Shown: piece by piece, positions 1 through 64,000 of the stretch
How the letters are laid out: the number at the start of each line of letters is the position of its first letter
How positions within the stretch are numbered: the first letter of the stretch is position 1
IMG/VR virus record: IMGVR_UViG_3300025600_000001
Coordinates: 1-64,000 of that record
Strand: one strand, 5' to 3'
Origin: a virus
DNA length: 64,000 nt
The notes under the pieces: model-generated
Database searches by the model: none
What the model was told of the DNA's origin: nothing
Seen by the model: the letters and a program-made list of their open reading frames with translations, nothing else
Program-made: the position numbers and the translations under genes

Positions 1-782
1 ACTATTGTTACATCTGTAGTACTTAAAGAATCTACTAACAAACAAGGTGTAGTGATACTTTCATCCATTGTCAACTCGGCATTAAATAATCCACCTGAAC
101 AATATTGTGCTGTAAAATAAACTCCACTAGGAGCTGTTCCTGTTACATTATATGTAGCACAAAGAGGTAATGCAGTTGTAGATGTAGTTGTTGTACTACT
201 ACTTATTGTACTTGTAGTTGTAGTAGTTGGTAGATTAGTTGTCGATGAACTAGTAGTTGTAGATGTAGTAGAAGGACAGATTACATCAACACAATTATTC
301 TGTTGACTAGAGTCTAATATAAAAGTATTTGGTACAAAATCACAACTACTAAATCCAGTTACAAGAATTTTATGATTTCCAAATGGTAAATAATACCATT
401 TTCCTATAGTTAATGTTTCGCTATTAATAATCTCTCCATAACCTACTTGTAGACAATCACAATCGTAAGTATCTACAAAATATATGTACGCAGTACAAGA
501 AGGATTAAATATAGTTGTTGAACTAGTAGATGTAGATGAACTAGTTGAAGTTGTAGATGTCGTAGTGGTAGTAGGTATAGATAATACTATATTATTTGTA
601 CATACTCCCATAGATATAACTGTTATACTAGTAGTTCCAATAGTAACATTATAATCTGCTCCACCTAGTAATATAACTCTCGATACTCCAGAGGCAAAAG
701 GTGTAACTAAATCTAAATTTGAATATAGATTAAATGGACCAACATTTGCTCCTGCTACGGTTAATTGTATATAGACTGTCAT
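1..782 (-). CDS. Partial virion/tail-associated protein with Thr/Ser-rich linkers and Cys-containing small domains (runs off window start)
   Basis: ATG at 782-780 overlaps the TGA of the upstream ORF (ATGA). Manual translation MTVYIQLTVAGANVGPFNLYSNLD...PTTTTTSTTSTSSSTSTSSTT... stays open to the window edge. Not in the ORF track. Confidence 0.75.
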   Translation of the reverse strand, partial: MTVYIQLTVAGANVGPFNLYSNLDLVTPFASGVSRVILLGGADYNVTIGTTSITVISMGVCTNNIVLSIPTTTTTSTTSTSSSTSTSSTTIFNPSCTAYIYFVDTYDCDCLQVGYGEIINSETLTIGKWYYLPFGNHKILVTGFSSCDFVPNTFILDSSQQNNCVDVICPSTTSTTTSSSTTNLPTTTTTSTISSSTTTTSTTALPLCATYNVTGTAPSGVYFTAQYCSGGLFNAELTMDESITTPCLLVDSLSTTDVTI

Positions 783-2023
783 ACTGTTATTATTGTTACT
801 GTATTATTATCCATCAACCATTGAATGTCTCCATCAGGTGCACCTGCATTACAGGTCATTAATGCTACTGGAACTGTTAATGTAAATACGTTACCAATAG
901 TATTATCAAACACACTATTATCTTCAACAGTTCCTCCTAGATCAGTACAAGATGGAATATATACTATTGTTAATTGTGGACAACTTCCAAAACACTCAAA
1001 TCCAATGTGAGTTGATAAATCTAATCTAATTTCTGTTATTACAGAGCATAACTTAAACGCACGATCTCCAGTATATGTAACAAGAGGAAAATTCGCAGTA
1101 AGTAATGCAACACAATCTTGAAACGCAAACGTTTCTATTCTATTTGCAATAGGTAGATAAATGTCAGTTAAAGAGTTGCATCCAGAAAATGTAAATTCCG
1201 ATAACGTTGTTATTGAATCTAATCTAGCTGACGTAATACTTACACAACTATTAAAACAAGAACTTCCAAGTGATGTAACTAATGGAAAGTTAATAGTAGT
1301 TAATGATGTACAGTGATAAAAAGCGTAATCAATAATACTAGTAATTGCAGGTAAATTTGCTATTATTAAATTAGTACAATAAAAAAAGGCGTATAATCCA
1401 ACTGAAGTTACACAGTTGGTAGTATCTTCAATGCCTAATAAATTATCATTTCCTGTATATGAAGGTGCATTTGCAAATAATTCCTCTTTTAAAGTTATTC
1501 CACTTCCTCCAATTAAATTAATCTCATTTCCTGTTACTACAACAGAAGTAAAGGGATTACCATTAATAGGTAAATCAAAAAACGTATTCCAATCAGAAAT
1601 AGAATTTGGATCTCCAACAGGTATATTTCCTATATCATCCCATAGTAATCTTAATCCTGATAACTCTCTATTAGTAGTAGTAGTAGTGGTAGAACTACTA
1701 GAAGTAGTAGATGTAGATGTACTAGTTGTAGAAGAAGTAGAAGATGATGTAGTAGAAGTAGAAGGTATAACTGTAGTAGTAGTAGATGTACTAGTAGATT
1801 GATTATTACAACAATTAATTAATTGACATAGTAAATTATCTAATTTCTGAATAGCTATAGTAATTGTGTCACATGTATGAATCCCTGAACATGGAAGATT
1901 TGGTCCATCATAAGTTATACGAGTAGATTGTATAGGTTTTGCAACACAAAATCCACATTCATCATCGTCATCCTCATCACGTTTTGGACGCATAAATCCA
2001 CCAAATAGTTTGTATTCTGTCAT
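779..2023 (-). CDS. Putative tail/adhesin protein with BspA-type leucine-rich repeats (LRR_5) after a poly-Thr/Ser linker
   Basis: Repeats such as SIIDYAFYHCTSLTTINFP and RIETFAFQDCVALLTANFP. N-terminal YDGPNLPCSGI module resembles the N-terminus of 2604..3794. Confidence 0.75.
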   Translation of the reverse strand: MTEYKLFGGFMRPKRDEDDDDECGFCVAKPIQSTRITYDGPNLPCSGIHTCDTITIAIQKLDNLLCQLINCCNNQSTSTSTTTTVIPSTSTTSSSTSSTTSTSTSTTSSSSTTTTTTNRELSGLRLLWDDIGNIPVGDPNSISDWNTFFDLPINGNPFTSVVVTGNEINLIGGSGITLKEELFANAPSYTGNDNLLGIEDTTNCVTSVGLYAFFYCTNLIIANLPAITSIIDYAFYHCTSLTTINFPLVTSLGSSCFNSCVSITSARLDSITTLSEFTFSGCNSLTDIYLPIANRIETFAFQDCVALLTANFPLVTYTGDRAFKLCSVITEIRLDLSTHIGFECFGSCPQLTIVYIPSCTDLGGTVEDNSVFDNTIGNVFTLTVPVALMTCNAGAPDGDIQWLMDNNTVTIITV

Positions 2024-2024
2024 T

Positions 2025-2588
2025 CTAATTTATTTTATTTGACTTTACAATATTATCTCTCCACCATAAAGGTTGAAAGTTTGTGTAATGACACAGATTA
2101 ATTACTTCTTCTTCAGTTTTAGCAATAGATATAGGAACAATGTGATCTATATGATATCCAAATCTACTAAAATCTTTTAATGTAATTCCTTCTGGACATT
2201 TTGCTAAAATATAATTTATAAAAAATTCTATAGAACATCCTAATATATCTACAGTTTTACTTTTCTTTACAAATGACTTAACTCCTCGTTTAAAAGATTT
2301 AGTAATTAAAGATCTTAATACGTTACTAAATTTAAAGAAAGAATCTTTTTCTAATCTACGTCTTATATAATTAACGTGAATTATATTTGATCTTTCTCTA
2401 TTTTCTTTTTGCCATAATCTACTAGTCTGATTAAGTTTTTCTTTATTTTGTAATCTATATTCTTTTAATTCTTTCTTATGGTCATCATTCCAATCTAAAG
2501 ACTTTTGATTTAATCTTTCTTTATTTTCTAGTCTCCAAATTTTATCTTTTTCAGGATTAGGTCTTTTGTATTTAGTTTCTGTAATCAT
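2025..2588 (-). CDS. HNH-type endonuclease (putative free-standing homing endonuclease)
   Basis: C-terminal YHIDHIVPIS...LCHYTNFQPLWWRDNIVKSNK motif; basic helical N-terminal repeats. Confidence 0.75.
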   Translation of the reverse strand: MITETKYKRPNPEKDKIWRLENKERLNQKSLDWNDDHKKELKEYRLQNKEKLNQTSRLWQKENRERSNIIHVNYIRRRLEKDSFFKFSNVLRSLITKSFKRGVKSFVKKSKTVDILGCSIEFFINYILAKCPEGITLKDFSRFGYHIDHIVPISIAKTEEEVINLCHYTNFQPLWWRDNIVKSNKIN

Positions 2589-2603
2589 CTGATTTATAGA
2601 TAT

Positions 2604-3794
2604 TTATGGGATGAACATAATGTAATAACAACCCATTCCAGGTTGAATATTATTATGAGCTGAACTTGATCCTTTAGGTCCTACTGTAGTTGTTACAATT
2701 ATATTAGTAGTAGTACTAGAAGTTCTTCCTATTGTTGGACTAATAAAACTTCCTGTAGTTAGATAACGAAAATCATTAGCATCAGTAGTATCAGCTTTAT
2801 AATTTGGATAGACAGTACTAGTTAATGAAGTTGCTCCTGTATCTTCACTACCAACATCTGTATTATATTGAAAATGAAAATGTGAATCATTAGTAACGAC
2901 AGAAGGTGCAGTATGTATATGTGTAGGCATTTGTGATTCTGATAGTGTTATAGAATTAGTACCAGTTTTTGAAAATAATGTATAAGTAGGATTGAATCCT
3001 CCTGGTAATACTGCCGAGTCCATTGATATAAGTCCTGGAGTATTAGTACAACCAACTCCTACTCTTCCTCTTTTATCAGGAGTGCCATTAGCACCGTTAC
3101 AGAGAAACACATTTAACCATGCTCCATAACCTATTCCATCAGGACCAAATCCATTAAGACCAACAGGATAGTTTGTTAGATCTCCATAGTATTCTACTAC
3201 TGTAAATGGAACCATCTTAGAAGACATCAATCCTCCTACAGAAACACTATTCAGATAAGCTTGAATTATTGAATTTAATTGAGGACCTATTGTAGCATAG
3301 TTTGTATGTAACTCATTTGAAAGAGCAATTAAATTAGTATTAGTCGAACAAAGTTTATTAATTACAGCTTGTATAATAATATGTGTATCATCTGCAGGAA
3401 GTAAGTCTGTAGGAAAACAATCTACAGGAAGTGTGTAATCAGTATTTAATGCTATTAACTCATCGTTGATTGCATCTATCTGAGTTTGTAAATCACATGC
3501 TGCTCTTATTACGGCAACAAATAAATCTACAATAGTTATATCTCCACATGTAGGAAGATAGTTACTAACTATTGTACATGCTGTAGGTTGACAATAGGTT
3601 TCTGGAGGAATATCAATTTTTATTCCTGTACCATCTATTACAGATGTAAGAAATCCCATAAGAGTTTGCTCAATATATGATAGAGAGTCACCATTCTTAA
3701 TACCTAAAATAGGAATATCAACTCCTGTATATTTTACACATTTATCAGAAGTAATTTCTGAGCAATTGTTGAAACAATTTGAACAATTAGACAT
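2604..3794 (-). CDS. Tail protein with C-terminal tail-collar-like domain
   Basis: FLCNGANGTPDKRGRVGVG...TLSESQMPTHIH...SAHNNIQP...YYIM is typical of phage tail-collar domains; Cys-rich N-terminus. Confidence 0.7.
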   Translation of the reverse strand: MSNCSNCFNNCSEITSDKCVKYTGVDIPILGIKNGDSLSYIEQTLMGFLTSVIDGTGIKIDIPPETYCQPTACTIVSNYLPTCGDITIVDLFVAVIRAACDLQTQIDAINDELIALNTDYTLPVDCFPTDLLPADDTHIIIQAVINKLCSTNTNLIALSNELHTNYATIGPQLNSIIQAYLNSVSVGGLMSSKMVPFTVVEYYGDLTNYPVGLNGFGPDGIGYGAWLNVFLCNGANGTPDKRGRVGVGCTNTPGLISMDSAVLPGGFNPTYTLFSKTGTNSITLSESQMPTHIHTAPSVVTNDSHFHFQYNTDVGSEDTGATSLTSTVYPNYKADTTDANDFRYLTTGSFISPTIGRTSSTTTNIIVTTTVGPKGSSSAHNNIQPGMGCYYIMFIP

Positions 3795-4060
3795 TATTTA
3801 AATTTTAAAATTTTGACTCTCGACGCAATTTGATTTACTGAATAGTGTTCTGCATATTCAGGATTACAATACTTATATGTTAGAATTCTCTGATAATTTA
3901 AAAGATCTAACATTACCGTTCCCTCAATAGGTTGGTTAAGTGCAAATACAGTATTATTATATAGAGATTTAGATATCTCAAATATTTTGCAATTAATATC
4001 ATCTAATAATTTAGGGATACTTGCACACTCTATACAATCTGTAAGTCTTGGTGTTAACAT
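3794..4060 (-). CDS. Small conserved virion-module protein
   Basis: 88-aa ORF abutting the next gene in the late operon. Confidence 0.6.
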   Translation of the reverse strand: MLTPRLTDCIECASIPKLLDDINCKIFEISKSLYNNTVFALNQPIEGTVMLDLLNYQRILTYKYCNPEYAEHYSVNQIASRVKILKFK

Positions 4061-4199
4061 GATGATTATGGTTTACTTACTGAACCTGCAAGACACGATG
4101 GACAAAGACCATTATTTAAATGACATCCACATCCTACATCTTTTCCACAGTTACGACAACGAGCCCATGTAATATTTATTTTTACCATGATAGTTTTAT

Positions 4200-4748
4200 T
4201 TAAAAGTTTCTACCTGTACAATTACAATTATTATTAATAAAAGTTGTAAGCATTTTATATGCTGTTTCATATAACTTACTAGATTCTATTATTGCACAAT
4301 TATTTGCTGCAGCAATAGATCCTTGAATGAAAAAGTAGATGGTATTTAAATCTACCTTTGCCTGGATTTTAATCGCTTTATCACACTCCATCATATCCAA
4401 CTTCATGAAAGCATTATCAAATCTCTCTTGCAATCTATCTATTCTCATTATTGATTTCTCAACAAAGAAATTGTATGCAGGAGTCACTGAATATTTAATA
4501 TAGTATACACCATCAGGAATAGGTAGAATAGGATCTCCTATATCAGATATACCTAATGTAATAGAATTATAAACAGTAAATTCATTTGGTATAAAGGGTA
4601 GACTTACTGAATCAAATCCTGGAGGGGTTATAACAATAGTAGGTGCCATAATAACAAATCCGATAGGATATGTAGAAGCATCTACTACTCCTAGTGTAAA
4701 TGTGTTATATGTAGGAGCAACAAGAATATTTAATTGTGGATCTAACAT
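4200..4748 (-). CDS. Putative structural (ring/tail hub) protein
   Basis: IPDGVYYIKYSV motif and position in the crAss-like structural block. Confidence 0.55.
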   Translation of the reverse strand: MLDPQLNILVAPTYNTFTLGVVDASTYPIGFVIMAPTIVITPPGFDSVSLPFIPNEFTVYNSITLGISDIGDPILPIPDGVYYIKYSVTPAYNFFVEKSIMRIDRLQERFDNAFMKLDMMECDKAIKIQAKVDLNTIYFFIQGSIAAANNCAIIESSKLYETAYKMLTTFINNNCNCTGRNF

Positions 4749-4760
4749 TTCTTATAGTTT

Positions 4761-4800
4761 AAAAAAAAAAAGAGAAAGAGCATTGCCCTCTCTCTTTTTA
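4761..4800. terminator. Probable bidirectional intrinsic terminator
   Basis: A-run, agagaaagag / ctctctctt hairpin, then T-run, downstream of the 4824..6002 gene. Confidence 0.55.
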
Positions 4801-4823
4801 ATATTTATATTTTGTACTACTGA

Positions 4824-6002
4824 TTAAGGTATCAATAATGCAGTTGTAGTAGTACTTGTTGTAGAACTAGTGTTAGTAGTAGTAGAGGTAGTACTAGTAC
4901 TAGTTGTAGTAATACAAACATTGTCATCAGTAGCATTACCAAGAGCGGCTTCTAAAATTGCTTCAAGAGCGGTCTGTTCAGCAGATCCAGTTACAACAGC
5001 AATGATCACCATTTCATCTTCTGGAATATAATCACCCCAGTTATATGTAGATTTATCAATATCATTGAATTTGATATAGAAGGTAGTATAAATAGCACCA
5101 TCTACAACCCAACTTTCAAAATTTTCATTATAACCTGCCATCCTGTATAGGTGTTTTAAATACCCAACCTGATAACTATAGTAATTCTTTTCAAGTTGTG
5201 CTATCTCACCAGAAGTACCAGTAGGATAAGAAGCACGTTGAATAATAAAAGCTTCTGCTACAATATTACAGTTATCGTTGACAATAAAATCAGCAGTAGT
5301 TGCAGGTCCACTATATACAAAAGTACGAAACCACATTCTGTCATATTCCCACGGAAAAGCAGCAACATCACAAGGTTGTCCATATTTTGTAAGAGGTTTT
5401 CCTGTAATACGAAGAGTTGTTCCACCTACATTAGTGAATGTATAGAATTGATTTAAACTAATATTATCAAAATTAATACCAGGAGTATGACTTGTTAGTT
5501 TAGTTATAAACTGATCAATCAATGCAGAAGTATCAACAGTCATACAAGGATCACCACCGCAATCACAACAAGGAGCTACGACAGTTACTGAACGTGTAAA
5601 ACCATTGAAGTAAAGAGTATCAAGATAACTAGAATGAGAAACTAATGTGAGAGTAACAATATCTCCACATTTTACATTCCATGAATTAATATCTGTAATC
5701 TGAACTGCAGGAGTTCCGCAACCAGTTACTTTATACCATTCTGTAACATTAGAATTACAACCAGATCCTGATGGACATCCTTTAATTTTATCAGAACGTT
5801 TTGTTCCTTGCAAATAGGTATTTACTCTACCCTGTGCAATATAGAAATAGGGAGCAGCTACTATATTACCTGCTGTTGCTACAGCATAGGTATTTAAAAA
5901 TACTCCCACCTTACCAGCAGTAAGGTCTTGTGTAGAACCAGAACTAGCGATAGTTACGCCACTGGGAACTACAAACATTGTTGTTAATGAAAAATCAGCC
6001 AT
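4824..6002 (-). CDS. Putative auxiliary capsid/structural protein (crAss-like conserved block) with Thr-rich C-terminal tail
   Basis: 392 aa, three genes after the MCP; followed by a terminator, suggesting high expression; ends in TTTSTSTTSTTTNTSSTTSTTTT. Confidence 0.55.
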   Translation of the reverse strand: MADFSLTTMFVVPSGVTIASSGSTQDLTAGKVGVFLNTYAVATAGNIVAAPYFYIAQGRVNTYLQGTKRSDKIKGCPSGSGCNSNVTEWYKVTGCGTPAVQITDINSWNVKCGDIVTLTLVSHSSYLDTLYFNGFTRSVTVVAPCCDCGGDPCMTVDTSALIDQFITKLTSHTPGINFDNISLNQFYTFTNVGGTTLRITGKPLTKYGQPCDVAAFPWEYDRMWFRTFVYSGPATTADFIVNDNCNIVAEAFIIQRASYPTGTSGEIAQLEKNYYSYQVGYLKHLYRMAGYNENFESWVVDGAIYTTFYIKFNDIDKSTYNWGDYIPEDEMVIIAVVTGSAEQTALEAILEAALGNATDDNVCITTTSTSTTSTTTNTSSTTSTTTTALLIP

Positions 6003-6027
6003 TTTTGCTTAATTTTAAATGTGAAAT

Positions 6028-6759
6028 TTATTCGTTCGTTTGTATCCTCATCTGTGCAGTTTGAATTGCTGAATTATTCTCTGTGTACATTGCCAAACTT
6101 TGAACTGTTAAATCTAAAAGTTCATCTTCTAAATATGTATTTAATTCACTATTCTGATCTATTGATACACTTCCATCAAAATGAGTATACCCCACCTTGT
6201 CGATATACAATGGATATCTTATATAGGAGAGGTATAATTTAGTTGGAGTGAATGTTCCATCTGTAAATATAGACATTTCATCTGATGAAACAAAATTAAA
6301 AGTCTCTTGATATTCAAATGATGGTTTATAATTTTCATTATTTAAAATAAATTGAATATCTCCATGACTTGCCAAATCTCGATTGATCCAAATCTTACGA
6401 TTTTTACATCTTCCTTTGTCTGCTAACACATAACTATCTACATAGAACATATATGCAGGGGTTATATTAGTAATAGAAGTTGTCCACTTATTTAGTTGTT
6501 TATTATTTAGTATTAAATCTAAAGGATGATCTTCATACAATTCAATAAGTCTCTGAAGATCCTCATATCGTTTCTTAAATGCATCCATCCCTAAACCTGA
6601 AGGAGTAGGAGTACCATCTAATTTTTGCTTGATCAATTTAATCTGTGCTTCGTTAAGAGCCAAGATTTTATCTTCAAGTTGAATCTGCTGATGACTATTA
6701 GTAGATAGCTTATTTAGTCTTTGATCAATTTTATATAACAAACTATCTACTGATATCAT
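6028..6759 (-). CDS. Putative head-tail ring/adaptor protein
   Basis: LNEAQ...YIRYP...ELLDLTVQ pattern and position two genes after the MCP, as in crAss-like genomes. Confidence 0.6.
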   Translation of the reverse strand: MISVDSLLYKIDQRLNKLSTNSHQQIQLEDKILALNEAQIKLIKQKLDGTPTPSGLGMDAFKKRYEDLQRLIELYEDHPLDLILNNKQLNKWTTSITNITPAYMFYVDSYVLADKGRCKNRKIWINRDLASHGDIQFILNNENYKPSFEYQETFNFVSSDEMSIFTDGTFTPTKLYLSYIRYPLYIDKVGYTHFDGSVSIDQNSELNTYLEDELLDLTVQSLAMYTENNSAIQTAQMRIQTNE

Positions 6760-7730
6760 GCTGCAATTATTTTCTTAGTTTTTAATTTACTCTCTAATAT
6801 AAGAAGTTCTTCTTGATGATCATCATCAATGAGATATTTTACTAACTCATCCTCATTTTTTGCTACTTCATATTCTCCTTCGTATATACTACCACTAGGT
6901 TTTAATCTATATATCGAATGTGTAATAGATTGTTTCACTAAATCTTTTATATGGAGCAAGTTTTCCTTCATATCAGCAAATCTTCCAAATACTTCAACTG
7001 TAGAAAGTCCTTGGAAAGTACCACTCTTGAATTCGGTATCTTTTAGAAGTGTATCTACCTGATTGTAGATAAAGTCTTCTTTAGATTCTTCTGTTACAGG
7101 AAGTCCAAGTAAACGTGCTACTTTTCTTTTCTTTTCAGGAGTCATCACATCGAATTTAATAATAGCCTTATTGATGAGTTGTTTCTTTTTGTATACAATC
7201 GCTACTTCAATCTCATCATCAACTACATAAAATTGTGTATCTGCAGGATATTCTCCTCGCTCCCATGCCTGAAAACTTGATGCAATTGTAGGATGTACTT
7301 TTAACCAAGCAAAAGTTAATTCCTGAAAAGTAATACCACAATCAAATAGATTATCACCATCTAACAATTTTGCAGGTTGAACATGTCTTTGATCATCATT
7401 TGATGTTGAGAGACCATAGTTCCAGAAACTAGAACGAGGTCCTAAATCAATCTCACCTAATGCTTCTTCAAGTTTTAATCTTAAACTTCTTACACGTTCT
7501 GTCTCAAGTTCTTTTTCAAGAGGATCTTGAATTCGTTTGATATAAGCAGCATCAGGATCAAGTCCTGTTCTGTATTTACCATCCAACTCTTTATATGGAT
7601 ACTTAAATACCCCTGTACCAGGAATTCTTGTAAGTCCATTTTTATACTTGGCTAAACTGCCTTCCATTGTTTCCTGTTGAGAATTACCATATTCTCGTTT
7701 GATTACTGAAATCTTTCCAACTTTGCCCAT
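6756..7730 (-). CDS. Conserved crAss-like protein following the major capsid gene
   Basis: 324-aa ORF; synteny only. Confidence 0.55.
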   Translation of the reverse strand: MGKVGKISVIKREYGNSQQETMEGSLAKYKNGLTRIPGTGVFKYPYKELDGKYRTGLDPDAAYIKRIQDPLEKELETERVRSLRLKLEEALGEIDLGPRSSFWNYGLSTSNDDQRHVQPAKLLDGDNLFDCGITFQELTFAWLKVHPTIASSFQAWERGEYPADTQFYVVDDEIEVAIVYKKKQLINKAIIKFDVMTPEKKRKVARLLGLPVTEESKEDFIYNQVDTLLKDTEFKSGTFQGLSTVEVFGRFADMKENLLHIKDLVKQSITHSIYRLKPSGSIYEGEYEVAKNEDELVKYLIDDDHQEELLILESKLKTKKIIAA

Positions 7731-7757
7731 ATGTAGTTTATGTTAACTTAATGTTTG

Positions 7758-7830
7758 TAGCGGGGATCAGACTCGAACTGACGATCCTTGGATTATGAGT
7801 CCAATGAGATACCAACTTCTCTACTCCGCA
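7758..7830 (-). tRNA. tRNA-Met (CAT), initiator-like
   Basis: Reverse complement reads TGCGGAG-TA-GAGA AGTTGGTA TCTC-A-TTGGA CTCATAA TCCAA-GGATC-GTCAG TTCGAGT CTGAT-CCCCGCT-A. Cloverleaf with a 1:72 mismatch; CCA not encoded. Confidence 0.9.
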
Positions 7831-7844
7831 ATGTTATAAATTCA

Positions 7845-7881
7845 ATGGTTGCTTCCCAGATTACTCTGGGAAACTTCCATT
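7845..7881 (-). terminator. Hairpin between MCP and tRNA (terminator or processing site)
   Basis: ttcccaga-ttac-tctgggaa inverted repeat, extended by aatgg/ccatt. Confidence 0.45.
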
Positions 7882-7936
7882 AAAAAGGCAATATATAAAA
7901 CACAGACAGAAGATCAATTAAAATTATTCTTCAATT

Positions 7937-9490
7937 CTAGTACTGCGGGATTTCTTCAATTAAGACTGTACGAGACAGATCTTCAATGAATACATCACAA
8001 CGATCTTTCATCCAAAGTTCGTAACCTGGAAATTTATTAGCTGAACTCATACCCTGAGATTTCGCAAAACCTAAGTGGTGACGAGTACCATCAATATAAC
8101 CCCAAGTCATCGAAGGAGCACCTTGCATACGTACTTCACGTATGTTATTAATCATAGAACCATCACTCATTGGAGAAACATCAAACACCATAAATACAGG
8201 TGTAGATTTCTTGTTCTGACCAAACTCCAGATTACTCTGAGGAAGATCAAGTTCTTTTAAGTGAACAAGTTCAACACGACCAGTTTCACGAGTAACCATT
8301 GCATCAAATGCAAAGTTATAAGTGATATGTTGACCTTCACCCTGCATAAATCTGTTTCCAGAATCTGCCATAAATGTAAGTCCACTGTTTAAAGCATCAT
8401 TCTTTAAAGCCTGTTGAAATACATCAAACCCTGCTTCATTAGTATACATCTTGACCCTACGGTCTTTTACATCAACACGTCTATAGAACAGATCACCAAA
8501 TACCGCACGAATCAAATTAGCAGAGAACTCTCCACGATTGTACTGAACAAGGTTTCCATTATTACGCATACGATGATATACACCAGCAGAGGTACGTTTT
8601 AATTCCTGACGAGAACCCTTAGATTTAACTGTACCTGGTTTTGACCAGATCATACGTTTAACCTTTAATTCGAGCATCGCTTTACGCATCCAGAATTCAA
8701 TAAACGGTTCCCATTTTACATCATTACGTGTAAGAGGAAGTTGATTTCTACGTTGAGGAGCATATACTAAAATATCCAGAGCTTTACCAGCAGCATCTTT
8801 CATCATCTTATCATCAGCCCATTCTGTGATTTTGTGTTCAAAACCATAACCAGAAGCCAAACTTTCGAACATTGTAATCTCTTCACCCAAACGAGGAAGA
8901 CCTAACAAGTCCTGATCAAATTCACCAATAGCTGCATCAACTAATTCTAGTTCGATACCAACCTGAAGGAATGTAGAAGTTACAAAATCTACCATAGGAT
9001 TATCTGTTACCAGAGTCCATGTATAGAGATAACCCATGTTCCATGGCATAGGATCTTTTACACAATACCAACGAGGACCGTATTGTCTTGATCCTACAGA
9101 TACAATTGCATTCATAGAGAATTCATTTGTATCTAATACAGTTTGAAACTCCTGTCCATCAATACCTGGTTTCGATAAGGCATGTGTAGAACTAGGAATA
9201 TCAATAATTTTTGGAAATTTGTAAGGTACTGCAATTTTCCATTTCCAAGCATCACTATTATTATCAATATAATAAGGTGTGCTCTTGTTAATCATATCTA
9301 GGAAGTCATTACTATACAGTGAACTCTGTGTGTAAAGACTAATGATTTTTTTATCATAGTCCGCAGGTTCAGTACTGTGAAATGATTCCAGATGATTTGC
9401 ATCAGTTAGTTTTCCTACAGCACGTTTGTCCATTGATGCGACTCTGGCGTAGGTAAAGCCTGTTAATCCTGGGATTGTTTGAATAGCCAT
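7937..9490 (-). CDS. Major capsid protein (crAss-like)
   Basis: 517 aa, in the order terminase-portal-acidic protein-this gene; higher-GC codon usage suggests high expression. Confidence 0.85.
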   Translation of the reverse strand: MAIQTIPGLTGFTYARVASMDKRAVGKLTDANHLESFHSTEPADYDKKIISLYTQSSLYSNDFLDMINKSTPYYIDNNSDAWKWKIAVPYKFPKIIDIPSSTHALSKPGIDGQEFQTVLDTNEFSMNAIVSVGSRQYGPRWYCVKDPMPWNMGYLYTWTLVTDNPMVDFVTSTFLQVGIELELVDAAIGEFDQDLLGLPRLGEEITMFESLASGYGFEHKITEWADDKMMKDAAGKALDILVYAPQRRNQLPLTRNDVKWEPFIEFWMRKAMLELKVKRMIWSKPGTVKSKGSRQELKRTSAGVYHRMRNNGNLVQYNRGEFSANLIRAVFGDLFYRRVDVKDRRVKMYTNEAGFDVFQQALKNDALNSGLTFMADSGNRFMQGEGQHITYNFAFDAMVTRETGRVELVHLKELDLPQSNLEFGQNKKSTPVFMVFDVSPMSDGSMINNIREVRMQGAPSMTWGYIDGTRHHLGFAKSQGMSSANKFPGYELWMKDRCDVFIEDLSRTVLIEEIPQY

Positions 9491-9521
9491 TTTTTAATTA
9501 TTTAATGTTAAAACCATATTT

Positions 9522-10760
9522 TTATTGAAACCACGAATTACCAGCACTTGTCTGGTTTTTAGGTGGAGTCTTTACTACAGATTTTTGCCTTGCTAATTCT
9601 CCAAATAATTGATCAGACTTCTTTGTAACTCCTGATCGTTGAATAGTAGCCAATGTAGGATCTTTTTCAAGGATCTTAAAAAGTAGCGCAATCTTTACTT
9701 TTTGTGTATGGTTTTCAGGTCTTTTTAATTCTAAAACAGCTTTATCAAAATCTGTTAATGTTTCACCAGATACTGTTTTATATTTATCAACCAGGAGGAA
9801 GTCTTGTAGTTCACTTACTAATTTAGGATTTAATGGAATTCCATCAAACTCTTTTGTCTTTAGTTTCTCTTGAAGGATTTGCTGAACATTTTGAATGTAT
9901 TGATTTTTAATAGATTGCTTCTGTTGCAAATCCTGTTGGGATTTTTGCTCCATTTGCTGAAGCTTTGCAGCTTCTCTTTTTACCAATACTTTGTGATGTT
10001 TAGCGGCTACACTTTCAAGATCACCATAGTTTTTCAATCTTTCAATTTCTGTAGTGATATCCTCAGGTTCAAATTCTTGATCAGTCAATGCTTGTTTAAT
10101 TATAGCAATCTGATTTTCTTCAACTGTCAAATCTAATCCTGCAAAATTCACCACCTTATTATATACACCAAAATAATCTTCAGGTTTTACTCCTTTAACA
10201 AATATGGCTTCAAATGCATTCTTATAATCTTCTCCAAATTGTCCAAGGAAATTATCTACTACTTCAATTGCACCTTTCTTTTTCTCAATATTAAATCGTT
10301 CAAGAAATTCTTCAGGAGAATTAATTACAATATCCTCTTCGTCTTCTTCTTTAGAAAATACACCAAGTTTAAAAAGATCTTTTGCAAGTGAAGTAAATTG
10401 AGAATCTTCACTTTCTGTTTCATTAGGTATTTCTACTTTTTCATCTACTAGTGATTTACTATCACTTGAACTTTCAGTTTCATCTTCTTCACCATCCTGT
10501 AAGAAGTTATTAAGAATATCTTGTTCTGTATTCTCTTCTCCTTCTACCTTCTGAACAATCTCTTTTCCTTTTAAAGGTTTGTCATCTTTAGGAATAACGA
10601 TAGGAGGAATTTCTTTCTCTATTTTCTCTAAAGTATCAATGTCAGTTGTAGATGTTTCAGGAGACATTAGATCATTCAATAACTCAGGACTTCCAATGCC
10701 CATCTCCATAGTATTTTGAATACCAAAATCAAATGCTGGAGTTTCTAAATTATCAGCCAT
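9522..10760 (-). CDS. Acidic scaffold-like protein between portal and MCP
   Basis: Very acidic N-terminal half and coiled-coil Q/K-rich C-terminal half; conserved crAss-like position. Confidence 0.6.
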   Translation of the reverse strand: MADNLETPAFDFGIQNTMEMGIGSPELLNDLMSPETSTTDIDTLEKIEKEIPPIVIPKDDKPLKGKEIVQKVEGEENTEQDILNNFLQDGEEDETESSSDSKSLVDEKVEIPNETESEDSQFTSLAKDLFKLGVFSKEEDEEDIVINSPEEFLERFNIEKKKGAIEVVDNFLGQFGEDYKNAFEAIFVKGVKPEDYFGVYNKVVNFAGLDLTVEENQIAIIKQALTDQEFEPEDITTEIERLKNYGDLESVAAKHHKVLVKREAAKLQQMEQKSQQDLQQKQSIKNQYIQNVQQILQEKLKTKEFDGIPLNPKLVSELQDFLLVDKYKTVSGETLTDFDKAVLELKRPENHTQKVKIALLFKILEKDPTLATIQRSGVTKKSDQLFGELARQKSVVKTPPKNQTSAGNSWFQ

Positions 10761-10888
10761 ATATGTAGTTTATTTTGTTTCTCATGTAAAAATATAACAA
10801 CCTTATAATATATCAAAGTATAATACAAACTTATTATCAGATTTTGTCATATTATAGCATTAATATTTTTTAATTCTAATCAGAAATA

Positions 10889-13471
10889 TTATTTCTTGTT
10901 TCGACCCTTAGCGTTTTCTTTTGCAACCTGGATATCATTCTGCATATTTTCTCTTGCTACTTGTAACTTTTCACGTTCTACTGACATCTTCTGAGCATTC
11001 TGTGAATTCTTACTCATGATGTCTGCCATTTTTAGTTGATAATCTGAAGCAGCTTTAGTACGTTCGTGATCAAGTTTCTGAGTCTCTAATACATCAGGGA
11101 TGTTGTTCTGATTAATATCTTCACCCTGTACCTTTCCACCTCCTAAAGATTGTATAACTGCAATTTCTTTTTTATTAATCCTATCAAGTTCTGCTTGATA
11201 ATCTAATCGTGCATTATCTGCATCATGTTGCTGTTGTAGTTGTGCAAGTTGAGCCTGAGTCTGATCTTGTTGTTGTTTTAATTCCTGATCTTTCTGAGCT
11301 AATTGTTTATTCTGAATCTCATCTTGTCTTTCCTTTAAGATCTTAAATGTCTTTTTCATTTCTCTTACACTATTTGTAGAATATAATTCAATTACATCAT
11401 ACAATGATCCACCATTTTGCATCATTGGTTGTGAAAGAGCTCTAATTTCTTCGAATGCTTTCTTATCTTCTGGACGATTAGTCATGAAAACTTTCATATC
11501 TCTAAACTTCAATTCATTTCCATTAATTTGTACGAATGCACTTTCTCCTGTACCTGTAATGTATGAGAGGGTACTTTCTGGTTTTTCACTTTCAATGTAA
11601 AGGGAAGCGTCAACAATAGCTTGATACAATTGTAAAAGAACATATTCATGAGCTACAAAGATTGGTTCTGTTTGAGAATAAGATTGTGTGATTGCAGTGT
11701 TAGTTCCTGTTGCAGATTCACTTGCTGATATACTTCCCATTCTTTGCTTACTCATTCCTACAAGTTCCCAACATTCGTTTTTCATTTGTACAGCCAGGGT
11801 ATATCTTGATTGTATTTCATTTGTACGTGTAAGATCAATATTCTTTGCTATACTAGTATTACTTACTGGAGCTTTTGTATTTTCAGGAGAGTCATCATCA
11901 AATATAATACCTCTTTCTCTTGCTTCTAATTCCCATACATCAATAGCATCTTGATCATCACCATCTTTAAGTTTTGGAACTCTTCGAATATTAACAGAAG
12001 CTACATTACCAATTTCCTTTTCTAAAAGTCTAAACAATTGATTCATACATACATTGTATATCACTTGAAAAGGTTTCATTAAATCAACTAAAGACTTTGC
12101 TTCTGTATTCTTCACTTCATATATCATTCCTATGATAGGACAATAATCTAAAAGTTTGAAAGGTTTGATATGATATATATCTGGTCCAATTTTAGTTCCC
12201 TGATACCATTGATTAATCCAGCCTGATTCTAATGAGATTTGTGTAGGAATAGTTCCACTTTTATAATTCTCATCTACTAACATAGATTGCTCATTATCCA
12301 TTTCATCTTTGTAGATAAGTTTAAATATCTGTTTCTTACTAATCCAATATCCTCTTACTACTACATACTTATATCCAAAGGAACTAACATTACTAGTTAA
12401 ACCTAAGAAGTCTTTAAGACCATCATTATTCTCTTTCATTTCTGATTCAATCATCATACGTGTTTGAAGAACCAGAGGATCATATGTATCATACATTACC
12501 GAATCCTGACCAGGAGTAGCGTCAGGATTACCAAGATTAGATTCTCTAACATTAATTAATCCATAGTCTTGTAAAGATGAACGTAAGTGATCAATCTCAT
12601 CCTTCGTTAAATCTGGAATAGCTTCAATGATTTCTGATAGTTCCATCACTTGTACAGTACCAGCTGCATATGCTCCATGTGCTCTACCTGTTGGATCACT
12701 AATATACTTGACATCAGGAGTAGTTAGATACCATACATTTTTTGGATTGGCTACTTCTATATTGTATCCTACCTTTGAGTTATCTTCGTATATATGATAA
12801 TATTCTCTAGCTGTAGTAAGCATGTCTCTTAGGGCATCTTCACTCTTCTCCTTAATATTGAAATCAGCTTTCTGGCATGTGAGAACATGATTTGCCCATT
12901 TCTCTGCCATTGATGTGTAACTATCTATTTCATCCTTAACTTGCTCAAGAGTTTGTTGTTGAATTTGATCATCTGTAAGATTTTCACCTTGCATTGCAGT
13001 TTTCTGCATAATCATTTCTTTGACCTTAGACATCACATATTTCTGTAAAAGATCTGTTTTGAACTGTAGTTCTTCAGATTTACTATCATCGTCAAAAGCT
13101 TTTGCTCTAATAGCATCTGGTCTTTTACTAATCTCTCCTACTAATTCATTTACTGGAGTAGTAATAATAGAATACATCTTCACATATGCAGGAAGATCAA
13201 GATCCTCTCTTAACATATCTGTAAAACTTTTAATCTGTGGTTCCTGATAGAAATCTTCCATACGAAGAATTCCTTTTAGTAAATCATAGTTCTTAACAAA
13301 GGTTTCTCTATTCTTGACATACTCAGCATAGGCTTTGTTGGCAAAATAGTCCATTGTATTCTTTATCCAACTCTCGTCTTGTTTTTCCTTATCTGTTTTA
13401 AACTGATCGGGGAAAATATTCAAATAGGCATAACGGATTGTAGCATCTTTGGTATATCGTATAATAGACAT
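10889..13471 (-). CDS. Portal protein
   Basis: 860 aa directly after the terminase; SLVDLMKPFQVIYN motif, QRMG motif and long Q-rich coiled-coil C-terminus typical of crAss-like portals. Confidence 0.85.
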   Translation of the reverse strand: MSIIRYTKDATIRYAYLNIFPDQFKTDKEKQDESWIKNTMDYFANKAYAEYVKNRETFVKNYDLLKGILRMEDFYQEPQIKSFTDMLREDLDLPAYVKMYSIITTPVNELVGEISKRPDAIRAKAFDDDSKSEELQFKTDLLQKYVMSKVKEMIMQKTAMQGENLTDDQIQQQTLEQVKDEIDSYTSMAEKWANHVLTCQKADFNIKEKSEDALRDMLTTAREYYHIYEDNSKVGYNIEVANPKNVWYLTTPDVKYISDPTGRAHGAYAAGTVQVMELSEIIEAIPDLTKDEIDHLRSSLQDYGLINVRESNLGNPDATPGQDSVMYDTYDPLVLQTRMMIESEMKENNDGLKDFLGLTSNVSSFGYKYVVVRGYWISKKQIFKLIYKDEMDNEQSMLVDENYKSGTIPTQISLESGWINQWYQGTKIGPDIYHIKPFKLLDYCPIIGMIYEVKNTEAKSLVDLMKPFQVIYNVCMNQLFRLLEKEIGNVASVNIRRVPKLKDGDDQDAIDVWELEARERGIIFDDDSPENTKAPVSNTSIAKNIDLTRTNEIQSRYTLAVQMKNECWELVGMSKQRMGSISASESATGTNTAITQSYSQTEPIFVAHEYVLLQLYQAIVDASLYIESEKPESTLSYITGTGESAFVQINGNELKFRDMKVFMTNRPEDKKAFEEIRALSQPMMQNGGSLYDVIELYSTNSVREMKKTFKILKERQDEIQNKQLAQKDQELKQQQDQTQAQLAQLQQQHDADNARLDYQAELDRINKKEIAVIQSLGGGKVQGEDINQNNIPDVLETQKLDHERTKAASDYQLKMADIMSKNSQNAQKMSVEREKLQVARENMQNDIQVAKENAKGRNKK

Positions 13472-13482
13472 AATATTATATT

Positions 13483-15516
13483 TTAATTAAATAGTTTTTG
13501 TTTTTTACGTGTAAACATTCCTTTTGATTCTGTGAAGAGTTGAGATTTTTCATGTCTCTTAAATAATGATACAATTCTATCATCCTCTATTCCTCCTGCC
13601 ATTCCATATATAGGGTCCATTTTTAAAGCCTGAGCAATTGCTAATTCTGCAGCTACAATTCTATCAGCATTCTTTTCATCATTGTATTGAATAATCTCTT
13701 CTAATAAAACAGGATCTAAAATCTTTGTAACTCCTTGAAGTTCTCTAATAGTTTCTCCTTCTTCTGTTTTCTCAACATAAATAGATTCTTCCATATATTG
13801 TTTCAAGCATCCATGTAAAAAATCTATAATTTTCTGAGCACTCCTATGTATTCCATATTCTCTTTTCACTGTAGTATTAGGAACAATTTCCATAAGCCAC
13901 TCAGGTTGTTTTTCTAAATAGAAAGCATCTCCTTTAGTTTTCATGTATTCTATAAAAGAGATATCATCATTTTCACAAAGAGCTCTTGCATTATAATATT
14001 TAATTAACAATCTTGCTTGATCGTTCCATGTTTCTTTTTTTTCTGGTCTAGCACAATAACTTGCCACAAACATATCTTGGTACTTCTCTCCTGTTAAAGC
14101 AGTCATACGTTTATATATATATACTGATCCTAGAGATGAACTATATTTGGCTTGACCTTGTCTATACGGATCTATACCTGCTACATACAATCCATATGGA
14201 GGATTTGATATAGGAAATTCATAAATTACTATTGGAGCATCCATACTATCTCCTGTTTGAAGAGGATAATTAGATATAGGTAACTTCTCAGTAAACTCGT
14301 GAGTAACTTTTCCCTCTGTATTAATAAATAGTTCTACAGGAGTTCCTGTCCTTTCATTCATTAATAATCTAGTCTTTTGTCTTTTAGCAAGTCCTATATT
14401 AAAAATATTAGAGGCAGAAGAAAGAAAACATTCATCTACAGTAATTGGATAATACATTACTTGTTTTAGATATAGTTCTCTATCTGGATTAGTTCTTGCA
14501 CTTTCTCTTTCTTGTTCTATTTTAAGAATAGCTTTTTCTTTATCTGTAACAGTAATTGATATCTTTTTAAGTTCTCCAATATCATCAATATTAAGATCTC
14601 TTTCTTGAACTAACCAATCTGCTAAAGTAGTAATATATTTACAATCTTGTCTATATATTCCTGATAAGAATAATCCAGTATTTTTATTAGTTACTTCATC
14701 ACGAATAGCTAAAAAATTATTAGAAGAAGGATTATAAAAGAAATTTTCAGCATCTTTTCCATTATCAAACGATCCTCCAGTTCCGACTAGAATTGGAACA
14801 GCACGATAACCATTTCTTCCTTTGATAGCAGGTTCTCCTGCTTTAAATGTAGAGGCAAAAGAATATTTACCTACCTCGTCCATTATAAATGTCTTAGCTG
14901 TAGTACCTGCTGCTACTTCTGTTACATTACCGTCTCTTGCATTTCTAATAACAATATAACTCCATATCTCGTCATCTCCATCAGGTTTTTTATATCCTAA
15001 TCTAATTTGATTTAATCTCCATGTTTTGTCTAATCTGGGAATAGAGATTCCTGTCCATAAATGTTTTAATCCAAAATCTACCTTATCCTTAAGAAGAGAA
15101 AGGTCATTGTCGTTTCCACATATAATAACATTTTGTGTATTCTTAAATAATGTAGCATTCATTCCAAAATAGGAAGCTTCCATTTCTGACTTACCTCCTT
15201 GTCTTCCTCCAACTTCTATATATCCTTTTCTTTCCTTTTTACACTGTTCTAAAATCTCTGCTCTTATCCATTCATTGTCTCTTAACTCTGGAAGGGATGA
15301 CTTCCTAATATCATTTCCATAACTATCTACATCATCAATTCTTATCCACCAATGGTTCAAATGCCAGTAGAGCCATCCAGAAAAGAATACACCATTAACT
15401 GTTACTCCTCCAGATATCTTCTCTATCTCCCAATCAATTAATTGTTGATATTCTCTAGTTCCTTCTATAGGAAGTTTTTTAATATTTCTAAAAAATTCTG
15501 TTGATTTTATTTCCAT
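13483..15516 (-). CDS. terL: Terminase large subunit
   Basis: Walker A-like GGRQGGKS, Walker B FIMDEVGK, coupling motif VGTGG, nuclease AGIDPY and C-terminal DRIVA. Confidence 0.92.
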   Translation of the reverse strand: MEIKSTEFFRNIKKLPIEGTREYQQLIDWEIEKISGGVTVNGVFFSGWLYWHLNHWWIRIDDVDSYGNDIRKSSLPELRDNEWIRAEILEQCKKERKGYIEVGGRQGGKSEMEASYFGMNATLFKNTQNVIICGNDNDLSLLKDKVDFGLKHLWTGISIPRLDKTWRLNQIRLGYKKPDGDDEIWSYIVIRNARDGNVTEVAAGTTAKTFIMDEVGKYSFASTFKAGEPAIKGRNGYRAVPILVGTGGSFDNGKDAENFFYNPSSNNFLAIRDEVTNKNTGLFLSGIYRQDCKYITTLADWLVQERDLNIDDIGELKKISITVTDKEKAILKIEQERESARTNPDRELYLKQVMYYPITVDECFLSSASNIFNIGLAKRQKTRLLMNERTGTPVELFINTEGKVTHEFTEKLPISNYPLQTGDSMDAPIVIYEFPISNPPYGLYVAGIDPYRQGQAKYSSSLGSVYIYKRMTALTGEKYQDMFVASYCARPEKKETWNDQARLLIKYYNARALCENDDISFIEYMKTKGDAFYLEKQPEWLMEIVPNTTVKREYGIHRSAQKIIDFLHGCLKQYMEESIYVEKTEEGETIRELQGVTKILDPVLLEEIIQYNDEKNADRIVAAELAIAQALKMDPIYGMAGGIEDDRIVSLFKRHEKSQLFTESKGMFTRKKQKLFN

Positions 15517-15525
15517 TTGTTTTAT

Positions 15526-15837
15526 CTATTGCATTCTTGGAGGTACTATTCCTGTACCTCTAGCTACCTTTTTTACTTCATCCTTCTCTCTCATACTATC
15601 TACTGTTCTTAATATCTCAGCGTAATCCTTTAGGGCCTGCGTAAGATCTTTTCTCTGTGCTTCTTTATTAGCCACACATACCAATACTATCCCACCGTTC
15701 TTAGTAACTTTTGATTGCATCCTATCAGCTAGTAGGGAATAAGGATTTGCTTCAATATATTCTTTAAGTTCCTGTAATTGATTCTCAAGAAATTCTAATT
15801 CATATTCTATAAGAAGTGCCTTTTTAACTACTGCCAT
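15526..15837 (-). CDS. Hypothetical protein, possible terminase small subunit
   Basis: 103-aa helical ORF directly upstream of terL; position only. Confidence 0.4.
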   Translation of the reverse strand: MAVVKKALLIEYELEFLENQLQELKEYIEANPYSLLADRMQSKVTKNGGIVLVCVANKEAQRKDLTQALKDYAEILRTVDSMREKDEVKKVARGTGIVPPRMQ

Positions 15838-16076
15838 TATACTGATTTTAAAAGATTATTAATATCATCTTCTGTAAGTTTATCCTTCTTACTATAATCA
15901 TGTCTGATTACAATTCCAATAATATCTTGTTCTGTGTTCTTGGTAATAACAAGGTCAATAAGGTTAGCCCCCATGGAACGAACTTCCATAAGTGACTCGA
16001 TAAAATCCTTTAAAGGAATCTTTATCACCTTAATCTCCTTATCATTATCCTGAGTCTTCATTGGTAATTTTCTCAT
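15837..16076 (-). CDS. Hypothetical protein
   Basis: ORF packed in the late operon. Confidence 0.5.
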   Translation of the reverse strand: MRKLPMKTQDNDKEIKVIKIPLKDFIESLMEVRSMGANLIDLVITKNTEQDIIGIVIRHDYSKKDKLTEDDINNLLKSV

Positions 16077-16341
16077 CTTGCTCTTCTGTTAATACTGCTC
16101 CCCACTTTGATGTAGAAAGTTCACAATAGCATGATAAACATTTTGTCTTTGCAATTAATGGACATCCACAATCCAGGCATCTCTCTATTCCTTTCTTTCC
16201 TGCATTCTTAGAGTTCTCTTCACATCCTCTACATATTAAAAGTCTTTCTTTAGATGTCTCTAGGATCAACTTCTTAATCTTAATTGGAGGAATCAAATGA
16301 TTTCTCCAGCCTTCCCAAATGTTATCCCAGTTAATCTTCAT
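16045..16341 (-). CDS. Small Cys-rich (Zn-binding) protein
   Basis: ERLLICRGC...RCLDCGCPLIAKTKCLSCYC...KW pattern. Confidence 0.65.
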   Translation of the reverse strand: MKINWDNIWEGWRNHLIPPIKIKKLILETSKERLLICRGCEENSKNAGKKGIERCLDCGCPLIAKTKCLSCYCELSTSKWGAVLTEEQDEKITNEDSG

Positions 16342-16678
16342 GTAAGAGAGTTTTAATTAAATCTAAATCTTCTTGTGCCCTTTCTGTCCATATCAATCTA
16401 TTGCGTCTCATCATATCATCTGTAGTAGGATCTTCTAATTGTTTACCCCATTTTGCAAACTTATCAGCAATCTTTCGTCTTTCTTCAAGAACACGTCTTG
16501 GACTAACTGTATACTTTCCAAATCCACTAATCTCAATACTCCCACAACTATGAAAAGCTTTTCTTGCTCCATTAAAAGCATGTGTTAACACCTGTTCAAT
16601 AGTCTTCTCATCTATGGCCAGATCTACTACCATTTTACGAATAGCAATCTGTTTCAAAAATACTGCATCACTTCTCAT
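16331..16678 (-). CDS. HU/IHF-like DNA-binding protein
   Basis: GSIEISGFGKYTV matches the HU/IHF beta-arm motif. Confidence 0.65.
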   Translation of the reverse strand: MRSDAVFLKQIAIRKMVVDLAIDEKTIEQVLTHAFNGARKAFHSCGSIEISGFGKYTVSPRRVLEERRKIADKFAKWGKQLEDPTTDDMMRRNRLIWTERAQEDLDLIKTLLHED

Positions 16679-17009
16679 GTTTCAAATCAATTTGTAATTG
16701 TATATCCTTACTATAATCAAATCTAAAAATAGGAGATAACCCAATAACCCTTTCTTGTTTAATCAGTATTCCAATCCTTTTTAACTTCGATACAATATTA
16801 TTAATACTATCTGGTGTCGTATTGTTCTCCACACAAAATTCCATTCTTAAACTCTTATCAGAAATGTTTCCTTTATTAGCCACAAAACTTAATAAACTAA
16901 TGTCCCTATCTGTTAATTGAAGATCATTAATAGCAGACACCACACGAAAATACATCTGTGTTACATCTGAATTAACCTTAACAATTTTCTGTACAACAAT
17001 CTTTTCCAT
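16668..17009 (-). CDS. Putative winged-helix DNA-binding protein
   Basis: LTDRDISLLSF...SINNIVSKLKRIGILIK pattern. Confidence 0.55.
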   Translation of the reverse strand: MEKIVVQKIVKVNSDVTQMYFRVVSAINDLQLTDRDISLLSFVANKGNISDKSLRMEFCVENNTTPDSINNIVSKLKRIGILIKQERVIGLSPIFRFDYSKDIQLQIDLKHEK

Positions 17010-17033
17010 GTCTATATATGTAGTTTCAACACT

Positions 17034-17042
17034 ACAAATATA
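17034..17042 (-). promoter_or_regulatory. Bacteroidota-type -7 promoter element (TATATTTG)
   Basis: Reverse complement of caaatata, upstream of 16668..17009. Confidence 0.5.
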
Positions 17043-17111
17043 ATCAATATATTTTAATTTCTAACAGAAAAAAGTAGATCCTTTATATATATCTCATGTA
17101 CAGGGAAATCT

Positions 17112-17966
17112 TTATACTCTTTTAAAATAGTATCCTCTATGTTTGTATTTACCAAAAGGGGCATTAATACACTTACGTACCTTCAGTAATAAAAACTCTT
17201 CCTGACAATCCTTTATCATTTTATAATTCAACTCTTCCCCTGTATTAATATTAATAGCGACAATAGGAATCCTCTTTAAATTTCTATCTTTCCTAGGAAT
17301 AATATCTTCATGAGATTTTTTGATGTATTGCTTACTAGGATAATCTCTCCACGTTTTCTTAATAAGAGAAGAAGATTTGTGTTTCTTAAAATTAATATAA
17401 TCAAATTCTGGATCATATATTTCCTTTTTTACAACTATCCATCCATATAAAGATTTTCGTTTACATTTATCCTCCCAATGAGAAGCAAGATCAGTAATTT
17501 TAGACTGACTTTTTATTCCTGTAGTTATACTAACTTCTTTAGTACCATTTACTTCTATTACCTCTTTTGTATTCATATTTATACAAACATATTCTGTAGT
17601 TGATATAACACTCTTTGTAATGTTTTCATCCTGTCTATATAAAGGAATACTACCAGGAAGACATCCGTTAAAACCAAACTCTCTTAAGTGAGCATTATAA
17701 TATAATACCCATTTAGTCTCAATTGCTTCATATTCTTGTTTAGTTAAACTATATGACAATACTTCTAAAATACTAAATGTAAAAGTTTGTTCTCCATATA
17801 AATTCCAGGCAGCCTGCAAATGAGTGTTTGTGTGTTGGTTTTTTCTTAAATTACATTTATGCTCTACCCATCTTTTATTAATTAATGTAGAATATCCTAC
17901 ATATACTTTTTTACTAACAGTGGAACTTATTAAATATATTCCAGCAACCTTATAATCAACTTTCAT
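17112..17966 (-). CDS. GIY-YIG homing endonuclease
   Basis: AGIYLISSTVSKKVYVGYS...RWVEH...HTNTHLQAAWNLYGE. Confidence 0.85.
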   Translation of the reverse strand: MKVDYKVAGIYLISSTVSKKVYVGYSTLINKRWVEHKCNLRKNQHTNTHLQAAWNLYGEQTFTFSILEVLSYSLTKQEYEAIETKWVLYYNAHLREFGFNGCLPGSIPLYRQDENITKSVISTTEYVCINMNTKEVIEVNGTKEVSITTGIKSQSKITDLASHWEDKCKRKSLYGWIVVKKEIYDPEFDYINFKKHKSSSLIKKTWRDYPSKQYIKKSHEDIIPRKDRNLKRIPIVAININTGEELNYKMIKDCQEEFLLLKVRKCINAPFGKYKHRGYYFKRV

Positions 17967-18172
17967 TTTTTAAATTTTAAATTTTATATAAAGATAAGAA
18001 ATATTTTCTAATTTTTAAAAATAGGTGTCCAAAAATTATTTTTTATTTTTTAAAAATCGTAAACATCTGTAAGAGAGTAGTTTATCTCCAACAGCAACCC
18101 CACCTTTAATTGGAGAAGTTGGAGTCATCTCCCTTAGTTGATTCTAGGTATTAACAATTTAAAAATAAGAAA

Positions 18173-18553
18173 ATGATTGAATTTAAAACATTCGAAAGAG
18201 CTGAGAGCACTCTTGAAACACAAGGAACAGTATTGAGTTTAGTTGGTAAAGATGGCAAGTTGGGTATTATCTCAAAGAACTTCAAAGATACAACCAAGAG
18301 AGTTGTATTAATTCTTACCAAGAAGAATGGTACCAGTGCCATGATTAGTTGTTCTCAAGCAGTGAGTGATGGTCTTAGGAGCAAGAGTATTGAATTGGGC
18401 AATGTGCTTGGCTTTGAGATTCTGGAAGGAGAATCAGGCATCCCATTCATTAGCTTACCTGCAGGTGGATTGATTGAAGTATTGGTGAAGAACATTACTG
18501 TTAAGGACTTCGTACCTTCAGTAGTGAGTTACGAAGAGTTGATAGCACTGTAA
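18173..18553 (+). CDS. Hypothetical protein, first gene after the strand switch
   Basis: 126-aa ORF followed by hairpins; higher GC than its flanks. Confidence 0.7.
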   Translation: MIEFKTFERAESTLETQGTVLSLVGKDGKLGIISKNFKDTTKRVVLILTKKNGTSAMISCSQAVSDGLRSKSIELGNVLGFEILEGESGIPFISLPAGGLIEVLVKNITVKDFVPSVVSYEELIAL

Positions 18554-18580
18554 TGGTGCTATTGCCCTTCGGGGCTTTCA
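18542..18580 (+). terminator. Tandem hairpins, probable terminator
   Basis: atagcac..gtgctat, then gccc-ttcg-gggc-ttt (UUCG tetraloop). Confidence 0.6.
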
Positions 18581-19445
18581 TATAAAGGGCGGGAAGTAAT
18601 AACTTCTAATGGGTGGGCATTGTTTAAATGTCTATCCATACTCCTTTATATATCATGTAGATGTATTGAAAGATTATGAGTATATTTGTAAAATATTTTT
18701 ATCCACGTGGAAGAAAACGTCAGTTTCTCACTATCAATACATAATAATAGTAGTCTAAAACAATTAATTCTGAGCAAATGTTAATAATAATTGACCCTAA
18801 AACAGGTAATCTAAAGACTTATTCAACCCTCAGCAAGGCTTGTGTAAAGGAAAAATGGATGAATATATATACATTAAGAAATAAAATACTCAATGATAAG
18901 ATGTGTATATATAAAGGAATGTGGATATATAGAGTGAATCATACATAAGTTAATATCATTATTTTAATGATCTAACTATCAGTGCAGTAAAGCATGGATT
19001 AAATATGAAAATACTTAATCTTTCTATATAAATGTATGTCTATTTGTATGTAAATAGTCAGCTGTATAAGCTCTTGGACCTTGTGACTATTCTAATGATG
19101 TACATATATAATGACCTTCGTCTTTACGACAATCGCATTAAACCAAAGCTTTCTTCTTTATTCTCTCTTATATATATGTGTATATTATCTCTCTCCTTAA
19201 TATTACTAGTATAATAAGGAGAGATACTGGCTAGTATTAATATATCAGATTTTATCATTTTAACCTATCATTTGGCATTTCAAAGGTGTCACAATTGTTA
19301 TATAAATTATAGAGCCCGAATGATTAGTAAGATAAATGCACAACGAAGTGTATGAATACTGAATATCTATAGGATGTAATCTTGCTCGGAAGTAACAATT
19401 GAATAGGGATGAAATTATATAGAAACCCATTAACAAATTAATTAT

Positions 19446-19691
19446 ATGAAAACTTTATTATTATTACTCGTTATTATTCTTTGTTCTTGTTCATCAAGAA
19501 GTCATATTCTACCACAACCATTAGGTGCTGCTGAGAAAGTTGTTATTATTGATGCTTCTAATTCACATGTATATGAAGGAGCATATCTCTCTTATAAAAT
19601 AAGAAGAGTATCTACTAAGACTGTTACGTTTATTCAGATCAGTTACAATACTATTTATAGTAAGGGTGATACATTACTCTGGAAATTTTAA
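19446..19691 (+). CDS. Small putative lipoprotein
   Basis: MKTLLLLLVIILCSC signal peptide with lipobox-like Cys. Confidence 0.55.
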   Translation: MKTLLLLLVIILCSCSSRSHILPQPLGAAEKVVIIDASNSHVYEGAYLSYKIRRVSTKTVTFIQISYNTIYSKGDTLLWKF

Positions 19692-20147
19692 AACCTTTTA
19701 AACTTATCTATATGAAATCTTTATTTTTATTTATTGGAACATATGCTATAATAGTTAGAGATACTGTTACAGCACAATTAGATAGTAATCTTAATCTACT
19801 TGAAGAGATTGAAAATGAATACGATCAATATTATCTGTAATGCATTTATTAACAGATTCTCCGATTGATCTACTAGATATAGTAAAAATATTAATATATT
19901 TGACATTAGCTATACTACTAATTGATTTACTATTCTCTAGTTGGAGACGTAAATGAATATTCTATATTGTATATAAAGGAGTTATTAAATTCTCCTTTAT
20001 ATATACCTTGATTTAATTAATGCTACTGAGTCTGGTTTACTACCTAGAATATAGGATTAAACAAAAAGTGCTGTCTGGTAAATCAGTGATCCTGTAAAGT
20101 CAGACCATTAATTATTTTTATTTGAAACCTGTTAATTTATAAATAAA

Positions 20148-20480
20148 ATGGCAAACGCAAAAGAAGAATTTTTAAGAGTAACTAAAAGAAAAACTCTTAA
20201 GTGTGCTACAATTTCTCAAGGGGATGGTTACTACTGGGATGAAGTAAAGGATGGTCCTAAACCAGATAATAGTATTAATCTTCCCGTAGGATTTACAAAA
20301 GGTGAATATCTTACATTTCTTGAGAAGATTAATTTTAACTATGATTCTGGTTATGGTGGCCAAGAATTATTTGGTACTATTTGGAATAATGATGGTTCAT
20401 GGCTTGAGAGAGGTGAATATGATGGTTCTGAATGGTGGGACTTCCATAACTATCCTGAAATTCCTGATTATTTACAATAA
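20148..20480 (+). CDS. Conserved phage hypothetical protein
   Basis: YDSGYGGQELFGTIW..DGSWLERGEYDGSEWW motif, familiar from many phage early proteins. Confidence 0.75.
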   Translation: MANAKEEFLRVTKRKTLKCATISQGDGYYWDEVKDGPKPDNSINLPVGFTKGEYLTFLEKINFNYDSGYGGQELFGTIWNNDGSWLERGEYDGSEWWDFHNYPEIPDYLQ

Positions 20481-20500
20481 TATCATAAATGGATAATATT

Positions 20501-20695
20501 AGTTACCTGCTGAAGACAAACAATAATGGAGAAAGCCCAACGGGAGTCTTGAAATTATAGTCATGCTAAGATGATGATTGTTTGTTGTAAGATATATTTG
20601 ATATAGCAATGTAAATTGTCTATCCTATGGATTTGTAGAACTACATATAAGATAGGTCATGAAAATATATTCCACTTAGAAATGGACAGGTAACT
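20501..20695 (+). ncRNA. Predicted ~195-nt multibranch structured RNA, family unknown
   Basis: Closing helix 20501-20509/20687-20695; internal helices 20516-20524/20577-20585 and atatattt/aaatatat; followed by a U-tract. Confidence 0.5.
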
Positions 20696-20706
20696 TTTTT
20701 ATTTAT

Positions 20707-20714
20707 TATATTTG
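20707..20714 (+). promoter_or_regulatory. Bacteroidota -7 promoter element (TATATTTG) upstream of the tmRNA
   Basis: Exact TAnnTTTG match about 25 nt upstream of the first tmRNA helix. Confidence 0.6.
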
Positions 20715-20737
20715 TAAACTAAAATATAATCTATTCT

Positions 20738-21001
20738 GATTACAGAGTCTTGTGTTTGGACGAGGACTCGTTATCCTCCACCTCCACGTAATTACTTGAT
20801 TATTAGTAATTTATGAATTACGTATACCAATTGAGTTGAAGTGGCCGCAGGAATAACACTTTAAATCTCTTGCATTTTTATAAGGGGGTGATCGAATTGA
20901 CAGCATGTGGATGAGTAATCTGTGATATTCACAAAGAATGGATTTGAATAACAGGCAACACTGTTGAAATGAATAGGCAATCGTTTAGAATGGCTGCCTA
21001 G
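20738..21001 (+). ncRNA. ssrA: Circularly permuted (two-piece) tmRNA
   Basis: The acceptor piece comes first: T-arm GAGGA-CTCGTTA-TCCTC plus CACCTCC-A at 20762-20786. The coding piece begins GGGGGTG at 20884, giving a 7-bp acceptor stem with G3.U70. Tag ORF 20954-21001 reads GNTVEMNRQSFRMAA*. P2 pairing gattac/gtaatc. Confidence 0.88.
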
Positions 21002-21007
21002 TCCGTC

Positions 21008-21036
21008 TGCCAGAGAACGTTATCTCTGGCATTTTT
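21008..21036 (+). terminator. Intrinsic terminator of the tmRNA
   Basis: tgccagaga...tctctggca followed by ttttt. Confidence 0.8.
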
Positions 21037-21064
21037 ATTTAAAAACCCATTAAATTTATATATT

Positions 21065-24000
21065 ATGAGTAAATATTATTTGTGTGATGATCTTAATGAA
21101 GATCTAGCTAAGAAATCAGAATGTACTGCTACAATAAAAAATGGTCGTACAATGTATTCAGTTAGTAATGATCGTGAAGAATCTTTTGTAAATAAAGCTG
21201 ATAGTTTTAATATCATAGTTATGAGAATTAGTGCTATTGAAGGCTTAAAAATGATGTTATAATGAAAACTTATTTTATAAAAATCTCAACAAAAGAGATA
21301 AGAAAGTTAGCATTTAGTGATATGACAAATTCTAATATAAAAATTAGTGTATTTAATTACGCTAAATTAATTAGAGAATTACCTAAAGAATTAATTATTA
21401 AAATACCTATTAACTTATGAAAAAGTATATAATGCTATTGGTATGTATATTGATGATTGTATCATCATGCAGTATGAACAAGAGAATTAAACATTATCCT
21501 CGTCATGCTTATAGTAAGGCTAATGATAGAAATTTTATTTATAATGCTCGTAATGGACATTATTATTTCAAGTGGTAAAAACTCTTTAAAACATTTATAT
21601 GAAATACTCAAAAAAGAAGTTCAAAGAACTTTGGGATTCTGATGAAAATGGTGGAGGAATTACATTAGGTGATATTGCTGATTGTGCAAAAGATTGGAAA
21701 TTATTTTCTACACCTAGAATTCATCCTATTAGAAAAGTTGAAGCAGCTGTGTTAAAAGCAGCTAATTGTGAATAGAAATCCTTTAAATTTATTTATATGA
21801 AACCCATTCAATGTATTGTAGGATTAGTCCTACTAATTATTTCAATGATAATATTTCATGATCCTGATGGACCACATTTTCAATCTTCAGCAGAGATTAT
21901 AGGTTCAATTATTAGTCCTATTCTATTTGTAATAGGATGTATAGTAATAGTAATGTCTTTTGGTAAGGAGGATAAATCATGAACAAACATATCATGCCTA
22001 AAGGATCAATCATTAAGATTGGTTGGTCCATTATAGTTTTTAATTCAAATATTATTGAGAAAAGTTTATTGTTTTTAAATTAAAATCCAAAAAGAAATGA
22101 ATAAACTAAAAATGTATACTCTCGCATTACAATTGATGCGAGAGTTTAACTATCATGAAGATAGTCATATTACAGGACTATGTAAGGTATTATGTGGAGC
22201 TATATATCTTGATAAATTTAATATTACTTATACTAAAGCTGTCGATAGTGATGATCCTAAATATAGAGATATTTGGAGGTATGTAACTTGTAATGTACGA
22301 AATAACATGAACTTACTTGAAATCTCTAAACACAAACCCAAAGGACATCATATATTCTGGCCTATTACAAGTACTCAAAGAATAGCTATTTTAGAACAGG
22401 CTATTAAAGAAGTTAATCCTTCTGAAATATTTTATTATGGACAATAAAATCTAAAATCGTGAAAATAGAACTTATTAGAATACCAATTAAAGATTCTGAC
22501 AAAAAGAAAACTGTTGGATGGAATCTTATAGCTGAGACAATTGAAGAGAAATTGATTCTTGGTTCTGTTCGTCATGCTCATTTCTGGGCAGAAAAAAATG
22601 ATGAAGTGACATACAATGGTTATATTCCTGATTCTGAAGATGATAAGTATGTAGGTGTAATTAAATATGCTACAAGAGCATATCAATTAACACAACATGA
22701 TGAAACTATGAGCAAACTTTTAAATATCTCTAATAAATCTAAATGATATGTATATAGCTATAAAGAATGATGATATATATAAAGGAACCTCTTTATATGA
22801 ACTAATAGAAGAGATCTTTGATATTGAAGTAACTGATAGTGGTTTCGTAATAGTAGATGGTAAACCAGATTTAATTAGTTACAGTATAAAAGACTACAAT
22901 AAAGCTGAAATGCTTACTGATTTTATGGCACATCGTGCTAATCAGTTATTAAAACGACAAGGTTATAAACTATACAAAGAGATAGAATTATGAATAACTT
23001 TCAAAAGTTTATGGTAGATCCTCTTAATAAGCAAATTATTGATGAGATTATCCAATTATATCATCCAGGTACTACAATCAAATATAAAGTGGGATATCTA
23101 TATAGTTGGATAACTATTATAGGTAAAGGAATTGGTATTGGAATTGAATTTGTAATTCCTTATTTTGGTGAAGGATGGAAATTAGAAGATTTTGTTAAAG
23201 TTTATGACACAAGTAATTTCAAAGCTTGGAGATTCTATGATGATGGTAAAGATTTAGAGGTTAATGATACAGATGATATTGATGTCAATCCAATATTGGC
23301 AAAATTCAATGTTCCCAGACCAACACCAACACAAATGTTTGATTATTATTACGAAGATTAATTTAAAATTAAAACCCATGAAAAAACTTATTATTATTCT
23401 GATGTCGTTCATGTTAGCAACATCTATTCCTGCTGAGGCAGGTATATTTACATTTATTTCTCATGTTGGTAATAATGTTCAAAGAAACAAAAGACATAGA
23501 GAGTTTAAAAGGAGGAAAAGACAAAATCTTCAAAGACAACATATAATACAAACTCATAATTATAAAGCCAAAAGACATGGTTCTAAAAGATTTTAAATTT
23601 CCAAAGAATAGACATATGTATAATACCATTCCTGAATTACTTGAAGAAGCAAGAATAAGAGGCTTTGTAGATGATCATGGACCATATGTCAGATTATTTA
23701 GTAATTTATTCTTCAATGGTGGAGAAGTTCAACCTAAACCTGATATTGATCAGGCTTATTACGATAGAATGTGGAGATATATTCGTGGATATATGGGAAG
23801 CTTTATTGCTAAACATGAATCTAAAGAAGCTATTTGTGCTATGCTATTAAGTGAAATCGTTCTTCCTACATTAGCAGGAAAGAAATAATATATGGGTTTT
23901 TCTGATAGGGGGGAAACCCCCTTGACGAAAAATTCTATTAATATTATAAAATTATTTAATATGAAACGTAGTTATAATACAGATTCTGAAGAATATGAAT

Positions 24001-24883
24001 TAGCTGAGGAATTCAAATTAGACGAACAAGAGTTTGATTACACATATGAAGATCCTGAAGATGAATAGAGGATTAGATATAAACGCTCTTATATATAAAG
24101 AGCAATTACGAAATAGATGGATTAATAAATCAATAAAACCCATAAAAGTATGTTAACATTAGAAGAATTAGTAGCATTTCCTAAAGGGGAAGTATTTGCT
24201 ACAGGTGTACTTCCTAATAGTCCTGAAGAATTATACATGGTGGATTCTGATCTTAGTAGAAATCTACGTTGGATAGCTAAAAAAGGTTTTGGCTACGATG
24301 ACTGGTCATTATACTGTCATTGGGATGACAAGGATGTTGAATGGATTAAAAAACATGGTGATAAAGTGACAGATAGGCAAAATATTCAAAGATGTGTGCC
24401 TTGTGAAGATGATGTAATGAGACATTATAGAATGTAATTATGTGTCTCATTACTGAAAAATCACCTAAAATCCTCAAGGAGGATTTGGTAGTGTATAAGT
24501 TATTGAGAGATGATTTAACTTCTATTTTTCAAGGTTACGATTATCAATTAGGAGTGTTATATGGTCCAAGAGAATTAGAAGCTGATGTTGAAAGTGAATA
24601 TTTCTTTGCAGATTCTGAAGCGAAGCGGTATTATTCAAATAATGAAGATCCTGAGGATGTACGTATACATCTTTTTAGATTTAATTTACATGGATATGCT
24701 AAAGGATTTCACTTTTATACTACTAAAGAAAGAGCTCGTAGAAGTATATATAATTGGTATTCTCTTGTAGAATGTATAGTTCCAAAAGGATCTACTGTTG
24801 TATTTGATAGTACTGGTCTTGGTATAGCATCACAAATTAAAATTATTAAAATCTTATCAAATGAGAACACATATCAAAAATAA
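21065..24883 (+). other. Array of small early hypothetical ORFs (e.g. 21065-21262, 21797-21982, 22097-22447, 22459-22746, 22748-22993, 22990-23361, 23577-23888, 24150-24437, 24440-24883)
   Basis: Tightly packed co-oriented short ORFs with no recognisable function. Confidence 0.65.
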
Positions 24884-25008
24884 AGGACGTATTATTACGA
24901 CACGTTCTACTACTACTATAGAAAGTACAACATTTTATATCAAGAAAAAGCACTTAAATGCTATTATTGATTCAAGGTTGGAAAAAATGGGAATAAATCC
25001 AAGAAACC

Positions 25009-25581
25009 ATGAAACATTATAAGTTTGATGAAGACAATCTAACCTTTGTGATGATCAGGCATTACACTAAACCATTATTGTTTATTATTGCTCTTAGCAT
25101 ATGCATATCAATAGGATTTGCAATCACTATGCATAAAGAGAGAAAGTTAATAGCTACAGAGATAAAAGTTATTCTATTAGAACAAGATGCTTTTTCTCAG
25201 GAGAAATTGATAGAATTGATTAAGAGAATGAACTTTCAATTTCCTTATATTGTGTTAGCTCAAGCAATTCATGAAAGTAATAATTTTAAATCATCATTAT
25301 TCCTTGAGAATCACAATACTTTTGGCATGAAGTGTCCACTTCAGAGAGTAAATTCAGCAAATGGGTCACAAAGAGGTTATGCCTATTATGACACATGGAA
25401 AGAATCAGTATATGACTATGGTCTATATACTATGTCTTATTTAAATAAGATAACTTCTGAAGAGATGTATTACAGTTTTCTCAGTCAATTTTATGCTGAG
25501 GATCCTGACTATGTTGAGAAGCTTGAGCTTCTTATAATTCAAAAAGATTTGAAATCATTATTTATAAACCCTTTAAATTAA
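25009..25581 (+). CDS. Membrane-anchored glucosaminidase-family (GH73-like) peptidoglycan hydrolase
   Basis: N-terminal TM helix; IVLAQAIHESNNFKS...HNTFGMK...YAYYDTWKESVYDY...YAEDPDY. Confidence 0.75.
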   Translation: MKHYKFDEDNLTFVMIRHYTKPLLFIIALSICISIGFAITMHKERKLIATEIKVILLEQDAFSQEKLIELIKRMNFQFPYIVLAQAIHESNNFKSSLFLENHNTFGMKCPLQRVNSANGSQRGYAYYDTWKESVYDYGLYTMSYLNKITSEEMYYSFLSQFYAEDPDYVEKLELLIIQKDLKSLFINPLN

Positions 25582-25586
25582 TTATT

Positions 25587-26334
25587 ATGAATTATTTACT
25601 AATTGCTATTGTATTTGTTAGTTGTATGATTGTTCTTGTGTATCGTATTGTTCAGTTAACTGAAATGTTACAAGATGGTAATGTGATAATTGAAGAAAGA
25701 GAGATAAAGATTAACTCTGATACTAATAAAATTAACTATTTAAGAGGTAAATTGGATGAAGTTAACGACAAAATTGAAAGTTTACAGGTTGTAAATGATC
25801 AACAAGCTTTAACTATTAAAGATTTTCAAATAGTTACTGGTTCTGCATATGTAAATACAGCTAAGAAAGTATATCCTAATGCTCCTGCAGAAACAATTAA
25901 GAAAGCTGTCATTAGGGATGCTAAAGGTCATTTTGTAAAACATTAATTAATAAGCTGTTCTATCGGCTATACGGGAATTTTTATGACAGAATATACAAAA
26001 AATGCATTACAAGAAGCCAAAGATTGGTGTAATGAAAATGAGAAGAGCACCGAATTTACACTTGAATATATGCAAGATTATGCAATGGTTGATCTTAATT
26101 GTGTATTAAACTTTTTAGATCCTGACAATGATTGAAATATTAAAATTTGCCTGTAGTGGATTCTTTACATTTATAGGAACCTGTATATTAATCTCAGTAA
26201 TCCTGTATTTTGTTATCAATGGAATAATAAAAATCTTATCAAGATTTTTAAGACTATTAATGATACTATTTCGTGGATGGCCACCAGAACATTTAGATGC
26301 TGATGGAGATTGGAAACCTTTAAAACCTAGTTAA
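25587..26334 (+). other. Small membrane-anchored ORFs (25587-25946 TM plus coiled coil; 26128-26334)
   Basis: Hydrophobic N-termini. Confidence 0.5.
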
Positions 26335-26335
26335 T

Positions 26336-26920
26336 ATGGAGACTGAAGAATTAGTTATACAAACAAAGAAATGCTCAAATCCTTTGTGTGGTTTAATAAA
26401 ACCAGTTACTGAATTTTATACAAATAAAACTGCAAAAGATGGATTTAGATCAGTATGTAAATCATGTGTGGCAATTCAATCCAAAAATTATGACAATAAT
26501 AAGAGATTATCAATTATTGAATATCAAAAAAAATATAGAGAAAATCACAAAACACAATTAAAAGAGTATATTAAAAAATATCAATTTAATAATAGTGAAA
26601 GAGAAAGAGAAAGAATTAGACTATGGACTAAAGAAAATCCAGAAAAACGTCGAGTAATAACTAATTTATATTATAAAAAAAATCTAGAAAAAATTAGAGA
26701 TTATCGTAACAAATGGAAAAAAAATAATCCAGAGCAATTCAAAATAAATGGTCAAAATACTTCTAGAAAAAGTGTATTATTATTAAATAATCATTATATC
26801 AAATCAACTCTTAGAAATATGGGATTTACTAATGATCAACTGAATGAAAATCCAGAATTAATTGAAGTAAAACTAATATATTTAAAAATATTAAGATTAT
26901 GCAAAACCTTACAGAATTAA
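26336..26920 (+). CDS. Zn-finger plus basic helical-repeat protein (HNH-endonuclease-like N-terminus, no HNH motif seen)
   Basis: KKCSNPLCGLIKPVTEFY...DGFRSVCKSC followed by K/E/R/Y-rich repeats. Confidence 0.6.
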   Translation: METEELVIQTKKCSNPLCGLIKPVTEFYTNKTAKDGFRSVCKSCVAIQSKNYDNNKRLSIIEYQKKYRENHKTQLKEYIKKYQFNNSERERERIRLWTKENPEKRRVITNLYYKKNLEKIRDYRNKWKKNNPEQFKINGQNTSRKSVLLLNNHYIKSTLRNMGFTNDQLNENPELIEVKLIYLKILRLCKTLQN

Positions 26921-29749
26921 GAGAAAGCCTTCTTGATAATTATATCAAAATTAAAGCAGGTAAAATGGGACTAAATACTGCAAAAGAATTATCTAATGTT
27001 GCAGGAAAAGTATTAAAAGCTACTCAAATAGAATTAGCTGAAAATATATTTTTAGGAAATAAAGTACCTATATCATTTTTGAAAACATCATCTGAAATAA
27101 TAAAAAAGTAAATTATGGAACCCAAAAAGAAAAAAGCAAAGATTTGGAAATATAGTCCTTTTCATTCTTTTAATATCATAGAAGAAGATGTTATAATTAG
27201 TAATACTATGACAAGTCAACAATATCAGACTGGCACATATGTAATTATTAATAATGATCCAGCAATGCAATTTAGTGTTGATCCTAAGACTATGATGAAA
27301 GCTGAAAAGAAGCTTAAAGCTGATATGATTAGTGGTAAAATCACTGAACTTATATTATCTTCTCCTATTAGAGTAACGTTGGATGAAAATGGATTTTATA
27401 TACAACTAGAAGATGAGTAAAGAAGAAGAAAAAGAAAAATGGATTAAATATATATCATATGGGATATTTCCTTGTGAATTGAGAGTGTTTTATGGAATGA
27501 CTTATAAAGAGATTCGTGAGAATCTTATAAAAGATCTTCCTGAAAGTGTACATTATCAGATTAAAAGATTAAAAGGAAAATATGATGGAAGAACTACAAT
27601 ATTCTCTACAGGTCAAACTGTAATAGTATTAAATGAAAATACTTATGATGTTATAGCTCATGAAGCATTCCATGCTACAGAAATGTTATTATCTAAATTA
27701 AAAATACGTCATTGTAATAATACCTCTGAAGTGTATGCTTATATGACTGGTTATATTGTTGGAGAAATTACTACTAAAAACTCTGATATAAAATGAAAGA
27801 CAAATTAATGAAATTAAGTCAAGAAAAAGGTTTTTTATCTTTATATAAACTAACTGACGTCGATGAGTCATATTACTATTTGTGGATGATGCAAATTCAT
27901 AAATGGTTAAGAGAAGTTCACAATTGTTATATTAAAATAGTTCCTGAAGCTTATACCACTGGAATAAATTTTAATTGGCAAGTATTGTTCTACGATCCTT
28001 TAGATATAGATTGTTGGAGTGATCTTTCTACTGGATTATATGGAGATAATGGGGAATTCCCTACATATGAATTAGCTTTAGAAGCTGCATTGTTAAAATC
28101 ACTAACACTTATTTAATATGATAGATTTAAAAAAACAAATCGAAGAAGCTGTTAATAACAATTTTTCAGATGGAAAAACTTCTCCTATCGGGTCAAGTAG
28201 AAGATCTCTATATGAATATAATAAACAATCATTCATTAATGGTATAAAATCAGAAGTAGCCAAAGAATATCATACCCAGAATATGTATACTGAGGAGGAA
28301 GTACTAACTATTATATCAAAGCTTGGTGAATTTGACTCAATGTCTTCAAGCTGGCTTAGTGCCTGGTTTAAAAAAAATAAAAAGAAATAGATATGTATTA
28401 TTTAGCACAATTAGTTCTTAGAAACTACATACCTCTTCAAATAAAAGAAGGTATGATATTCAAAAATGTTCTTTTTCCTAATACAGATAAAGAAATAATT
28501 GAAATTTGGAAGATGGATAAGTATAAAACAAAATGGACTCAAGCTGCTCTTAGTATTGAGGATGTCTTTACTAAAATTGGCTATCCTGTAGAACTCATGA
28601 TTCTTGATAGAAATAGTGGAACACTTGCTACAGCTGATCAAATTGGTTGGTGGGATGAAGGAGAAGACACTGAAGATCTCAGAGACATTACTCTTGCAGA
28701 TATCAATAGAATTCTACAGAATAATGGAGATGTTGAAATTGATATTAGTGAAGAAGCTTTTGGAATACATCAAATTATTCCAACTGTTTCAGAAGGTAAG
28801 GTGATCCTTCGTATACCTATTGATGTTATTGATGAAGACGATATTGATGATTTATTTACTGATAACATTCCTAATGAGAAAGACTATGGAGATGATATTC
28901 TGTTTGATGATAGTTATTTTCTTTAAAACTTTTTAAAATGGAAAAATCATTCGTAACTTTAGAAAAGAAAGTGTGTGTTATCTGTGGACATGAGCACGAA
29001 ACAGGTGATCTGTTACTTGATAAGTATATGAAAAAAAAGTTTGAAAAATATACCACTACAGGATATGATCATTGTGATGAATGTCAAAAGAAATTAGACG
29101 ATCATTTTATTGCAATGGTAGAAATATCTAATTCTCCTTCAACAGATCAATCAACTATGAAAAAGGAAGATGCTAATAGAACAGGAGTAATTGTTTGGAT
29201 AAAAGCTTATGTAGCTGCTGAAATTTTTAATACAAAAATTAAAACTCCTATGGTGTTCGTAGACCCTAGAGTGGTAGAGATGTTAAAAACTGTAATACCT
29301 TCACATGATGGCAGCTAAATCTAAAAATTGGTTAGATGTATATGTGTGGATTAACAAAGTGTTAGATTCATGTGTTACAAAGGAACAAGTAGACAATACT
29401 AGGCATTTGTTCTTAAGATTTGAAGCAATGTATAACACTAGTTATATATCTGGAAAAATAAATGATTTAGTATGTAATCTTTATATAAAAGCAGTCATTC
29501 TTAGAGATGAAATATGTGAACAAGATTTAATTAATCGTATTAAAAAAAATATAGAAAATGAACAAAGAAGAAGCATTGGAAATGATGGAAACATCAGTTG
29601 ATATTAAAGATTGGAATGCCAAGAGAGAAATAGTTAAACATGATGACGATTGTGGAGGAATATTATTAGTTCAAACTACTCTTGATCAGAATGGAATGTG
29701 TGGTAAAGTCTTGAAAAAGAATATTAAGCTTAAAAGAATTGTTAGTTGA
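26899..29749 (+). other. Array of small hypothetical ORFs (26899-27111, 27115-27420, 27413-27796, 27793-28116, 28118-28390, 28393-28926, 28938-29318, 29305-29601, 29558-29749)
   Basis: Overlapping start/stop codons. 27413-27796 has an HEAFH (HExxH) motif; 28938-29318 has CxxC pairs. Confidence 0.65.
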
Positions 29750-29759
29750 TTGATTGATT

Positions 29760-29795
29760 TCCTCACTTTCTGTAATGGAAAGTGAGGATTTTTTT
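29760..29795 (+). terminator. Intrinsic terminator
   Basis: tcctcactttc-tgtaatg-gaaagtgagga followed by T7. Confidence 0.85.
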
Positions 29796-29903
29796 GTAAA
29801 TTTAAAAGAATAATTCTCTGCTCACATGAAAATAGACAGAAAATTTTGTTTCTATATAGAAATAAAATAGTTACCTTTACATCATTACTAAAATAACTGA
29901 TAT

Positions 29904-30875
29904 ATGTACAATTTAAATAAAGAAGAATTAGAAGATTTGTTTATAAAACAATCAAAAACATGTAAAGAAATAGCAAAGTATTTTAATTTGCCAATAATAA
30001 CTATTCAAAGACATTTGAGAAAACATAATCTAAGAAAAATAAGAAAAGAAACACCTTCATATGATGAGATTATTCAATTAAAACAAAAAGGCAAAACACA
30101 AACAGAAATAGCAAAATTATATGGTATAAGTAAATATACTATATCTAAAACTGTTCGTAGAAAACAAAAATTTGAGAGTGTACATCAAATAAATAATAGT
30201 AAAGTCGATGAGTCGAATGAAATGTTTTGGTATTTAGTTGGATTAATATCTGCAGATGGTCATGTTTGTTCTACAAATTCTATTGATATATATCAAACAA
30301 ACTCACTCTTCTTAACTAAATTAGGTAACTTTTTTGAACATACAGGAAAACTTACTTCTTGTATTACAAAAAATTCTACAAAGAATAAAATATACAGATT
30401 ACCTTTATATTCTATAAAATTAAAACAATGGTTTGTAGAAAAAGGAATAGAAAATGATAAAAGATACAATTGTCCATTCTTGTTAGTTCCTGAAGAATTT
30501 ATGAAATATTATATACGAGGTATATTTGATGGAGATGGATGTTTATATTATTCATTTACTTCAGGAATATTGATTTCTAGTCAGATAGAAATAAGTAGTG
30601 CTTCTGAATTAATGTTAACAGGATTGATGAAATATTTAAATAAATACAAGCCTAAAAGATATATAGTAAATAGAAATCAAGGAATTTGTGAAAAAATAAT
30701 AATAAACACAAAGAAAGAAATAGAAGATTTTTTAAAATGGATGTATTCAGGTAAATATTTAGATTATTGTTTATTTAGAAAATATAGATCTTATCTGATG
30801 TTGATGGAAATATTCAAATTACAAGAAAGTGTACAAAATCAAGCAATTTTTAATATAGAAAATAATAAAATATGA
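29904..30875 (+). CDS. LAGLIDADG homing endonuclease with N-terminal HTH repeats
   Basis: YLVGLISADG and YIRGIFDGDG motifs; stop overlaps the polymerase start (ATGA). Confidence 0.85.
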   Translation: MYNLNKEELEDLFIKQSKTCKEIAKYFNLPIITIQRHLRKHNLRKIRKETPSYDEIIQLKQKGKTQTEIAKLYGISKYTISKTVRRKQKFESVHQINNSKVDESNEMFWYLVGLISADGHVCSTNSIDIYQTNSLFLTKLGNFFEHTGKLTSCITKNSTKNKIYRLPLYSIKLKQWFVEKGIENDKRYNCPFLLVPEEFMKYYIRGIFDGDGCLYYSFTSGILISSQIEISSASELMLTGLMKYLNKYKPKRYIVNRNQGICEKIIINTKKEIEDFLKWMYSGKYLDYCLFRKYRSYLMLMEIFKLQESVQNQAIFNIENNKI

Positions 30876-32863
30876 ATAATCCTATAATAGTGAGTGATTT
30901 GGAAACATATCTTGAAATGTTCCTTTGTATGTGTTATGATCCTCAGGAAAATGAATGGCATAGATTTGAAGTAAGTGCCTGGAAAAATGAACTAGACGGA
31001 ATGATTAAATATATAGAAGAACACGAAAACTATTATTTTGTATATTATAACGGAATACGATTTGATAGTCAAGTTCTTGAATTTATAATAAGAAATTATC
31101 ATTTATGGATTGATAAATCTAAATTAGAAATTTGTGCTATTATTTCACAACTTGCCGCAGATGTTATTCATGATGCTAATTATAACGTATTTCCAAGATA
31201 TAGAGAAGAAAATTTAAGTTTTAAAATTCTTGACCCTTATGAAATAGCACACTATTCAAATAAAAATAGAATGGTTTCGCTAAAAAGGCTAGAATTTGAG
31301 ATGGATATGGAAAATATTGAGGAAACTCCAGTAGATTTTAAAAAAGTAAATCTTACAAGAGAAGACTGTGTATCTGTAATAGGATATTGTAAAAATGACT
31401 GTGTTGCTCTCTATAAATTTTATAATGTAATTATTGGTGATACAGAACATCCACTATATAAGGACAATAATCAAGTTCAATTAAGATTGGATATAGAGGA
31501 GGAGTTTGGTATTAAGTGTCTGAATTTTTCTGATAGCAAGATTGGTGATGAGATGATCAAGAAATTTTACTGTCAAGAGAAACGAATTCTTCCTAGTGAT
31601 CTTCCAAAGAAAGGAACTTTTAGAAAGAGTATTGCTGTAAAAGCATGTATAGCTCCTTACATAGAATTTAAAACTCCTCAACTACAAGACTTTCTCAAAG
31701 GATTGAAGAAAGAAGTAATAAAACCCAAAGATGAATTCAAAAAGAAAATTAAATTTTATAATGTTGTGTATTCGTTTATGCGTGGAGGACTTCATTCAGA
31801 AAATGCACCTCATGTATTCGAGGCTAAGGACGATATGTTCATTACCGATTGGGACGTTTCCAGCTATTATCCAGCTATCATAATAAATAATGATAAGTTT
31901 CCTATACATTTAGGAAAAGAATTTTTAAATGGGTATACTAAGATGTTTAATCGAAGACTGGAACTTAAACCTCAAGCTAAACATGATAAAAGAATTAAAG
32001 GTATAGTAGGAGCTTTAAAGTTAAGTGTAAATTCTATATACGGAAAATCCTCAGATATGACAAGTTGGATGTATGATCGTCTACTTACAATGTTTACCAC
32101 TATTACTGGTGAACTCTCTCTAATGATGTTAATAGAAACTTATGAACTTGCTGGTATTCATGTAATCAGTGCAAATACTGACGGTGTGACTATTGAAATA
32201 CAATGTAAAGATCTTATTAAAATGAATGAGATTAATATATGGTGGATGGGTTTAACCAAATATGAACTTGAAAGAACAGATTATCAGAAAATCATCTTCT
32301 CAACAGTAAATGATTATATCGCAATAAAAGTAGGATATGACAAAGTGAAAGTAGATGATCAAGAAGAATATATCAAACGGAAAGGGGATTTCCTTGTTGA
32401 CTTCGAATTACATAAAAATAAAAGTGCAAGAATAGTTCCAATTGCACTTAGCAATTATTTTATTAATAACATACCTATTGCTGATACTATTAGGAATCAT
32501 GGTAATATTTTTGATTTTGCATTGAGACAGAAAGCTTCTAAAGATTTTCATTATGAAGGAGTATCAGATAGTAAGAAATCTATTTACAATAAACTTATTC
32601 GATACTATGTGTCGAATACAGGAGAAAAATTATTAAAAGTAAAGAACCCTGAATGTTTAACAAATGCTCCAAAGATAGCTCAAGTCAATGCAGGTGAGTG
32701 GTTGGCTACAGTATGTAATAAATTATCAAAAAAGACTAAGGTAGAAGATTGTAATATCAACTACTCATATTATATCGAAAGAGCTAATAGAATAGTAGAT
32801 AAGATTGCCTACAAAGGTAAACGGCACAAACAAATAGATATAAATCAGTTAAAACTTTTCTAA
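30872..32863 (+). CDS. polB: DNA polymerase, family B (crAss-like) with 3'-5' exonuclease
   Basis: ExoI SDLET, ExoII YNGIRFD, ExoIII YCKND; motifs DVSSYYP, KLSVNSIYGK and ANTDG. Confidence 0.92.
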   Translation: MNNPIIVSDLETYLEMFLCMCYDPQENEWHRFEVSAWKNELDGMIKYIEEHENYYFVYYNGIRFDSQVLEFIIRNYHLWIDKSKLEICAIISQLAADVIHDANYNVFPRYREENLSFKILDPYEIAHYSNKNRMVSLKRLEFEMDMENIEETPVDFKKVNLTREDCVSVIGYCKNDCVALYKFYNVIIGDTEHPLYKDNNQVQLRLDIEEEFGIKCLNFSDSKIGDEMIKKFYCQEKRILPSDLPKKGTFRKSIAVKACIAPYIEFKTPQLQDFLKGLKKEVIKPKDEFKKKIKFYNVVYSFMRGGLHSENAPHVFEAKDDMFITDWDVSSYYPAIIINNDKFPIHLGKEFLNGYTKMFNRRLELKPQAKHDKRIKGIVGALKLSVNSIYGKSSDMTSWMYDRLLTMFTTITGELSLMMLIETYELAGIHVISANTDGVTIEIQCKDLIKMNEINIWWMGLTKYELERTDYQKIIFSTVNDYIAIKVGYDKVKVDDQEEYIKRKGDFLVDFELHKNKSARIVPIALSNYFINNIPIADTIRNHGNIFDFALRQKASKDFHYEGVSDSKKSIYNKLIRYYVSNTGEKLLKVKNPECLTNAPKIAQVNAGEWLATVCNKLSKKTKVEDCNINYSYYIERANRIVDKIAYKGKRHKQIDINQLKLF

Positions 32864-35800
32864 TGAGTATATGGATAAAAGACGGAGATTCAACAAAATT
32901 GGCTCCTCACGAGTATGAAAGAACACTAATTGGTGCTATTTCTAGAAATAGCGAAGAACTTATTATGTGGGTTGAAGGAAGTAACTTTGAATATAAGATA
33001 AAGTCTTTTGATTTTGGTATATGTGGTGGGAATATAAACACTAATGCTGGAATTAATTTTACTAAAAAGGAACTTCAACATATAGTAAGAAATATGAAAG
33101 AAGGAGCAATATTTAAAGTTGCTGCATGTAATAGTTTATCTATATCTGGTGTTGTAGAAGATTTTAAAAAGAGTAATAATATGGTCCAAACTGGTCATTG
33201 TTCTTTTGCTCCATCAGAAGTTGCAAAAACATTACCTAAATATAAACCATCATAAAAGACGTTCTAGAATTCTTATACTCTTTAAAATGAATTACACATT
33301 AGCTTTTTATAGCGAAATCGAAGAGTTACTTAGAGTATCTCTTCAAAATACAATTTGGTTGAAAGTAGATATGACTAGAGAAAGAAGTATACAACTAATA
33401 GAAATTCATAAATCTTTTATAGATAAAGCAATGTCTAAATTATCTGGTGAGGAAATTGCAATAATTTTATTTAAATATGATCAAAATTTAAAACTATTTT
33501 AAAATGGAAAATATTAAATGGATATCTGAAGGAATAGTATTTGGTAATTATTGGGGAGGAGGTAGAGGAAGTTATGCTGCTATAAAACTCTCTGCTAATA
33601 CTAAAGAAGAATTATTAGAACAAGCAAATAAAGGATTAGATGATGGATCTTTAGATGCAGGAATGGGATATGAATCCTTAATTGGAGCTCTTTTAAATAT
33701 TACAAAAATCACCACAATTATAATTAAAGGTAAATCATTTGTTAATGAAGAATCAGAATTAGAATTTATCGGTGATTTAACTGAACAACAACAAGACTTT
33801 TTATTAGAATGTAATTATTCATATTAAGGAGAAATAACTATGAATGTAGATGTAAAAGTAACAGCATGGAGAAGAGTAGAACTTCCAGAAGAAATGACAA
33901 AAGAAGAAGCTATTAAAATTCTTGAAAGTCATAACTCTGTAGATTATTTCTTTGATGAAGATGAGTATTTTAAAGAAAAATATCCTAATCACACCTTTGA
34001 ATATCAAGAAGTTGAAAATAGTGAAGAAGATATGACTACTAAAGAAAACGGTAATCAATCTACTATAGAATTACATGATTTTCCTAATGATGTATATGAT
34101 CGTGAAGATGTTATATTGTGGGAAAATTATAAAGAAAAATTATGACAGAAATTCCAGAATTCTTACAAAAAATAAGTTGGGATAGACTTAGAGAGCAGAA
34201 AGCTTTATTGTTATCACTAAGTAATACTGGTATACTTACAGCAGATGTATGTAGTAATCTTGATGGTATAATTGGTCTTATTGATACTATTCAGGATTTT
34301 GCAGTTGATATAATGGGTTTATCAGAAAAAGAAGTATTTAATCTATCAGAGAAGGACATATTATGAAACAAGAAATTCGTGTATTAGCTCAACTAACTTT
34401 TGAAGATATTGAGATGTATAATATAGAAACTACTAAAATTAAAGAAATGAAATTAGAAAAACTACCACAACGATGGTTTATTAGATGGGAAAGTAGAGAA
34501 CACTATGAAGTGATTCAAGGATATTTTAATTCTATAAGATCACATAATCAGTGGACTTATTATGTACCACAACATTGTGACTCAAAGATTAATCAGGATA
34601 ATAAATATAGAAGTTGGTCTGATCCTGATTTTGAAGATTCTATAGAATTATCATTTGATGATTTTGAAAGATTAGTTCTTAAAAAAGAATTTGTTTTTGT
34701 TTTACCTGAGAAATGGTATTGTATTTATAAAAATCAACAAGAGTTTGCTATTGCTAATGACTTTTTTAAAGGAAATTGGACGTATGTCAATGTTGATGGT
34801 GAACATGGATTTACAAACGTAGATAGCAATAATCATTGGTGGTGGAAAGGTCCTTTACTAAAATATACACAAATTAATTTTGAACAATTTACAAATTACG
34901 TATTAAAACCTAAAAAAATGGAAAAGAAAGTTATTGGGTATGAATTAAAAGAAGATTGTAAACAGTTTATTCCTGCTTTAGCAAAGATCTCATATGGTTA
35001 TGCTGGAGGATGTTTTGAAAATGGTTCACCATTTCATAACCATTATAAAGCAGCTAATGTTCTTGATCTTTGGTTTACTCCTTTATATGAAAAAGAGAGA
35101 GAGTATCAAGTAGGAGATTGGATTACAATGTTAAGTGAGTATTGTAACGAAGTTCCAAAAGATAAAACTTTTAAATTAGTTAATTTTCAAGGTGGTAGTT
35201 GTTGGGTAGTAGAACATGATGGTGAAGACAGTTATCTTGCTCCTTTTACATCTCAATTTAGACTAGCTACTAAGGAAGAAATCAAAAAAGCAGAAGATGA
35301 TTTATTGTTAGCAGAAGCAGCGAAACGTTATCCGATAGGAACAAAATTTTATCCTGCTCATGCAAATATAAGTAGTAGATATTGTATTGTTACTAGTGAA
35401 ATATTTATAATAGATGATAATAATGTTATCTATGCCACGATAGATGAAACTAAGTGTTGGGATTCATCTGGAGATAAAAAATATGGAAATACAAATTTAA
35501 ATAGAATAGTACACATAAATGGTAAATGGGCTGAGATTTGTGAAGATGTTCCAGATATTACTATTAATGGTTATAAAGCAATAATTACTCCTTTTGATGT
35601 AACATTTGGATGTCAGAAATATACCAAAGCATTTATAATGAAACTTTGGCAATGTTTGGAAACAAATGATTTTAAGATGGATTATAAAGATGATATTCAA
35701 AAATTAGCTGAATACTATGGTAGAACAGAGAATTAATAGAGAAAATATCGGAATACATTTAATGGATTACCAATTGATTTTAATAGACAAAACAAGAATG

Positions 35801-36590
35801 GATCTTCTTAATGATGACAAATGGAAAAGTCATTGGAAGATTACTTTTGAACAGCATACCCAGTTACATGGATATGCTATTTCTCTAATAAAGAAAGTTT
35901 TTCATTGCAATAAAAGAAAAGCTGAAGAAACTTTTAAATGGTTTGAACTTCAATTTGGATTAAAAATAAAAAACTAATTAAAAAAAATGAAAAGTACGAA
36001 ATTAGGACAATCTCCTGCATTTTCTTGTGGGACAGATAATTATACACAAAAAGGAATATCTATACGTCTTTATCTGGCAGGAATGGCAATGCAAGGAATC
36101 TTAGCAAATAGAGTATTAGTTGAGGGATATGATACCTATATATATAAATGGGTAGCAGAACAGGCACTTGCGCAGGCCGATGAACTTCTTAAACAGGAGA
36201 CTATAGAATGATACAACAAGACTGGGAAAGATTTCAGGAGTTACACGAGATGTATCTCCTAGAGAATAGAATGAGAGAAGAGGAGGAATATTGGGACTGG
36301 GAACAAGAACAAAACAAACGTCCAGCTAAGATTATAATTTTAACATCAACTAAAAAGGAGAAAATAAAATGAAAACAGTTAAAGAATGGTTTATACAATT
36401 TGGAAAAAAGAATTTTGAGAGTAATAAAGAAAATATAGAAAAAGCAGTAGAAGATGCTGATATTAAATTTATATTTGAAGCTATGGACGCCTATGGTAAG
36501 CAAGAATACAATCAGGCTATTGATGATTTAATAGTTAATGATCTAGTTACCGATAGAGAAACAACAAGATTAAGATTCAAAAAAGTTTAA
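32863..36590 (+). other. Hypothetical ORFs (32863-33255, ~33287-33502, 33504-33827, 33840-34145, 34142-34366, 34363-35736, 35717-35977, 35987-36211, 36369-36590)
   Basis: Packed ORFs. 35987-36211 has the common phage GISIRLYLAGMAMQG motif; 34363-35736 has duplicated LPxxW modules. Confidence 0.65.
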
Positions 36591-36594
36591 TCAA

Positions 36595-37251
36595 ATGATA
36601 AATATAAAATTTACACCAATCCATTTTCAGGAGTTAATAAGTAAAGGATATTCAATGGATCATATCATTCTACTTAAATGGATTTCTGAAGGAACTGATT
36701 TAACTTATATGCTACAATCAGGAATTCCTAAGATATCAGCACTATATCAGTCTTTAATTAGAAAAGGTCTTATCAATGATAATAGTATTACAGAATTAGG
36801 TAAAGAATTAATGATATTCATTAATACCGAAAATCCTCCACAACTTCTTAGAAAGAAACCTGCAGAAAAGAAGATTTTAACAGATATTCCAAGTGAGGGT
36901 TTTGATCTGTTTTGGAAAGCATATCCTGGAACAGATACATTTACATATAAAGGGATATCTTTTACTGGTAGTAGATCTTTAAGAGTAGATAGAGATAGAT
37001 GTAAGGCAAAACTTACTAGTATTCTTTCTGAAGGAGAGCATACTATTATAGATATCGTAGAAGCTCTTAATTTTGATGTAATTCAAAAGAAAGAAAATTC
37101 TATTAAAAATAAACAGAATAAACTTACCTATATGCAAAACTCTCTCACATATCTTAATCAATTAGCATTTGAACCATTCATTGAGCTTATTAAAGAAGGT
37201 GTTCAAGTTCAAACAACATCTGTACAACAAAGAGGAGGTACAGATATTTAA
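36595..37251 (+). CDS. Hypothetical replication-associated protein (wHTH plus replisome-organiser-like domain)
   Basis: FDLFWKAYP...YMQNSLTYLNQ..FE resembles the C-terminal domain of phage replication initiators. Confidence 0.5.
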   Translation: MINIKFTPIHFQELISKGYSMDHIILLKWISEGTDLTYMLQSGIPKISALYQSLIRKGLINDNSITELGKELMIFINTENPPQLLRKKPAEKKILTDIPSEGFDLFWKAYPGTDTFTYKGISFTGSRSLRVDRDRCKAKLTSILSEGEHTIIDIVEALNFDVIQKKENSIKNKQNKLTYMQNSLTYLNQLAFEPFIELIKEGVQVQTTSVQQRGGTDI

Positions 37252-37293
37252 AATTTAAATTATGAAAACATTAATAACTGAAGGGGACAAACA

Positions 37294-37770
37294 ATGAAGT
37301 CTACTTTTGAAGATGAACTTGTTTGTATGATTCCAAGACTTAAAAACTTCGCCTTTAGATTGACTAGGAATATTGAAAATAGTGAGGACTTGTTAAGTGA
37401 AACCATCTTACAATCATTGAAAAATAAAGCAAAATATAAAGATGATACGAATTTTAAAGGATGGATAACTACTATAATGAAAAACTGTTTTGTAAATAAT
37501 TATAGACGATCAGTTAGACACGGAATACAATTAGAACTCGAAGATGTGAAAGGCAATAACATTTGCACCAGTAGAGAAATCGACAATAAAGTATATTTAA
37601 ATCAGATATTAGATTTTATAAATAACCAAGATAAAAAACTAAGTATTCCAATGATTTTATTTTCACAAGGATTCAAATATGAGGAAATATCCGAAATGCT
37701 TGGTATTCCTTTAGGTACTGTGAAATCAAGAATATTTATAATGAGAGAAAAATTAACTGAAATTTTATAA
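37294..37770 (+). CDS. ECF-type RNA polymerase sigma factor
   Basis: Region 2 AFRLTRNIENSEDLLSET...FKGWITTIMKNCFVNNYRR; region 4 GFKYEEISEMLGIPLGTVKSRIF. Confidence 0.9.
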   Translation: MKSTFEDELVCMIPRLKNFAFRLTRNIENSEDLLSETILQSLKNKAKYKDDTNFKGWITTIMKNCFVNNYRRSVRHGIQLELEDVKGNNICTSREIDNKVYLNQILDFINNQDKKLSIPMILFSQGFKYEEISEMLGIPLGTVKSRIFIMREKLTEIL

Positions 37771-38055
37771 AATGAAATTAATTGACGAAAAAGAAGTTAA
37801 AGCAGAGGCCAATTCAGAAAAACATTTTGAATGCAAACCAAGTTCTGATTTTGTAGTAGGGTTTACGATCGGTAATAGTTGGACTGAAACTAAACTGGAG
37901 AAGTTGGCGATTGAATTTGCGAACGATTGCCTTCACGGTTATAAACCGTATTTCTATGGGAAAAATAGATGGTATAGAGAATCGGATGGAGTAGTTTACA
38001 CTACCTCGCAGTTATTTGAACTATTTATAAACGAAAGGAATAAGAAATGAAAAAA

Positions 38056-38087
38056 TTTGTACAACAACAAAAATTATACTATCTTTA
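38056..38087 (+). promoter_or_regulatory. Bacteroidota-type promoter (TTTG-N20-TATCTTTA)
   Basis: TTTG 38056-38059, 20-nt spacer, TATCTTTA 38080-38087. Confidence 0.6.
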
Positions 38088-38197
38088 CACCGCAGGTCAG
38101 TAATGAAAATATTTAAAATTCCATATCGGTTACATCGCCAAAAGTACAACTCCGTACAACTGGACTGCCTTTGTAATCGGTATGGTATTTTTATATT

Positions 38198-38689
38198 ATG
38201 AAAGAAATATTATTAAGCAAGTATGGTAAAAATAAGGGCAAATATGTTGCCTTAGTTGACGATGAAGATTACGAAAGAGTAAATAAATTAAATTGGTATA
38301 TTAAAATTCGCAAATCGAATAATTTATATTACGCTGTTCGTCAATTTGCACATAATAATAAGATGAAATGTCAATTTATGCACTCATATATACTTGGTTT
38401 GCCTATGATTGATCACAAAGATCATAATGGATTAAATAATCAGAGATTAAATCTAAGAGAATGCACCACAATTCAAAATTGTCAAAATCAAAGAATTAGT
38501 TTAAATGGCAGTTCAATTTATAAAGGGGTAAATTGGAATAATTACAGTAAAAAATGGGTTTCTCAAATTGGGGTCAATTATAGGCGTATTTTCATTGGTA
38601 GATTTAAAGACGAAATAGAAGCAGCAAAAGCCTATGATGCAAAAGCAAAAGAATTGTTTGGAGAATTTGCATTTGTTAATTTTAAATAA
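38198..38689 (+). CDS. HNH endonuclease with C-terminal AP2 DNA-binding domain
   Basis: IDHKDHNGLNNQRLNLR; SIYKGVNW....KWVSQI......IGRFKDEIEAAKAYD. Confidence 0.9.
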   Translation: MKEILLSKYGKNKGKYVALVDDEDYERVNKLNWYIKIRKSNNLYYAVRQFAHNNKMKCQFMHSYILGLPMIDHKDHNGLNNQRLNLRECTTIQNCQNQRISLNGSSIYKGVNWNNYSKKWVSQIGVNYRRIFIGRFKDEIEAAKAYDAKAKELFGEFAFVNFK

Positions 38690-41600
38690 ACTACATATAT
38701 TTATAAGACATACCTATGACAGCGAAAATAGAGGCCAAAAGGATATTTGAGCAATACTTTGACACACTTGCAGGATTTAGGATTAAAGACTGCAATGGAG
38801 TTCCTATTGAAAATGAATTAATCAAAGAGTGTGCTTTGATTGACGTTCATAATACACTAAAAGTAGTTCGCCAGCTAAATAATTATGCTTTTTATCAGGA
38901 AGTAAAAACAGAATTAGAAAAATATTGATATGAAACACGAATTTACAAAAGAAAAATGGGAATATGTAGGTGGAGATAATATGAGTGTTGAGGTAAATAT
39001 TGGAAATGCTACATGCAATATTGATAGATGTGATAAAAACACGAATGAAATAGTCGTATCTAGGAATGAAATGGAAGCAAATGCAAGGCTAATATCTGCC
39101 GCACCTGAAATGATTGAAGCGTTAATAAGCGTCGAATCATACTTAACTGATATTTACGAATCCAATCAACTCGCTCCGTTCCCTACTCGAAGCGAACTTG
39201 ATAAAATTAGATCAGCAATTAAAAAAGCAATCAAATGAAAACAGAATTAAAAGATTGCCTGCATCATTACCTGAATACAGGGTTAAAAATACAAGCTAAG
39301 GGTGGCATGATATACACCTTAAACTTTGAGATATACAACCTTACAATTATTAGTGGATGGAAGCCCCTTCTCCTTCCAATGTCTGCACTTACCGAGCCTT
39401 TGGAAGATGGAACGATACCGATTGATTATATTGAAAAGAATATTCATAAAGATATAGATTTCTATATGCCATTGAATATTGATTTAGATTTAGAGGTTTG
39501 TATTCGTACTGCTGATTATTCTCAGGAAGTAGATTTATTTGATGGATTTTTAATCATGCAAAAGCTTTTTGAATGGCATTTTGATGTCTACGGATTGATT
39601 GAATCAGGTCAAGCGATTGATAAACGAACAGTTAAATAATACGGCTTGAGAATCAAGTCGAAACAAATACTAATACTAAAATTATGAATTTAGAAGAAGA
39701 AAAGAAACAAGCATTTGATAATTTCGCTATTAGCTGCGCGTTGGCATGTACTCCAATTGATGAATATAAAATACCATTCGAATGTGGATTTGATGCAGGA
39801 ATTTCTAAGATAACCGACTTCGCAGATTGGTTGCATAATAATTGGTACGAACCCGAAGGATCGGACGGTTTCTGGCGATTGAAAGCTGAAGATGAAGAAT
39901 ACACCTTACCAATTCCAAATGTGAATTTCTTCACATCAGAAGAATTGGCAGCAAAGTATATTTCAGGTGAAGGGGCGAGTTAAAAACTCACCTTAAGTGT
40001 ACCAGAACCAAAATAATTAACGAATAAAACTATAAAACATGTCAAAATACTATTTTTCAGATAATGACGAAGAAACGTGTTATACAATCGCAGGTCACAA
40101 ACAGCAAATGATAGATAACAACGAAGTCGAAAGAATTGTTTTTGAGGCTAAAATATCTGACGAAAAAGGTTTTTTCTATTGCAAGGTGATGGGAGAAATT
40201 GGAGAGGTTGATGGAACGTGCGGAAAAGATTGCATCATGTATATCCCACGCAACGGAAAATCTGGAATTTGTACTTCGTACAGAAAACTTTATGCACAAA
40301 CAGATAAATCAAGAACCATAAAACTATAAGAAATGACACCGAAAGACGAAGCGAAAAGAATATTTGATCAGTACTATAAGCTATTATTCCTTTGTGAAAC
40401 AACAAAAGATATAGCGAAAAAATGCGCTTTGATAACTGTTAATCAGGTTATATTATCTTTTAAAATGGCTATTAATGATTATAAACCTAATAGTTGGCAT
40501 CCTGCTTGTTGGTGGGAGAAGGTAAAAAACGAACTTGAAAACCTATGAACCACCTAATACACTTATTCCAATCAGGGGAGGCAATAGTAATACATATTAT
40601 TGATTTAATAAAGATTATACACTAAAAACACAATATGTACAATAAAAGAACATGGTTAAATGGCATAACATCATCTTCAACTAGCACTATTGTTACGTTT
40701 GATGGAGATGTGCGATATGATGATAAAACATACAGGGATACCTTTATTAAAATATCTGACTGTAAATATTCCATTAAGCTTCATAAAAAAGATGATGATT
40801 CGATGGAAGATTTTATTACCAAAATGGGATTATTAAAAACTGAAATAGAACTATTTATTAACCACTTAGAACAAAATGGAAGATATAACAATAAATAAAC
40901 AACTTCTATATTTTGCCATGCGTGACGTATTTAATGCTGGTCTTCATGCAACAGGTAGATATAACGAGGAGAATAGATACCAGATAGCAATAAAAAAAAT
41001 AAGACAATTAACTGCTGTTAATAAATGTGTAGAAAATGAAGAAATAACACACCAATGGTTTATTAATAATGGATTTAATGAAACAAATGGGGTAGGATAT
41101 TGCTATTACGCTTATCACACAAAGAAATTTGATTATTGCATGATAATAAATAAATATGGTGATAATTATTATTGTGGCAATCAAGATGAGATAGGCATGG
41201 TAAAATACACTAACCAAATAAAGCTAATTTATCTTATTCAAACTGGAAATGTATTCCCCGTAAACGAATGCTAAAAAGTTACCTGAACTGTACCAGTACC
41301 GATTGAGTTATTTGAAAGACGAAGTAAAAATTATAAAAATGTAAAAAGATGACAAATTTTGATATTGTAAATAAGTTAGTAGGTAAGATCAATCCTGTTG
41401 GTGAAACAAATACCGACAATGAAAGATTTGAGAACTTGAAAGAAATGTGTAAATTGGTAGATAACTTTATAGTTGAAATTGATAATGTTGGATATGAAAA
41501 TAGAGAGAGTAATGAATTTTCAGTTAAAAGGGCAGGCGAATTTGCAACCAATTTTCTTAAAGTAACAATTGGAATTAAAGATTAATCATGCAATACTTCA

Positions 41601-42097
41601 TTGACATTGCCCCGAAAGGGGATAAGAAAGTATGCTCGAATTGTAAACACTTTTCTACGTTTGGAGTAGTAACAGGAGTATGTATGAACATCGTAAGATT
41701 GACGTACAAACAAAATACACAGAGTTGTAAGAAATTTGAATTTAAAACTAAAAAAGATGAAACAACTGATTGAAAAGTACAAAGAAAGAGTAAAAAACAT
41801 TAATGCTTTCCTTAACGGTTATGAAGGATCACTAAAGACCATGACAGTAACAAGGACAAGAGAAAGAGCAAATTGTTATGAAACCTTTATCACTGAATTG
41901 GAAGCCTTACAAGCAAGGGATGCAGGTAAAATGGTGAATGAAAACGGAACTAAAAACTGTTAAGATGAAATTTCAATGCCCTGTCAATTCACTTTGGTAA
42001 GCATGTTAATATGAATGCTGTATTGTTATTTCATATTACGAATCTTAACTAATCTGAAAAATGATTATATTTGAAAAATATTCCTAAAAATGTAAAC

Positions 42098-42369
42098 ATG
42101 AATCCTCAAACTAAAGATCTTATTGATTATATATTTAGATATATATTAGCTCTTGTTGTAATTATAGGTCTTATAATTGTAATAGTGTTCATGTTTACAC
42201 ATAATATCAGTGGTATATATATACTGATACAATCACTCTATGTATAGGAGCACTTCTTGGTTCATATACCACTATAATCTCTTATGAATGGGGATCATCT
42301 AAAGGATCTTCAGATAAAACTACGATGCTTCACAATAGCACACCAATAATTCCAGAAAAAGAAAATTAA
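42098..42369 (+). pseudogene. Frameshifted two-TM holin-like membrane protein
   Basis: MNPQTKDLIDYIFRYILALVVIIGLIIVIVFMFTHNISG continues in another frame as TDTITLCIGALLGSYTTIISYEWGSSKGSSDKT...KEN*. The break lies in the (TA)5 run at 42214-42223. TATATTTG promoter element at 42066-42073. Confidence 0.65.
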
Positions 42370-42373
42370 TAAT

Positions 42374-43432
42374 ATGAGTTTTGAACAATTATCAAAAGAA
42401 GTTGAGAATGGTATGAAGGGACTCAACAATGGAATACCTATGGGATTTGATAGACTAAATAGATATATAGGAATTCGTAAAAGAATTCTTACTATGGTGT
42501 TTGGAGCTAGTGGATCTGGAAAATCTGCATATGTACATTCAGCATATATATTAAATCCTGCTGAGTGGTATATAAAAACTCGACCTAAAGATGTTAAGTT
42601 TAAAGTGATATTATTTTCTATGGAAAGAAGTAAAATATATACACTTGCTAAATGGATGAGTAGAAAGATATTTGTTGATCAAGGTATTTTAATACCTATT
42701 CCAAAGTTACTAGGATGGTGGGATGTAAAACTCACAAAAGATGAACATGATTTATTTTTAGCTTATAAAGATTATTTGAACGAACTTCTTGAAATAGTAG
42801 ATATTATAGAAGGAGCTCAAAATCCAACAGCAATTTATAAATATGTAAGGAGATATGCAGAAGATAATGGTAGATTTGAGCAAGTAGATGAATATACTAA
42901 AGTATACATACCAAATCATCCTAATGAAATAGTTATTCCTATAGAAGATCATTTAGGAATCACAAAACTTGAGAAAGGGCAATCTAATAAAAAAGAAGCT
43001 ATTGATAAAGTTTCAGAATATAATCAATGGTTTAGAGACATGTTAGGATATTCTCCTGTTACCGTTAGTCAACTTACAAGAGGTTTAAATAATCCAGCAT
43101 TTCGAAAAATGGATTCGTTTGAACCAACTATAGATGATATCAAGGAGAGTGGAAGACCTGGAGAAGATAGTGATGTAATTACTAGTCTTTTTGATCCAAT
43201 TAGGTATCAGACAAATGATCCTAGTTATAAAGTAGAAAACTTTATAGATGAGACTACAGGAGGAAAATTCTTTAGAAGTATCAAACTTCTTAAAAGTACA
43301 TATTCAGAAGACGATATTCGTATTGGTATGGGATTTCACGGAGCTACTGGAATTTTTAAAGAATTACCTAAAGGTAGAAACATGGATGGATTTGACTATA
43401 GTTCATTATTTAATGGTAGTTATTTTGTTTGA
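42374..43432 (+). CDS. DnaB-like replicative helicase
   Basis: Walker A GASGSGKS, FSME, IEDH, VSQLTR and IKESG motifs. Confidence 0.85.
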   Translation: MSFEQLSKEVENGMKGLNNGIPMGFDRLNRYIGIRKRILTMVFGASGSGKSAYVHSAYILNPAEWYIKTRPKDVKFKVILFSMERSKIYTLAKWMSRKIFVDQGILIPIPKLLGWWDVKLTKDEHDLFLAYKDYLNELLEIVDIIEGAQNPTAIYKYVRRYAEDNGRFEQVDEYTKVYIPNHPNEIVIPIEDHLGITKLEKGQSNKKEAIDKVSEYNQWFRDMLGYSPVTVSQLTRGLNNPAFRKMDSFEPTIDDIKESGRPGEDSDVITSLFDPIRYQTNDPSYKVENFIDETTGGKFFRSIKLLKSTYSEDDIRIGMGFHGATGIFKELPKGRNMDGFDYSSLFNGSYFV

Positions 43433-43455
43433 CAAAACACTAAAAATTTATAAAA

Positions 43456-43841
43456 ATGAAAAAATTAAAAGGAAAAACATTAGATGAACTTCTAGAAGAT
43501 ATTCAAGTACTAGAAATAGATGAAGAAGTATGTAGAATAAATTATACTCCTGGACTAATTGGATGGTATGGCGTAATAAATGATCATTGTATTATTGCTT
43601 ATTTTAGAAAAGAAAAGAATGCTCTTAGATTTAGATTAGATTACATTAATCAAATATTAAATAGTATATGAAAAGATATGTATTTGCTATAACGATTACA
43701 GGATTTGGAGAAACTCCTGATGAAGCATGGAAAGATGCTGTTGAAGCTACTAATCTTGAAGATGATCCTATACCTGAAGAGGATATATACGATGAGTATG
43801 AAATGGATGATGATGAAGAAGTAGAGGACTATAGGAATTAG
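43456..43841 (+). other. Two small ORFs (43456-43671 and acidic 43668-43841)
   Basis: ATGA-coupled short ORFs. Confidence 0.5.
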
Positions 43842-43920
43842 AGATCAACGACAATCTGAATTTGCAGATATGTGGATTCAAAGTGGAATGTTTGGTATAT
43901 TAAATCTATGTCCTAGTTGA
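43831..43920 (+). pseudogene. Orphaned 5' stub of the SF2 helicase gene
   Basis: IGIRDQRQSEFADMWIQSGMFGILNLCPS* aligns with MEDIRTRRQREFANLWLESNMMNIMNLCPR of 44763..45845. Confidence 0.85.
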
Positions 43921-43951
43921 TAATTAAATTGTAATTTTGTATATTTGTACT

Positions 43952-44776
43952 ATGGAAATAAATAAAAATTTAATTAGAGTTTCTGGTATCTATAAGATAG
44001 AGAATATAGAAACAAAAGAATGTTATATAGGGAGTACCTTAAATATTTACAATAGAGCACATTCCTATAAATGCTTAGGAAAACAAAATAAAATTCATAG
44101 TACAAATTTACAAAAAGCAATAAATAACTATGGAATAGATATTTTTACTTTAGAAGTTTTAGAAAAAGTATATTTTGAAGAAGGTGTTTTAAAAAGTGAA
44201 AAATTGAAAATTCTTCACGATAAAGAACAAATATATTCCGATAATACTAATCTAAAATATAATAAAAGAAAAAATATTAATAAAAATACTGGAATAACTC
44301 TATCAAAAGAAACCAAAGAAAAAGTATCTACAACTCTTAAACGAATTTTTAAAGATGGTACAAGAATAATAGGAAGAATTTATTCTCATAATATAAAAGT
44401 ATCTATGTTTACAATTACTGGAACTTTTATTAAAGATTTTCCTGGATTAGCCCATTGTGCAGAATATTTAAATGTATCACCCTCATCAATCAATTATGCG
44501 TTAAAAAGCAAAAGACATGTTATAAAAAATCATATTATATTGAAACTTCAAGATAAAGATGAAATTAAAAATTTTATAAATATTCCATTAAATAAAAATA
44601 CTAATGGAAAAGCTATAAAAATTCTAGATACATTAGACGATAGTATACTGGAATTTATAAATTGTAAAACTTGTGCAAATATTATAAAATGTAAAGTTGA
44701 TACAATAGTTATTGGTTATAAAAAAAATAGATTAATTAAAAAAAGATATAAAGTAATAACCTATGGAAGATATTAG
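43952..44776 (+). CDS. GIY-YIG homing endonuclease (likely start ATG 43952)
   Basis: SGIYKIENIETKECYIGS motif; own promoter TATATTTG at 43940-43947. Confidence 0.85.
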   Translation: MEINKNLIRVSGIYKIENIETKECYIGSTLNIYNRAHSYKCLGKQNKIHSTNLQKAINNYGIDIFTLEVLEKVYFEEGVLKSEKLKILHDKEQIYSDNTNLKYNKRKNINKNTGITLSKETKEKVSTTLKRIFKDGTRIIGRIYSHNIKVSMFTITGTFIKDFPGLAHCAEYLNVSPSSINYALKSKRHVIKNHIILKLQDKDEIKNFINIPLNKNTNGKAIKILDTLDDSILEFINCKTCANIIKCKVDTIVIGYKKNRLIKKRYKVITYGRY

Positions 44777-45845
44777 AACGAGAAGACAACGTGAGTTTGC
44801 TAATTTATGGTTAGAGTCTAATATGATGAATATCATGAATTTGTGTCCCAGATTTGGAAAAATTAGAGTTGCTATAAATATCCTTGAACAGTTAAATCCT
44901 CATTGTACAGTATTAATTACTTATCCTGACAATAAAATAAGACATTCTTGGGAAGAGGATTTTGTAAAAAGAGGATATAATAATCCTAATATAACATTTA
45001 CTACACATCTTTCTCTCAAGAAATATGTAGATAAGATATTTGATATTATCATAATAGATGAAATACATCTAATTTCCACTGCACAAATGGAAATCTGCAA
45101 AGAACTTTTTAAAGAAAATCATGTAATGTTGGGTCTTACAGGTACATTAGCATCAGATACTAAAAATTGGTTACTATCTGCTTTGCATTTACCAGTAGTA
45201 GCAAATTACTCTATCAGTCAAGCTATATCTGAAGGAGTAATATCAGACTATGATATTACAGTTATTAAAGTTCCTTTGGATACAACAACTCTACAGGTTT
45301 ATAAGAAGCAACGTAAAACTGAGAAACAACAATTTGATATGCTCTCTTACGTTATTAATAAACAACAACAAGAAGGAAGAGATACAATGTTTATGCGTTT
45401 AGCTAGAATGAGAATTATTCAAAACAGTTTAAGTAAAATAAATAAAACTAAAGAAATACTAAAACAGTATGAAAATAATAGAATATTGGTCTTTTGTGGT
45501 ATTACAGCAGTTGCTGATAGTTTGGATATACCTTCTTTTCATAGTAAGTCAACCAATAAAATGACTTTTCAAAATTTTACAGAAGGCAATATTAAGCATT
45601 TGGCAGTTGTCAAAATTGGTGCTACAGGAATAACCTATAAACCTTTAAATCAGATAATTATAAATTATTTTGATAGTAATGCAGAAGATTTAGCACAAAA
45701 ATTGAACAGAGCTATGTCTTTTGAATACGATAATCCAGAGAAGAAGGCTCATATAACAATCATATGTTCAACAGAATCTGTCGAGCTTTTGTGGTTGAAG
45801 AAGGCTTTAGAATTTTTTAGTCCAGAAAAAATTAAATATCTATAA
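44763..45845 (+). CDS. Superfamily 2 helicase (DExH)
   Basis: CPRFGK (motif I), IIIDEIH (II), GLTGT (III). Confidence 0.85.
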   Translation: MEDIRTRRQREFANLWLESNMMNIMNLCPRFGKIRVAINILEQLNPHCTVLITYPDNKIRHSWEEDFVKRGYNNPNITFTTHLSLKKYVDKIFDIIIIDEIHLISTAQMEICKELFKENHVMLGLTGTLASDTKNWLLSALHLPVVANYSISQAISEGVISDYDITVIKVPLDTTTLQVYKKQRKTEKQQFDMLSYVINKQQQEGRDTMFMRLARMRIIQNSLSKINKTKEILKQYENNRILVFCGITAVADSLDIPSFHSKSTNKMTFQNFTEGNIKHLAVVKIGATGITYKPLNQIIINYFDSNAEDLAQKLNRAMSFEYDNPEKKAHITIICSTESVELLWLKKALEFFSPEKIKYL

Positions 45846-46047
45846 TATGAAACAAGAAATTGCTGATATTAAAAAAGTATTAGAAGAATTAAATATTTCA
45901 GTAGAAAAAATCAAATCTATTACTATTAAATGGGAAAAGATTTTTCCAAATAAAGCTTTTCCAAGAATAAAAATTAAACTATTTAATGATTCTAACGAAA
46001 AAAATGAGTAACTTTAAAACAGAAATAATAAAAAAAATTAGAAAATT

Positions 46048-46878
46048 ATGGAGAAAGAAGATGTAATATTACCAGATGAAATTAGTAAAGTAGTTATATC
46101 AGCACCAAGAGATCTTGCTATAATTGGAATTCCTAAAAGTGGAAAAGGAACTATATTAGGAAATTTTACATTAACTCATAATGCTCTTGTACTAGATCTT
46201 GAAAAAGGAGGATATGAATATATTCCTGCTAGAAAAATGTCTACTTATACAGGACAGGAAACAAGTCAATGGGAAAGTTTTCAAAACTTTATTAAATATC
46301 GTAATCTTTTATTGGAAAATAAAGGAAAATATGAATATCTAATTATAGATGGATTATCCGATCTTGATAGTTTATCCGACCTCGGTGGAACTCTGTCTTA
46401 TATGAATGGAATTATAGGTAAGAATTTTAATAGACCTAAATTAGCAAATGGATTATATGGTGAAAAATATAAACCGACTGATCCAGAGTTTAAATCAGTA
46501 TTAACATTACCTGATGGGGCTGGTTATATGAGTACTCGAAATTGGTTTCTTCAACAAATTGAAATGTTTAGACAAATAGCACCATATAGAATTTATGCTG
46601 CTCATATTGCTGATAAATATATTAAAGATAATGGAAAAGAAGAAGTGATAGGTAGTGAAATTTCTCTTACTGGAAAATTAAAAACAATTTTTGCAAGTAG
46701 AGTGACTGCTTTAGCAAAATTGGTAGTAGATGAGAATGAACGTTATCTTAATTTTGATGTTCAAAATGATAGTATTGTTGCAGGAAGTAGATCTCCTAAA
46801 TTGAAAGGAAAGATACTAATTTCAAGACAAGAATCAGATGGAACTATAATAACCTTTTGGGATAATATTTATGGATAA
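46048..46878 (+). CDS. AAA_24 / Sak4-like P-loop ATPase
   Basis: GIPKSGKGT, LDLEKG, LIIDG and AAH motifs; lies upstream of the SSB-like gene. Confidence 0.75.
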   Translation: MEKEDVILPDEISKVVISAPRDLAIIGIPKSGKGTILGNFTLTHNALVLDLEKGGYEYIPARKMSTYTGQETSQWESFQNFIKYRNLLLENKGKYEYLIIDGLSDLDSLSDLGGTLSYMNGIIGKNFNRPKLANGLYGEKYKPTDPEFKSVLTLPDGAGYMSTRNWFLQQIEMFRQIAPYRIYAAHIADKYIKDNGKEEVIGSEISLTGKLKTIFASRVTALAKLVVDENERYLNFDVQNDSIVAGSRSPKLKGKILISRQESDGTIITFWDNIYG

Positions 46879-47530
46879 CACTTTTTGTATATACGTATTT
46901 TCTGATCAATGGGGTGTACCAAAATATGTTGGTAAAGCTAAAGATTTTGCAAAAAGAATGGATGAGCATCTAAATAGAGATAGATTTAGATATAGTTCTA
47001 CTTGGTTCTATAGATGGTTAAATAAACAAATTGCAAACGATATAGAATTCTTTATGGATATATTAGAGGAAGTTACTCAGGAAACTTGGATAGAAAGGGA
47101 AATCTATTGGATAAAACATATTAAAGATAATGGATACAGATTAACAAATATGACTAATGGTGGGGATGGCAACAATAATCAAATCCATACTAAAGAGAGT
47201 AGATTAAAAAGATCCAAAAGAATGATGGGACACGAGGTCTCTGAAGAAACAAGAAAACGTATATCAAAAGGTCTCACTGGTAAAGTGATATCTAAAGAAA
47301 CTAGAAAGAAGTTATCTAATCTTAATAAAGGAAAAATATGTTTAGAATCTACTAAACTAAAATTTTCAAAAGTAATAGATCAATATGATTTAGCTAAGAA
47401 TTTTATTCAAAGTTTTACTTCTCTAACTAATGCTGCAATCTTTTTAAATTGTAGAAAATCATCTTTGAGTAATGCTATGAAAAGAAAAATTAATGGTAGA
47501 TTTAAAAACTATTTATGGAAATATAAATAA
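46871..47530 (+). CDS. GIY-YIG homing endonuclease with NUMOD3/NUMOD1-like domains
   Basis: CIYVF...KYVGKA; REIYWI..LTNMTNGGDG; SEETRKRIS repeats; IDQYDL...WKYK. Confidence 0.85.
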   Translation: MDNTFCIYVFSDQWGVPKYVGKAKDFAKRMDEHLNRDRFRYSSTWFYRWLNKQIANDIEFFMDILEEVTQETWIEREIYWIKHIKDNGYRLTNMTNGGDGNNNQIHTKESRLKRSKRMMGHEVSEETRKRISKGLTGKVISKETRKKLSNLNKGKICLESTKLKFSKVIDQYDLAKNFIQSFTSLTNAAIFLNCRKSSLSNAMKRKINGRFKNYLWKYK

Positions 47531-47568
47531 AACAAGTAATTAATTAAAACAAGTAAAAATTAAAAGCT

Positions 47569-48450
47569 ATGGCAATTGGTGGAGAAAAACGTGAGCATAC
47601 TAGCTTACCAGATTATGTAAAACGCATAGGTCTTTTCGAGGCTAAAGTAATTGCAGTTAATCCTGCAGCAGATGAGTATAAAACTTTACTAGGATATGAT
47701 CTGAAAGAAGATAGTAAAGAATGTGATTATCTAAGTGTTAACGATGCTGGGAATACTATTCTTAGAATCAATATTTGGTTGGAAGATGTGAAAACATCTA
47801 ACAATGATCAACCAAGTAGATATAAGGTGACCTTTTTCCTGGAGAATAAGGAAAGAGAAAATAAGGATCTAACCAAGAAACAGTATATTAATGAACTTGG
47901 TAGTTGTACATGGGCAGACGATCCTAATAATCTTAAAGAATGGTTTACTGCTCGTGAATATCGTGTAGCATATAATGGAGAAGAAGATCTTTACAATTTT
48001 ATGCGTACATGGTTGTGTGAATTGGATTATAAACAAGATGTCACTGTTTTACAAATTCCGTGGAAATCTTTAATGAAAGGAAATGTAAAAGAAATTAAAG
48101 AACAAATTAATGGTGAATGGTGTGGTAATATTGGCGCATTGGCTACAATTAACACTAAAGAGAAAGATGGAGACATTAAAGAGTACCAATCCGTCTATAA
48201 TAAGGCATTTCTGCCTATATATGCCCTTAAAAACTTTAGATTGATAGATTATAGCAATCCGAAGATAATCGAGGCTATAAAGGCTAAAAAGCCTAAAGAT
48301 CAGAAAGCTCATGAAAAATTTGTTTTAAATGTAACAGGGGAGTTTGGGTGTCGCGATAGTTACCTCCTTAAAGATATTAAAGATTATAACAGCGAAGAAT
48401 TCCTAGTGGCAAGTAATAAGGTGATATCAGAGGAAGGAGACGACTATTAA
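47569..48450 (+). CDS. Putative single-stranded DNA-binding protein (crAss-like)
   Basis: KVIAVNP motif, acidic C-terminal tail (EEGDDY), position after the ATPase. Confidence 0.6.
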   Translation: MAIGGEKREHTSLPDYVKRIGLFEAKVIAVNPAADEYKTLLGYDLKEDSKECDYLSVNDAGNTILRINIWLEDVKTSNNDQPSRYKVTFFLENKERENKDLTKKQYINELGSCTWADDPNNLKEWFTAREYRVAYNGEEDLYNFMRTWLCELDYKQDVTVLQIPWKSLMKGNVKEIKEQINGEWCGNIGALATINTKEKDGDIKEYQSVYNKAFLPIYALKNFRLIDYSNPKIIEAIKAKKPKDQKAHEKFVLNVTGEFGCRDSYLLKDIKDYNSEEFLVASNKVISEEGDDY

Positions 48451-48471
48451 ATATTATGATTAATAGTTAAA

Positions 48472-48514
48472 GTTAAGGTGAATAGATTAATTCTTTTCAC
48501 CTTAATTTTTTTTT
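48472..48514 (+). terminator. Intrinsic terminator
   Basis: ttaaggtgaa...ttcaccttaa followed by T9. Confidence 0.75.
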
Positions 48515-48568
48515 CAAAATATAATACTTATTGTAGTATTATTCGTATCTTTATAGAAAATGTAAAAT

Positions 48569-49387
48569 ATGTATAACAAGAATAGAAAAGAGCAAGTTAA
48601 AAATCTTTGGGATACTGGATTAGGAGCTACAGAAATATCTAAATTTTTAAATATTTCAATAAGTAATGTTTCAACTTATTTAACACAATCCTTAGGATCA
48701 GGTAGAAAAGGAAGATTTATTTATAAAAGAAGAATATTTACGCTAAATGAATCTTTTTTTGAAAATATAGATACAGAAGCAAAAGCTTATTTTTTAGGAC
48801 TACTTGCTGCAGATGGTAATTTAAGTAGTTCTCAGAATTCAGTTAGAATAGGATTGCATGAAAAAGATAAAGAAATATTAGAGTGTTTTCGAGAAAATCT
48901 AAATTATACAAAACCTCTAAAATTTGTTAAAAAAGTTAAAGAACCTGGATGGAATAGAAGTGATCAGTATTTATTAGAAATAAGCTCAACTATTTTTAGG
49001 AAAAGTTTAGAGAAACATGGATTAACACCAAACAAATCTCTCACATTAGTTTTCCCAACAACTATTCCTTTAGAGTATCAACATGATTATATTAGAGGAT
49101 ATTTTGATGGTAATGGTTGTATTCATATAGACAAACGAGATCACGGTAGTATAATTATTGCTAGTAGTGAGATGTTTTCTAAAAGTCTTATTGAAGTATT
49201 ACAAACTTTTGGTATTAGATCAAGTACATCTAAACACTATAAAGCTAATTGTTTTTATACTCGTTCATTTGGATATGATAATGTAGAGAATTTTTATAAT
49301 TTCATGTATAAAGATTCTACTATTTTTCTTGATAGAAAAAAACAAATATTTGAAAATTGGATAAATAAAAGAAATAAGAAATTATGA
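48569..49387 (+). CDS. LAGLIDADG homing endonuclease
   Basis: YFLGLLAADG and YIRGYFDGNG motifs; promoter-like TATCTTTA at 48546. Confidence 0.85.
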   Translation: MYNKNRKEQVKNLWDTGLGATEISKFLNISISNVSTYLTQSLGSGRKGRFIYKRRIFTLNESFFENIDTEAKAYFLGLLAADGNLSSSQNSVRIGLHEKDKEILECFRENLNYTKPLKFVKKVKEPGWNRSDQYLLEISSTIFRKSLEKHGLTPNKSLTLVFPTTIPLEYQHDYIRGYFDGNGCIHIDKRDHGSIIIASSEMFSKSLIEVLQTFGIRSSTSKHYKANCFYTRSFGYDNVENFYNFMYKDSTIFLDRKKQIFENWINKRNKKL

Positions 49388-49800
49388 AATATTCAAAACT
49401 AATATTAACTACAGAATCTATAGAAAGTGTTATTGAGAAAATTAAACTAAATACACTATCCGCTTATCAATGGTTTCCTGTTAGAGGAAAAAATAAATGT
49501 TTCTATGAATTAGGAGGAAGGAATTATGAAAATACTCTTGAAATAAAAGCATATATTCCTAGTAGAGAAGATGATAAATATGTAGTTCATGCAAATGGGA
49601 TGATTAAATGTGAGTATTCTTTAACAGATTGGGGAGAAATAGAATTTCCTACTTTTTGTATAAAGTTTCCAAAAATTAAAAATATAGAAAGTATGATAAA
49701 TTTTCTAAAAACTACAGATTTTAAAAGTTATTACCCAAAAATAGAAGAAGAAAGAAGAAGATCACAAGAATATGAAACTATTTATATATGTAAATCATGA
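49384..49800 (+). CDS. Hypothetical protein
   Basis: ATGA-coupled to both neighbours. Confidence 0.6.
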   Translation: MKYSKLILTTESIESVIEKIKLNTLSAYQWFPVRGKNKCFYELGGRNYENTLEIKAYIPSREDDKYVVHANGMIKCEYSLTDWGEIEFPTFCIKFPKIKNIESMINFLKTTDFKSYYPKIEEERRRSQEYETIYICKS

Positions 49801-50183
49801 TACAAATTCCCATATCGACAGGTGAGTTACTTGATAAAGTAAGTATTCTTACAATCAAGAGTTTTAAAATATTAGATAAAGAAAAAGTTAGAGTGATTAA
49901 AAAGGAATTACGTATTCTATCTCGTCTTTCTGAACCATTTATGCTAGAACCAGAAGTAGAAAGCTTATATACTGATTTACTTAGTGCAAATCTTTCTCTT
50001 TGGGAACTAGAAGATGATATTAGAATACGTGAAAAAAATCAGAATTTTGATGAAATATTCATCGAACTTGCTAGAGCAGTATATCAACAGAATGATTTGA
50101 GATCTGATATTAAAAACATGATTAATAAAATTACTGATTCAGATTTTCAAGAAATAAAACAGTATAGTGAGTATAGATCATGA
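49797..50183 (+). CDS. DUF6165-like protein
   Basis: PISTGELLDKVSILTIK...LWELEDDIR...ARAVYQQNDLR..IK..IN. Confidence 0.7.
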   Translation: MIQIPISTGELLDKVSILTIKSFKILDKEKVRVIKKELRILSRLSEPFMLEPEVESLYTDLLSANLSLWELEDDIRIREKNQNFDEIFIELARAVYQQNDLRSDIKNMINKITDSDFQEIKQYSEYRS

Positions 50184-51187
50184 TAACAGGAACTAGAAAA
50201 ATTGAACTTACACCAGAGTCAGTTCTTAAAAAGATTTCAAGTTATGATATTTTTCGTAGATATATGCCTGATACATTCTGGAAGATCAATCAAGCTACTA
50301 TTTCTCCATTTAGGAAAGAAACTAATCCCTCCTTTCTGATAGGAAATAGAGGAGGTACGCTCACCTTCATAGATTTTACTGACACAGCTAAACGTGGTGA
50401 TTGTTTTACATTCATGAAACAATTATTTATGCTTACCATGGACGAAGCATTAACTAAGATTGATCAGGATTTTGGACTTGGAATTTCTCACAAAGGAACT
50501 AATATTGGTGAATACAAAAAAATAGTAGCAGAATATAAACAACCTGAGGAATTAGGTAAACGTTATGCACTTATTCAAGTAATCACTAGAAAGTTTACTA
50601 AAGAGGAATTAGACTATTGGGCCCAGTATTATCAAAACATTGATGATCTGAGAGATAATCACATTCATTCTATAAAATCTCTATTTCTAAATAAGAGTAG
50701 ATTTGCTTTAAAGGATGATGAACTTCGTTTTGGTTATCTTTATAATGGTCATTGGAAGATTTATAGGCCATATATAGAGAAAAGAACAAAATGGGTTCCA
50801 AATAATGTACCTATTACTGCTTTAGATGGTAAAGATGATATCCTAAATTGTAGAAGTACTGTAATGATTCAAAAATCTAAAAAAGATTATATGTTAATGA
50901 AAAAAGTATATCCTTATAATATTGCAGTACAAAATGAAGGACATGCTTGTTTCTCTGATGAGAATGTAGAATATATTAGAACTAATTCTACCAGACAGGT
51001 TTTATCATTTGATAGTGATGAACCTGGTGTAGCCAATTCACAACAGATTACTAAGATCTTTGGATTTGACTACTGTAATGTTCCTAGAATGTATCTACAG
51101 GAGAATATAAAAGATTGGGCAGACTTAGCAAAAGCTCATGGATTAGAAGTTATTAAAGAAATTTTAAAAACGAAAGAATTATTATAA
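50180..51187 (+). CDS. DNA primase (crAss-like, TOPRIM)
   Basis: SPFRKETNPSF N-terminus, KSKKD, FDSDEPG and KDWAD motifs. Confidence 0.8.
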   Translation: MITGTRKIELTPESVLKKISSYDIFRRYMPDTFWKINQATISPFRKETNPSFLIGNRGGTLTFIDFTDTAKRGDCFTFMKQLFMLTMDEALTKIDQDFGLGISHKGTNIGEYKKIVAEYKQPEELGKRYALIQVITRKFTKEELDYWAQYYQNIDDLRDNHIHSIKSLFLNKSRFALKDDELRFGYLYNGHWKIYRPYIEKRTKWVPNNVPITALDGKDDILNCRSTVMIQKSKKDYMLMKKVYPYNIAVQNEGHACFSDENVEYIRTNSTRQVLSFDSDEPGVANSQQITKIFGFDYCNVPRMYLQENIKDWADLAKAHGLEVIKEILKTKELL

Positions 51188-51588
51188 TGGAAATATGTAT
51201 TGATTTTGATGGAACTTGTGTAACACATGACTATCCAAATATAGGTAAAGATATAGGTGCAGTATCTGTATTAAGACAACTTATAGAGAAAGGTCATAGA
51301 TTAATCTTATTTACAATGAGAGGTGATAGAGTAAATGATGATCTTACTATGGGAACAACTTTAACTAATGCTATAAATTGGTTTAAAGAAAATGATATAC
51401 CTTTATATGGAATTAATCGTAATCCTGATCAACGTAGTTGGACTACAAGTCCTAAAGCCTATGCTCAATTATATATTGATGATGCTGCTTTAGGTTGTCC
51501 TTTAACATCTGATCTAGTAATATCAGATAGACCTTTTGTAGACTGGTACGAAGTTTTAAATTTATTAATAGATAAAGGAATATTATGA
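51187..51588 (+). CDS. HAD-like phosphatase (BT0820-like)
   Basis: IDFDGTCV, LILFTMR and KAYAQLYIDD motifs. Confidence 0.8.
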   Translation: MEICIDFDGTCVTHDYPNIGKDIGAVSVLRQLIEKGHRLILFTMRGDRVNDDLTMGTTLTNAINWFKENDIPLYGINRNPDQRSWTTSPKAYAQLYIDDAALGCPLTSDLVISDRPFVDWYEVLNLLIDKGIL

Positions 51589-52015
51589 GAAAATCAATCA
51601 CATTTTTAACTTTGGAAATAGAAGTAGAATTTGACTATCAACCAGAAGAAAAGGAAGTAAGAACTCTTTCAAATGGTGATCCTGGTTATCCAGGATATCC
51701 TGCTTCAGTAGAAATTAGTAATATTTATTTCAAAGGAGATGATATTACTTCTTTTTTTGAAGAATCAGGACTTATTTATAAATTAGAAGAACAAATATTA
51801 ACAGAAATTAAAAATTAAACAAAATGGAAACTGTAAAAAATCCAGTAGTAATTTCAAACAACGTATTTAAAGGTGTAGTATGGAACAAAAAATCCATTAA
51901 GGCAGTAAATAAAGTTGCACAAGCTTTATTGAATCTCACAGAGTTATTTAAAAGCCAAAACATCAAAATTGATTGTATGATAAAGGTTAATGATGAAAGT
52001 GAAAAACAAATTTAA
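51585..52015 (+). other. Two small hypothetical ORFs (51585-51818, 51824-52015)
   Basis: ORF track; co-oriented. Confidence 0.55.
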
Positions 52016-52028
52016 AAATTAAATTAAA

Positions 52029-52118
52029 ATGTCAGACATTAAGACGTACAAAGTATCACAAGCAGCAATGCTAGCAGTGCTGCCACCAGAATCCACAAGA
52101 ACGTATAATTCTTCATAA
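52029..52118 (+). pseudogene. Orphaned 5' stub of the DUF932-like gene
   Basis: MSDIKTYKVSQAAMLAVLPPESTRTYNSS* aligns with MKESYSVSKAMLISTPIPESTRTYKSFS of 53124..53999. Confidence 0.85.
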
Positions 52119-52155
52119 ATTTTGAAATGTCATAGGAATTAGTTACATTTGGAAT

Positions 52156-53127
52156 ATGAAAAATATAACTATAAATTTTATATTAGCAAGAACTTCTGCT
52201 AATTATGAAGATATACATTGTACTGGTATATATAGAATATATCACATCATTAAACCATCTATTTTTTACATTGGAAGTGCTTCTTCTAATAAAAGATGGA
52301 GAGAGGGTTTTAAACAACGATGGGTAGAACATATCAAAGAACTTCGTAAAAACATTCATCATTCTCCATTCTTACAAAGAGTTATTAATTTATATGGAAT
52401 AGAAGGATTAAGATTTGAAATAATTGAAAAATGTGAATCTTCTATATGCATACGTAAAGAACAATTTTGGTTAGATTTTTATAAACCATTTAAAAATAAA
52501 GGTTATAATACTTGTAAAATTGCAGGAAGTTCTATGGGTTATAAATTTTCTGAAGATCAAATAAAAAATAGAAAAAAAATATTTCAATATGATTTAAAAG
52601 GTAAATTCATTGAAGAATATAAAAGTTTAACTGATGCAGCAAAACAAACAAATACTAGAATTAATGAAATCAAAGATTGTGCTAAAAAAAGAATACAATA
52701 TACGAAAGGACATATATGGAGATATGAAAAAGAAAGTGTAGATTCTATATTTCATATTAAGATTTTTAAGATAGCGTGCTACTTTGATGGACAATTTCAA
52801 TTTGTAGATTCTTTACAAAAAGTAGAAGAAAAAACAAAAGTCCATAAAAAGTTTATTTATAACTGTATTAATAAAAATCTAAATAAAACATCTAATAATT
52901 GGTTATTTAGAAAATACGATATTGAAAATTGTCCAGAAAAAATTGATTGTGTTACAGTATTAAGATATAAATATGAACTTATAGAAAATGAAAAATCTAT
53001 CATTTTTAATACGTTAATATTATTAACAAGTTATTTAAAAGTTCATAGAAAATATTTTGAAGAAAAAATGAAAGTAACAAATGAAATAGTTTTTAATAAT
53101 AAAATAATTAAAAAATTAATAAAATGA
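52156..53127 (+). CDS. GIY-YIG homing endonuclease with NUMOD1-like domain
   Basis: TGIYRIYHIIKPSIFYIGS motif; promoter TTTG(52121)-N19-TACATTTG(52144-52151). Confidence 0.85.
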   Translation: MKNITINFILARTSANYEDIHCTGIYRIYHIIKPSIFYIGSASSNKRWREGFKQRWVEHIKELRKNIHHSPFLQRVINLYGIEGLRFEIIEKCESSICIRKEQFWLDFYKPFKNKGYNTCKIAGSSMGYKFSEDQIKNRKKIFQYDLKGKFIEEYKSLTDAAKQTNTRINEIKDCAKKRIQYTKGHIWRYEKESVDSIFHIKIFKIACYFDGQFQFVDSLQKVEEKTKVHKKFIYNCINKNLNKTSNNWLFRKYDIENCPEKIDCVTVLRYKYELIENEKSIIFNTLILLTSYLKVHRKYFEEKMKVTNEIVFNNKIIKKLIK

Positions 53128-53999
53128 AAGAAAGTTATTCAGTTTCTAAAGCAATGTTAATAAGTACACCTATACCAGAGAGTACTCGTACTTATAAAAG
53201 TTTTTCTCACAAACAGTTAATAGATTTAACTCTTGAGGGTATTCACCATGCAGGATTTCAAGTGGGAAAAGAATTATATTCTTCTGCAAAAGATGGTCTT
53301 GTAGCTAATGGAAGATATACTATAGCAAATATAGCTGATTCAGAAATGCAATTACAAATTACATGGAGAAATAGTTATAATAAAAGTTTACCACTAACCT
53401 TTTCACTCGGTGCTATGGTGTTAGTATGTTCCAATGGAATGCAAAAATCTCAAGGAATGGGATCTTTTAAGAAAAAACATCAAGGACAAATTCAAAGTTT
53501 TACTCCACAAGCTATAGGCGAATACATCAAAGGAGCTGAAGAAGTATTTAAACAAATGCAAATAGAAAGAGAGCAAATGAAACAAGTCACACTCTCAAGA
53601 ACGCTGCAAGCAGAGATTATAGGAAAAATGTTTATAGAAGCAGAATTTATTAAGTCTACTCAATTGAATATTATCAAAAGAGAACTTGATAATCCTACAC
53701 ATGATTATGGAGATCCTAATAGTTTGTGGTCATTGTATAATTATACAACTTTTGCAATGCGTGAATTGCATCCATCTTTATATCTACAGGATCATATTGA
53801 TGCTCATTCATTCTTTGTCACTGAATCAGGAATCATAGTTAATACTCCTGAACCTATTACAATTCGTCCTGTAGAAGATAAGAGACAATTAAACTTGTTT
53901 GATGAACTTCTTAATCAAGAAACAGAAGAAGTCTTGGCTGAAGTGTATAATAGTGAAGAAGAAGAAGAAGAGGAAGAATGGGAACCAGAACAACTATAG
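53124..53999 (+). CDS. DUF932/DUF945-like protein
   Basis: WRNSYNKS...GAMVLVCSNGM...KKKH...SLWSLYN motifs. Confidence 0.75.
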   Translation: MKESYSVSKAMLISTPIPESTRTYKSFSHKQLIDLTLEGIHHAGFQVGKELYSSAKDGLVANGRYTIANIADSEMQLQITWRNSYNKSLPLTFSLGAMVLVCSNGMQKSQGMGSFKKKHQGQIQSFTPQAIGEYIKGAEEVFKQMQIEREQMKQVTLSRTLQAEIIGKMFIEAEFIKSTQLNIIKRELDNPTHDYGDPNSLWSLYNYTTFAMRELHPSLYLQDHIDAHSFFVTESGIIVNTPEPITIRPVEDKRQLNLFDELLNQETEEVLAEVYNSEEEEEEEEWEPEQL

Positions 54000-54220
54000 G
54001 TGCAAAACCTGCAATAGTAAAAGTTCCAGGAACTTTTATTAAGATTGGTGATTACAGAATAATAAAATCAAGTGTGAAGAGGTATCAACCAAGTAAAAAT
54101 GGATATATCAACATCTATTTTAACTCCTCAATAAATCATCCTGATTTTAAGAGTTTTCACTATACATCAACTAAGTTACAACAAGAAGTTTTAGACTATT
54201 TAGATTCAATTTATTTATGA
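53978..54220 (+). CDS. Hypothetical protein
   Basis: ORF track. Confidence 0.55.
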   Translation: MGTRTTIGAKPAIVKVPGTFIKIGDYRIIKSSVKRYQPSKNGYINIYFNSSINHPDFKSFHYTSTKLQQEVLDYLDSIYL

Positions 54221-54345
54221 ACAAAAGTAAAACAATACTATCAGAAGAGGCTTTTGAGCCTCTTTTTGGTAGTTGGTGGCCTAAGATTAACAAATTCTCT
54301 GTTATTTTATTTGTATATTCTACTTATTTAGTATATATTTGTTAG
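54217..54345 (+). pseudogene. Orphaned 5' stub of the uracil-DNA glycosylase gene
   Basis: MNKSKTILSEEAFEPLFGSWWPKI(N...) aligns with MNNLDWKKFEPLFGTWALKIK of 55343..56134; similarity ends near 54290. Confidence 0.85.
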
Positions 54346-54369
54346 ATTAATTTAATACAACATTACTAT

Positions 54370-55350
54370 ATGACATATTTTAAACTTACTCCAGAAATTC
54401 ATAAAAATATAGCAGATGAATATATTTCATCTATAACTACTCAACAAGATTTAGCAAAAAAATATAATGTTAGTACAGTTATGATTTCAAATATATTAAA
54501 AAAATTTAAAATTCCTACAGATCATCGAAGAGGATTTTATAATGTAGATATTAATTATTTTAAAATTATAGATACACCTAATAAATCATATTTTTTAGGT
54601 TTATTTCATGCCGATGGAAGTAACTCTGAGGAGCATAACTGTGTTAGAATTTCTTTACAGGAAAAGGATAAAGAAATATTAGAAAAATTAAAAAAAGATA
54701 TAAAATATTCAGGTCCTTTATATTATTTAAAAAAACAAGGAAATAGAAGTAATCAATTTTCATTAAATATTGTAGCAAAAGAATTATCACAAGATTTGGT
54801 AATTCTAGGTTATCCTAAGAATAAAACTTACAAAGTAGTATTTCCAGAATACTTAGAACAGTCATTAGTAAGACATTTTATTAGAGGATTGTTCGATGGA
54901 GATGGATGTATTCATGCTAAATATAAACATAGTTTAAGTATCGTTGGTACATGTAATACTTTGTTAGGAGTAAAAGATTATTTACAAGAAATATTAAATA
55001 TAAATTCTGTAATAGTAGAAAGTAAATCTAAAAATATATTTAGATTAAGTATATGTAAAAAGATAGATATATTCAATACATTATGTCATTTATATGAAAA
55101 TAGTGAATTGTATTTACAAAGAAAATATGACATCTTTCATCAAGTGTACATGATTCAGAAAGAACATTTATATTGGCAAATATACTGTAAAAATTTAAAA
55201 ACTAATGAAATTAATATTTTTAAAAATATGCAAGAAACTAAAGAATTTTTTGGATTAAAATCCTATGCAGCAATATCTTATTGTATCCATAAAAGTAAAA
55301 CTAAAATTTTTAGAAAAACGTATTATATAAATTTATTGAAAAATGAATAA
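54370..55350 (+). CDS. LAGLIDADG homing endonuclease
   Basis: YFLGLFHADG and FIRGLFDGDG motifs; promoter TTTG(54310)-N20-TATATTTG(54334-54341). Confidence 0.85.
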   Translation: MTYFKLTPEIHKNIADEYISSITTQQDLAKKYNVSTVMISNILKKFKIPTDHRRGFYNVDINYFKIIDTPNKSYFLGLFHADGSNSEEHNCVRISLQEKDKEILEKLKKDIKYSGPLYYLKKQGNRSNQFSLNIVAKELSQDLVILGYPKNKTYKVVFPEYLEQSLVRHFIRGLFDGDGCIHAKYKHSLSIVGTCNTLLGVKDYLQEILNINSVIVESKSKNIFRLSICKKIDIFNTLCHLYENSELYLQRKYDIFHQVYMIQKEHLYWQIYCKNLKTNEINIFKNMQETKEFFGLKSYAAISYCIHKSKTKIFRKTYYINLLKNE

Positions 55351-56134
55351 TTTAGATTGGAAGAAATTCGAACCACTTTTTGGTACATGGGCTTTAAAAA
55401 TAAAGCCTTTTTTTGACTTAGGAGGTTTTGATAAAATATATGAGTTTCTTAAAAAAGAGTCAAAAAGAGGTAAAGAAATCGCACCTATGTCATCTCTTGT
55501 ATTTAGAGCATTTCGAGAGACAGACATAAATACTCTTAAAGTAGTAATTGTTGGTTTAGCACCATATCATACCTTTTATAATGGATCGTCTATTGCGGAT
55601 GGTTTGTGTATGAGTTGTTCTATTACTAGTAGATTACAACCTAGTCTTTCTAATTTCTATAATGCTATAGAACGAGAACTTTATAATGGACTTAATTTAA
55701 ATATGTATAAAAATCCAGATCTTACCTATTTAGCCAGAGACGGAATTCTTCTATTGAACTATGCTCTCACCACTAGTAAAAATAAACCAGGGGATCATTG
55801 TGTTCTTTGGGAACCTTTTATGAAATTTCTATTTGAACAGGTGTTAGATACTATTGGAGCTCCTGTTATTTTCTTAGGACGTGAAGCAGCCAAACTAGAG
55901 AGATATACAATGCCTTTTAATTGGATATTTAAGTTATCTCATCCTGCCTCAGCAAGTTATCAAGGTATCGAATGGGATTCTGAAGGAACATTTAAAACTA
56001 TAAATAAGATTTTATGGGAGCGAAATAAAGAAACGATAAATTGGTTACAATTAGATAGTATAAACGAAAAGGAGATAAAAAATGAAGACAAAGTTAAAAA
56101 ACCAGGAAAACCTAAATTTAGAAGTTCAAATTAA
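55343..56134 (+). CDS. ung: Uracil-DNA glycosylase (family 1-like, divergent catalytic loop)
   Basis: KVVIVGLAPYH (canonical GQDPYH), ADGL, PSL.N, GILLLN and SHPAS motifs. Confidence 0.8.
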   Translation: MNNLDWKKFEPLFGTWALKIKPFFDLGGFDKIYEFLKKESKRGKEIAPMSSLVFRAFRETDINTLKVVIVGLAPYHTFYNGSSIADGLCMSCSITSRLQPSLSNFYNAIERELYNGLNLNMYKNPDLTYLARDGILLLNYALTTSKNKPGDHCVLWEPFMKFLFEQVLDTIGAPVIFLGREAAKLERYTMPFNWIFKLSHPASASYQGIEWDSEGTFKTINKILWERNKETINWLQLDSINEKEIKNEDKVKKPGKPKFRSSN

Positions 56135-56146
56135 AAAGAAATACTC

Positions 56147-58453
56147 ATGATTTTAGAAAAACAAACAGATAATATTATACTAACAGAAGGAGATGTCTCA
56201 GAGAGTATAAATATGGAATTGGATTTGGATTCTGCTCAGATTTTGATGCAGATGTTAAGTAAAAATTTGTATTCTGATGCTATTGGTAGCACTGTTAGAG
56301 AAACCTGTAGTAATGCTTTAGATAGTCATCGAAAAGCAAATACAGATGATCCAATTATTGTTAGTTTTAAATCAAATAATGATAATACCTATTCGTTTTG
56401 TGTTCAAGATTTTGGTACTGGTCTGGATGCTGATGATGTAGAAAACATCATTAGCAAATATGGAAAATCTACTAAAAGATTAGAAGCTAACTCATTGGGT
56501 ATGATGGGATTGGGCTTTAAATCACCATTGGCTTATTCATCAAGTTTCACTTTTGTATGTCGTAAAGATGGTATGGAATGGACATATATGATGTATGAAG
56601 GAGAAGATAGTAATAAGATTGATTTGTTGTATTCTCAGAAGACAATCGAAAAGAATGGTGTAAAAGTTATTATTCCTGTAAAGTATTCAGATAAAAATGA
56701 ATTTCTTACTAAAATTAGGGAACAACTTGCATATTTTGAAAATGTATTCTTTGATACAGGTAATGTTAGTAATGATTTTATAATTCATCGTGCTGAACAT
56801 TATCAGATCTCTCCATTAGTTAATTCTAGTTTGATGCACATTTGTCTGGATAATGTCTATTATCCTATTGATTTTGAGAAATTAGGAATTCCTCCTATTC
56901 ATGTAGTTGTTGGTTTACGATTTGGTCTTAGTGATGGAATCTTTCCAACACCAAATAGAGAAGCAATAAGAATGACCCAAGAAGCTAAGAAGACTATTTT
57001 ATCTAAAATAGCTAAAGTTGCAGATGTTTTTATAACTATGTATAATAATACAATAGTTGCTACTTCTGACATACAAACTGTTTTTGAATATTATAAATCA
57101 CAAGACAGATTGGTAACAATTAGTGATAAAACCTATAATGTATTTCAGCTTAAGAACTATAGTAGTATAAAGATTACATCTCCTACATTAATAGGAGTTG
57201 AACTACTTAATTTAGAAGATTTGTATGAAGATAGAGAGAATATTCTTGGTGAATATCAAATCAGATATAATATCAAGAATAGAAAAATGAGTGAAGTAAA
57301 ATCTGGAGGGAGCAGAAATATACGACTTTATGATTTAAATAACACTCACTATTATCTCTATAATCAACCTATCTCTGGAAAGAAAAAAGAATATCTTAAA
57401 AGTATATGTAGTTATGGTGATAGTCATGTTTGCAAAAAAATAGATCCTTATAAATTAGGATTTAATTCTAGAAAAAGTTGGTCATCTACTAGTAGTTATT
57501 ACAGTATACTCAATCTTAAAAACTATAAAAGGACTGAATGGAGACAAAGAATTAAAGAGTTTCAATTTATTCAACAGAAATTTACAGAAAAGTTTATTGG
57601 TGTTGATAGTATGGAGATTCCTCAGAGTTACATAGATGCTAGAAAAAAAGAGAGAGTTTCGTCTTTAAATAATGGTAATGGAAGAAGAGTTAAACTTACA
57701 GGAGAACTTTTTGGTAAAACTGCTATGCCTCTTGAGAGATATGTAAGTGGTCAAAATTGTAAATTTGTTGCAGACACTTATATTCTTGCTGATATTCCTA
57801 AATATAAAGGATTGACTGTATACGACAGTTACGACAATCAACCTCTACTTGATAGTCTATATTACGTAACACGTAACTGTAGACATAAACTAAGAATTCT
57901 AAGTTTCTCAAATAGAGAGATGAAAGTTCTAAATGACATTAATATTCATAATCTAATATCTTATAGTAAATTTATGGAAGGAGAAAATAAACCATTTAAA
58001 AGATTAATTACAGCACATTTAATTAATACATTAATGTCTACGTACAATCATGTATTTAGTAAACGAGATTATCTAACTAGTATTTCACAACCTCTTTTAG
58101 ATAAACTTAATAAGTTATCTGACTATAAAAATGATTATTATTGTTATGCAGATAGTAATATCTATGTAAGTATGCTATCTGTAGCAGAAGAACACATGTT
58201 ATTTGATATGAAAATCTATTCTGATTATTTAGATATTAAGAATGTATTTTTGAAATTAACTTTTCTTAATACTGTAATGAAAACTATAAAAGATTATGAG
58301 AATGATCCGATGATTCCTATACTTGTAGATTTGTTTAAATATTATAGATATAGAATTGATTATAAGAACTATCATATCCCTCTTAATGAAATGATTGATT
58401 TCGATTCATTACTACTAACAGATGAAACTGTTAACGAATTAACTATTATTTAA
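56147..58453 (+). CDS. rIIA-like protein with N-terminal GHKL (Hsp90-like) ATPase
   Basis: LYSD...VRETCSNALDSH, QDFGTGL, YGKSTK and GMMGLGFKS motifs. Confidence 0.8.
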   Translation: MILEKQTDNIILTEGDVSESINMELDLDSAQILMQMLSKNLYSDAIGSTVRETCSNALDSHRKANTDDPIIVSFKSNNDNTYSFCVQDFGTGLDADDVENIISKYGKSTKRLEANSLGMMGLGFKSPLAYSSSFTFVCRKDGMEWTYMMYEGEDSNKIDLLYSQKTIEKNGVKVIIPVKYSDKNEFLTKIREQLAYFENVFFDTGNVSNDFIIHRAEHYQISPLVNSSLMHICLDNVYYPIDFEKLGIPPIHVVVGLRFGLSDGIFPTPNREAIRMTQEAKKTILSKIAKVADVFITMYNNTIVATSDIQTVFEYYKSQDRLVTISDKTYNVFQLKNYSSIKITSPTLIGVELLNLEDLYEDRENILGEYQIRYNIKNRKMSEVKSGGSRNIRLYDLNNTHYYLYNQPISGKKKEYLKSICSYGDSHVCKKIDPYKLGFNSRKSWSSTSSYYSILNLKNYKRTEWRQRIKEFQFIQQKFTEKFIGVDSMEIPQSYIDARKKERVSSLNNGNGRRVKLTGELFGKTAMPLERYVSGQNCKFVADTYILADIPKYKGLTVYDSYDNQPLLDSLYYVTRNCRHKLRILSFSNREMKVLNDINIHNLISYSKFMEGENKPFKRLITAHLINTLMSTYNHVFSKRDYLTSISQPLLDKLNKLSDYKNDYYCYADSNIYVSMLSVAEEHMLFDMKIYSDYLDIKNVFLKLTFLNTVMKTIKDYENDPMIPILVDLFKYYRYRIDYKNYHIPLNEMIDFDSLLLTDETVNELTII

Positions 58454-58478
58454 ATATAAACATTAAAAATAAAAACTT

Positions 58479-59894
58479 ATGGATTTTTCATTAAATTGGT
58501 TTAAGAGTAAAAAGAAAGAAGAAAATGTACAGAAGATATATGTTCCTCAATCAACAACATCTTATGGTGTTGATCCTTTAGATCACAATGTAGAGTTTAT
58601 GCATGTGCCTTATAAGTCTATTAAGATGGTTAATGATGTAATTACTGTGGTGTTACTTGATGGAACAATTATTATCAAACCTTCTGCAGTAGAACTAGAT
58701 TTTATAAAAATTTCAAAAGCTACTACGATTGCTGAAATCTTAAACTTAGTAACTCTTCCCGAAATACTAGAAGAAAAACTTAAAGTTAAAGCTGAAGAAG
58801 AACGTAATATTGTTCTACATAAAGGAATCGAACTTCTAAAAGAAGTTAGTGATTTTAGAGTTGAAGATAATACTGTTTATATGGTAGGAACAAATAGAAG
58901 TGTTCCTGAACTCTTAGTTAATGAATTTATTGAAATTGTAGGAAGTTATGACTTTTCATCAATTTCTATGTCTATTAATGAGTATGTAGCAAAAAATGAA
59001 AAGTATCAAAGTTTAAAGAACTTCTTTCTTTGGGCATGTCTTAATCCAAGAGCTGAAGTAGCTAATGATCTATATGACTTTCTAAAAAGAAATAGTTTTA
59101 AGATCACTAAACAAGGATTCTTTGCAGCTCTTAGAAATGTTGTCACGCTTAATGATAATAGTGAAGAGTTTGATAACAATAGAGCACTTGTTGATTTTGT
59201 AAGTAATTCTTACAATAAGATTAAAGCTGTTTGGAAACAGAAACCTTCTAAATTTGATGTTTATAGAAATACTGATCATTTTGGAGAAAACTCTTTTTAT
59301 CTTTGGAAAATTGAAGAAACTCCAAATATTAAGAATAATGGAAACGAATGTATGGGTAATTTAGAAACTCTTTACAAACAGGATATGCCAGAGATGAAAG
59401 GTAATCGTTTCACTGATGATCACACAAAAACATTCGACATTCGTGTAGGAAAAGTTGTAAGTATGCCTATGAAAAAATGTAGTTGGTCGACAGCAGATTG
59501 CGATAAAGCAGGTTTACATTTTACTTCAGATCAGATTCACTATGTAGGATGTGGAGATACTTCTATGTTAGTACTAATCAATCCAATGAAGGTTGTAGGA
59601 ATAGGTACATCTAAAGGAAGATGTTATGAATATCTTCCAATTATGACAGTTCCTCGTGAAGAAGCAACACAACTTCTACATGATTTAGATTTTGATACTC
59701 TTGAATTAGATGAAGACTATGTCATTCATGAATTAGAAAGTCTTAGTGAAAAAGTCAAGAGTGGTTTCATAGCAGAAACTACTAAATATAGTTTCAATCT
59801 TCCAGCAACATCTACAGAAGAAATTGAGACTATTATAAAATCTTTATCATTAATGAAAGAACTCATTTCTAAACGAGTAAGTGTAATTAAATAA
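58479..59894 (+). CDS. rIIB-like protein
   Basis: Follows the rIIA-like gene; LYDFL...ITKQGFF...VGKVVSMP...C.KAGLH...VLINP motifs. Confidence 0.7.
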   Translation: MDFSLNWFKSKKKEENVQKIYVPQSTTSYGVDPLDHNVEFMHVPYKSIKMVNDVITVVLLDGTIIIKPSAVELDFIKISKATTIAEILNLVTLPEILEEKLKVKAEEERNIVLHKGIELLKEVSDFRVEDNTVYMVGTNRSVPELLVNEFIEIVGSYDFSSISMSINEYVAKNEKYQSLKNFFLWACLNPRAEVANDLYDFLKRNSFKITKQGFFAALRNVVTLNDNSEEFDNNRALVDFVSNSYNKIKAVWKQKPSKFDVYRNTDHFGENSFYLWKIEETPNIKNNGNECMGNLETLYKQDMPEMKGNRFTDDHTKTFDIRVGKVVSMPMKKCSWSTADCDKAGLHFTSDQIHYVGCGDTSMLVLINPMKVVGIGTSKGRCYEYLPIMTVPREEATQLLHDLDFDTLELDEDYVIHELESLSEKVKSGFIAETTKYSFNLPATSTEEIETIIKSLSLMKELISKRVSVIK

Positions 59895-59899
59895 TTCAT

Positions 59900-59938
59900 G
59901 TGGTGTATTCCTTTAATTTAGGGATACATCACTAATTT
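59900..59938 (+). terminator. Hairpin, probable terminator
   Basis: gtggtgtattcct...agggatacatcac inverted repeat. Confidence 0.55.
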
Positions 59939-59944
59939 TAATTT

Positions 59945-60346
59945 ATGAAAATAAAAAAAGTAGTTATAAAAAAAGTAAAACCTCGTAATGGAGGAACAAT
60001 GACTAATAGTCAGTATTTTTCTAAAATCAGATCAATACTTAGAAATGGTTTTAGATACTATAGACCTATGCAAGATGCTCTTAATTTAGTAAGTAGACCT
60101 TCTCAGTCTTTAAATAAAAAACTTAAAAAAGAATATCAGTGCTTTCATTGTAAAAAATGGTTTAAACGAGATGATGTAGAAATTGATCACATTGAAGAAT
60201 GTGGTAAACTAAATTGTTATGACGATATTGTACCATTTATTCAAAGACTTACCAGAGAAGAAGTTAGTGCATATCAAGTATTATGTAAATCGTGTCATAG
60301 TATAAAAACTGAAAAGTATAAACAACTTAAAAATGAAAGACTATGA
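59945..60346 (+). CDS. HNH-family nuclease (Zn-binding)
   Basis: YQCFHCKKWF....VEIDHI...YQVLCKSCH. Confidence 0.75.
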   Translation: MKIKKVVIKKVKPRNGGTMTNSQYFSKIRSILRNGFRYYRPMQDALNLVSRPSQSLNKKLKKEYQCFHCKKWFKRDDVEIDHIEECGKLNCYDDIVPFIQRLTREEVSAYQVLCKSCHSIKTEKYKQLKNERL

Positions 60347-60778
60347 TAATTCGTAGAAAAAAAGATTTATGGAAAGGATATCTTGTAGATGGTAGAGTTT
60401 ATCAAACTGAGACACATACAAGAAGAGACGATTTACTTGCATGTATTGCACGTAAAGAAAGTGTTATGTGGATATTAAATGATGGACGGAAAATGACTCT
60501 TACCTTTGATCAATTAAAGGATGAAGTTGAAGATATAGGTACTCCACAGAAAAGTATAAAGAATACTTCACCTTATAGTTTATGGTGTTATACATTTATA
60601 GAAGATAACTAAAATGAAACAGAAATTATTAAAATCGACAATTAGTGTACTAGAAGCCTTAAAAGAAGATGCGAATATGGCATTGAATGGAACTTGGGAT
60701 TGTACTGAACCAGGTTTCAGAGCCCAAATTAGAGCAATTAATGGAGTTTTATCAGAACTAAAAGCAAAATTAAAATGA
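60343..60778 (+). other. Two small ORFs (60343-60612 and 60614-60778)
   Basis: Packed, co-oriented. Confidence 0.5.
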
Positions 60779-60843
60779 TAGAAGGAATTAAAAAAATAAA
60801 TTCTGAAAGTGATTATCGTAAGATACAACTTGATTCAAGTTAA
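60775..60843 (+). pseudogene. Orphaned 5' stub of the PD-(D/E)XK nuclease gene
   Basis: MIEGIKKINSESDYRKIQLDSS* aligns with MIKGINKNIDEKSYRTICLDSASS of 61691..62749. Confidence 0.8.
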
Positions 60844-60911
60844 AAAAGAGAAAAGTTATAGGATTATATATTTAATTTTTGTATATTTATATATAACTAA
60901 GTTATAATAAG

Positions 60912-61685
60912 ATGATTGGAATCTATAAAATAACAAGTCCTTCGAATAAAGTTTATATAGGACAAAGTTGGAATTTGATTAAAAGAGAGAAAGATTATAA
61001 GTCTTTAGCTAATATAATTAGACAAAGAAAAATATATAATTCTATGAAAAAATATGGAGTAGATAAACATATTTTTGAAATACTTCATATTCTTTCAGAT
61101 ACTACTATACAAAAAGAATTAGATTATTGGGAAATATATTATTGGAAGTATTTTATATCTCAAGGATTTGAAATGCTTAATATTAAAGAACCAGGAAAAG
61201 GAGGAAGATTAGATATTGAAACTAAAGAAAAGATATCTAAATCAAATAAGGGAAGAATTAGAAGTGAAGAAGTAATGAGTAAAATTAAGAATTTAGATAG
61301 ATATAATCTTCCTATTCTAATGTTAAATTTAAATGGAAAAATCATAAGAGAGTTTAGAAATATAAATTCATGTTCACGAGAATTACATGTTAGTTCTTCT
61401 AATATAAAATCAGTAATGAATGGTAAAACTAAAACATGTTTATCTCATATTTTTATAAAAAAAGTAGATTATGATGAATCTAAATTTACACAAATAATAG
61501 TTCCTGGTGGATGTACTGAGGTAAATCAATATGATTTAGATAATAATTTTATTAAAAGTTTTTTAAGTTTTAAAAATATTAGATTAGAATTAGAATTAAA
61601 AATAGGATGTGATCCTAATATTATAAGAGCTTGCAAATCTGAAAATAGAATAGCTTATGGTTTTAAATGGAAATATAAAAATTAA
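60912..61685 (+). CDS. GIY-YIG homing endonuclease with NUMOD3/NUMOD1-like domains
   Basis: IGIYKITSPSNKVYIGQS; ETKEKISKSNKG; VNQYDL...AYGFKWKY. Confidence 0.87.
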   Translation: MIGIYKITSPSNKVYIGQSWNLIKREKDYKSLANIIRQRKIYNSMKKYGVDKHIFEILHILSDTTIQKELDYWEIYYWKYFISQGFEMLNIKEPGKGGRLDIETKEKISKSNKGRIRSEEVMSKIKNLDRYNLPILMLNLNGKIIREFRNINSCSRELHVSSSNIKSVMNGKTKTCLSHIFIKKVDYDESKFTQIIVPGGCTEVNQYDLDNNFIKSFLSFKNIRLELELKIGCDPNIIRACKSENRIAYGFKWKYKN

Positions 61686-61690
61686 TAAAT

Positions 61691-62749
61691 ATGATTAAGG
61701 GAATAAATAAAAACATAGATGAAAAAAGTTATCGAACAATTTGTCTTGACAGTGCTAGTTCTTTAAAAGATTTTTCACTAGATAGAAAATTATATTTTAA
61801 ACGTTACGTTTTGTATGAGGTAGTAGAAGAGAAGTTTAATCAATCAATATTGATGGGAAATCTTGTTGATTGTATGTTATTAACGCCTAATTTATTTGAT
61901 AATAAATTTTATATGTCAGCATGTGCATCTTCGCCTTCTGGATTGATGTTAGAATTTGTAGAAGCTCTTTATAGAGCAACTAGAGATGCTATGGGAGAGG
62001 ACAAAATCTTAACAAAGAATTTTGAAGAACTGTCAAAGATTGCATATTTAGCCAGTGGCTTCAAAATTAAATATGAAGCAGTGATAGGTAAGTTTATGGA
62101 TTCTGACAATCAAATTTACTATGACGAATTAGTAAAGGTGAGAACTAATAATCTACTAGTAGTTACAATTGATCAGGTAAATAAAGCTGAACAAATTGTT
62201 GAAGAATTAAAAGTTAATTTTGTAACTAAAGAAATTCTTACACGTATAAATAGTCAAAGATGGACTGTTCTAGTACAACATCAGGTAGAAAACTATTTGG
62301 TTGATAATCATCCTTTTAAGAGTATGATGGATTTATGTATTATAGACCATCAAGAAAAGATTATTCAGATTTATGACTTGAAATGTGTATGGACCGTTGA
62401 AGGCTTTTTTTCTGACTACTATCTTTTTCGTAGAGCATACATTCAGGGATATTTATATTGGAGAGCTGCTATGTATATGAGTAATGATATTAATAGTGAA
62501 TTCTACGAATATACTGTTCTACCTCCAAGATTTATTGTATGTGATAGTATTAACTATTTTAATCCCTTAATATATACAATGTCAAATGATGATCTAAAGG
62601 ATGCGTATGAAGGATTTGAACACAAAGGACATAAATATCCTGGTGTAAAAGAGATAATTTTAAATCTTGATTGGAATATAAATAATAATATCTGGGGGAT
62701 GAGTAGAGAAAACTATATTAACAATGGTATAGTAAATATTAAAGATTAG
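61691..62749 (+). CDS. PD-(D/E)XK exonuclease (RecE/DUF3799-like)
   Basis: SASSLK N-terminus, GNLVD..L, KSMMD...IYDLK...Y.Q.Y.Y motifs. Confidence 0.7.
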   Translation: MIKGINKNIDEKSYRTICLDSASSLKDFSLDRKLYFKRYVLYEVVEEKFNQSILMGNLVDCMLLTPNLFDNKFYMSACASSPSGLMLEFVEALYRATRDAMGEDKILTKNFEELSKIAYLASGFKIKYEAVIGKFMDSDNQIYYDELVKVRTNNLLVVTIDQVNKAEQIVEELKVNFVTKEILTRINSQRWTVLVQHQVENYLVDNHPFKSMMDLCIIDHQEKIIQIYDLKCVWTVEGFFSDYYLFRRAYIQGYLYWRAAMYMSNDINSEFYEYTVLPPRFIVCDSINYFNPLIYTMSNDDLKDAYEGFEHKGHKYPGVKEIILNLDWNINNNIWGMSRENYINNGIVNIKD

Positions 62750-62759
62750 AAACTATAAA

Positions 62760-63314
62760 ATGATGTTAAAAAAAACAATCACGACTGTGTTCATGGTCCC
62801 AACGTTAGGTATAAGTAGTAAACTTCTTAATGATAATGGATTTATTAATGGTTATTCTAAAGATCTTCAGCAAGACATAGAATATAAAGATTCTGTATAT
62901 TTATTATTTCAACCTAAAAATCTTAATCAATTTAAAGAATTTTTAGAGGATGAATATGAACGAACTAAACAGATAATTGAAGACTATGATCTTGCTAAAG
63001 GTTTTGTTGTTGTAGTATATAAGTTAGATCCTTTATATAAAGTTGATTTTGATTTAATACGAAAAAGTAAGTATTCAAAAACTTCTCCAGGTTTTCAAAA
63101 TTTATTTCCAAGAATTAAAAAAATGAATCTTAACGGAATATCAAAAGATGAGATATCTTTGCAATATCGAATTTTTAATAGAACACAGGATCTAATTACT
63201 TTTTGGGAAGATAAATTTGGAATTACTCTTGAAAAAGAACAAGAAGTCTGGAGTGGATTTATTGAAGAAAATGAATGTTTAAATATTGGTAATACTAAAG
63301 AAATAGCTGAATAA
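62760..63314 (+). CDS. Conserved crAss-like hypothetical protein
   Basis: 184-aa ORF directly after the nuclease gene. Confidence 0.6.
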   Translation: MMLKKTITTVFMVPTLGISSKLLNDNGFINGYSKDLQQDIEYKDSVYLLFQPKNLNQFKEFLEDEYERTKQIIEDYDLAKGFVVVVYKLDPLYKVDFDLIRKSKYSKTSPGFQNLFPRIKKMNLNGISKDEISLQYRIFNRTQDLITFWEDKFGITLEKEQEVWSGFIEENECLNIGNTKEIAE

Positions 63315-63375
63315 TTGTTGTTGTAATCTGATTTAATTGGGAGTAATATCTATCAGAATCAGATTCATTTTTTGT

Positions 63376-63416
63376 ATCCTCTTAGGTTCTTTAATAGGAA
63401 CTTAAGAGGATTTTTA
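63376..63416 (+). terminator. Intrinsic terminator
   Basis: atcctcttaggttc-tttaatag-gaacttaagaggat followed by a T-run. Confidence 0.8.
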
Positions 63417-63460
63417 ATCAAATTTTCGTATCTTTAATGTTCACAAACAATGAAAAGATA

Positions 63461-64000
63461 ATGGCAAAAAAAGCAGAAGAAATAAAAGAAAAAAAGGATA
63501 AATTGCGAGAAGCAATAGATCAAATGAATAAAAAATATGGTGTAGGTTCAATAATAACTCTTGATAATAATAACTCTTTAGAGAAATATGAGGTAATTAG
63601 TTCTGGATCTATTGGATTTGATTATATCACTCTTGGAACTGGGGGATGGGTTAAAGGTAAATTATATGAACTAATGGGCTGGGAAGGAGTTGGGAAGAGT
63701 ACTATTTGTGGACATGCTGCTGCTGAGTGTCAAAAAACTGGAGGAAAAGTTTTATATGTAGATGGTGAACATGCTTTAGATAAGAATTATTTTCAGGCAT
63801 TAGGAGTGGATACATCTAAAATGTTAATAGCTCAACCATCCTCAGGAGAAGAAGGATTTAATATTGCAGAAGAAATGATGAAATCAGGGGAACTTGATTT
63901 GGTTATTATTGACTCTGATAGTTCTTTAATTCCAAAAGCTGTGTTAATGGATGGAGAAATTGGAGATTCTTCTATAGGAAAAAAAGCTAAGTTAAATAGT
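63461..64000 (+). CDS. recA: RecA-like recombinase (partial, runs off window end)
   Basis: Manual translation MAKKAEE...ISSGSIGFD..LGTGGWVKGKLYELMGWEGVGKST...YVDGEHALD...QPSSGEEG...LVIIDS. Promoter-like TATCTTTA at 63429. Not in the ORF track. Confidence 0.9.
   Translation, partial: MAKKAEEIKEKKDKLREAIDQMNKKYGVGSIITLDNNNSLEKYEVISSGSIGFDYITLGTGGWVKGKLYELMGWEGVGKSTICGHAAAECQKTGGKVLYVDGEHALDKNYFQALGVDTSKMLIAQPSSGEEGFNIAEEMMKSGELDLVIIDSDSSLIPKAVLMDGEIGDSSIGKKAKLNS

What the first reader, a model, noticed from the sequence alone, without database searches (positions are those of the whole stretch)
43831..61760. Recurrent 'N-terminus-replacing' homing endonuclease cassettes: gene invasion without intron or intein
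Seen directly at four loci (SF2 helicase, DUF932-like, UDG, PD-(D/E)XK nuclease) with the same layout: a dead 5' stub of the target gene (about 22-30 codons), a Bacteroidota-type promoter, a homing endonuclease ORF, then a diverged second copy of the same N-terminus fused in frame to the rest of the target, overlapping or abutting the endonuclease stop. Stub and replacement are clearly homologous as protein but heavily diverged as DNA, so these are not simple target-site duplications. The intergenic gaps leave no room for a group I intron core, and the endonuclease is not in frame with the target, so it is not an intein. Two unrelated nuclease families (GIY-YIG x3, LAGLIDADG x1) share the layout. 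Inference: a mobile unit of promoter + endonuclease + new gene start inserts near the 5' end of a conserved gene, rescues it, removes its own cut site by recoding, and puts the host gene under its promoter. Established background is T4-type free-standing seg/mob endonucleases (intronless homing) and integrative elements that restore target genes with a carried fragment. I cannot tell whether this exact strategy has been described.
Basis: partly seen in the sequence, partly recalled or inferred. Interest (0 to 1): 0.92.

Follow-up and report, generated by a model that had tools for sequence, protein, structure and literature searches.

The report
Endonuclease cassettes that replace gene starts
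In this uncultured phage, four selfish DNA-cutting-enzyme genes each sit just inside the front of a replication gene and bring a substitute gene start, leaving the old start as a dead stub, which is a phage, front-end version of a rare kind of homing element known from yeasts and fungal mitochondria.

Summary
Each has a dead 5' stub of 22-29 codons, a homing endonuclease gene (three GIY-YIG-like, one LAGLIDADG), then a diverged second copy of the same N-terminus fused to the intact gene. Each stub/replacement match beat 2000 of 2000 shuffles. No group I or II intron signal appears at E<=10, and the frames exclude inteins.

Two cassettes recur in other IMG/VR phage contigs with related endonucleases and the same junction codon:
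- DUF932: L049 and L050.
- Helicase: L060, L061, L062 and L064.

For helicase and DUF932 the stub resembles cassette-free relatives. The DUF932 gene is chimeric: its first ~105 codons have a different history from its 3' part and from the stub. All five endonuclease-linked helicase alleles are altered at the GILNLCP codons beside the junction, and all four full-length stubs keep them.

The best reading is a homing element that restores its target by replacing the gene's end. It mirrors yeast WHO elements and fungal mitochondrial mORFs.

Weak points:
- The exonuclease locus does not fit "stub = native".
- UDG is inconclusive.
- Promoter evidence is thin.
- There is no enzymology and no RNA data.

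This scan has noted the same layout before in at least 21 other genomes. I found no description of it in phages in print.

The parts
43825..43917 (+). Dead 5' stub of the SF2 helicase gene. It has no ATG, the aligned part is 43837-43914, and stops follow at 43918-43923.
   Evidence: Score 92 against the replacement, 0/2000 shuffles reach it. At least as close as the replacement to all 13 cassette-free relatives, 6-19 vs 5-15 of 28-29 residues (closer in 13 of 13); 11 of the 13 relatives carry GILNLCP, which the stub keeps. The last 30 nt match 12 relatives at a mean of 23.2/30.
43918..43951 (+). Spacer with promoter-like boxes: TAATTTTG at 43932-43939, TATATTTG at 43940-43947, and a sigma-70-like TTGATA-17-TATATT at 43917-43945.
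   Evidence: These are consensus matches only. The boxes end 4-12 nt before the ATG, so promoter function is uncertain.
43952..44776 (+). GIY-YIG / NUMOD1 homing endonuclease gene.
   Evidence: Pfam GIY-YIG 24 bits, above the cut-off. Relatives at 41-43% identity lie directly upstream of helicase genes in L060-L064.
44763..45845 (+). Intact SF2 helicase gene. Its replacement 5' end (44763 to about 44851) overlaps the endonuclease stop by 14 nt.
   Evidence: Pfam Helicase_C and ResIII. The replacement differs from the family consensus at the GILNLCP codons.
52029..52118 (+). Dead 5' stub of the DUF932 gene: ATG, 29 codons, stop.
   Evidence: Score 62, 0/2000 shuffles. Its best match is the N-terminus of L002, 16/29 residues and 53/87 nt.
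52119..52155 (+). Spacer with TACATTTG at 52144-52151. It is homologous to the spacer of the L050 cassette.
52156..53127 (+). GIY-YIG-like / NUMOD1 homing endonuclease gene.
   Evidence: Pfam NUMOD1. PHROG 'homing endonuclease' and 'with GIY-YIG motif'. 53% identical to the endonuclease at the same site in L049/L050.
53124..53999 (+). Intact DUF932 gene. Codons 1 to about 105 (53124 to about 53438) have a different history from the rest.
   Evidence: Pfam DUF932. L002 ranks 28th and 33rd of 36 in codons 1-27 and 28-105, but 2nd and 1st in 106-225 and 226-291. The partition trees disagree.
54217..54345 (+). Dead 5' stub of the UDG gene. Homology runs to about 54297, then the frame runs into the cassette and stops.
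   Evidence: Score 55, 0/2000 shuffles. The ATG overlaps the stop of the upstream 80-aa ORF.
54310..54341 (+). Full Bacteroidota-type promoter-like motif, TTTG-N20-TATATTTG.
   Evidence: One of 2 matches in the window, against 0.39 expected.
54370..55350 (+). LAGLIDADG homing endonuclease gene.
   Evidence: Pfam LAGLIDADG_3, 48.8 bits, two stretches. Protein relatives at 50-64% identity exist (P0008-P0013), but their context could not be fetched.
55343..56134 (+). Intact UDG-superfamily gene with a replacement 5' end that overlaps the endonuclease stop by 8 nt.
   Evidence: Pfam UDG, 37 bits. Of 44 related loci holding both genes, 37 have DUF932 and UDG 60 nt or less apart, and 0 of 44 have an endonuclease-like ORF between them.
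60775..60843 (+). Dead 5' stub of the exonuclease-like gene: an ATG overlapping the upstream stop, 22 codons, then a stop.
   Evidence: Score 51, 0/2000 shuffles. In L002 the intact gene starts at the same overlapped position.
60912..61685 (+). GIY-YIG-like / NUMOD1 homing endonuclease gene.
   Evidence: Pfam NUMOD1 32 bits; GIY-YIG 17.3 bits, below the cut-off. BLASTP to the endonuclease at 43952 gives E 3.7e-11.
61691..62749 (+). Intact exonuclease-like gene, starting 5 nt after the endonuclease stop.
   Evidence: PHROG exonuclease VIII, E 5.9e-5. No Pfam family. 70% identical to the cassette-free L002 homolog.

Best explanation
These are end-replacing homing elements. Each unit is a free-standing homing endonuclease gene followed by an endonuclease-resistant allelic copy of the first 22-30 or more codons of its target gene, with the target's old 5' end lying upstream as a stub.

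Proposed cycle (inferred, not shown):
1. During co-infection the endonuclease cuts a cassette-free allele near codon 22-30, in a conserved motif (PRFGK of the helicase, TRTYKP of DUF932).
2. The left end of the break, which is the recipient's own first codons, pairs with the donor's stub.
3. The right end pairs with the donor's gene body.
4. Repair copies the endonuclease gene plus the donor's 5' end and a variable stretch of the gene body.
5. The recipient's own first codons are left behind as a fresh stub that ends at the junction.
6. The gene stays functional without RNA or protein splicing, because it now starts at the carried ATG, which abuts or overlaps the endonuclease stop.
7. Immunity comes from sequence differences in the carried copy.

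Shown here: the layout, its recurrence at the same codon with related enzymes in other phages, native-like stubs at two loci, a chimeric DUF932 gene, and altered target codons in every endonuclease-linked helicase allele.

Inferred: cleavage, the cut position, the role of the stub as a homology arm, and promoter use.
For: 1. Layout and significance at four loci.

2. Specificity. Of 117 ORFs scanned genome-wide, only these four combine an upstream N-terminal duplicate with an endonuclease between the copies. No C-terminal counterpart was found.

3. Not intron or intein. No Rfam hit other than one tRNA at gathering threshold. None of the 6 hits at E<=10 in 43500-62900 is an intron. The endonucleases have their own ATG and stop, and stop codons separate all three frames.

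4. Empty sites. 0 of 44 related loci have an endonuclease-like ORF between DUF932 and UDG, and 1 of 43 (L036, no stub) has one between primase and DUF932. The relatives' N-termini align with the stubs and run on through the junction.

5. Recurrence.
- L049/L050 carry stub, endonuclease (53% identical) and DUF932, with the stub ending within a codon or two of the window's.
- L060, L061 and L062 carry a full helicase stub, an endonuclease (41-43% identical to the window's) and, except in L061 whose contig ends first, the helicase, with the junction in the same Arg-Phe codons. L064 has a truncated stub.
- Stub scores were 82, 75 and 58 against shuffle maxima of 44, 43 and 40 in L060, L062 and L064.

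6. The stubs are fresh and lineage-specific.
- The window's DUF932 stub is closest to L002 (16/29). Its replacement matches L002 at 8/27.
- The L050 stub is 72% identical as DNA to cassette-free relatives, as good as or better than its functional gene body (67% mean, 77% best), although the two endonucleases have diverged to 53%.

7. Chimerism. L002 ranks 28/36 and 33/36 in DUF932 codons 1-105, and 2/36 and 1/36 beyond. In the 5' tree the window groups with L027/L043 (SH-aLRT 94). In the 3' tree it groups with L002/L003/L005/L050 (93).

8. Target-site change. All four full-length stubs (window, L060, L061, L062) and 11 of 13 cassette-free helicases encode GILNLCP. All 5 endonuclease-linked replacement alleles (4 distinct) differ there. 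Both endonuclease-linked DUF932 alleles lack the Pro codon kept by 33 of 35 cassette-free relatives.

9. Not an assembly artefact. Single contigs of two runs bridge stub, endonuclease and gene start at the DUF932 and UDG loci with 0 differences. The layout also appears in contigs from other samples.

10. The same mechanism is established in mirror image for WHO elements (PMC7282813, abstract and Discussion read).
Against: - Exonuclease locus: the replacement N-terminus is closer to the cassette-free L002 gene (14/22) than the stub is (11/22).
- UDG locus: the stub and the replacement are each other's best match (12/23), and neither is clearly native.
- DUF932: the last 30 nt of the stub are no closer to 32 relatives than the replacement is (means 15.8 vs 16.8; stub better in 6, equal in 7, worse in 19).
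- No recurrence was found for the LAGLIDADG/UDG cassette.
- Relatives of the exonuclease-linked endonuclease (50% and 38% identity) sit in other contexts with no stub.
- The layout is rare among relatives. Of 58 loci and 423 ORFs scanned at that stage, only L050 was flagged, and the reversed-peptide control reached the threshold twice.
- The stubs are only 66-90 nt long, which is short for a homology arm between diverged phages.
- There is no cleavage data, no RNA data and no near-identical cassette-free sibling genome.
Confidence: 0.72

Rival explanations
1. These are one-off repair scars. A free-standing endonuclease from a diverged co-infecting phage was captured at a break by homologous recombination on the gene side and illegitimate joining on the upstream side. 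The stub is a passive by-product, the unit does not home as such, and later spread is vertical.
For: The layout is rare among sampled relatives. The UDG and exonuclease cassettes were not found elsewhere. The stubs are short. The helicase stub has lost its ATG, and L064 has a truncated stub, which shows decay.
Against: The same junction codon, with related endonucleases, occurs in diverged phages whose stubs differ and resemble different cassette-free lineages. A neutral stub inherited since the endonucleases diverged to 41-53% identity should no longer be 72% identical as DNA to functional relatives.
Confidence: 0.15
2. An in-place tandem duplication of the gene's 5' end came first. An endonuclease gene was then inserted between the copies, and both copies diverged where they lie.
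For: The stub and the replacement are each other's best match at the UDG locus (12/23).
Against: At the helicase it is the functional copy, not the dead one, that departs from the family consensus. The DUF932 5' part and 3' part have different nearest relatives, and the divergent tract extends beyond the duplicated codons. Four separate duplications of the same size class, each later hit by an endonuclease, is unparsimonious.
Confidence: 0.05
3. These are degenerate or unrecognised self-splicing introns, or inteins. The stub is a true first exon joined to the body by RNA or protein splicing, and the second N-terminus is incidental.
For: Close relatives of the helicase-linked enzyme are labelled 'group I intron endonuclease' by one source (P0004, P0005). 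That is an automatic name. Group I introns with GIY-YIG or LAGLIDADG ORFs are common in phages (established knowledge).
Against: There is no Rfam intron hit at E<=10. Only 34-72 nt lie between stub and endonuclease, and from -14 to +5 nt between endonuclease and gene start. Splicing stub to body would duplicate the N-terminal residues. Stops break every frame. No Hint or intein domain was found.
Confidence: 0.03
4. This is an assembly chimera of two co-occurring strains.
For: A low-depth related contig (depth about 10-13, against about 550 and 280) diverges from the window exactly at 54221, the start of the UDG stub.
Against: High-depth contigs from two runs span the junctions without a difference. 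Those runs may be the source samples. Independent contigs from other metagenomes show the same layout.
Confidence: 0.01

Closest known systems
WHO elements of Torulaspora/Lachancea yeasts (Coughlan et al. 2020, PMC7282813; Osborne et al. 2026 preprint, 10.64898/2026.08.13.744650)
   Same: The endonuclease gene lies beside the intact host gene, not inside it. A duplicated fragment of the host gene's end lies on the far side of the endonuclease and is proposed as the second homology arm. Homing replaces the gene's end with a resistant allelic variant. No splicing is needed. The host gene becomes chimeric. The authors call this a third category of homing element (Discussion read; passages).
   Different: WHO elements replace the 3' end of one nuclear gene (FBA1) and pile up in clusters. 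Their enzymes are intein-derived LAGLIDADG proteins fused to a zinc finger. Here the 5' end is replaced, so the element must also supply translation and probably transcription start signals. The enzymes are phage-type GIY-YIG/NUMOD and LAGLIDADG_3 proteins, and four different genes of one phage are hit. The 2026 preprint never uses the word 'phage' in its main text (0 occurrences). It names bacteriophages only as common hosts of homing elements and calls the category 'considerably more rare'.
Mobile endonuclease ORFs (mORFs) of fungal mitochondria that create gene hybrids. Glomus atp6, atp9, cox2 and nad3 (Beaudet et al. 2013, PMC3630166). Allomyces macrogynus atp6 (Paquin et al. 1994, known to me only as cited there).
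   Same: An inserted foreign gene terminus, then a LAGLIDADG or GIY-YIG ORF, then the native terminus left as a relic. The native relic is closer to the sister species than the inserted copy is. Two nuclease families share the layout (passages read).
   Different: It is the C-terminus that is replaced. The endonuclease ORF is often in phase with the host gene. The genomes are organellar. Divergence between the copies is lower (64-81% nt) than here (49-59%).
MobA element of T4-like phages: mobA plus the gene 60 bypass cassette (Bonocora et al. 2011, as summarised in bioRxiv 10.1101/2022.08.31.505936).
   Same: It is a phage homing endonuclease inserted inside an ORF with neither intron nor intein. 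The element carries a short region homologous to the deleted target stretch, containing the nick site, and this protects the recipient (passages read).
   Different: MobA splits the topoisomerase gene into two functional genes in mid-ORF, deletes 55-75 nt and needs a 50-nt translational bypass. There is no dead stub and no whole replacement of a gene end.
T4-type free-standing seg/mob endonucleases (intronless homing). Review PMC2988022 was seen only in a search listing; the details are recalled.
   Same: Free-standing GIY-YIG or HNH genes between genes. They cut a conserved neighbouring gene in endonuclease-free phages and spread by co-conversion of flanking markers.
   Different: As I recall them, they lie in intergenic positions and leave no duplicated fragment of the target. 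The other 4 of the 8 GIY-YIG/LAGLIDADG genes in this window, and L036, look like that ordinary type.

Membership tests
End-replacing ('third category', WHO-like) homing elements, by mechanism | The endonuclease gene lies outside the intact host ORF, with its own start and stop. | tested here: met
   All four endonuclease ORFs have their own ATG and stop, and lie out of frame with, or separated by stops from, both the stub and the gene.
End-replacing ('third category', WHO-like) homing elements, by mechanism | A duplicated fragment of the host gene's end lies on the far side of the endonuclease gene. | tested here: met
   Four stubs, each with 0/2000 shuffles reaching the observed score. Also seen in L050, L060, L061, L062 and L064.
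End-replacing ('third category', WHO-like) homing elements, by mechanism | The host gene is chimeric: the replaced end has a different history from the rest. | tested here: met
   Met for DUF932 only. UDG and the exonuclease show no signal. The helicase was not tested by tree.
End-replacing ('third category', WHO-like) homing elements, by mechanism | Resistance comes from allelic differences at the cleavage site in the carried copy. | tested here: inconclusive
   Helicase: all 5 endonuclease-linked alleles differ at GILNLCP, against 11/13 cassette-free relatives and 4/4 full-length stubs that keep it. DNA identity of the last 30 nt to 12 relatives is 23.2 vs 17.4 of 30. DUF932 shows no DNA signal (15.8 vs 16.8), although the Pro codon is lost in both linked alleles. 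The cleavage site itself is unknown.
End-replacing ('third category', WHO-like) homing elements, by mechanism | The endonuclease cleaves element-free alleles and triggers gene conversion. | not testable with these tools
   This needs enzyme assays or co-infection crosses.
WHO/HO/VDE protein family, by descent | An intein-derived LAGLIDADG endonuclease with a zinc finger. | tested here: not met
   Three enzymes are GIY-YIG/NUMOD1 type. The fourth hits LAGLIDADG_3 with no Hint or zinc-finger family. The element works like a WHO element but is not a member of that family.
Fungal mitochondrial mORF gene hybrids | An inserted C-terminus, then the endonuclease ORF, then the native C-terminus downstream. 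| tested here: not met
   The polarity is reversed. The C-terminal scan of 117 ORFs gave nothing convincing beside an endonuclease (control maximum 44; the top hits are low-complexity or overlapping ORFs).
Group I / group II intron with an endonuclease ORF | A ribozyme core flanks the ORF, and the exons join to give one reading frame. | tested here: not met
   No Rfam intron family at gathering threshold or at E<=10. The flanks are 34-72 nt on one side, and from -14 to +5 nt on the other.
Intein | An in-frame insertion with Hint splicing blocks. | tested here: not met
   Stop codons lie between stub, endonuclease and gene. There is no Hint domain.
GIY-YIG homing endonucleases | A GIY-YIG catalytic domain plus a NUMOD-type DNA-binding module. 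| tested here: met
   43952: Pfam above the cut-off, plus NUMOD1. 60912: GIY-YIG 17.3 bits, below the cut-off of 22.6, but NUMOD1 at 32 bits and BLASTP E 3.7e-11 to 43952. 52156: NUMOD1, PHROG 'GIY-YIG motif' and BLASTP E 1e-8 to the GIY-YIG gene at 17112. Membership is firm for the first and probable for the other two.
LAGLIDADG homing endonucleases | Two LAGLIDADG domains. | tested here: met
   PF14528, 48.8 bits, two stretches.

The most novel reading that the evidence does not exclude
Splicing-free, end-replacing homing elements, so far regarded as a rare yeast and organelle curiosity, may be a common third way for homing endonucleases of several families to invade coding sequence in phages. 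By entering at the 5' end they would also take over the start signals of essential replication genes. They would repeatedly rewrite the conserved motifs they target, driving chimeric evolution of helicase, DUF932, UDG and exonuclease genes. Four such elements would be active in, or recently acquired by, this one genome.
Probability: 0.55. Interest if true: 0.8.

Novelty: new variant of a known kind. Interest (0 to 1): 0.7.

Why it matters
Homing endonucleases are thought to enter coding sequence only under cover of a self-splicing intron or intein, or else to stay between genes.

This genome shows a third solution, used four times by two unrelated nuclease families. The element cuts inside the gene, keeps the gene alive by bringing a spare, resistant copy of its start, and leaves the old start as a homology arm.

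- It extends to phages, and to gene 5' ends, a class of element described so far for one yeast gene and a few mitochondrial genes.
- It explains short 'hypothetical' ORFs upstream of endonuclease genes.
- It predicts where these enzymes cut.
- It gives a mechanism for mosaic N-termini and altered conserved motifs in phage replication proteins.
- It matters for annotation. The stubs are mis-called genes, and automatic names such as 'group I intron endonuclease' mislead.
- It offers a natural design for self-restoring gene drives in phage engineering.

Tried and rejected
Relatives in annotated phage records:
- Megablast of 43400-63400 found only an unrelated 185-nt match.
- tblastn with DUF932 found nothing.
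- The LAGLIDADG protein gave only matches at 32% identity or less, to intron-type or free-standing enzymes.

Viral-contig scans:
- UDG, the LAGLIDADG enzyme and the window's helicase-linked enzyme found no relatives.
- The exonuclease gene gave one locus.
- A metagenome scan with the LAGLIDADG enzyme found none.

Context of relatives:
- The recurrence of the UDG cassette therefore remains untested.

RNA evidence:
- No RNA holder is listed for 51800-56200. Only three DNA runs were found, two peat and one soil, and two of them may be the source samples.
- Laid contigs cannot show splicing or transcript starts.
- A low-depth contig that leaves the window at 54221 and touches it again at 55808 (30 letters, what lies between is unknown) could be a cassette-free or different-cassette relative. 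It could not be read.

Other checks:
- The C-terminal duplication scan found nothing convincing.
- The sigma-70 and terminator scans were at chance level (129 found vs 134 expected; 4 vs 3.9).
- TAnnTTTG is not enriched in the window (86 vs 99).
- Another first-stage note claims a third case at an HNH-type gene near 114619 of the genome. I found only 46 nt between the upstream 321-aa ORF and that gene. No N-terminal duplicate of the downstream 1893-aa ORF appeared among the 25 best scores, all 34 or higher. That claim is not confirmed.

Literature:
- Eight searches turned up no phage description of a stub / endonuclease / replacement-start layout.
- PMC10448857 was checked by term search only, 9 passages, with no such layout.
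- The library lacks most subscription journals, and I opened no supplements. The supplements of the MobA preprint and of PMC3630166 might hold relevant cases.

Full report
**What the window is.** The window is the first 64 kb of a 117,568-bp IMG/VR virus record with direct terminal repeats. It is about 28% G+C. Region 43.4-63.3 kb is a replication module on the + strand:
- SF2 helicase
- Sak4-like annealing protein
- primase
- DUF932 protein
- UDG-superfamily protein
- rIIA-like and rIIB-like proteins
- an HNH protein
- an exonuclease-VIII-like protein

The only cultured relatives of the helicase are Flavobacterium phages at 27-28% identity. A Bacteroidota host is therefore plausible, but Crassvirales membership is not shown. 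DNA of this stretch is held by two peat metagenome runs, which may be its source, and in small part by one soil run.

At each of four loci a short frame upstream of a homing endonuclease gene encodes a peptide homologous to the N-terminus of the gene that follows the endonuclease.
- Local alignment scores were 92 (helicase), 62 (DUF932), 55 (UDG) and 51 (exonuclease-like). The maxima of 2000 shuffles each were 41-46, and 0 of 2000 reached the observed score in any case.
- Residue identities are 15/26, 12/24, 11/20 and 12/22. DNA identities are 59%, 49%, 52% and 58%. About half to three quarters of the conserved residues use different codons.
- Stub stop to endonuclease ATG is 34, 40, about 72 and 71 nt.
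- The endonuclease stop overlaps the target ATG by 14, 4 and 8 nt, or precedes it by 5 nt.
- Pfam and PHROGs support the enzyme and target families, with the caveats given under membership.

**Specificity.** I scanned all 117 ATG-ORFs of 80 aa or more in the whole genome, comparing each ORF's first 40 residues with the 2.5 kb upstream.
- Reversed-peptide controls reached at most 41. Eight ORFs exceeded that.
- Four are the reported loci. The other four are two pairs of full-length paralogous structural genes and two weak matches inside other genes, none with an endonuclease between the copies.
- The mirror scan, C-termini against downstream DNA, gave nothing convincing.
- The window holds eight GIY-YIG or LAGLIDADG genes and one HNH gene. 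Four of the eight have the stub layout. The other four look like ordinary free-standing genes.

**Not intron, intein or artefact.**
- Rfam finds only a tRNA at gathering threshold. None of the six chance-level hits at E<=10 across 43500-62900 is an intron.
- The flanks are too short for a ribozyme core.
- Stop codons separate stub, endonuclease and gene. No Hint domain is present.
- High-depth contigs from two runs cover 51800-53849 and 53829-55837 without a difference. They bridge both the DUF932 and the UDG triplets.
- The layout recurs in contigs from other samples (see "Recurrence elsewhere" below).

**Empty sites.** A scan of viral contigs with DUF932 returned 46 related loci at 49-62% identity with conserved synteny.
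- Of 44 loci that hold both DUF932 and UDG, 37 have them 60 nt or less apart, and none has an endonuclease-like ORF between them.
- Of 43 with primase and DUF932, one (L036) has a LAGLIDADG gene between them, without a stub.
- The relatives' N-termini align with the stubs and continue without a break.
- The helicase stub matches L008 at 27 of its last 30 nt up to CCT AG, where the relative goes on into the PRFGK codons.
- The DUF932 stub ends in the TRTYKP motif.

**Recurrence elsewhere.**
- *DUF932 cassette.* The DUF932-linked enzyme has a 53%-identical relative in L049 and L050, which come from two samples. In L050 that relative lies between a 25-codon DUF932 stub and an intact DUF932 gene. 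L049 shows the same stub and endonuclease, but its contig ends before the DUF932 gene. The stub ends within a codon or two of the window's, and the spacers are homologous.
- *Helicase cassette.* Through P0005, the helicase-linked enzyme has relatives at 41-43% identity that lie directly upstream of helicase genes in L060, L062, L063 and L064. In L061 the contig ends after the endonuclease gene.
- L060, L061 and L062 have a full stub ending in the same Arg-Phe codons. L064 has a truncated stub. L063 is cut 144 nt upstream.
- Stub scores were 82, 75 and 58, against shuffle maxima of 44, 43 and 40.
- *The other two cassettes.* No relative was found for the LAGLIDADG/UDG cassette in viral or metagenome contigs.
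- Relatives of the exonuclease-linked enzyme lie in other contexts, with no stub.

**Which copy is native?**
- *Helicase.* The stub is closer than the replacement to all 13 cassette-free relatives (6-19 vs 5-15 of 28-29 residues). Over the last 30 nt it is closer to 11 of 12, with one tie (means 23.2 vs 17.4).
- *DUF932.* The stub's best match is L002 (16/29 residues, 61% nt), while the replacement matches L002 at 8/27.
- *L050.* Its stub is 72% identical as DNA to cassette-free relatives. That is as good as or better than its own functional gene body (67% mean, 77% best), although the two endonucleases have diverged to 53%. The stubs are therefore young and lineage-specific.
- *UDG.* The stub and the replacement are each other's best match (12/23), so the test is uninformative.
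- *Exonuclease gene.* The replacement (14/22) is closer to L002 than the stub is (11/22), which goes against the simple rule.

**Chimerism.**
- In DUF932, L002 ranks 28th and 33rd of 36 relatives over codons 1-27 and 28-105. It ranks 2nd and 1st over codons 106-225 and 226-291.
- Quick maximum-likelihood trees place the window with L027/L043 for codons 1-105 (SH-aLRT 94), with L002 elsewhere (96). For the rest of the gene the window falls in a group with L002, L003, L005 and L050 (93), and L002 is nearest by path. The branches are long and the support moderate.
- The imported tract therefore extends well beyond the duplicated codons, as a gene-conversion tract would.
- In L050 the whole DUF932 gene is nearest L003/L005, whereas the stub and the neighbouring UDG are nearest the L016/L019/L025 group.

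**Target-site change.**
- All four full-length helicase stubs (window, L060, L061, L062) and 11 of 13 cassette-free relatives encode GILNLCP just before the junction. All five endonuclease-linked replacement alleles, four of them distinct, differ there.
- Both endonuclease-linked DUF932 alleles have Ser or Ala where 33 of 35 cassette-free relatives have Pro.
- By DNA identity, however, the DUF932 replacement is not more divergent than the stub.

**Mechanism.** These facts fit the model worked out for yeast WHO elements. In that model a duplicated fragment of the host gene serves as the second homology arm. Homing replaces the gene's end with a resistant allele, and the gene becomes chimeric (PMC7282813, abstract and Discussion). 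Here the polarity is reversed.
- The recipient's own first codons pair with the donor's stub and remain as the new stub.
- The endonuclease gene and the donor's 5' end are copied in.
- Cleavage, the cut position, the role of the stub and promoter use are all inferred.
- Promoter evidence is weak. A TAnnTTTG box lies in three of four spacers, but it is not enriched in the window (86 vs 99 expected). In two spacers it ends only 4 nt before the ATG. A full -33/-7 motif occurs only at the UDG cassette.

**Comparison with what is known.**
- Fungal mitochondrial mORFs replace C-termini in the same manner and involve both LAGLIDADG and GIY-YIG enzymes (PMC3630166, passages).
- The T4 MobA element carries a short homologous replacement of its target but splits the gene and needs translational bypass (preprint 10.1101/2022.08.31.505936, passages).
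- A 2026 preprint still calls the WHO category 'considerably more rare'. It mentions bacteriophages only in passing, as common hosts of homing elements.
- Eight literature searches found no phage description of this layout.
- This scan's own notes record the same layout in at least 21 other genomes. Those notes gave me the WHO and MobA leads, which I then checked in the papers.

**Verdict.** This is a new variant, 5'-end-replacing and in phages, of a known kind of homing element. My confidence in the mechanism is 0.72, and I score interest at 0.7.

Noticed in passing
window 46871-47530, 48569-49387, 29904-30875 (+) and 17112-17966 (-): Four further GIY-YIG or LAGLIDADG genes without any stub. 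With the HNH gene at 59945-60346, the window carries nine endonuclease genes. Relatives also have a GIY-YIG gene upstream of the 47569 homolog (L003) or after the helicase (L020, L035).
   Followed up: partly
L031 6160-7392: The rIIA-like gene homolog appears interrupted. A 125-aa N-terminal piece (71% identical to the window's) is followed by a LAGLIDADG ORF. This could be an intron, a split gene or another cassette.
   Followed up: no
L064 2428-2500: The helicase stub is truncated after 15 codons, and the left part of the spacer is missing relative to L060/L062. This is a decayed form of the same cassette.
   Followed up: partly
window 54004-54221 and 55808: A low-depth contig in both peat runs (depth 10-13, against about 550 and 280) is about 90% identical over 54004-54221. 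It leaves the window exactly at the start of the UDG stub. In one run it touches the window again at 55808. It may be a sibling strain with an empty or different site.
   Followed up: no
genome G000 113933-117370 (-), outside the window: Three small ORFs (161, 150 and 228 aa) lie between and after structural-looking ORFs of 246 and 321 aa, upstream of an 1893-aa ORF. I did not classify them.
   Followed up: partly
genome G000 70698-73060 (-) and 78918-80797 (-), outside the window: Two pairs of neighbouring genes share homologous N-terminal domains (scores 80 and 57): 294-aa/257-aa and 78-aa/543-aa. The larger genes carry Ser/Thr/Gly-rich tracts. These are paralogs, not stubs.
   Followed up: partly
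L012, L014, L015, L019, L021, L023, L028, L029, L031, L033-L035, L038, L039, L046, L047 (about 3850-4000): Many relatives have a conserved 145-148-nt gap between primase and DUF932, where others have the genes abutting. I did not examine its content.
   Followed up: no
L002 DUF932 (codon after TY-R) and L016: Two cassette-free relatives have Ala instead of the otherwise conserved Pro at the DUF932 junction motif, like the endonuclease-linked alleles. They may be resistant alleles or former hosts of the cassette.
   Followed up: no

Follow-up and report, generated by a model that had tools for sequence, protein, structure and literature searches.

How can a homing endonuclease gene lie within the coding sequence of a helicase gene that remains complete? 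To our knowledge, homing endonuclease genes are thought to persist in essential genes only via self-splicing introns, inteins or gene splitting. The question is raised by the window, that is, the whole 64,000-nucleotide stretch of viral DNA analysed here (positions 1 to 64,000 of IMG/VR record IMGVR_UViG_3300025600_000001), in which a GIY-YIG endonuclease gene stands between a remnant of an SF2 helicase gene start and an intact copy of such a gene. We consider it very probable, at about 85%, that this arrangement represents a free-standing GIY-YIG homing cassette of ~0.94 kb within the SF2 helicase coding sequence, at the N-L-C-P-R/F-G-K codons, and that its parts are a leader with a TAnnTTTG box, the endonuclease gene and substitute helicase codons 1 to ~31.

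Organisation of the locus

The features discussed below, with the evidence for each, are as follows.

42374..43432, + strand: replicative helicase gene of the DnaB type, which forms the left flank and is of the resident lineage (Pfam DnaB_C, E 4e-9; PHROG 19)
43456..43671, + strand: 71-codon ORF, resident (94% identical to L001 1841-2056)
43668..43841, + strand: acidic ORF of 57 codons, flanked by the 71-codon ORF and the stub (ORF list)
43831..43920, + strand: stub, the start of the resident helicase gene in displaced form (alignment to L001, shuffle test)
43919..43951, + strand: cassette leader with the promoter-like TATATTTG (43940-43947), 4 bases before the endonuclease ATG (sequence)
43952..44776, + strand: 274-codon gene of a GIY-YIG homing endonuclease that has a NUMOD1-like DNA-binding region (Pfam, PHROG, profile)
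44763..45845, + strand: complete SF2 helicase gene, 360 codons, a hybrid of an imported 5' part and an L001-like 3' part (Pfam ResIII, Helicase_C; PHROG 16)
44763..44854, + strand: replacement 5' end that the cassette supplies to the helicase gene, covering codons 1-30 and two further bases (sequence, ORF list)
44855..45346, + strand: tract right of the junction, foreign relative to L001, candidate co-conversion tract (identity to L001)

The stop codon of the endonuclease gene overlaps the start of the complete helicase gene, whose ATG falls within the last codons of the endonuclease gene. L001, which has no endonuclease at this place, is the only endonuclease-free relative of the window's lineage, with 75-79% DNA identity on the left; there, the stop of the 71-codon ORF overlaps the helicase ATG. 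The DnaB-like gene shares 75% DNA identity and 66% protein identity with L001. No Pfam or PHROG family was found for the 71-codon ORF, nor for the 57-codon ORF, which is absent from L001, has no homologue in 86 helicase loci, and whose TAG overlaps stub codons 3-4. At the DNA level, 42300-46100 had no match among 50,697 phage records. Protein comparison gives Flavobacterium phages as the nearest cultured relatives (29 of 30 records), at 27-30% identity, so that a Bacteroidota host is only a guess.

An assembly error is ruled out: stub, endonuclease and helicase are spanned, with 0 differences, by contigs from two runs that are probably the source samples. Among the contigs of these two samples and of one run with a small share, we found neither a joint across the cassette nor an empty-site form. 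Low-depth side contigs accompany breaks near 45395-45428 and 45814-45863, a hint of a relative that co-occurs.

The stub derives from the resident helicase lineage

The stub reads IGIRDQRQSEFADMWIQSGMFGILNLCPS followed by a stop codon, and amounts to a 29-codon remnant of the start of an SF2 helicase gene, truncated within the CPR/FGK (motif I) codons. Codons 3-28 are intact; the Arg codon is short of one base, giving Ser-TGA. As the preliminary description had stated, there is no start codon, codon 1 being ATA and an in-frame TAG standing at 43822-43824; its proposal of decay after replacement holds as well, ATA being what a decayed ATG could look like. With its start codon and one base already gone, the stub shows that the insertion in the window is not fresh.

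That the similarity might not withstand shuffled controls can be set aside. Against the intact start, the stub has a local BLOSUM62 score of 92, and against the L001 helicase start 135; shuffled sequences scored 17.1 +/- 3.7 and 18.4 +/- 4.1, respectively, and 0 of 2000 reached the observed score in either case. In a six-frame scan of the window, the best unrelated place for the stub scored 43, and when the window's own 117.6-kb genome was searched by protein, the only second match was the stub (E 1e-5).

The stub shares 24/26 residues and 61/78 bases with the L001 helicase start, versus only 15/26 residues with the neighbouring intact copy, which begins MEDIRTRRQREFANLWLESNMMNIMNLCPRFGK. By these alignments, the stub is a derivative of the resident helicase lineage. 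Because 10 of the 12 codons that differ from L001 are synonymous and 2 non-synonymous, it diverged while still functional.

The junction recurs in other contigs

When L089 and the empty site L172 are compared, the junction falls after AGR-TT, with two bases of the Phe codon to its left. The preliminary description had the similarity end inside the Arg codon, at motif I: motif I stands, and the Arg codon was right to within 2-3 bases, the junction actually lying 2 bases further right. Its central proposal, a GIY-YIG cassette inserted at the Walker A-like motif I of an SF2 helicase, is borne out by the recurrence of the junction and by the endonuclease-free orthologues. In both L001, which represents this lineage, and L172, which is 98-100% identical and represents the empty state of a sister cassette, the breakpoint falls on the same codon. 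Relative to the empty sites, the insertion point is inside helicase codon 31, not between genes.

In L089/L169, L170 and L176, an endonuclease 42% identical to that of the window directly precedes the helicase gene, and each stub ends in ...TGTCCAAGGTT. In L205, a stub is accompanied by three small ORFs and the endonuclease is missing, which shows that a stub can persist without one. When 166 loci and the window were searched with 23 bases, 117 matches were obtained, of which the 5 lying away from the gene's motif I are exactly the five stubs.

The empty site of L172 holds a 357-codon helicase gene whose start equals the L089 stub. Left of the junction, L172 and L169 are 98-100% identical in 16/16 windows; right of it, the first three 50-base windows are 82%, 24% and 92% identical, and the following ones mostly 100%. 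L169 and L176 are 98-100% identical in the windows from 2154 to 3304, with one exception at 92%, versus 70-84% in 7/9 windows and 96% in 2/9 windows of the left flank (1704 to 2153). By this comparison, the sister cassette has moved between genomic backgrounds. Close relatives thus differ by the presence or absence of the cassette, with conversion of the flanks (L172 empty and L169 occupied; L169 and L176). Recent mobility is shown only for the sister, L089-type cassette, since no near-identical second copy of the window type was found.

The first locus set contained 19 larger ORFs ahead of the helicase gene, none of which had a nuclease domain. A NUMOD1 match in L046 proved to fall within a DnaB gene that is split, away from the helicase gene, and a 227-codon ORF upstream in L089 and L172, considered as 'ParB-like', had no match in Pfam.

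The complete helicase gene is a hybrid

The best match of the intact helicase depends on the segment, being L010 at 75% for residues 31-150 and L001 at 100% for residues 196-360. DNA identity to L001 per 60 bases is 58-77% up to 45232 and 83-87% in 45233-45352. From ~45347 onward it is 100%, as far as window position 48150, where L001 ends. As judged by these matches, the first ~150 codons are of a lineage that differs from that of both flanks. The imported sequence beyond the replacement 5' end (codons 1 to ~31) is best described as running to about codon 150-195. The boundary at ~45347 may stem from a different exchange, for example the homing of a second GIY-YIG gene (46871-47530) common to the window and L001.

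The endonuclease gene and its leader

In the endonuclease, Pfam GIY-YIG (PF01541) scores 24.0 bits, above the cut-off of 22.6; NUMOD1 scores 21.8 bits, just below its cut-off of 22.8, and 26.5 bits in the L089 homologue. PHROG 314 and other matching families are annotated 'homing endonuclease'. A profile of six homologues, in which GIY, Y..G, R and further positions are invariant, matches the catalytic domain of I-TevI (1mk0/1ln0) with an E-value of 3e-9. Homologues in the protein collection are 43-51% identical, and the nearest ones, at 51% and 49%, are on contigs of ~1 kb. A single-protein search of the viral contigs returned 14 pattern matches, with no relative among them; L089 was found only through an alignment of homologues.

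The TAnnTTTG box of the leader is promoter-like, as inferred from its sequence and position. The same arrangement, TAnnTTTG-N4-ATG, is present in L089 and at a second stub-type endonuclease gene of the window (52144-52158). In the window, TAnnTTTG is not enriched (86 found, 99 expected), nor is TAnnTTTG-N4-ATG to a significant degree (4 found, 2.1 expected, with 17/100 shuffles reaching 4). Both + strand matches to the longer pattern in the window are the starts of the two stub-type endonuclease genes, and a third in the genome, at 104959, is inside genes of the opposite strand; these positions alone are suggestive. GTTG at 43916-43919 precedes TATATTTG by 20 bases, and is the sole basis of the -33 element that the preliminary description had proposed to overlap the end of the stub; in L089, the TTTG that matches it is not at the junction.

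Spelling of the presumed target

AATCTATG is present in all four distinct stubs, where CTATG, which is a word of the CNNNG type, lies 5-9 bases before the Arg codon; of the three distinct cassette-linked intact alleles, none holds either. CNNNG is the cleavage motif of I-TevI, in which C1 and G5 are described as critical in the excerpted text of PMC5009752. The replacement 5' end of the window differs from the stub-type target at 7/23 positions and lacks the CTATG common to all stubs. The pattern was noticed post hoc, with 4 stubs and 3 linked alleles (Fisher p 0.03). Among distinct endonuclease-free sequences, AATCTATG is found in 25/86 23-mers, and CNNNG at the stub position in 60/115 63-mers. 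The target region of L001 is spelled like the protected copy of the window (GAATTTGTGTCCCAGATT), and L001 is thus not demonstrably a sensitive allele.

Proposed mechanism

Given the origin of the stub, the recurring junctions, the empty site and the transfer between backgrounds, we conclude that the element probably homes into coding sequence and carries a replacement 5' end re-spelled at the presumed target. In a mixed infection, the enzyme would cut endonuclease-free helicase alleles at or near AAT CTA TGY CCN AGR TT, the activity and the cut site of the window enzyme both being putative and read from sequence. As the comparison of genomes shows, the break is repaired off the cassette-bearing genome, its right end pairing with the helicase gene past motif I and its left end with the stub of the donor; at a first invasion, the left end would presumably join by one-sided, illegitimate repair. 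The recipient thereby acquires the leader, the endonuclease gene, the new gene start and a variable stretch of the donor helicase. Its helicase remains a complete open gene, with no intron, intein or splitting, and its own first 29-30 codons stay upstream as a decay-prone stub. The re-spelling of the cassette-borne target, a pattern visible in the alleles compared, may protect the carrier from its own enzyme.

Alternative explanations

The same layout could be that of a relic, that is, an old cassette inherited vertically, whose endonuclease no longer homes because it is inactive or lacks sensitive targets. The missing ATG and base of the window stub agree with this idea, as do the protected-like spelling already present in the nearest endonuclease-free relative and the outcome of our searches, in which no close copy of the endonuclease was found in 2.9 million viral contigs and none above 51% identity in the protein collection. 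However, the reading frame of the endonuclease is intact and contains the residues invariant in the six homologues, its GIY-YIG score exceeds the Pfam cut-off, and neither the promoter-like box nor the overlap of the gene with the start of the helicase has been lost. The spelling common to all four stubs is also held by 25/86 distinct endonuclease-free 23-mers. We regard a relic as rather unlikely, though the likeliest of the alternatives.

An accident is considerably harder to defend. It would have an intergenic free-standing endonuclease arrive with a donor helicase by one illegitimate recombination, the end of the stub at motif I being coincidental and uninformative on the target. One-sided illegitimate repair of double-strand breaks at microhomologies is documented for T4 intron homing, at least in the excerpted review (PMC2988022), and an endonuclease directly upstream of the helicase start was seen in 0/81 first-set loci showing that start. 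Nevertheless, a single accident would hardly produce an AGR-TT junction identical to the base in four other contigs, with three stub spellings and two endonuclease lineages 42% identical, nor a cassette 98-100% identical in two backgrounds. Hardly credible at all is a group I intron holding the endonuclease gene, with the stub as exon 1 and splicing that joins ...CPR to FGK.... The homologues P0004 and P0005 are named 'group I intron endonuclease' in a source, and the stubs of L089, L176 and L205 retain their ATG. Yet no Rfam group I intron was found in window 43400-45200 (E up to 1), in L089 and L205 (up to 0.1) or in L230, the downstream 'exon' is a complete gene with its own full start and its own codons 1-30, and the window stub has a frameshift and no start codon. 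The endonuclease ORF is separate, with its own start, and no Rfam family of any kind matches 43400-45200 at E up to 1, as expected of a free-standing gene. A homing cassette that replaces the start of its host gene is the reading that we retain in what follows.

Relation to known homing systems

An Allomyces case of a gene hybrid formed by an endonuclease element was reportedly described by Paquin et al. in 1994, and is cited by the study of Glomus considered next. In fungal mitochondria, such mORF gene hybrids involve atp6 of Allomyces macrogynus and atp6, atp9, cox2 and nad3 of Glomus sp., according to the excerpted text of that study (PMC3630166). They resemble the phage cassette in that an endonuclease gene, LAGLIDADG or GIY-YIG there, lies inside coding sequence, with a foreign copy of a gene end in frame and the native end displaced as a duplicate. 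In both, relatives resemble the native copy more than the inserted one (91-98% versus 64-81% for mORFs; 24/26 versus 15/26 residues in the phage). In contrast, mORFs replace the 3' (C-terminal) end in organelle genomes, leaving the native end downstream, whereas the cassette replaces the 5' end with its start codon in a bacteriophage, leaving the native start upstream. Because the start codon is part of what is replaced, the phage cassette must also supply translation initiation. The WHO elements of Torulaspora and Lachancea yeasts, which home into FBA1 (Coughlan et al. 2020, PMC7282813), likewise do without splicing; as described in the excerpted article, they cut the allele without the element, swap one end of the host gene per integration and leave remnants. 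Unlike the cassette, however, they encode intein-related (HO-like) endonucleases, reside in nuclear genomes and replace the 3' end. The cassette thus functions like mORF and WHO elements but is a member of neither, as it replaces a 5' end and does so in a phage.

Closer in terms of host are the free-standing endonucleases of T-even phages, for which 'intronless homing' has been described with SegB, SegF, SegG and MobE (PMC2988022, PMC2330249, PMC2790892, all in excerpt). They share with our case a GIY-YIG enzyme outside introns, a gene that is present in some related phages and absent from others, flanking DNA that is co-converted, and a target in a conserved gene adjoining the endonuclease gene; the difference is that the endonuclease genes there lie between genes (PMC2988022). 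The same review describes genes split into two working pieces by mobE in Aeh1 nrdA, mobA in T4 gene 39/60 and seg in phage 25 gene 43, whereas here the helicase is whole (360 codons) and the stub duplicates codons 1-29. The word stem 'duplicat' is absent from the text of the review available in excerpt (PMC2988022). One-sided illegitimate repair in T4 intron homing offers an entry route with homology on one side, and could form a first stub; as it appears in that excerpt, it is a laboratory observation on an intron, with no recurring natural cassette with a fixed junction.

A literature search whose scope left most subscription journals outside found no phage endonuclease cassette that replaces the 5' end of a gene.

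Implications

Occupied sites, empty sites and transfer between backgrounds document a third way for phage homing endonuclease genes to persist, by replacement of the start of the gene. With somewhat better than even confidence, we propose that such 'start-replacing cassettes' might form a distinct class of homing elements in phages of a freshwater or peat group, in which the endonuclease occupies the most conserved codons of an essential gene. The unit would consist of a promoter, an endonuclease, a cut-immune re-spelled start and, as left homology arm, the stub of the previous host, which would make it a self-contained gene drive. It would have kept one insertion point in motif I while its endonuclease diverged to 42% identity, with the design also in use at a second gene of the genome. 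The stub end and CTATG would mark the insertion and cleavage sites, and synonymous changes of a Leu codon (CTA to TTG/TTA) would decide sensitivity.

Cassettes of this kind would account for short 'orphan' ORFs and pseudo-starts near endonuclease genes, which annotators are prone to miscall, and they show how the 5' parts of replication genes come to be shuffled among phages by such elements. The end of a stub can serve as a natural footprint: for a GIY-YIG enzyme not yet characterised, it predicts where the insertion lies and points to a candidate cleavage motif. The enzyme and its target, for which there are natural, putatively sensitive and immune spellings, form a pair that is directly testable in vitro. 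The stub-type spelling can be seen in natural helicase 5' regions, e.g. those of L012 or L172 (...AATCTATGTCCAAGGTTTGG...).

A displaced gene start in the replication module

The virus record is 117,568 bases long and has direct terminal repeats; the window is its first 64 kb. Its replication module has the following order:

42374-43432, + strand: DnaB-like helicase gene
43456-43671, + strand: 71-codon ORF
43668-43841, + strand: acidic 57-codon ORF
43831-43920, + strand: stub of a helicase gene start
between stub and endonuclease gene, + strand: leader of 33 bases
43952-44776, + strand: GIY-YIG/NUMOD1 endonuclease gene, 274 codons
44763-45845, + strand: complete SF2 helicase gene, 360 codons (ResIII, Helicase_C; PHROG 16 'DNA helicase')

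The end of the endonuclease gene overlaps the helicase gene, whose ATG lies 14 bases inside it. Endonuclease-type genes are dense in this replication region. The window also holds LAGLIDADG_3 genes at 48569-49387 and 54370-55350, and an ORF at 38198-38689 with weak AP2 and HNH_3 matches, both under the Pfam cut-offs.

The stub translates as IGIRDQRQSEFADMWIQSGMFGILNLCPS followed by a stop, and its 3' limit falls at the codons of the motif I peptide CPRFGK. Its likeness to the intact helicase start, reported in the preliminary description, is real: the local BLOSUM62 score is 92, against 17.1 +/- 3.7 for 2000 shuffled stubs, none of which reached 92. The highest score at an unrelated place, with the window read in all six frames, was 43, and the stub was the sole second match in a protein search of the whole 117,568-base genome. 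In L001 (same contig as L009), a 5.7-kb contig of a relative, the 71-codon ORF is directly followed by the helicase gene, without an endonuclease. The stub shares 24/26 residues and 61/78 bases with the L001 helicase start (10 synonymous and 2 non-synonymous codon differences), but just 15/26 residues and 46/78 bases with the intact copy 0.9 kb downstream in its own genome. The stub is thus the former, once functional start of the resident helicase gene and no copy of the gene now used. As described before, it has no ATG: its first codon is ATA, with an in-frame TAG three codons upstream. As this ATA aligns with the ATG of L001 (ATA GGA ATT AGA against ATG AAT ATT CGG), a decayed ATG would most simply account for the missing start.

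Recurrence, empty site and transfer between genomes

Seven relatives of the endonuclease were present in the protein collection, five of them 43-51% and two 27-31% identical. A search with the five closer homologues aligned to the window's protein brought up L089, which is part of a viral contig of 112 kb. It has, in this order, a DnaB-like gene (so labelled from the likeness of the translated sequence), a 227-codon ORF, a stub, a leader, an endonuclease gene and a complete helicase gene. Its stub reads MSIRDLRQKEFADVWLKEKHGILNLCPR, then LLITF and a stop; as in the window, the helicase gene begins, with its ATG, before the endonuclease gene has ended. The junctions align (TGTCCTAG-TTGATAATTA in the window, TGTCCAAGGTTGTTAATAAC in L089).

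We compared 167 loci, from sets of 80 around relatives of the L089 helicase and 86 from the window's helicase. Among them, L089/L169 (one contig), L170 and L176 carry the L089-type endonuclease; second copies of the gene start, besides that of the window, are confined to these and L205. A 23-base search of the same loci gave 117 matches, five of which lie off a gene's own motif I and coincide one for one with the stubs of L169, L170, L176, L205 and the window. In L205 (2150-3008), a stub ending CCAAGG TAA is followed by three small ORFs (73, 95 and 78 codons, without any Pfam family) and the helicase gene, with no endonuclease. A stub can therefore outlive its endonuclease, and the small ORFs look like a later replacement of it.

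In L172, an endonuclease-free locus, the helicase gene runs uninterrupted over 357 codons and begins with the L089 stub sequence. L172 matches the occupied L169 at 98-100% in 16/16 windows of 50 bases left of the junction, up to ...TGTCCAAGGTT, which bears out the breakpoint proposed at motif I. To the right, the first three 50-base windows match at 82%, 24% and 92% and those beyond mostly at 100%, so that some 100 bases past the junction were brought in together with the cassette. The ~0.94-kb insertion has the 11 bases TGTCCAAGGTT at either end. L169 and L176 show the reverse: they share the leader, endonuclease and first ~350 helicase bases at 98-100% identity, bar one window at 92%; of the nine windows over the left flank and the first stub half, seven match at 70-84%, and the last 50 stub bases match at 96%. 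This is the pattern that homing into two different genomes would predict, and it suggests that the donor's stub serves as left homology arm.

The observation of a GIY-YIG gene between a helicase stub and an intact helicase gene is confirmed, and its interpretation as a mobile cassette is supported; empty sites and transfer between backgrounds document the element well. A group I intron holding the endonuclease gene is unlikely, given that there is no Rfam match, that the downstream helicase gene is complete and that the window's stub is dead. Nor would a one-off accident explain why the same junction recurs in five contigs with two endonuclease lineages. As for the window's own cassette, it may be a relic that no longer moves: its stub has decayed, and no close copy of its endonuclease was found in the viral contigs or the protein collection.

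Relation to known elements

In T-even phages, free-standing endonuclease genes are found in intergenic positions or as insertions that divide a gene into two functional pieces; the 2010 review of these elements lacks the word stem 'duplicat' and describes one-sided illegitimate repair as a route into new sites (PMC2988022). Fungal mitochondrial mORFs are described as bringing a foreign C-terminal gene part that displaces the native one (PMC3630166), and yeast WHO elements as exchanging the 3' end of FBA1 whenever they integrate, with no splicing involved (PMC7282813). The helicase cassette works like the mORFs and the WHO elements, except that it acts on the 5' end and its genome is that of a phage. 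Our literature search returned no description of a phage element of this kind replacing a gene's 5' end. We regard the cassette as a gene-end-replacing element of known kind, new in acting at the 5' end in a phage, with putative cleavage and expression.

Other arrangements were observed among the loci. In L230 (1633-3786), the gene of a 260-codon NUMOD1 protein with a GIY-YIG-like start breaks the helicase gene at motif II (...VVIVD / ...SEAQ...); no Rfam intron was found there, and the break reflects either gene splitting or an intron that escaped recognition. Another GIY-YIG family lies directly after the helicase stop in L176 (4113-4664, with NUMOD3), L210, L211, L213, L201, L198, L075/L214, L234 and L183. 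Over its last ~200 bases, the L176 helicase gene matches L169 at just 62-76%, as a conversion entering from the 3' side would leave it. The DnaB-like gene of L003/L082 (2057-3991) is 644 codons long, with an insert that by eye looks like an intein; in L005 and L006 (904-3756) it is in pieces, split by two ORFs of 245 and 226 codons.

Target spelling and possible immunity

Endonuclease-free alleles show strong DNA conservation around the junction.

Spelling at the junction by allele class (CNNNG sought 5-9 bases before the Arg codon)
Stubs (4 distinct): AATCTATG 4/4; CNNNG 4/4, all CTATG
Cassette-linked intact alleles (3 distinct): AATCTATG 0/3; CNNNG 0/3 (TTGTG, GCTTG, CTCGC)
Endonuclease-free alleles: AATCTATG 25/86 distinct 23-mers; CNNNG 60/115 distinct 63-mers (47 with CTATG)

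This pattern was noticed after looking and involves few independent alleles (Fisher p 0.03). I-TevI, a structural relative of the endonuclease found by profile search, is described as requiring C1 and G5 of the CNNNG word (PMC5009752). The spelling fits a scheme in which the cassette's enzyme would nick at CTATG and the cassette-borne copy of the target would be protected from it; in the window, the synonymous CTA-to-TTG Leu codon change would be part of that protection. Since the L001 target is spelled like the protected one, this endonuclease-free allele is not necessarily sensitive to the enzyme.

A hybrid helicase gene

Segment-wise best matches show the helicase in use to be a hybrid. For residues 1-30 there is no close match, the best being 63% or less; for residues 31-150 the nearest is L010 (75%), and for residues 196-360 it is L001, at 100%. 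Per 60 bases, the DNA matches L001 at 58-77% up to 45232, then at 83-87%, and from ~45347, inside the helicase gene, at 99.96-100% up to 48150, the end of L001 (L001 2637-5746), against 75% in the left flank. A second, ordinary intergenic GIY-YIG/NUMOD1/NUMOD3 gene (46871-47530), identical in L001 and the window, lies within this tract. The ~45347 boundary may belong to another exchange than the cassette's, and the tract may be a conversion tract of this second endonuclease. Assembled contigs break at 45395-45428 and 45814-45863 in both probable source runs, where low-depth contigs (about 4-16 against 280-550) branch off, a possible sign of a less abundant related phage in these samples.

A putative expression signal and a second cassette

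In Bacteroidota promoters, the -7 box is TAnnTTTG. This word is found exactly four bases upstream of the endonuclease ATG in the window (43940-43954), in L089 and at a second stub-type endonuclease gene (52144-52158). It is not enriched in the window as a whole. If it acts as a promoter box here, this spacing would make the message leaderless or nearly so. The second endonuclease gene belongs to a cassette of the same design and order in the same genome (52029-53999): a 29-codon stub (MSDIKTYKVSQAAMLAVLPPESTRTYNSS and a stop), then the gene of a 323-codon NUMOD1 protein with a GIY...YIG-like start, preceded by TACATTTG-N4-ATG, and last a complete DUF932 gene, its ATG overlapping the stop codon of the endonuclease gene.

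Follow-up and report, generated by a model that had tools for sequence, protein, structure and literature searches.

The DNA analysed here (the window) comprises 64,000 nucleotides and is the first 64 kb of virus record IMGVR_UViG_3300025600_000001, which is 117,568 bp (117.6 kb) long and has direct terminal repeats. The G+C content of the window is 29.6%. A Crassvirus major capsid gene is present in the window (Pfam Crass_capsid, 4.9e-24), and the genome is therefore that of a crAss-like phage. The locus under study contains a DUF932 gene, which lies within a conserved block in the order 293-aa gene, primase, DUF932, UDG and rIIA. This block was conserved in 46/46 related loci where the flanks could be read. 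A blastn analysis of 51000-55400 against known phage records gave no match over the cassette described below, and only distant matches to the neighbouring gene at 51187-51588.

The features from the stub to the DUF932 gene are all on the plus strand. The preceding ORF (51824-52015) ends with a stop codon 13 bases 5′ of an ORF of 29 codons at 52029-52118, which has its own ATG and an A/T-rich leader, reads MSDIKTYKVSQAAMLAVLPPESTRTYNSS and terminates at a TAA at 52116-52118. The part of this ORF from the ATG to the TATAA of codons Tyr26/27 (52029-52108) is what was originally the 5′ end of the DUF932 gene, now displaced, and is referred to here as the stub. A junction filler, TTCTTC (52109-52114), identified by an alignment of three genomes and the read-out of a further phage, L086, separates the stub TATAA from a conserved cassette leader (52115-52155) of the form ATAAATTTTG...TACATTTG..ATG. 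The stop codon of the stub is contributed by this leader. The leader is followed by a free-standing GIY-YIG + NUMOD1 homing endonuclease gene (52156-53127, 323 aa), whose stop codon overlaps the start of the DUF932 gene (ATGA). The intact, hybrid DUF932 gene (53124-53999, 291 aa) starts MKESYSVSKAMLISTPIPESTRTYKSFSH, and its product matches Pfam DUF932 (PF06067) at residues 72-209, above the gathering score (34.9 bits versus 23, 1.8e-8). The substitute 5′ end carried by the cassette occupies 53124-53213; its start is directly visible, and its right limit is placed by comparison with two pairs of other phages, L134/L121 and L086/L099.

The stub and the DUF932 gene gave a BLOSUM62 local score of 67, compared with a maximum of 54 in 100 shuffles, and the similarity is thus above chance. 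Two 23-mers, at 52086-52108 in the stub and 53175-53197 in the gene, are identical at 15/23 bases, and the 8 differences lie in the 21 bases coding the peptide PESTRTY. The Glu-Ser before TRTY is common to the stub and the replacement, with Ser codons (TCC and AGT, respectively) that belong to different codon families.

The ORF between the two copies encodes, by sequence comparison, an I-TevI-type GIY-YIG enzyme. This assignment is based on a profile of the window endonuclease and two homologs, which matches the I-TevI catalytic domain (1mk0, E=1.7e-6) over residues 23-120 with the catalytic positions kept; on the positions invariant in four homologs, namely GIY (G24, Y26), YIG (Y38-G40), R55, H59, E102 and N118; on a Pfam NUMOD1 match at residues 140-176 (E=2e-8), which represents a separate C-terminal DNA-binding module; and on Pfam GIY-YIG matches in two of the homologs. 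Two solved I-TevI chains (1mk0, 1ln0) differ from each other at only two positions, and these align with R55 and E102. The window endonuclease alone gave no match to Pfam GIY-YIG, even at E≤1; the cut-off of 22.6 was passed by the homologs of L134 (29.8 bits) and L086 (23.2 bits). The homologs also match the I-HmuI NUMOD-like model, under its curated cut-off, and the window endonuclease matches PHROG homing-endonuclease families. Of the four enzymes, that of the window has diverged furthest, and it carries an additional C-terminal tail of ~70 aa. An endonuclease encoded by a group I intron was considered and rejected, as Rfam gave no ribozyme match in 51800-53400 at E≤1 and no group I intron at gathering score in the window, and the downstream gene is complete with its own ATG. 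The tRNA count in the whole window was one.

Homologs of the enzyme were sought by an enzyme search and via the DUF932 family (best 80 of 238 relatives). DUF932 is directly preceded by a homolog in three other phages: L051 (to which L050 and L067 are identical), L134 and L086. The enzyme of the window is 51-53% identical to those of L051, L134 and L086, which are 67-74% identical among themselves. When viral contigs were searched with a profile of the four enzymes, 4 contigs were returned, representing 3 distinct phages, all already known as carriers, and no further contigs. The stub of L051 reads MENYNTAKGMLLGAPIPQQTKSYKP and that of L134 reads MTTSDNYSMTKGILVNANIPQQTRTYKKK, each followed by a stop codon, and in L086 a startless remnant (..LLETKTY) is reduced to ~8 codons. 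The homology to the DUF932 gene ends at TATAA in all four genomes, with 4 bases more in L051. A filler follows, which measures 16 bases in L051 and 5-6 bases in the other three genomes and has a different sequence in each, and then a conserved leader of ~40 bases, which reaches the enzyme ATG in all four genomes. The insertion is thus a presence/absence polymorphism at a fixed site, found in the window and in 3/86 unique related loci, always at the same TATAA. In 66/86 of these loci a primase gene lies immediately upstream of DUF932; the upstream genes are not the same among the cassette-bearing phages. One further phage, L032, has a LAGLIDADG gene directly upstream of DUF932, without a visible stub. 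Metagenome contigs scanned with the enzyme alignment and a degenerate pattern gave no match, although the patterns of one scan were poor. Contigs of two peat-metagenome runs, from which this DNA may originate, bridge 51632-53849 exactly; no empty-site joint was seen in these contigs, which drop rare variants.

Two of the carriers have close cassette-free relatives, namely L086 (with L099) and L134 (with L121). Identity between L086 and L099 is 93.8% downstream (1939 bases) and 86.7% upstream (820 bases), and the interval between the two matches measures 951 bases in L086 and 102 in L099. The gene body of L134 is 84.5% identical to that of L121 over 626 bases, and the L134 stub region is 74.4% identical to the L121 gene start over 207 bases. 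In the base-level alignments of both pairs, the resident gene start continues into the stub as far as TAYAAG/A, and the cassette-bearing gene has a working start that does not resemble the start of its cassette-free relative. Between L086 and L099, the 21 codons before the resumption point are unlike. Counted from the T of the Tyr codon, similarity begins again after ~18 bases in L134 and after 21 bases in L086; the L086/L099 alignment then contains one mismatch in ~85 bases, to the end of the aligned stretch. These base-level alignments set the limits of the foreign DNA, which runs from just after the stub TATAA, via the leader, the enzyme gene and the new start, to about six codons past the Tyr. 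The resident's own 12-21 bases after TAYAAR are absent from the stub, and the break would accordingly fall within them. The best ortholog of the window gene is 62% identical to it, and no close cassette-free relative of the window was found among the best 80 of 238 relatives. The cut region and the right boundary in the window are for this reason assigned by analogy, from enzymes only 51-53% identical; the boundary would be at ~53211-53214, ~18-21 bases past the T of the TAT at 53193.

The initial annotation had described a GIY-YIG cassette within the DUF932-like gene at TRTY|K, and the recurrence at the same TATAA in three phages and the two clean pairs support this. Its reading of the upstream piece as the displaced original start, and of the downstream start as a replacement, is likewise upheld by the pairs with and without the cassette. 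The stub indeed has an ATG and A-rich leader of its own, as the ORF at 52029-52118 demonstrates, and shares PESTRTY with the intact gene in other codons, with 8/21 bases changed.

We consider it probable that this arrangement arose through a replace-and-insert homing-endonuclease cassette specific for the DUF932 5′ end of crAss-like phages. The mobile unit would be ~1.1 kb in length (~52109-53213) and would consist of the leader, the endonuclease gene and a replacement for the start of the target gene, which extends from its ATG over the conserved T-R-T-Y-K and about six codons more. During mixed infection, cassette-free alleles would be cut by the enzyme just after ...ACN AGR ACN TAY AAR, within ~12-21 bases, and the break would be repaired from the cassette-bearing genome. 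Pairing during repair would involve the recipient's 5′ coding piece with the donor stub, and the gene body with the donor gene. The recipient's first 26 codons would be left as a stub, closed by the stop codon in the leader, and the gene would be expressed as a hybrid from the imported start, without the need for splicing. The restored gene would have to escape cutting by sequence differences at the site. The consistent differences that might serve are Ser in place of Gln/Glu four codons before the Tyr and Ala/Ser in place of Pro after Tyr-Lys, rather than wobble changes.

These residues separate the alleles linked to a cassette from those without one. The codon four before the Tyr encodes Ser in 4/4 linked alleles and in 0/71 cassette-free alleles (Gln in 49, Glu in 17 and others in 5), and the codon after Tyr-Lys encodes Ala or Ser in 4/4 linked alleles and Pro in 69/71 cassette-free alleles. 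The two groups also differ in one wobble base, that of the codon preceding this Ser. The shared residues may be immunity determinants, or mere lineage markers of a start that travels with the enzyme. The window stub already has Ser four codons before the Tyr, so Ser alone cannot protect against the window enzyme.

A different basis for immunity had been proposed in the initial annotation, namely that the near-maximal synonymous change over PESTRTY makes the cassette-bearing allele resistant to its own endonuclease through the recoded 23-bp site. The divergence is on the high side: 8/21 bases differ although the peptide is the same, the Ser (TCC/AGT) and Arg (AGA/CGT) codons being among those affected, where a mean of 4.6 is expected. 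This mean is that of ortholog pairs of <65% identity (41 unique genes), counted per PESTRTY-type heptapeptide at conserved residues. In the same pairs, the probability of at least 8 differences is 0.067 and that of at least 5 differing codons is 0.27. The 8 differences are thus many, yet within saturation. By the proposal, replacement-type codons should also be lacking in orthologs without the cassette. This expectation was contradicted in part: among 71 unique cassette-free sites, 43 are nearer the stub-type 14-mer (ACA AGA ACG TAT AA) and 11 are ties, but 17 are nearer the replacement type, and 2/71 are within one mismatch of the replacement-type 14-mer. CGN is used for Arg in 19/71 cassette-free sites. 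The roles of the codons are moreover swapped in other genomes, with CGT in the L134 stub and AGA in the linked alleles of L051 and L086, and the L051 stub is the same as the L134 linked allele over 15 bases ending TATAAA. The resident DNA that was lost lies downstream of the TATAA, outside the 23-mer. As the change lies within saturation, replacement-type sites occur without the cassette and the roles are swapped, recoding as the source of immunity is not supported, and we judge it unlikely. It could still matter for the window enzyme, because the other enzymes are only 51-53% identical to it; with its extra tail this most divergent enzyme may have its own specificity. The absence of the Ser from all 71 cassette-free alleles also leaves the 'ES' shared by stub and replacement unexplained by family conservation.

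That Ser, characteristic of linked and presumably immune alleles, raises the alternative that the window cassette is a second-round invader. The diverged enzyme would in this case cut a formerly immune allele, and its own copy would be protected by the recoded PESTRTY together with the Lys-Ser-Phe downstream. The nearest relative of the stub, L001, likewise has no Pro after Tyr-Lys/Arg. If this reading were true, the synonymous sites would be the immunity determinant. We regard it as a little less likely again than the recoding proposal as such.

The preferred explanation, a regular cassette with its own substitute start, was further weighed against accidental, one-sided homing. In that scheme an intergenic enzyme gene would have been copied by homologous repair on the gene side and illegitimate repair on the upstream side, and the stub would be a scar and not part of a regular unit. 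The filler, different in all four genomes, the L051 junction 4 bases deeper in the gene and the differing upstream genes of the carrier phages are in keeping with such events. Against this scheme, a stub or stub remnant marks the same TATAA in every contig with the enzyme family, and these contigs include no stub-free donor. The position at which the leader begins is constant in the four genomes, and three more cassettes of the same build are present in the window. One-sided homing as the general explanation is thus distinctly improbable, although individual insertions may have arisen independently in this way, since the fillers differ and the L086 stub amounts to ~8 startless codons.

The stubs resemble resident lineages and not the copy beside them. 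The window stub scored 82 against the intact N-terminus of L001 (16/26 residues), which is the relative with the most accessory genes in common with the window, and 58 against the adjoining copy (12/26). The L051 stub scored 90 and 88 against the cassette-free orthologs L017 and L006, respectively, and 67 against its own adjoining copy. A local tandem duplication of the gene 5′ end, with later divergence and an unrelated endonuclease insertion between the copies, would account for two same-orientation copies of the same 24-26 codons ~1.1 kb apart, but it was rejected as very improbable indeed, since the stubs of the window and L051 are closer to orthologs in other phages than to the adjoining copy and the L134 stub aligns with the L121 5′ end, whereas the L134 working start does not. 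The four imported starts have mutual identities of 0.38-0.54 (residues 1-24). These values fall at percentiles 18-74 of random pairs and thus show no clear excess of similarity among the four. The proposal that the starts travel with the enzyme is for this reason based on position and on the two shared residues. No co-conversion tract common to the DUF932 genes of the window and L051 was visible in 30-residue blocks.

The arrangement recurs within the window. There are eight endonuclease genes, five GIY-YIG and three LAGLIDADG, and an upstream stub of the downstream gene's start is present at 4/8, including the DUF932 locus. No endonuclease was detected in the remaining 53 kb of the genome by tblastn with the eight enzymes (E≤1e-4).

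A related arrangement is known from fungal mitochondria, where, in the portion of the report considered here, mobile ORFs (mORFs) are described as making gene hybrids in Allomyces macrogynus atp6 and in Glomus atp6, atp9, cox2 and nad3 (PMC3630166). As in that account, a protein gene has received an endonuclease ORF (there LAGLIDADG or GIY-YIG) along with a foreign copy of one of its ends, and its own end persists as a duplicate; it is this native piece, and not the inserted one, that is similar to the sequences of close relatives, and no intron takes part (PMC3630166). An endonuclease ORF with a foreign gene-end duplicate and a displaced native end resembling that of relatives is thus found in the phage as well, mirrored at the 5′ end. 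The mORFs so described substitute the carboxy-terminal end, with the native piece downstream (PMC3630166), whereas the phage cassette substitutes the start, and the native piece, with its own ATG, is found upstream. The phage cassette must supply a start codon and probably a promoter. The mORF host is an organelle (PMC3630166). Gene-end replacement by endonuclease ORFs is thus already known in fungal mitochondria (PMC3630166).

Among phage systems, the sections of a T4 review drawn on here describe free-standing endonucleases that cut away from their own gene, and the word 'duplication' is absent from that text (PMC2988022). The cassette shares with the T4-type Seg/Mob enzymes ('intronless homing') a free-standing GIY-YIG phage gene with its cut site in a neighbouring conserved gene and, presumably, inheritance via the repair of double-strand breaks during mixed infection, in which flanking markers are co-converted (PMC2988022). 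Unlike the Seg/Mob genes as presented there, which lie between genes, it is inside the target coding region, with a stub at each of the four window sites (PMC2988022). I-TevI, the intron-encoded enzyme of phage T4, similarly has an N-terminal GIY-YIG domain, a linker and a NUMOD1-type module; here there is no group I intron, and a substitute coding end, not splicing, keeps the gene working. A literature search on phage gene-end duplications and crAss-like GIY-YIG enzymes, within journals open without subscription, returned no phage description of this layout.

By carrying a substitute start, phage homing endonucleases can in this manner reside within conserved or essential genes with neither an intron nor an intein. 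Each homing event would create a hybrid gene and move a coding piece between distantly related phages. As 4/8 endonuclease genes in one crAss-like genome are built in this way, such events may regularly give rise to mosaicism and to the small 'orphan' ORFs that appear in annotated phage genomes. The L086/L099 and L134/L121 pairs represent natural occupied and empty sites, with which the cut site and immunity determinants are directly testable.

The cassette leader may contribute a promoter. All four leaders have kept the blocks TTTG and TAnnTTT(G/A), with a spacing of 19-20 bases and with 4-5 bases between the second block and the ATG, and the window leader contains an exact match, TTTG-N19-TAnnTTTG (TTTG-N19-TACATTTG), at 52121-52151. 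We take this motif to match the Bacteroides -33/-7 promoter consensus, and it may act as a promoter of the Bacteroidota type. Over the window as a whole it shows no enrichment, with 4 matches versus 2.9 expected, and the full motif is upstream of only 2/8 endonuclease genes in the window. Both of the plus-strand matches are located directly upstream of endonuclease genes (52156 and 54370).

The layout of the DUF932 cassette, in which an upstream stub of a gene start is followed by an endonuclease gene and then by the intact gene with a substitute start, recurs in the window. Another GIY-YIG gene, which also carries NUMOD1 (43952-44776), lies between a stub ending in IRDQRQSEFADMWIQSGMFGILNLCPS and a stop codon (43825-43920; no ATG was seen) and a helicase-like gene (44763-45845). 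The stub peptide recurs at the start of the helicase-like gene, with a BLOSUM62 local similarity score of 92 against a shuffle maximum of 51, and the arrangement (43825-45845) matches that of the DUF932 cassette. Positions 60775-62749 are one more instance: the stub MIEGIKKINSESDYRKIQLDSS, closed by a stop codon (60775-60843), precedes a GIY-type/NUMOD1 gene (60912-61685) and a 352-aa gene that starts MIKGINKNIDEKSYRTICLDSA (61691-62749; score of 65, shuffle maximum of 51).

At 54217-56134 the same layout is present with a LAGLIDADG gene (54370-55350), which separates a stub ORF containing EEAFEPLFGSWWPKINKF (54217-54345) from the UDG gene, containing KKFEPLFGTWALKIKPFF (55343-56134; score of 55, shuffle maximum of 50). 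The tail of this stub ORF includes a perfect TTTG-N20-TATATTTG (54310-54341), a possible Bacteroidota-type promoter motif. The phage encodes a sigma-70-family protein (37294-37770; Sigma70_r2, 8e-11, plus region 4).

No stub of the adjoining gene was detectable at four other endonuclease genes in the window, two GIY-YIG and two LAGLIDADG (17112-17966(-), 29904-30875, 46871-47530 and 48569-49387), and their similarity scores were inside the shuffle range.

The DUF932-cassette endonuclease of the window comprises 323 aa, versus 255-258 aa in its three homologs, which lack the ~70 additional C-terminal residues (52920-53124). These residues, conceivably an additional DNA-binding portion, had no significant match in Pfam.

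Other endonuclease genes were present in the primase-DUF932-UDG-rIIA block of related phages. In L030 (6160-8699), rIIA is interrupted after residue 121, before residue 122, by a LAGLIDADG gene. In L032 (1361-2150), a LAGLIDADG gene with no visible stub separates primase from DUF932, and in L027 (3327-3872) a GIY-type gene lies in the interval from DUF932 to UDG.
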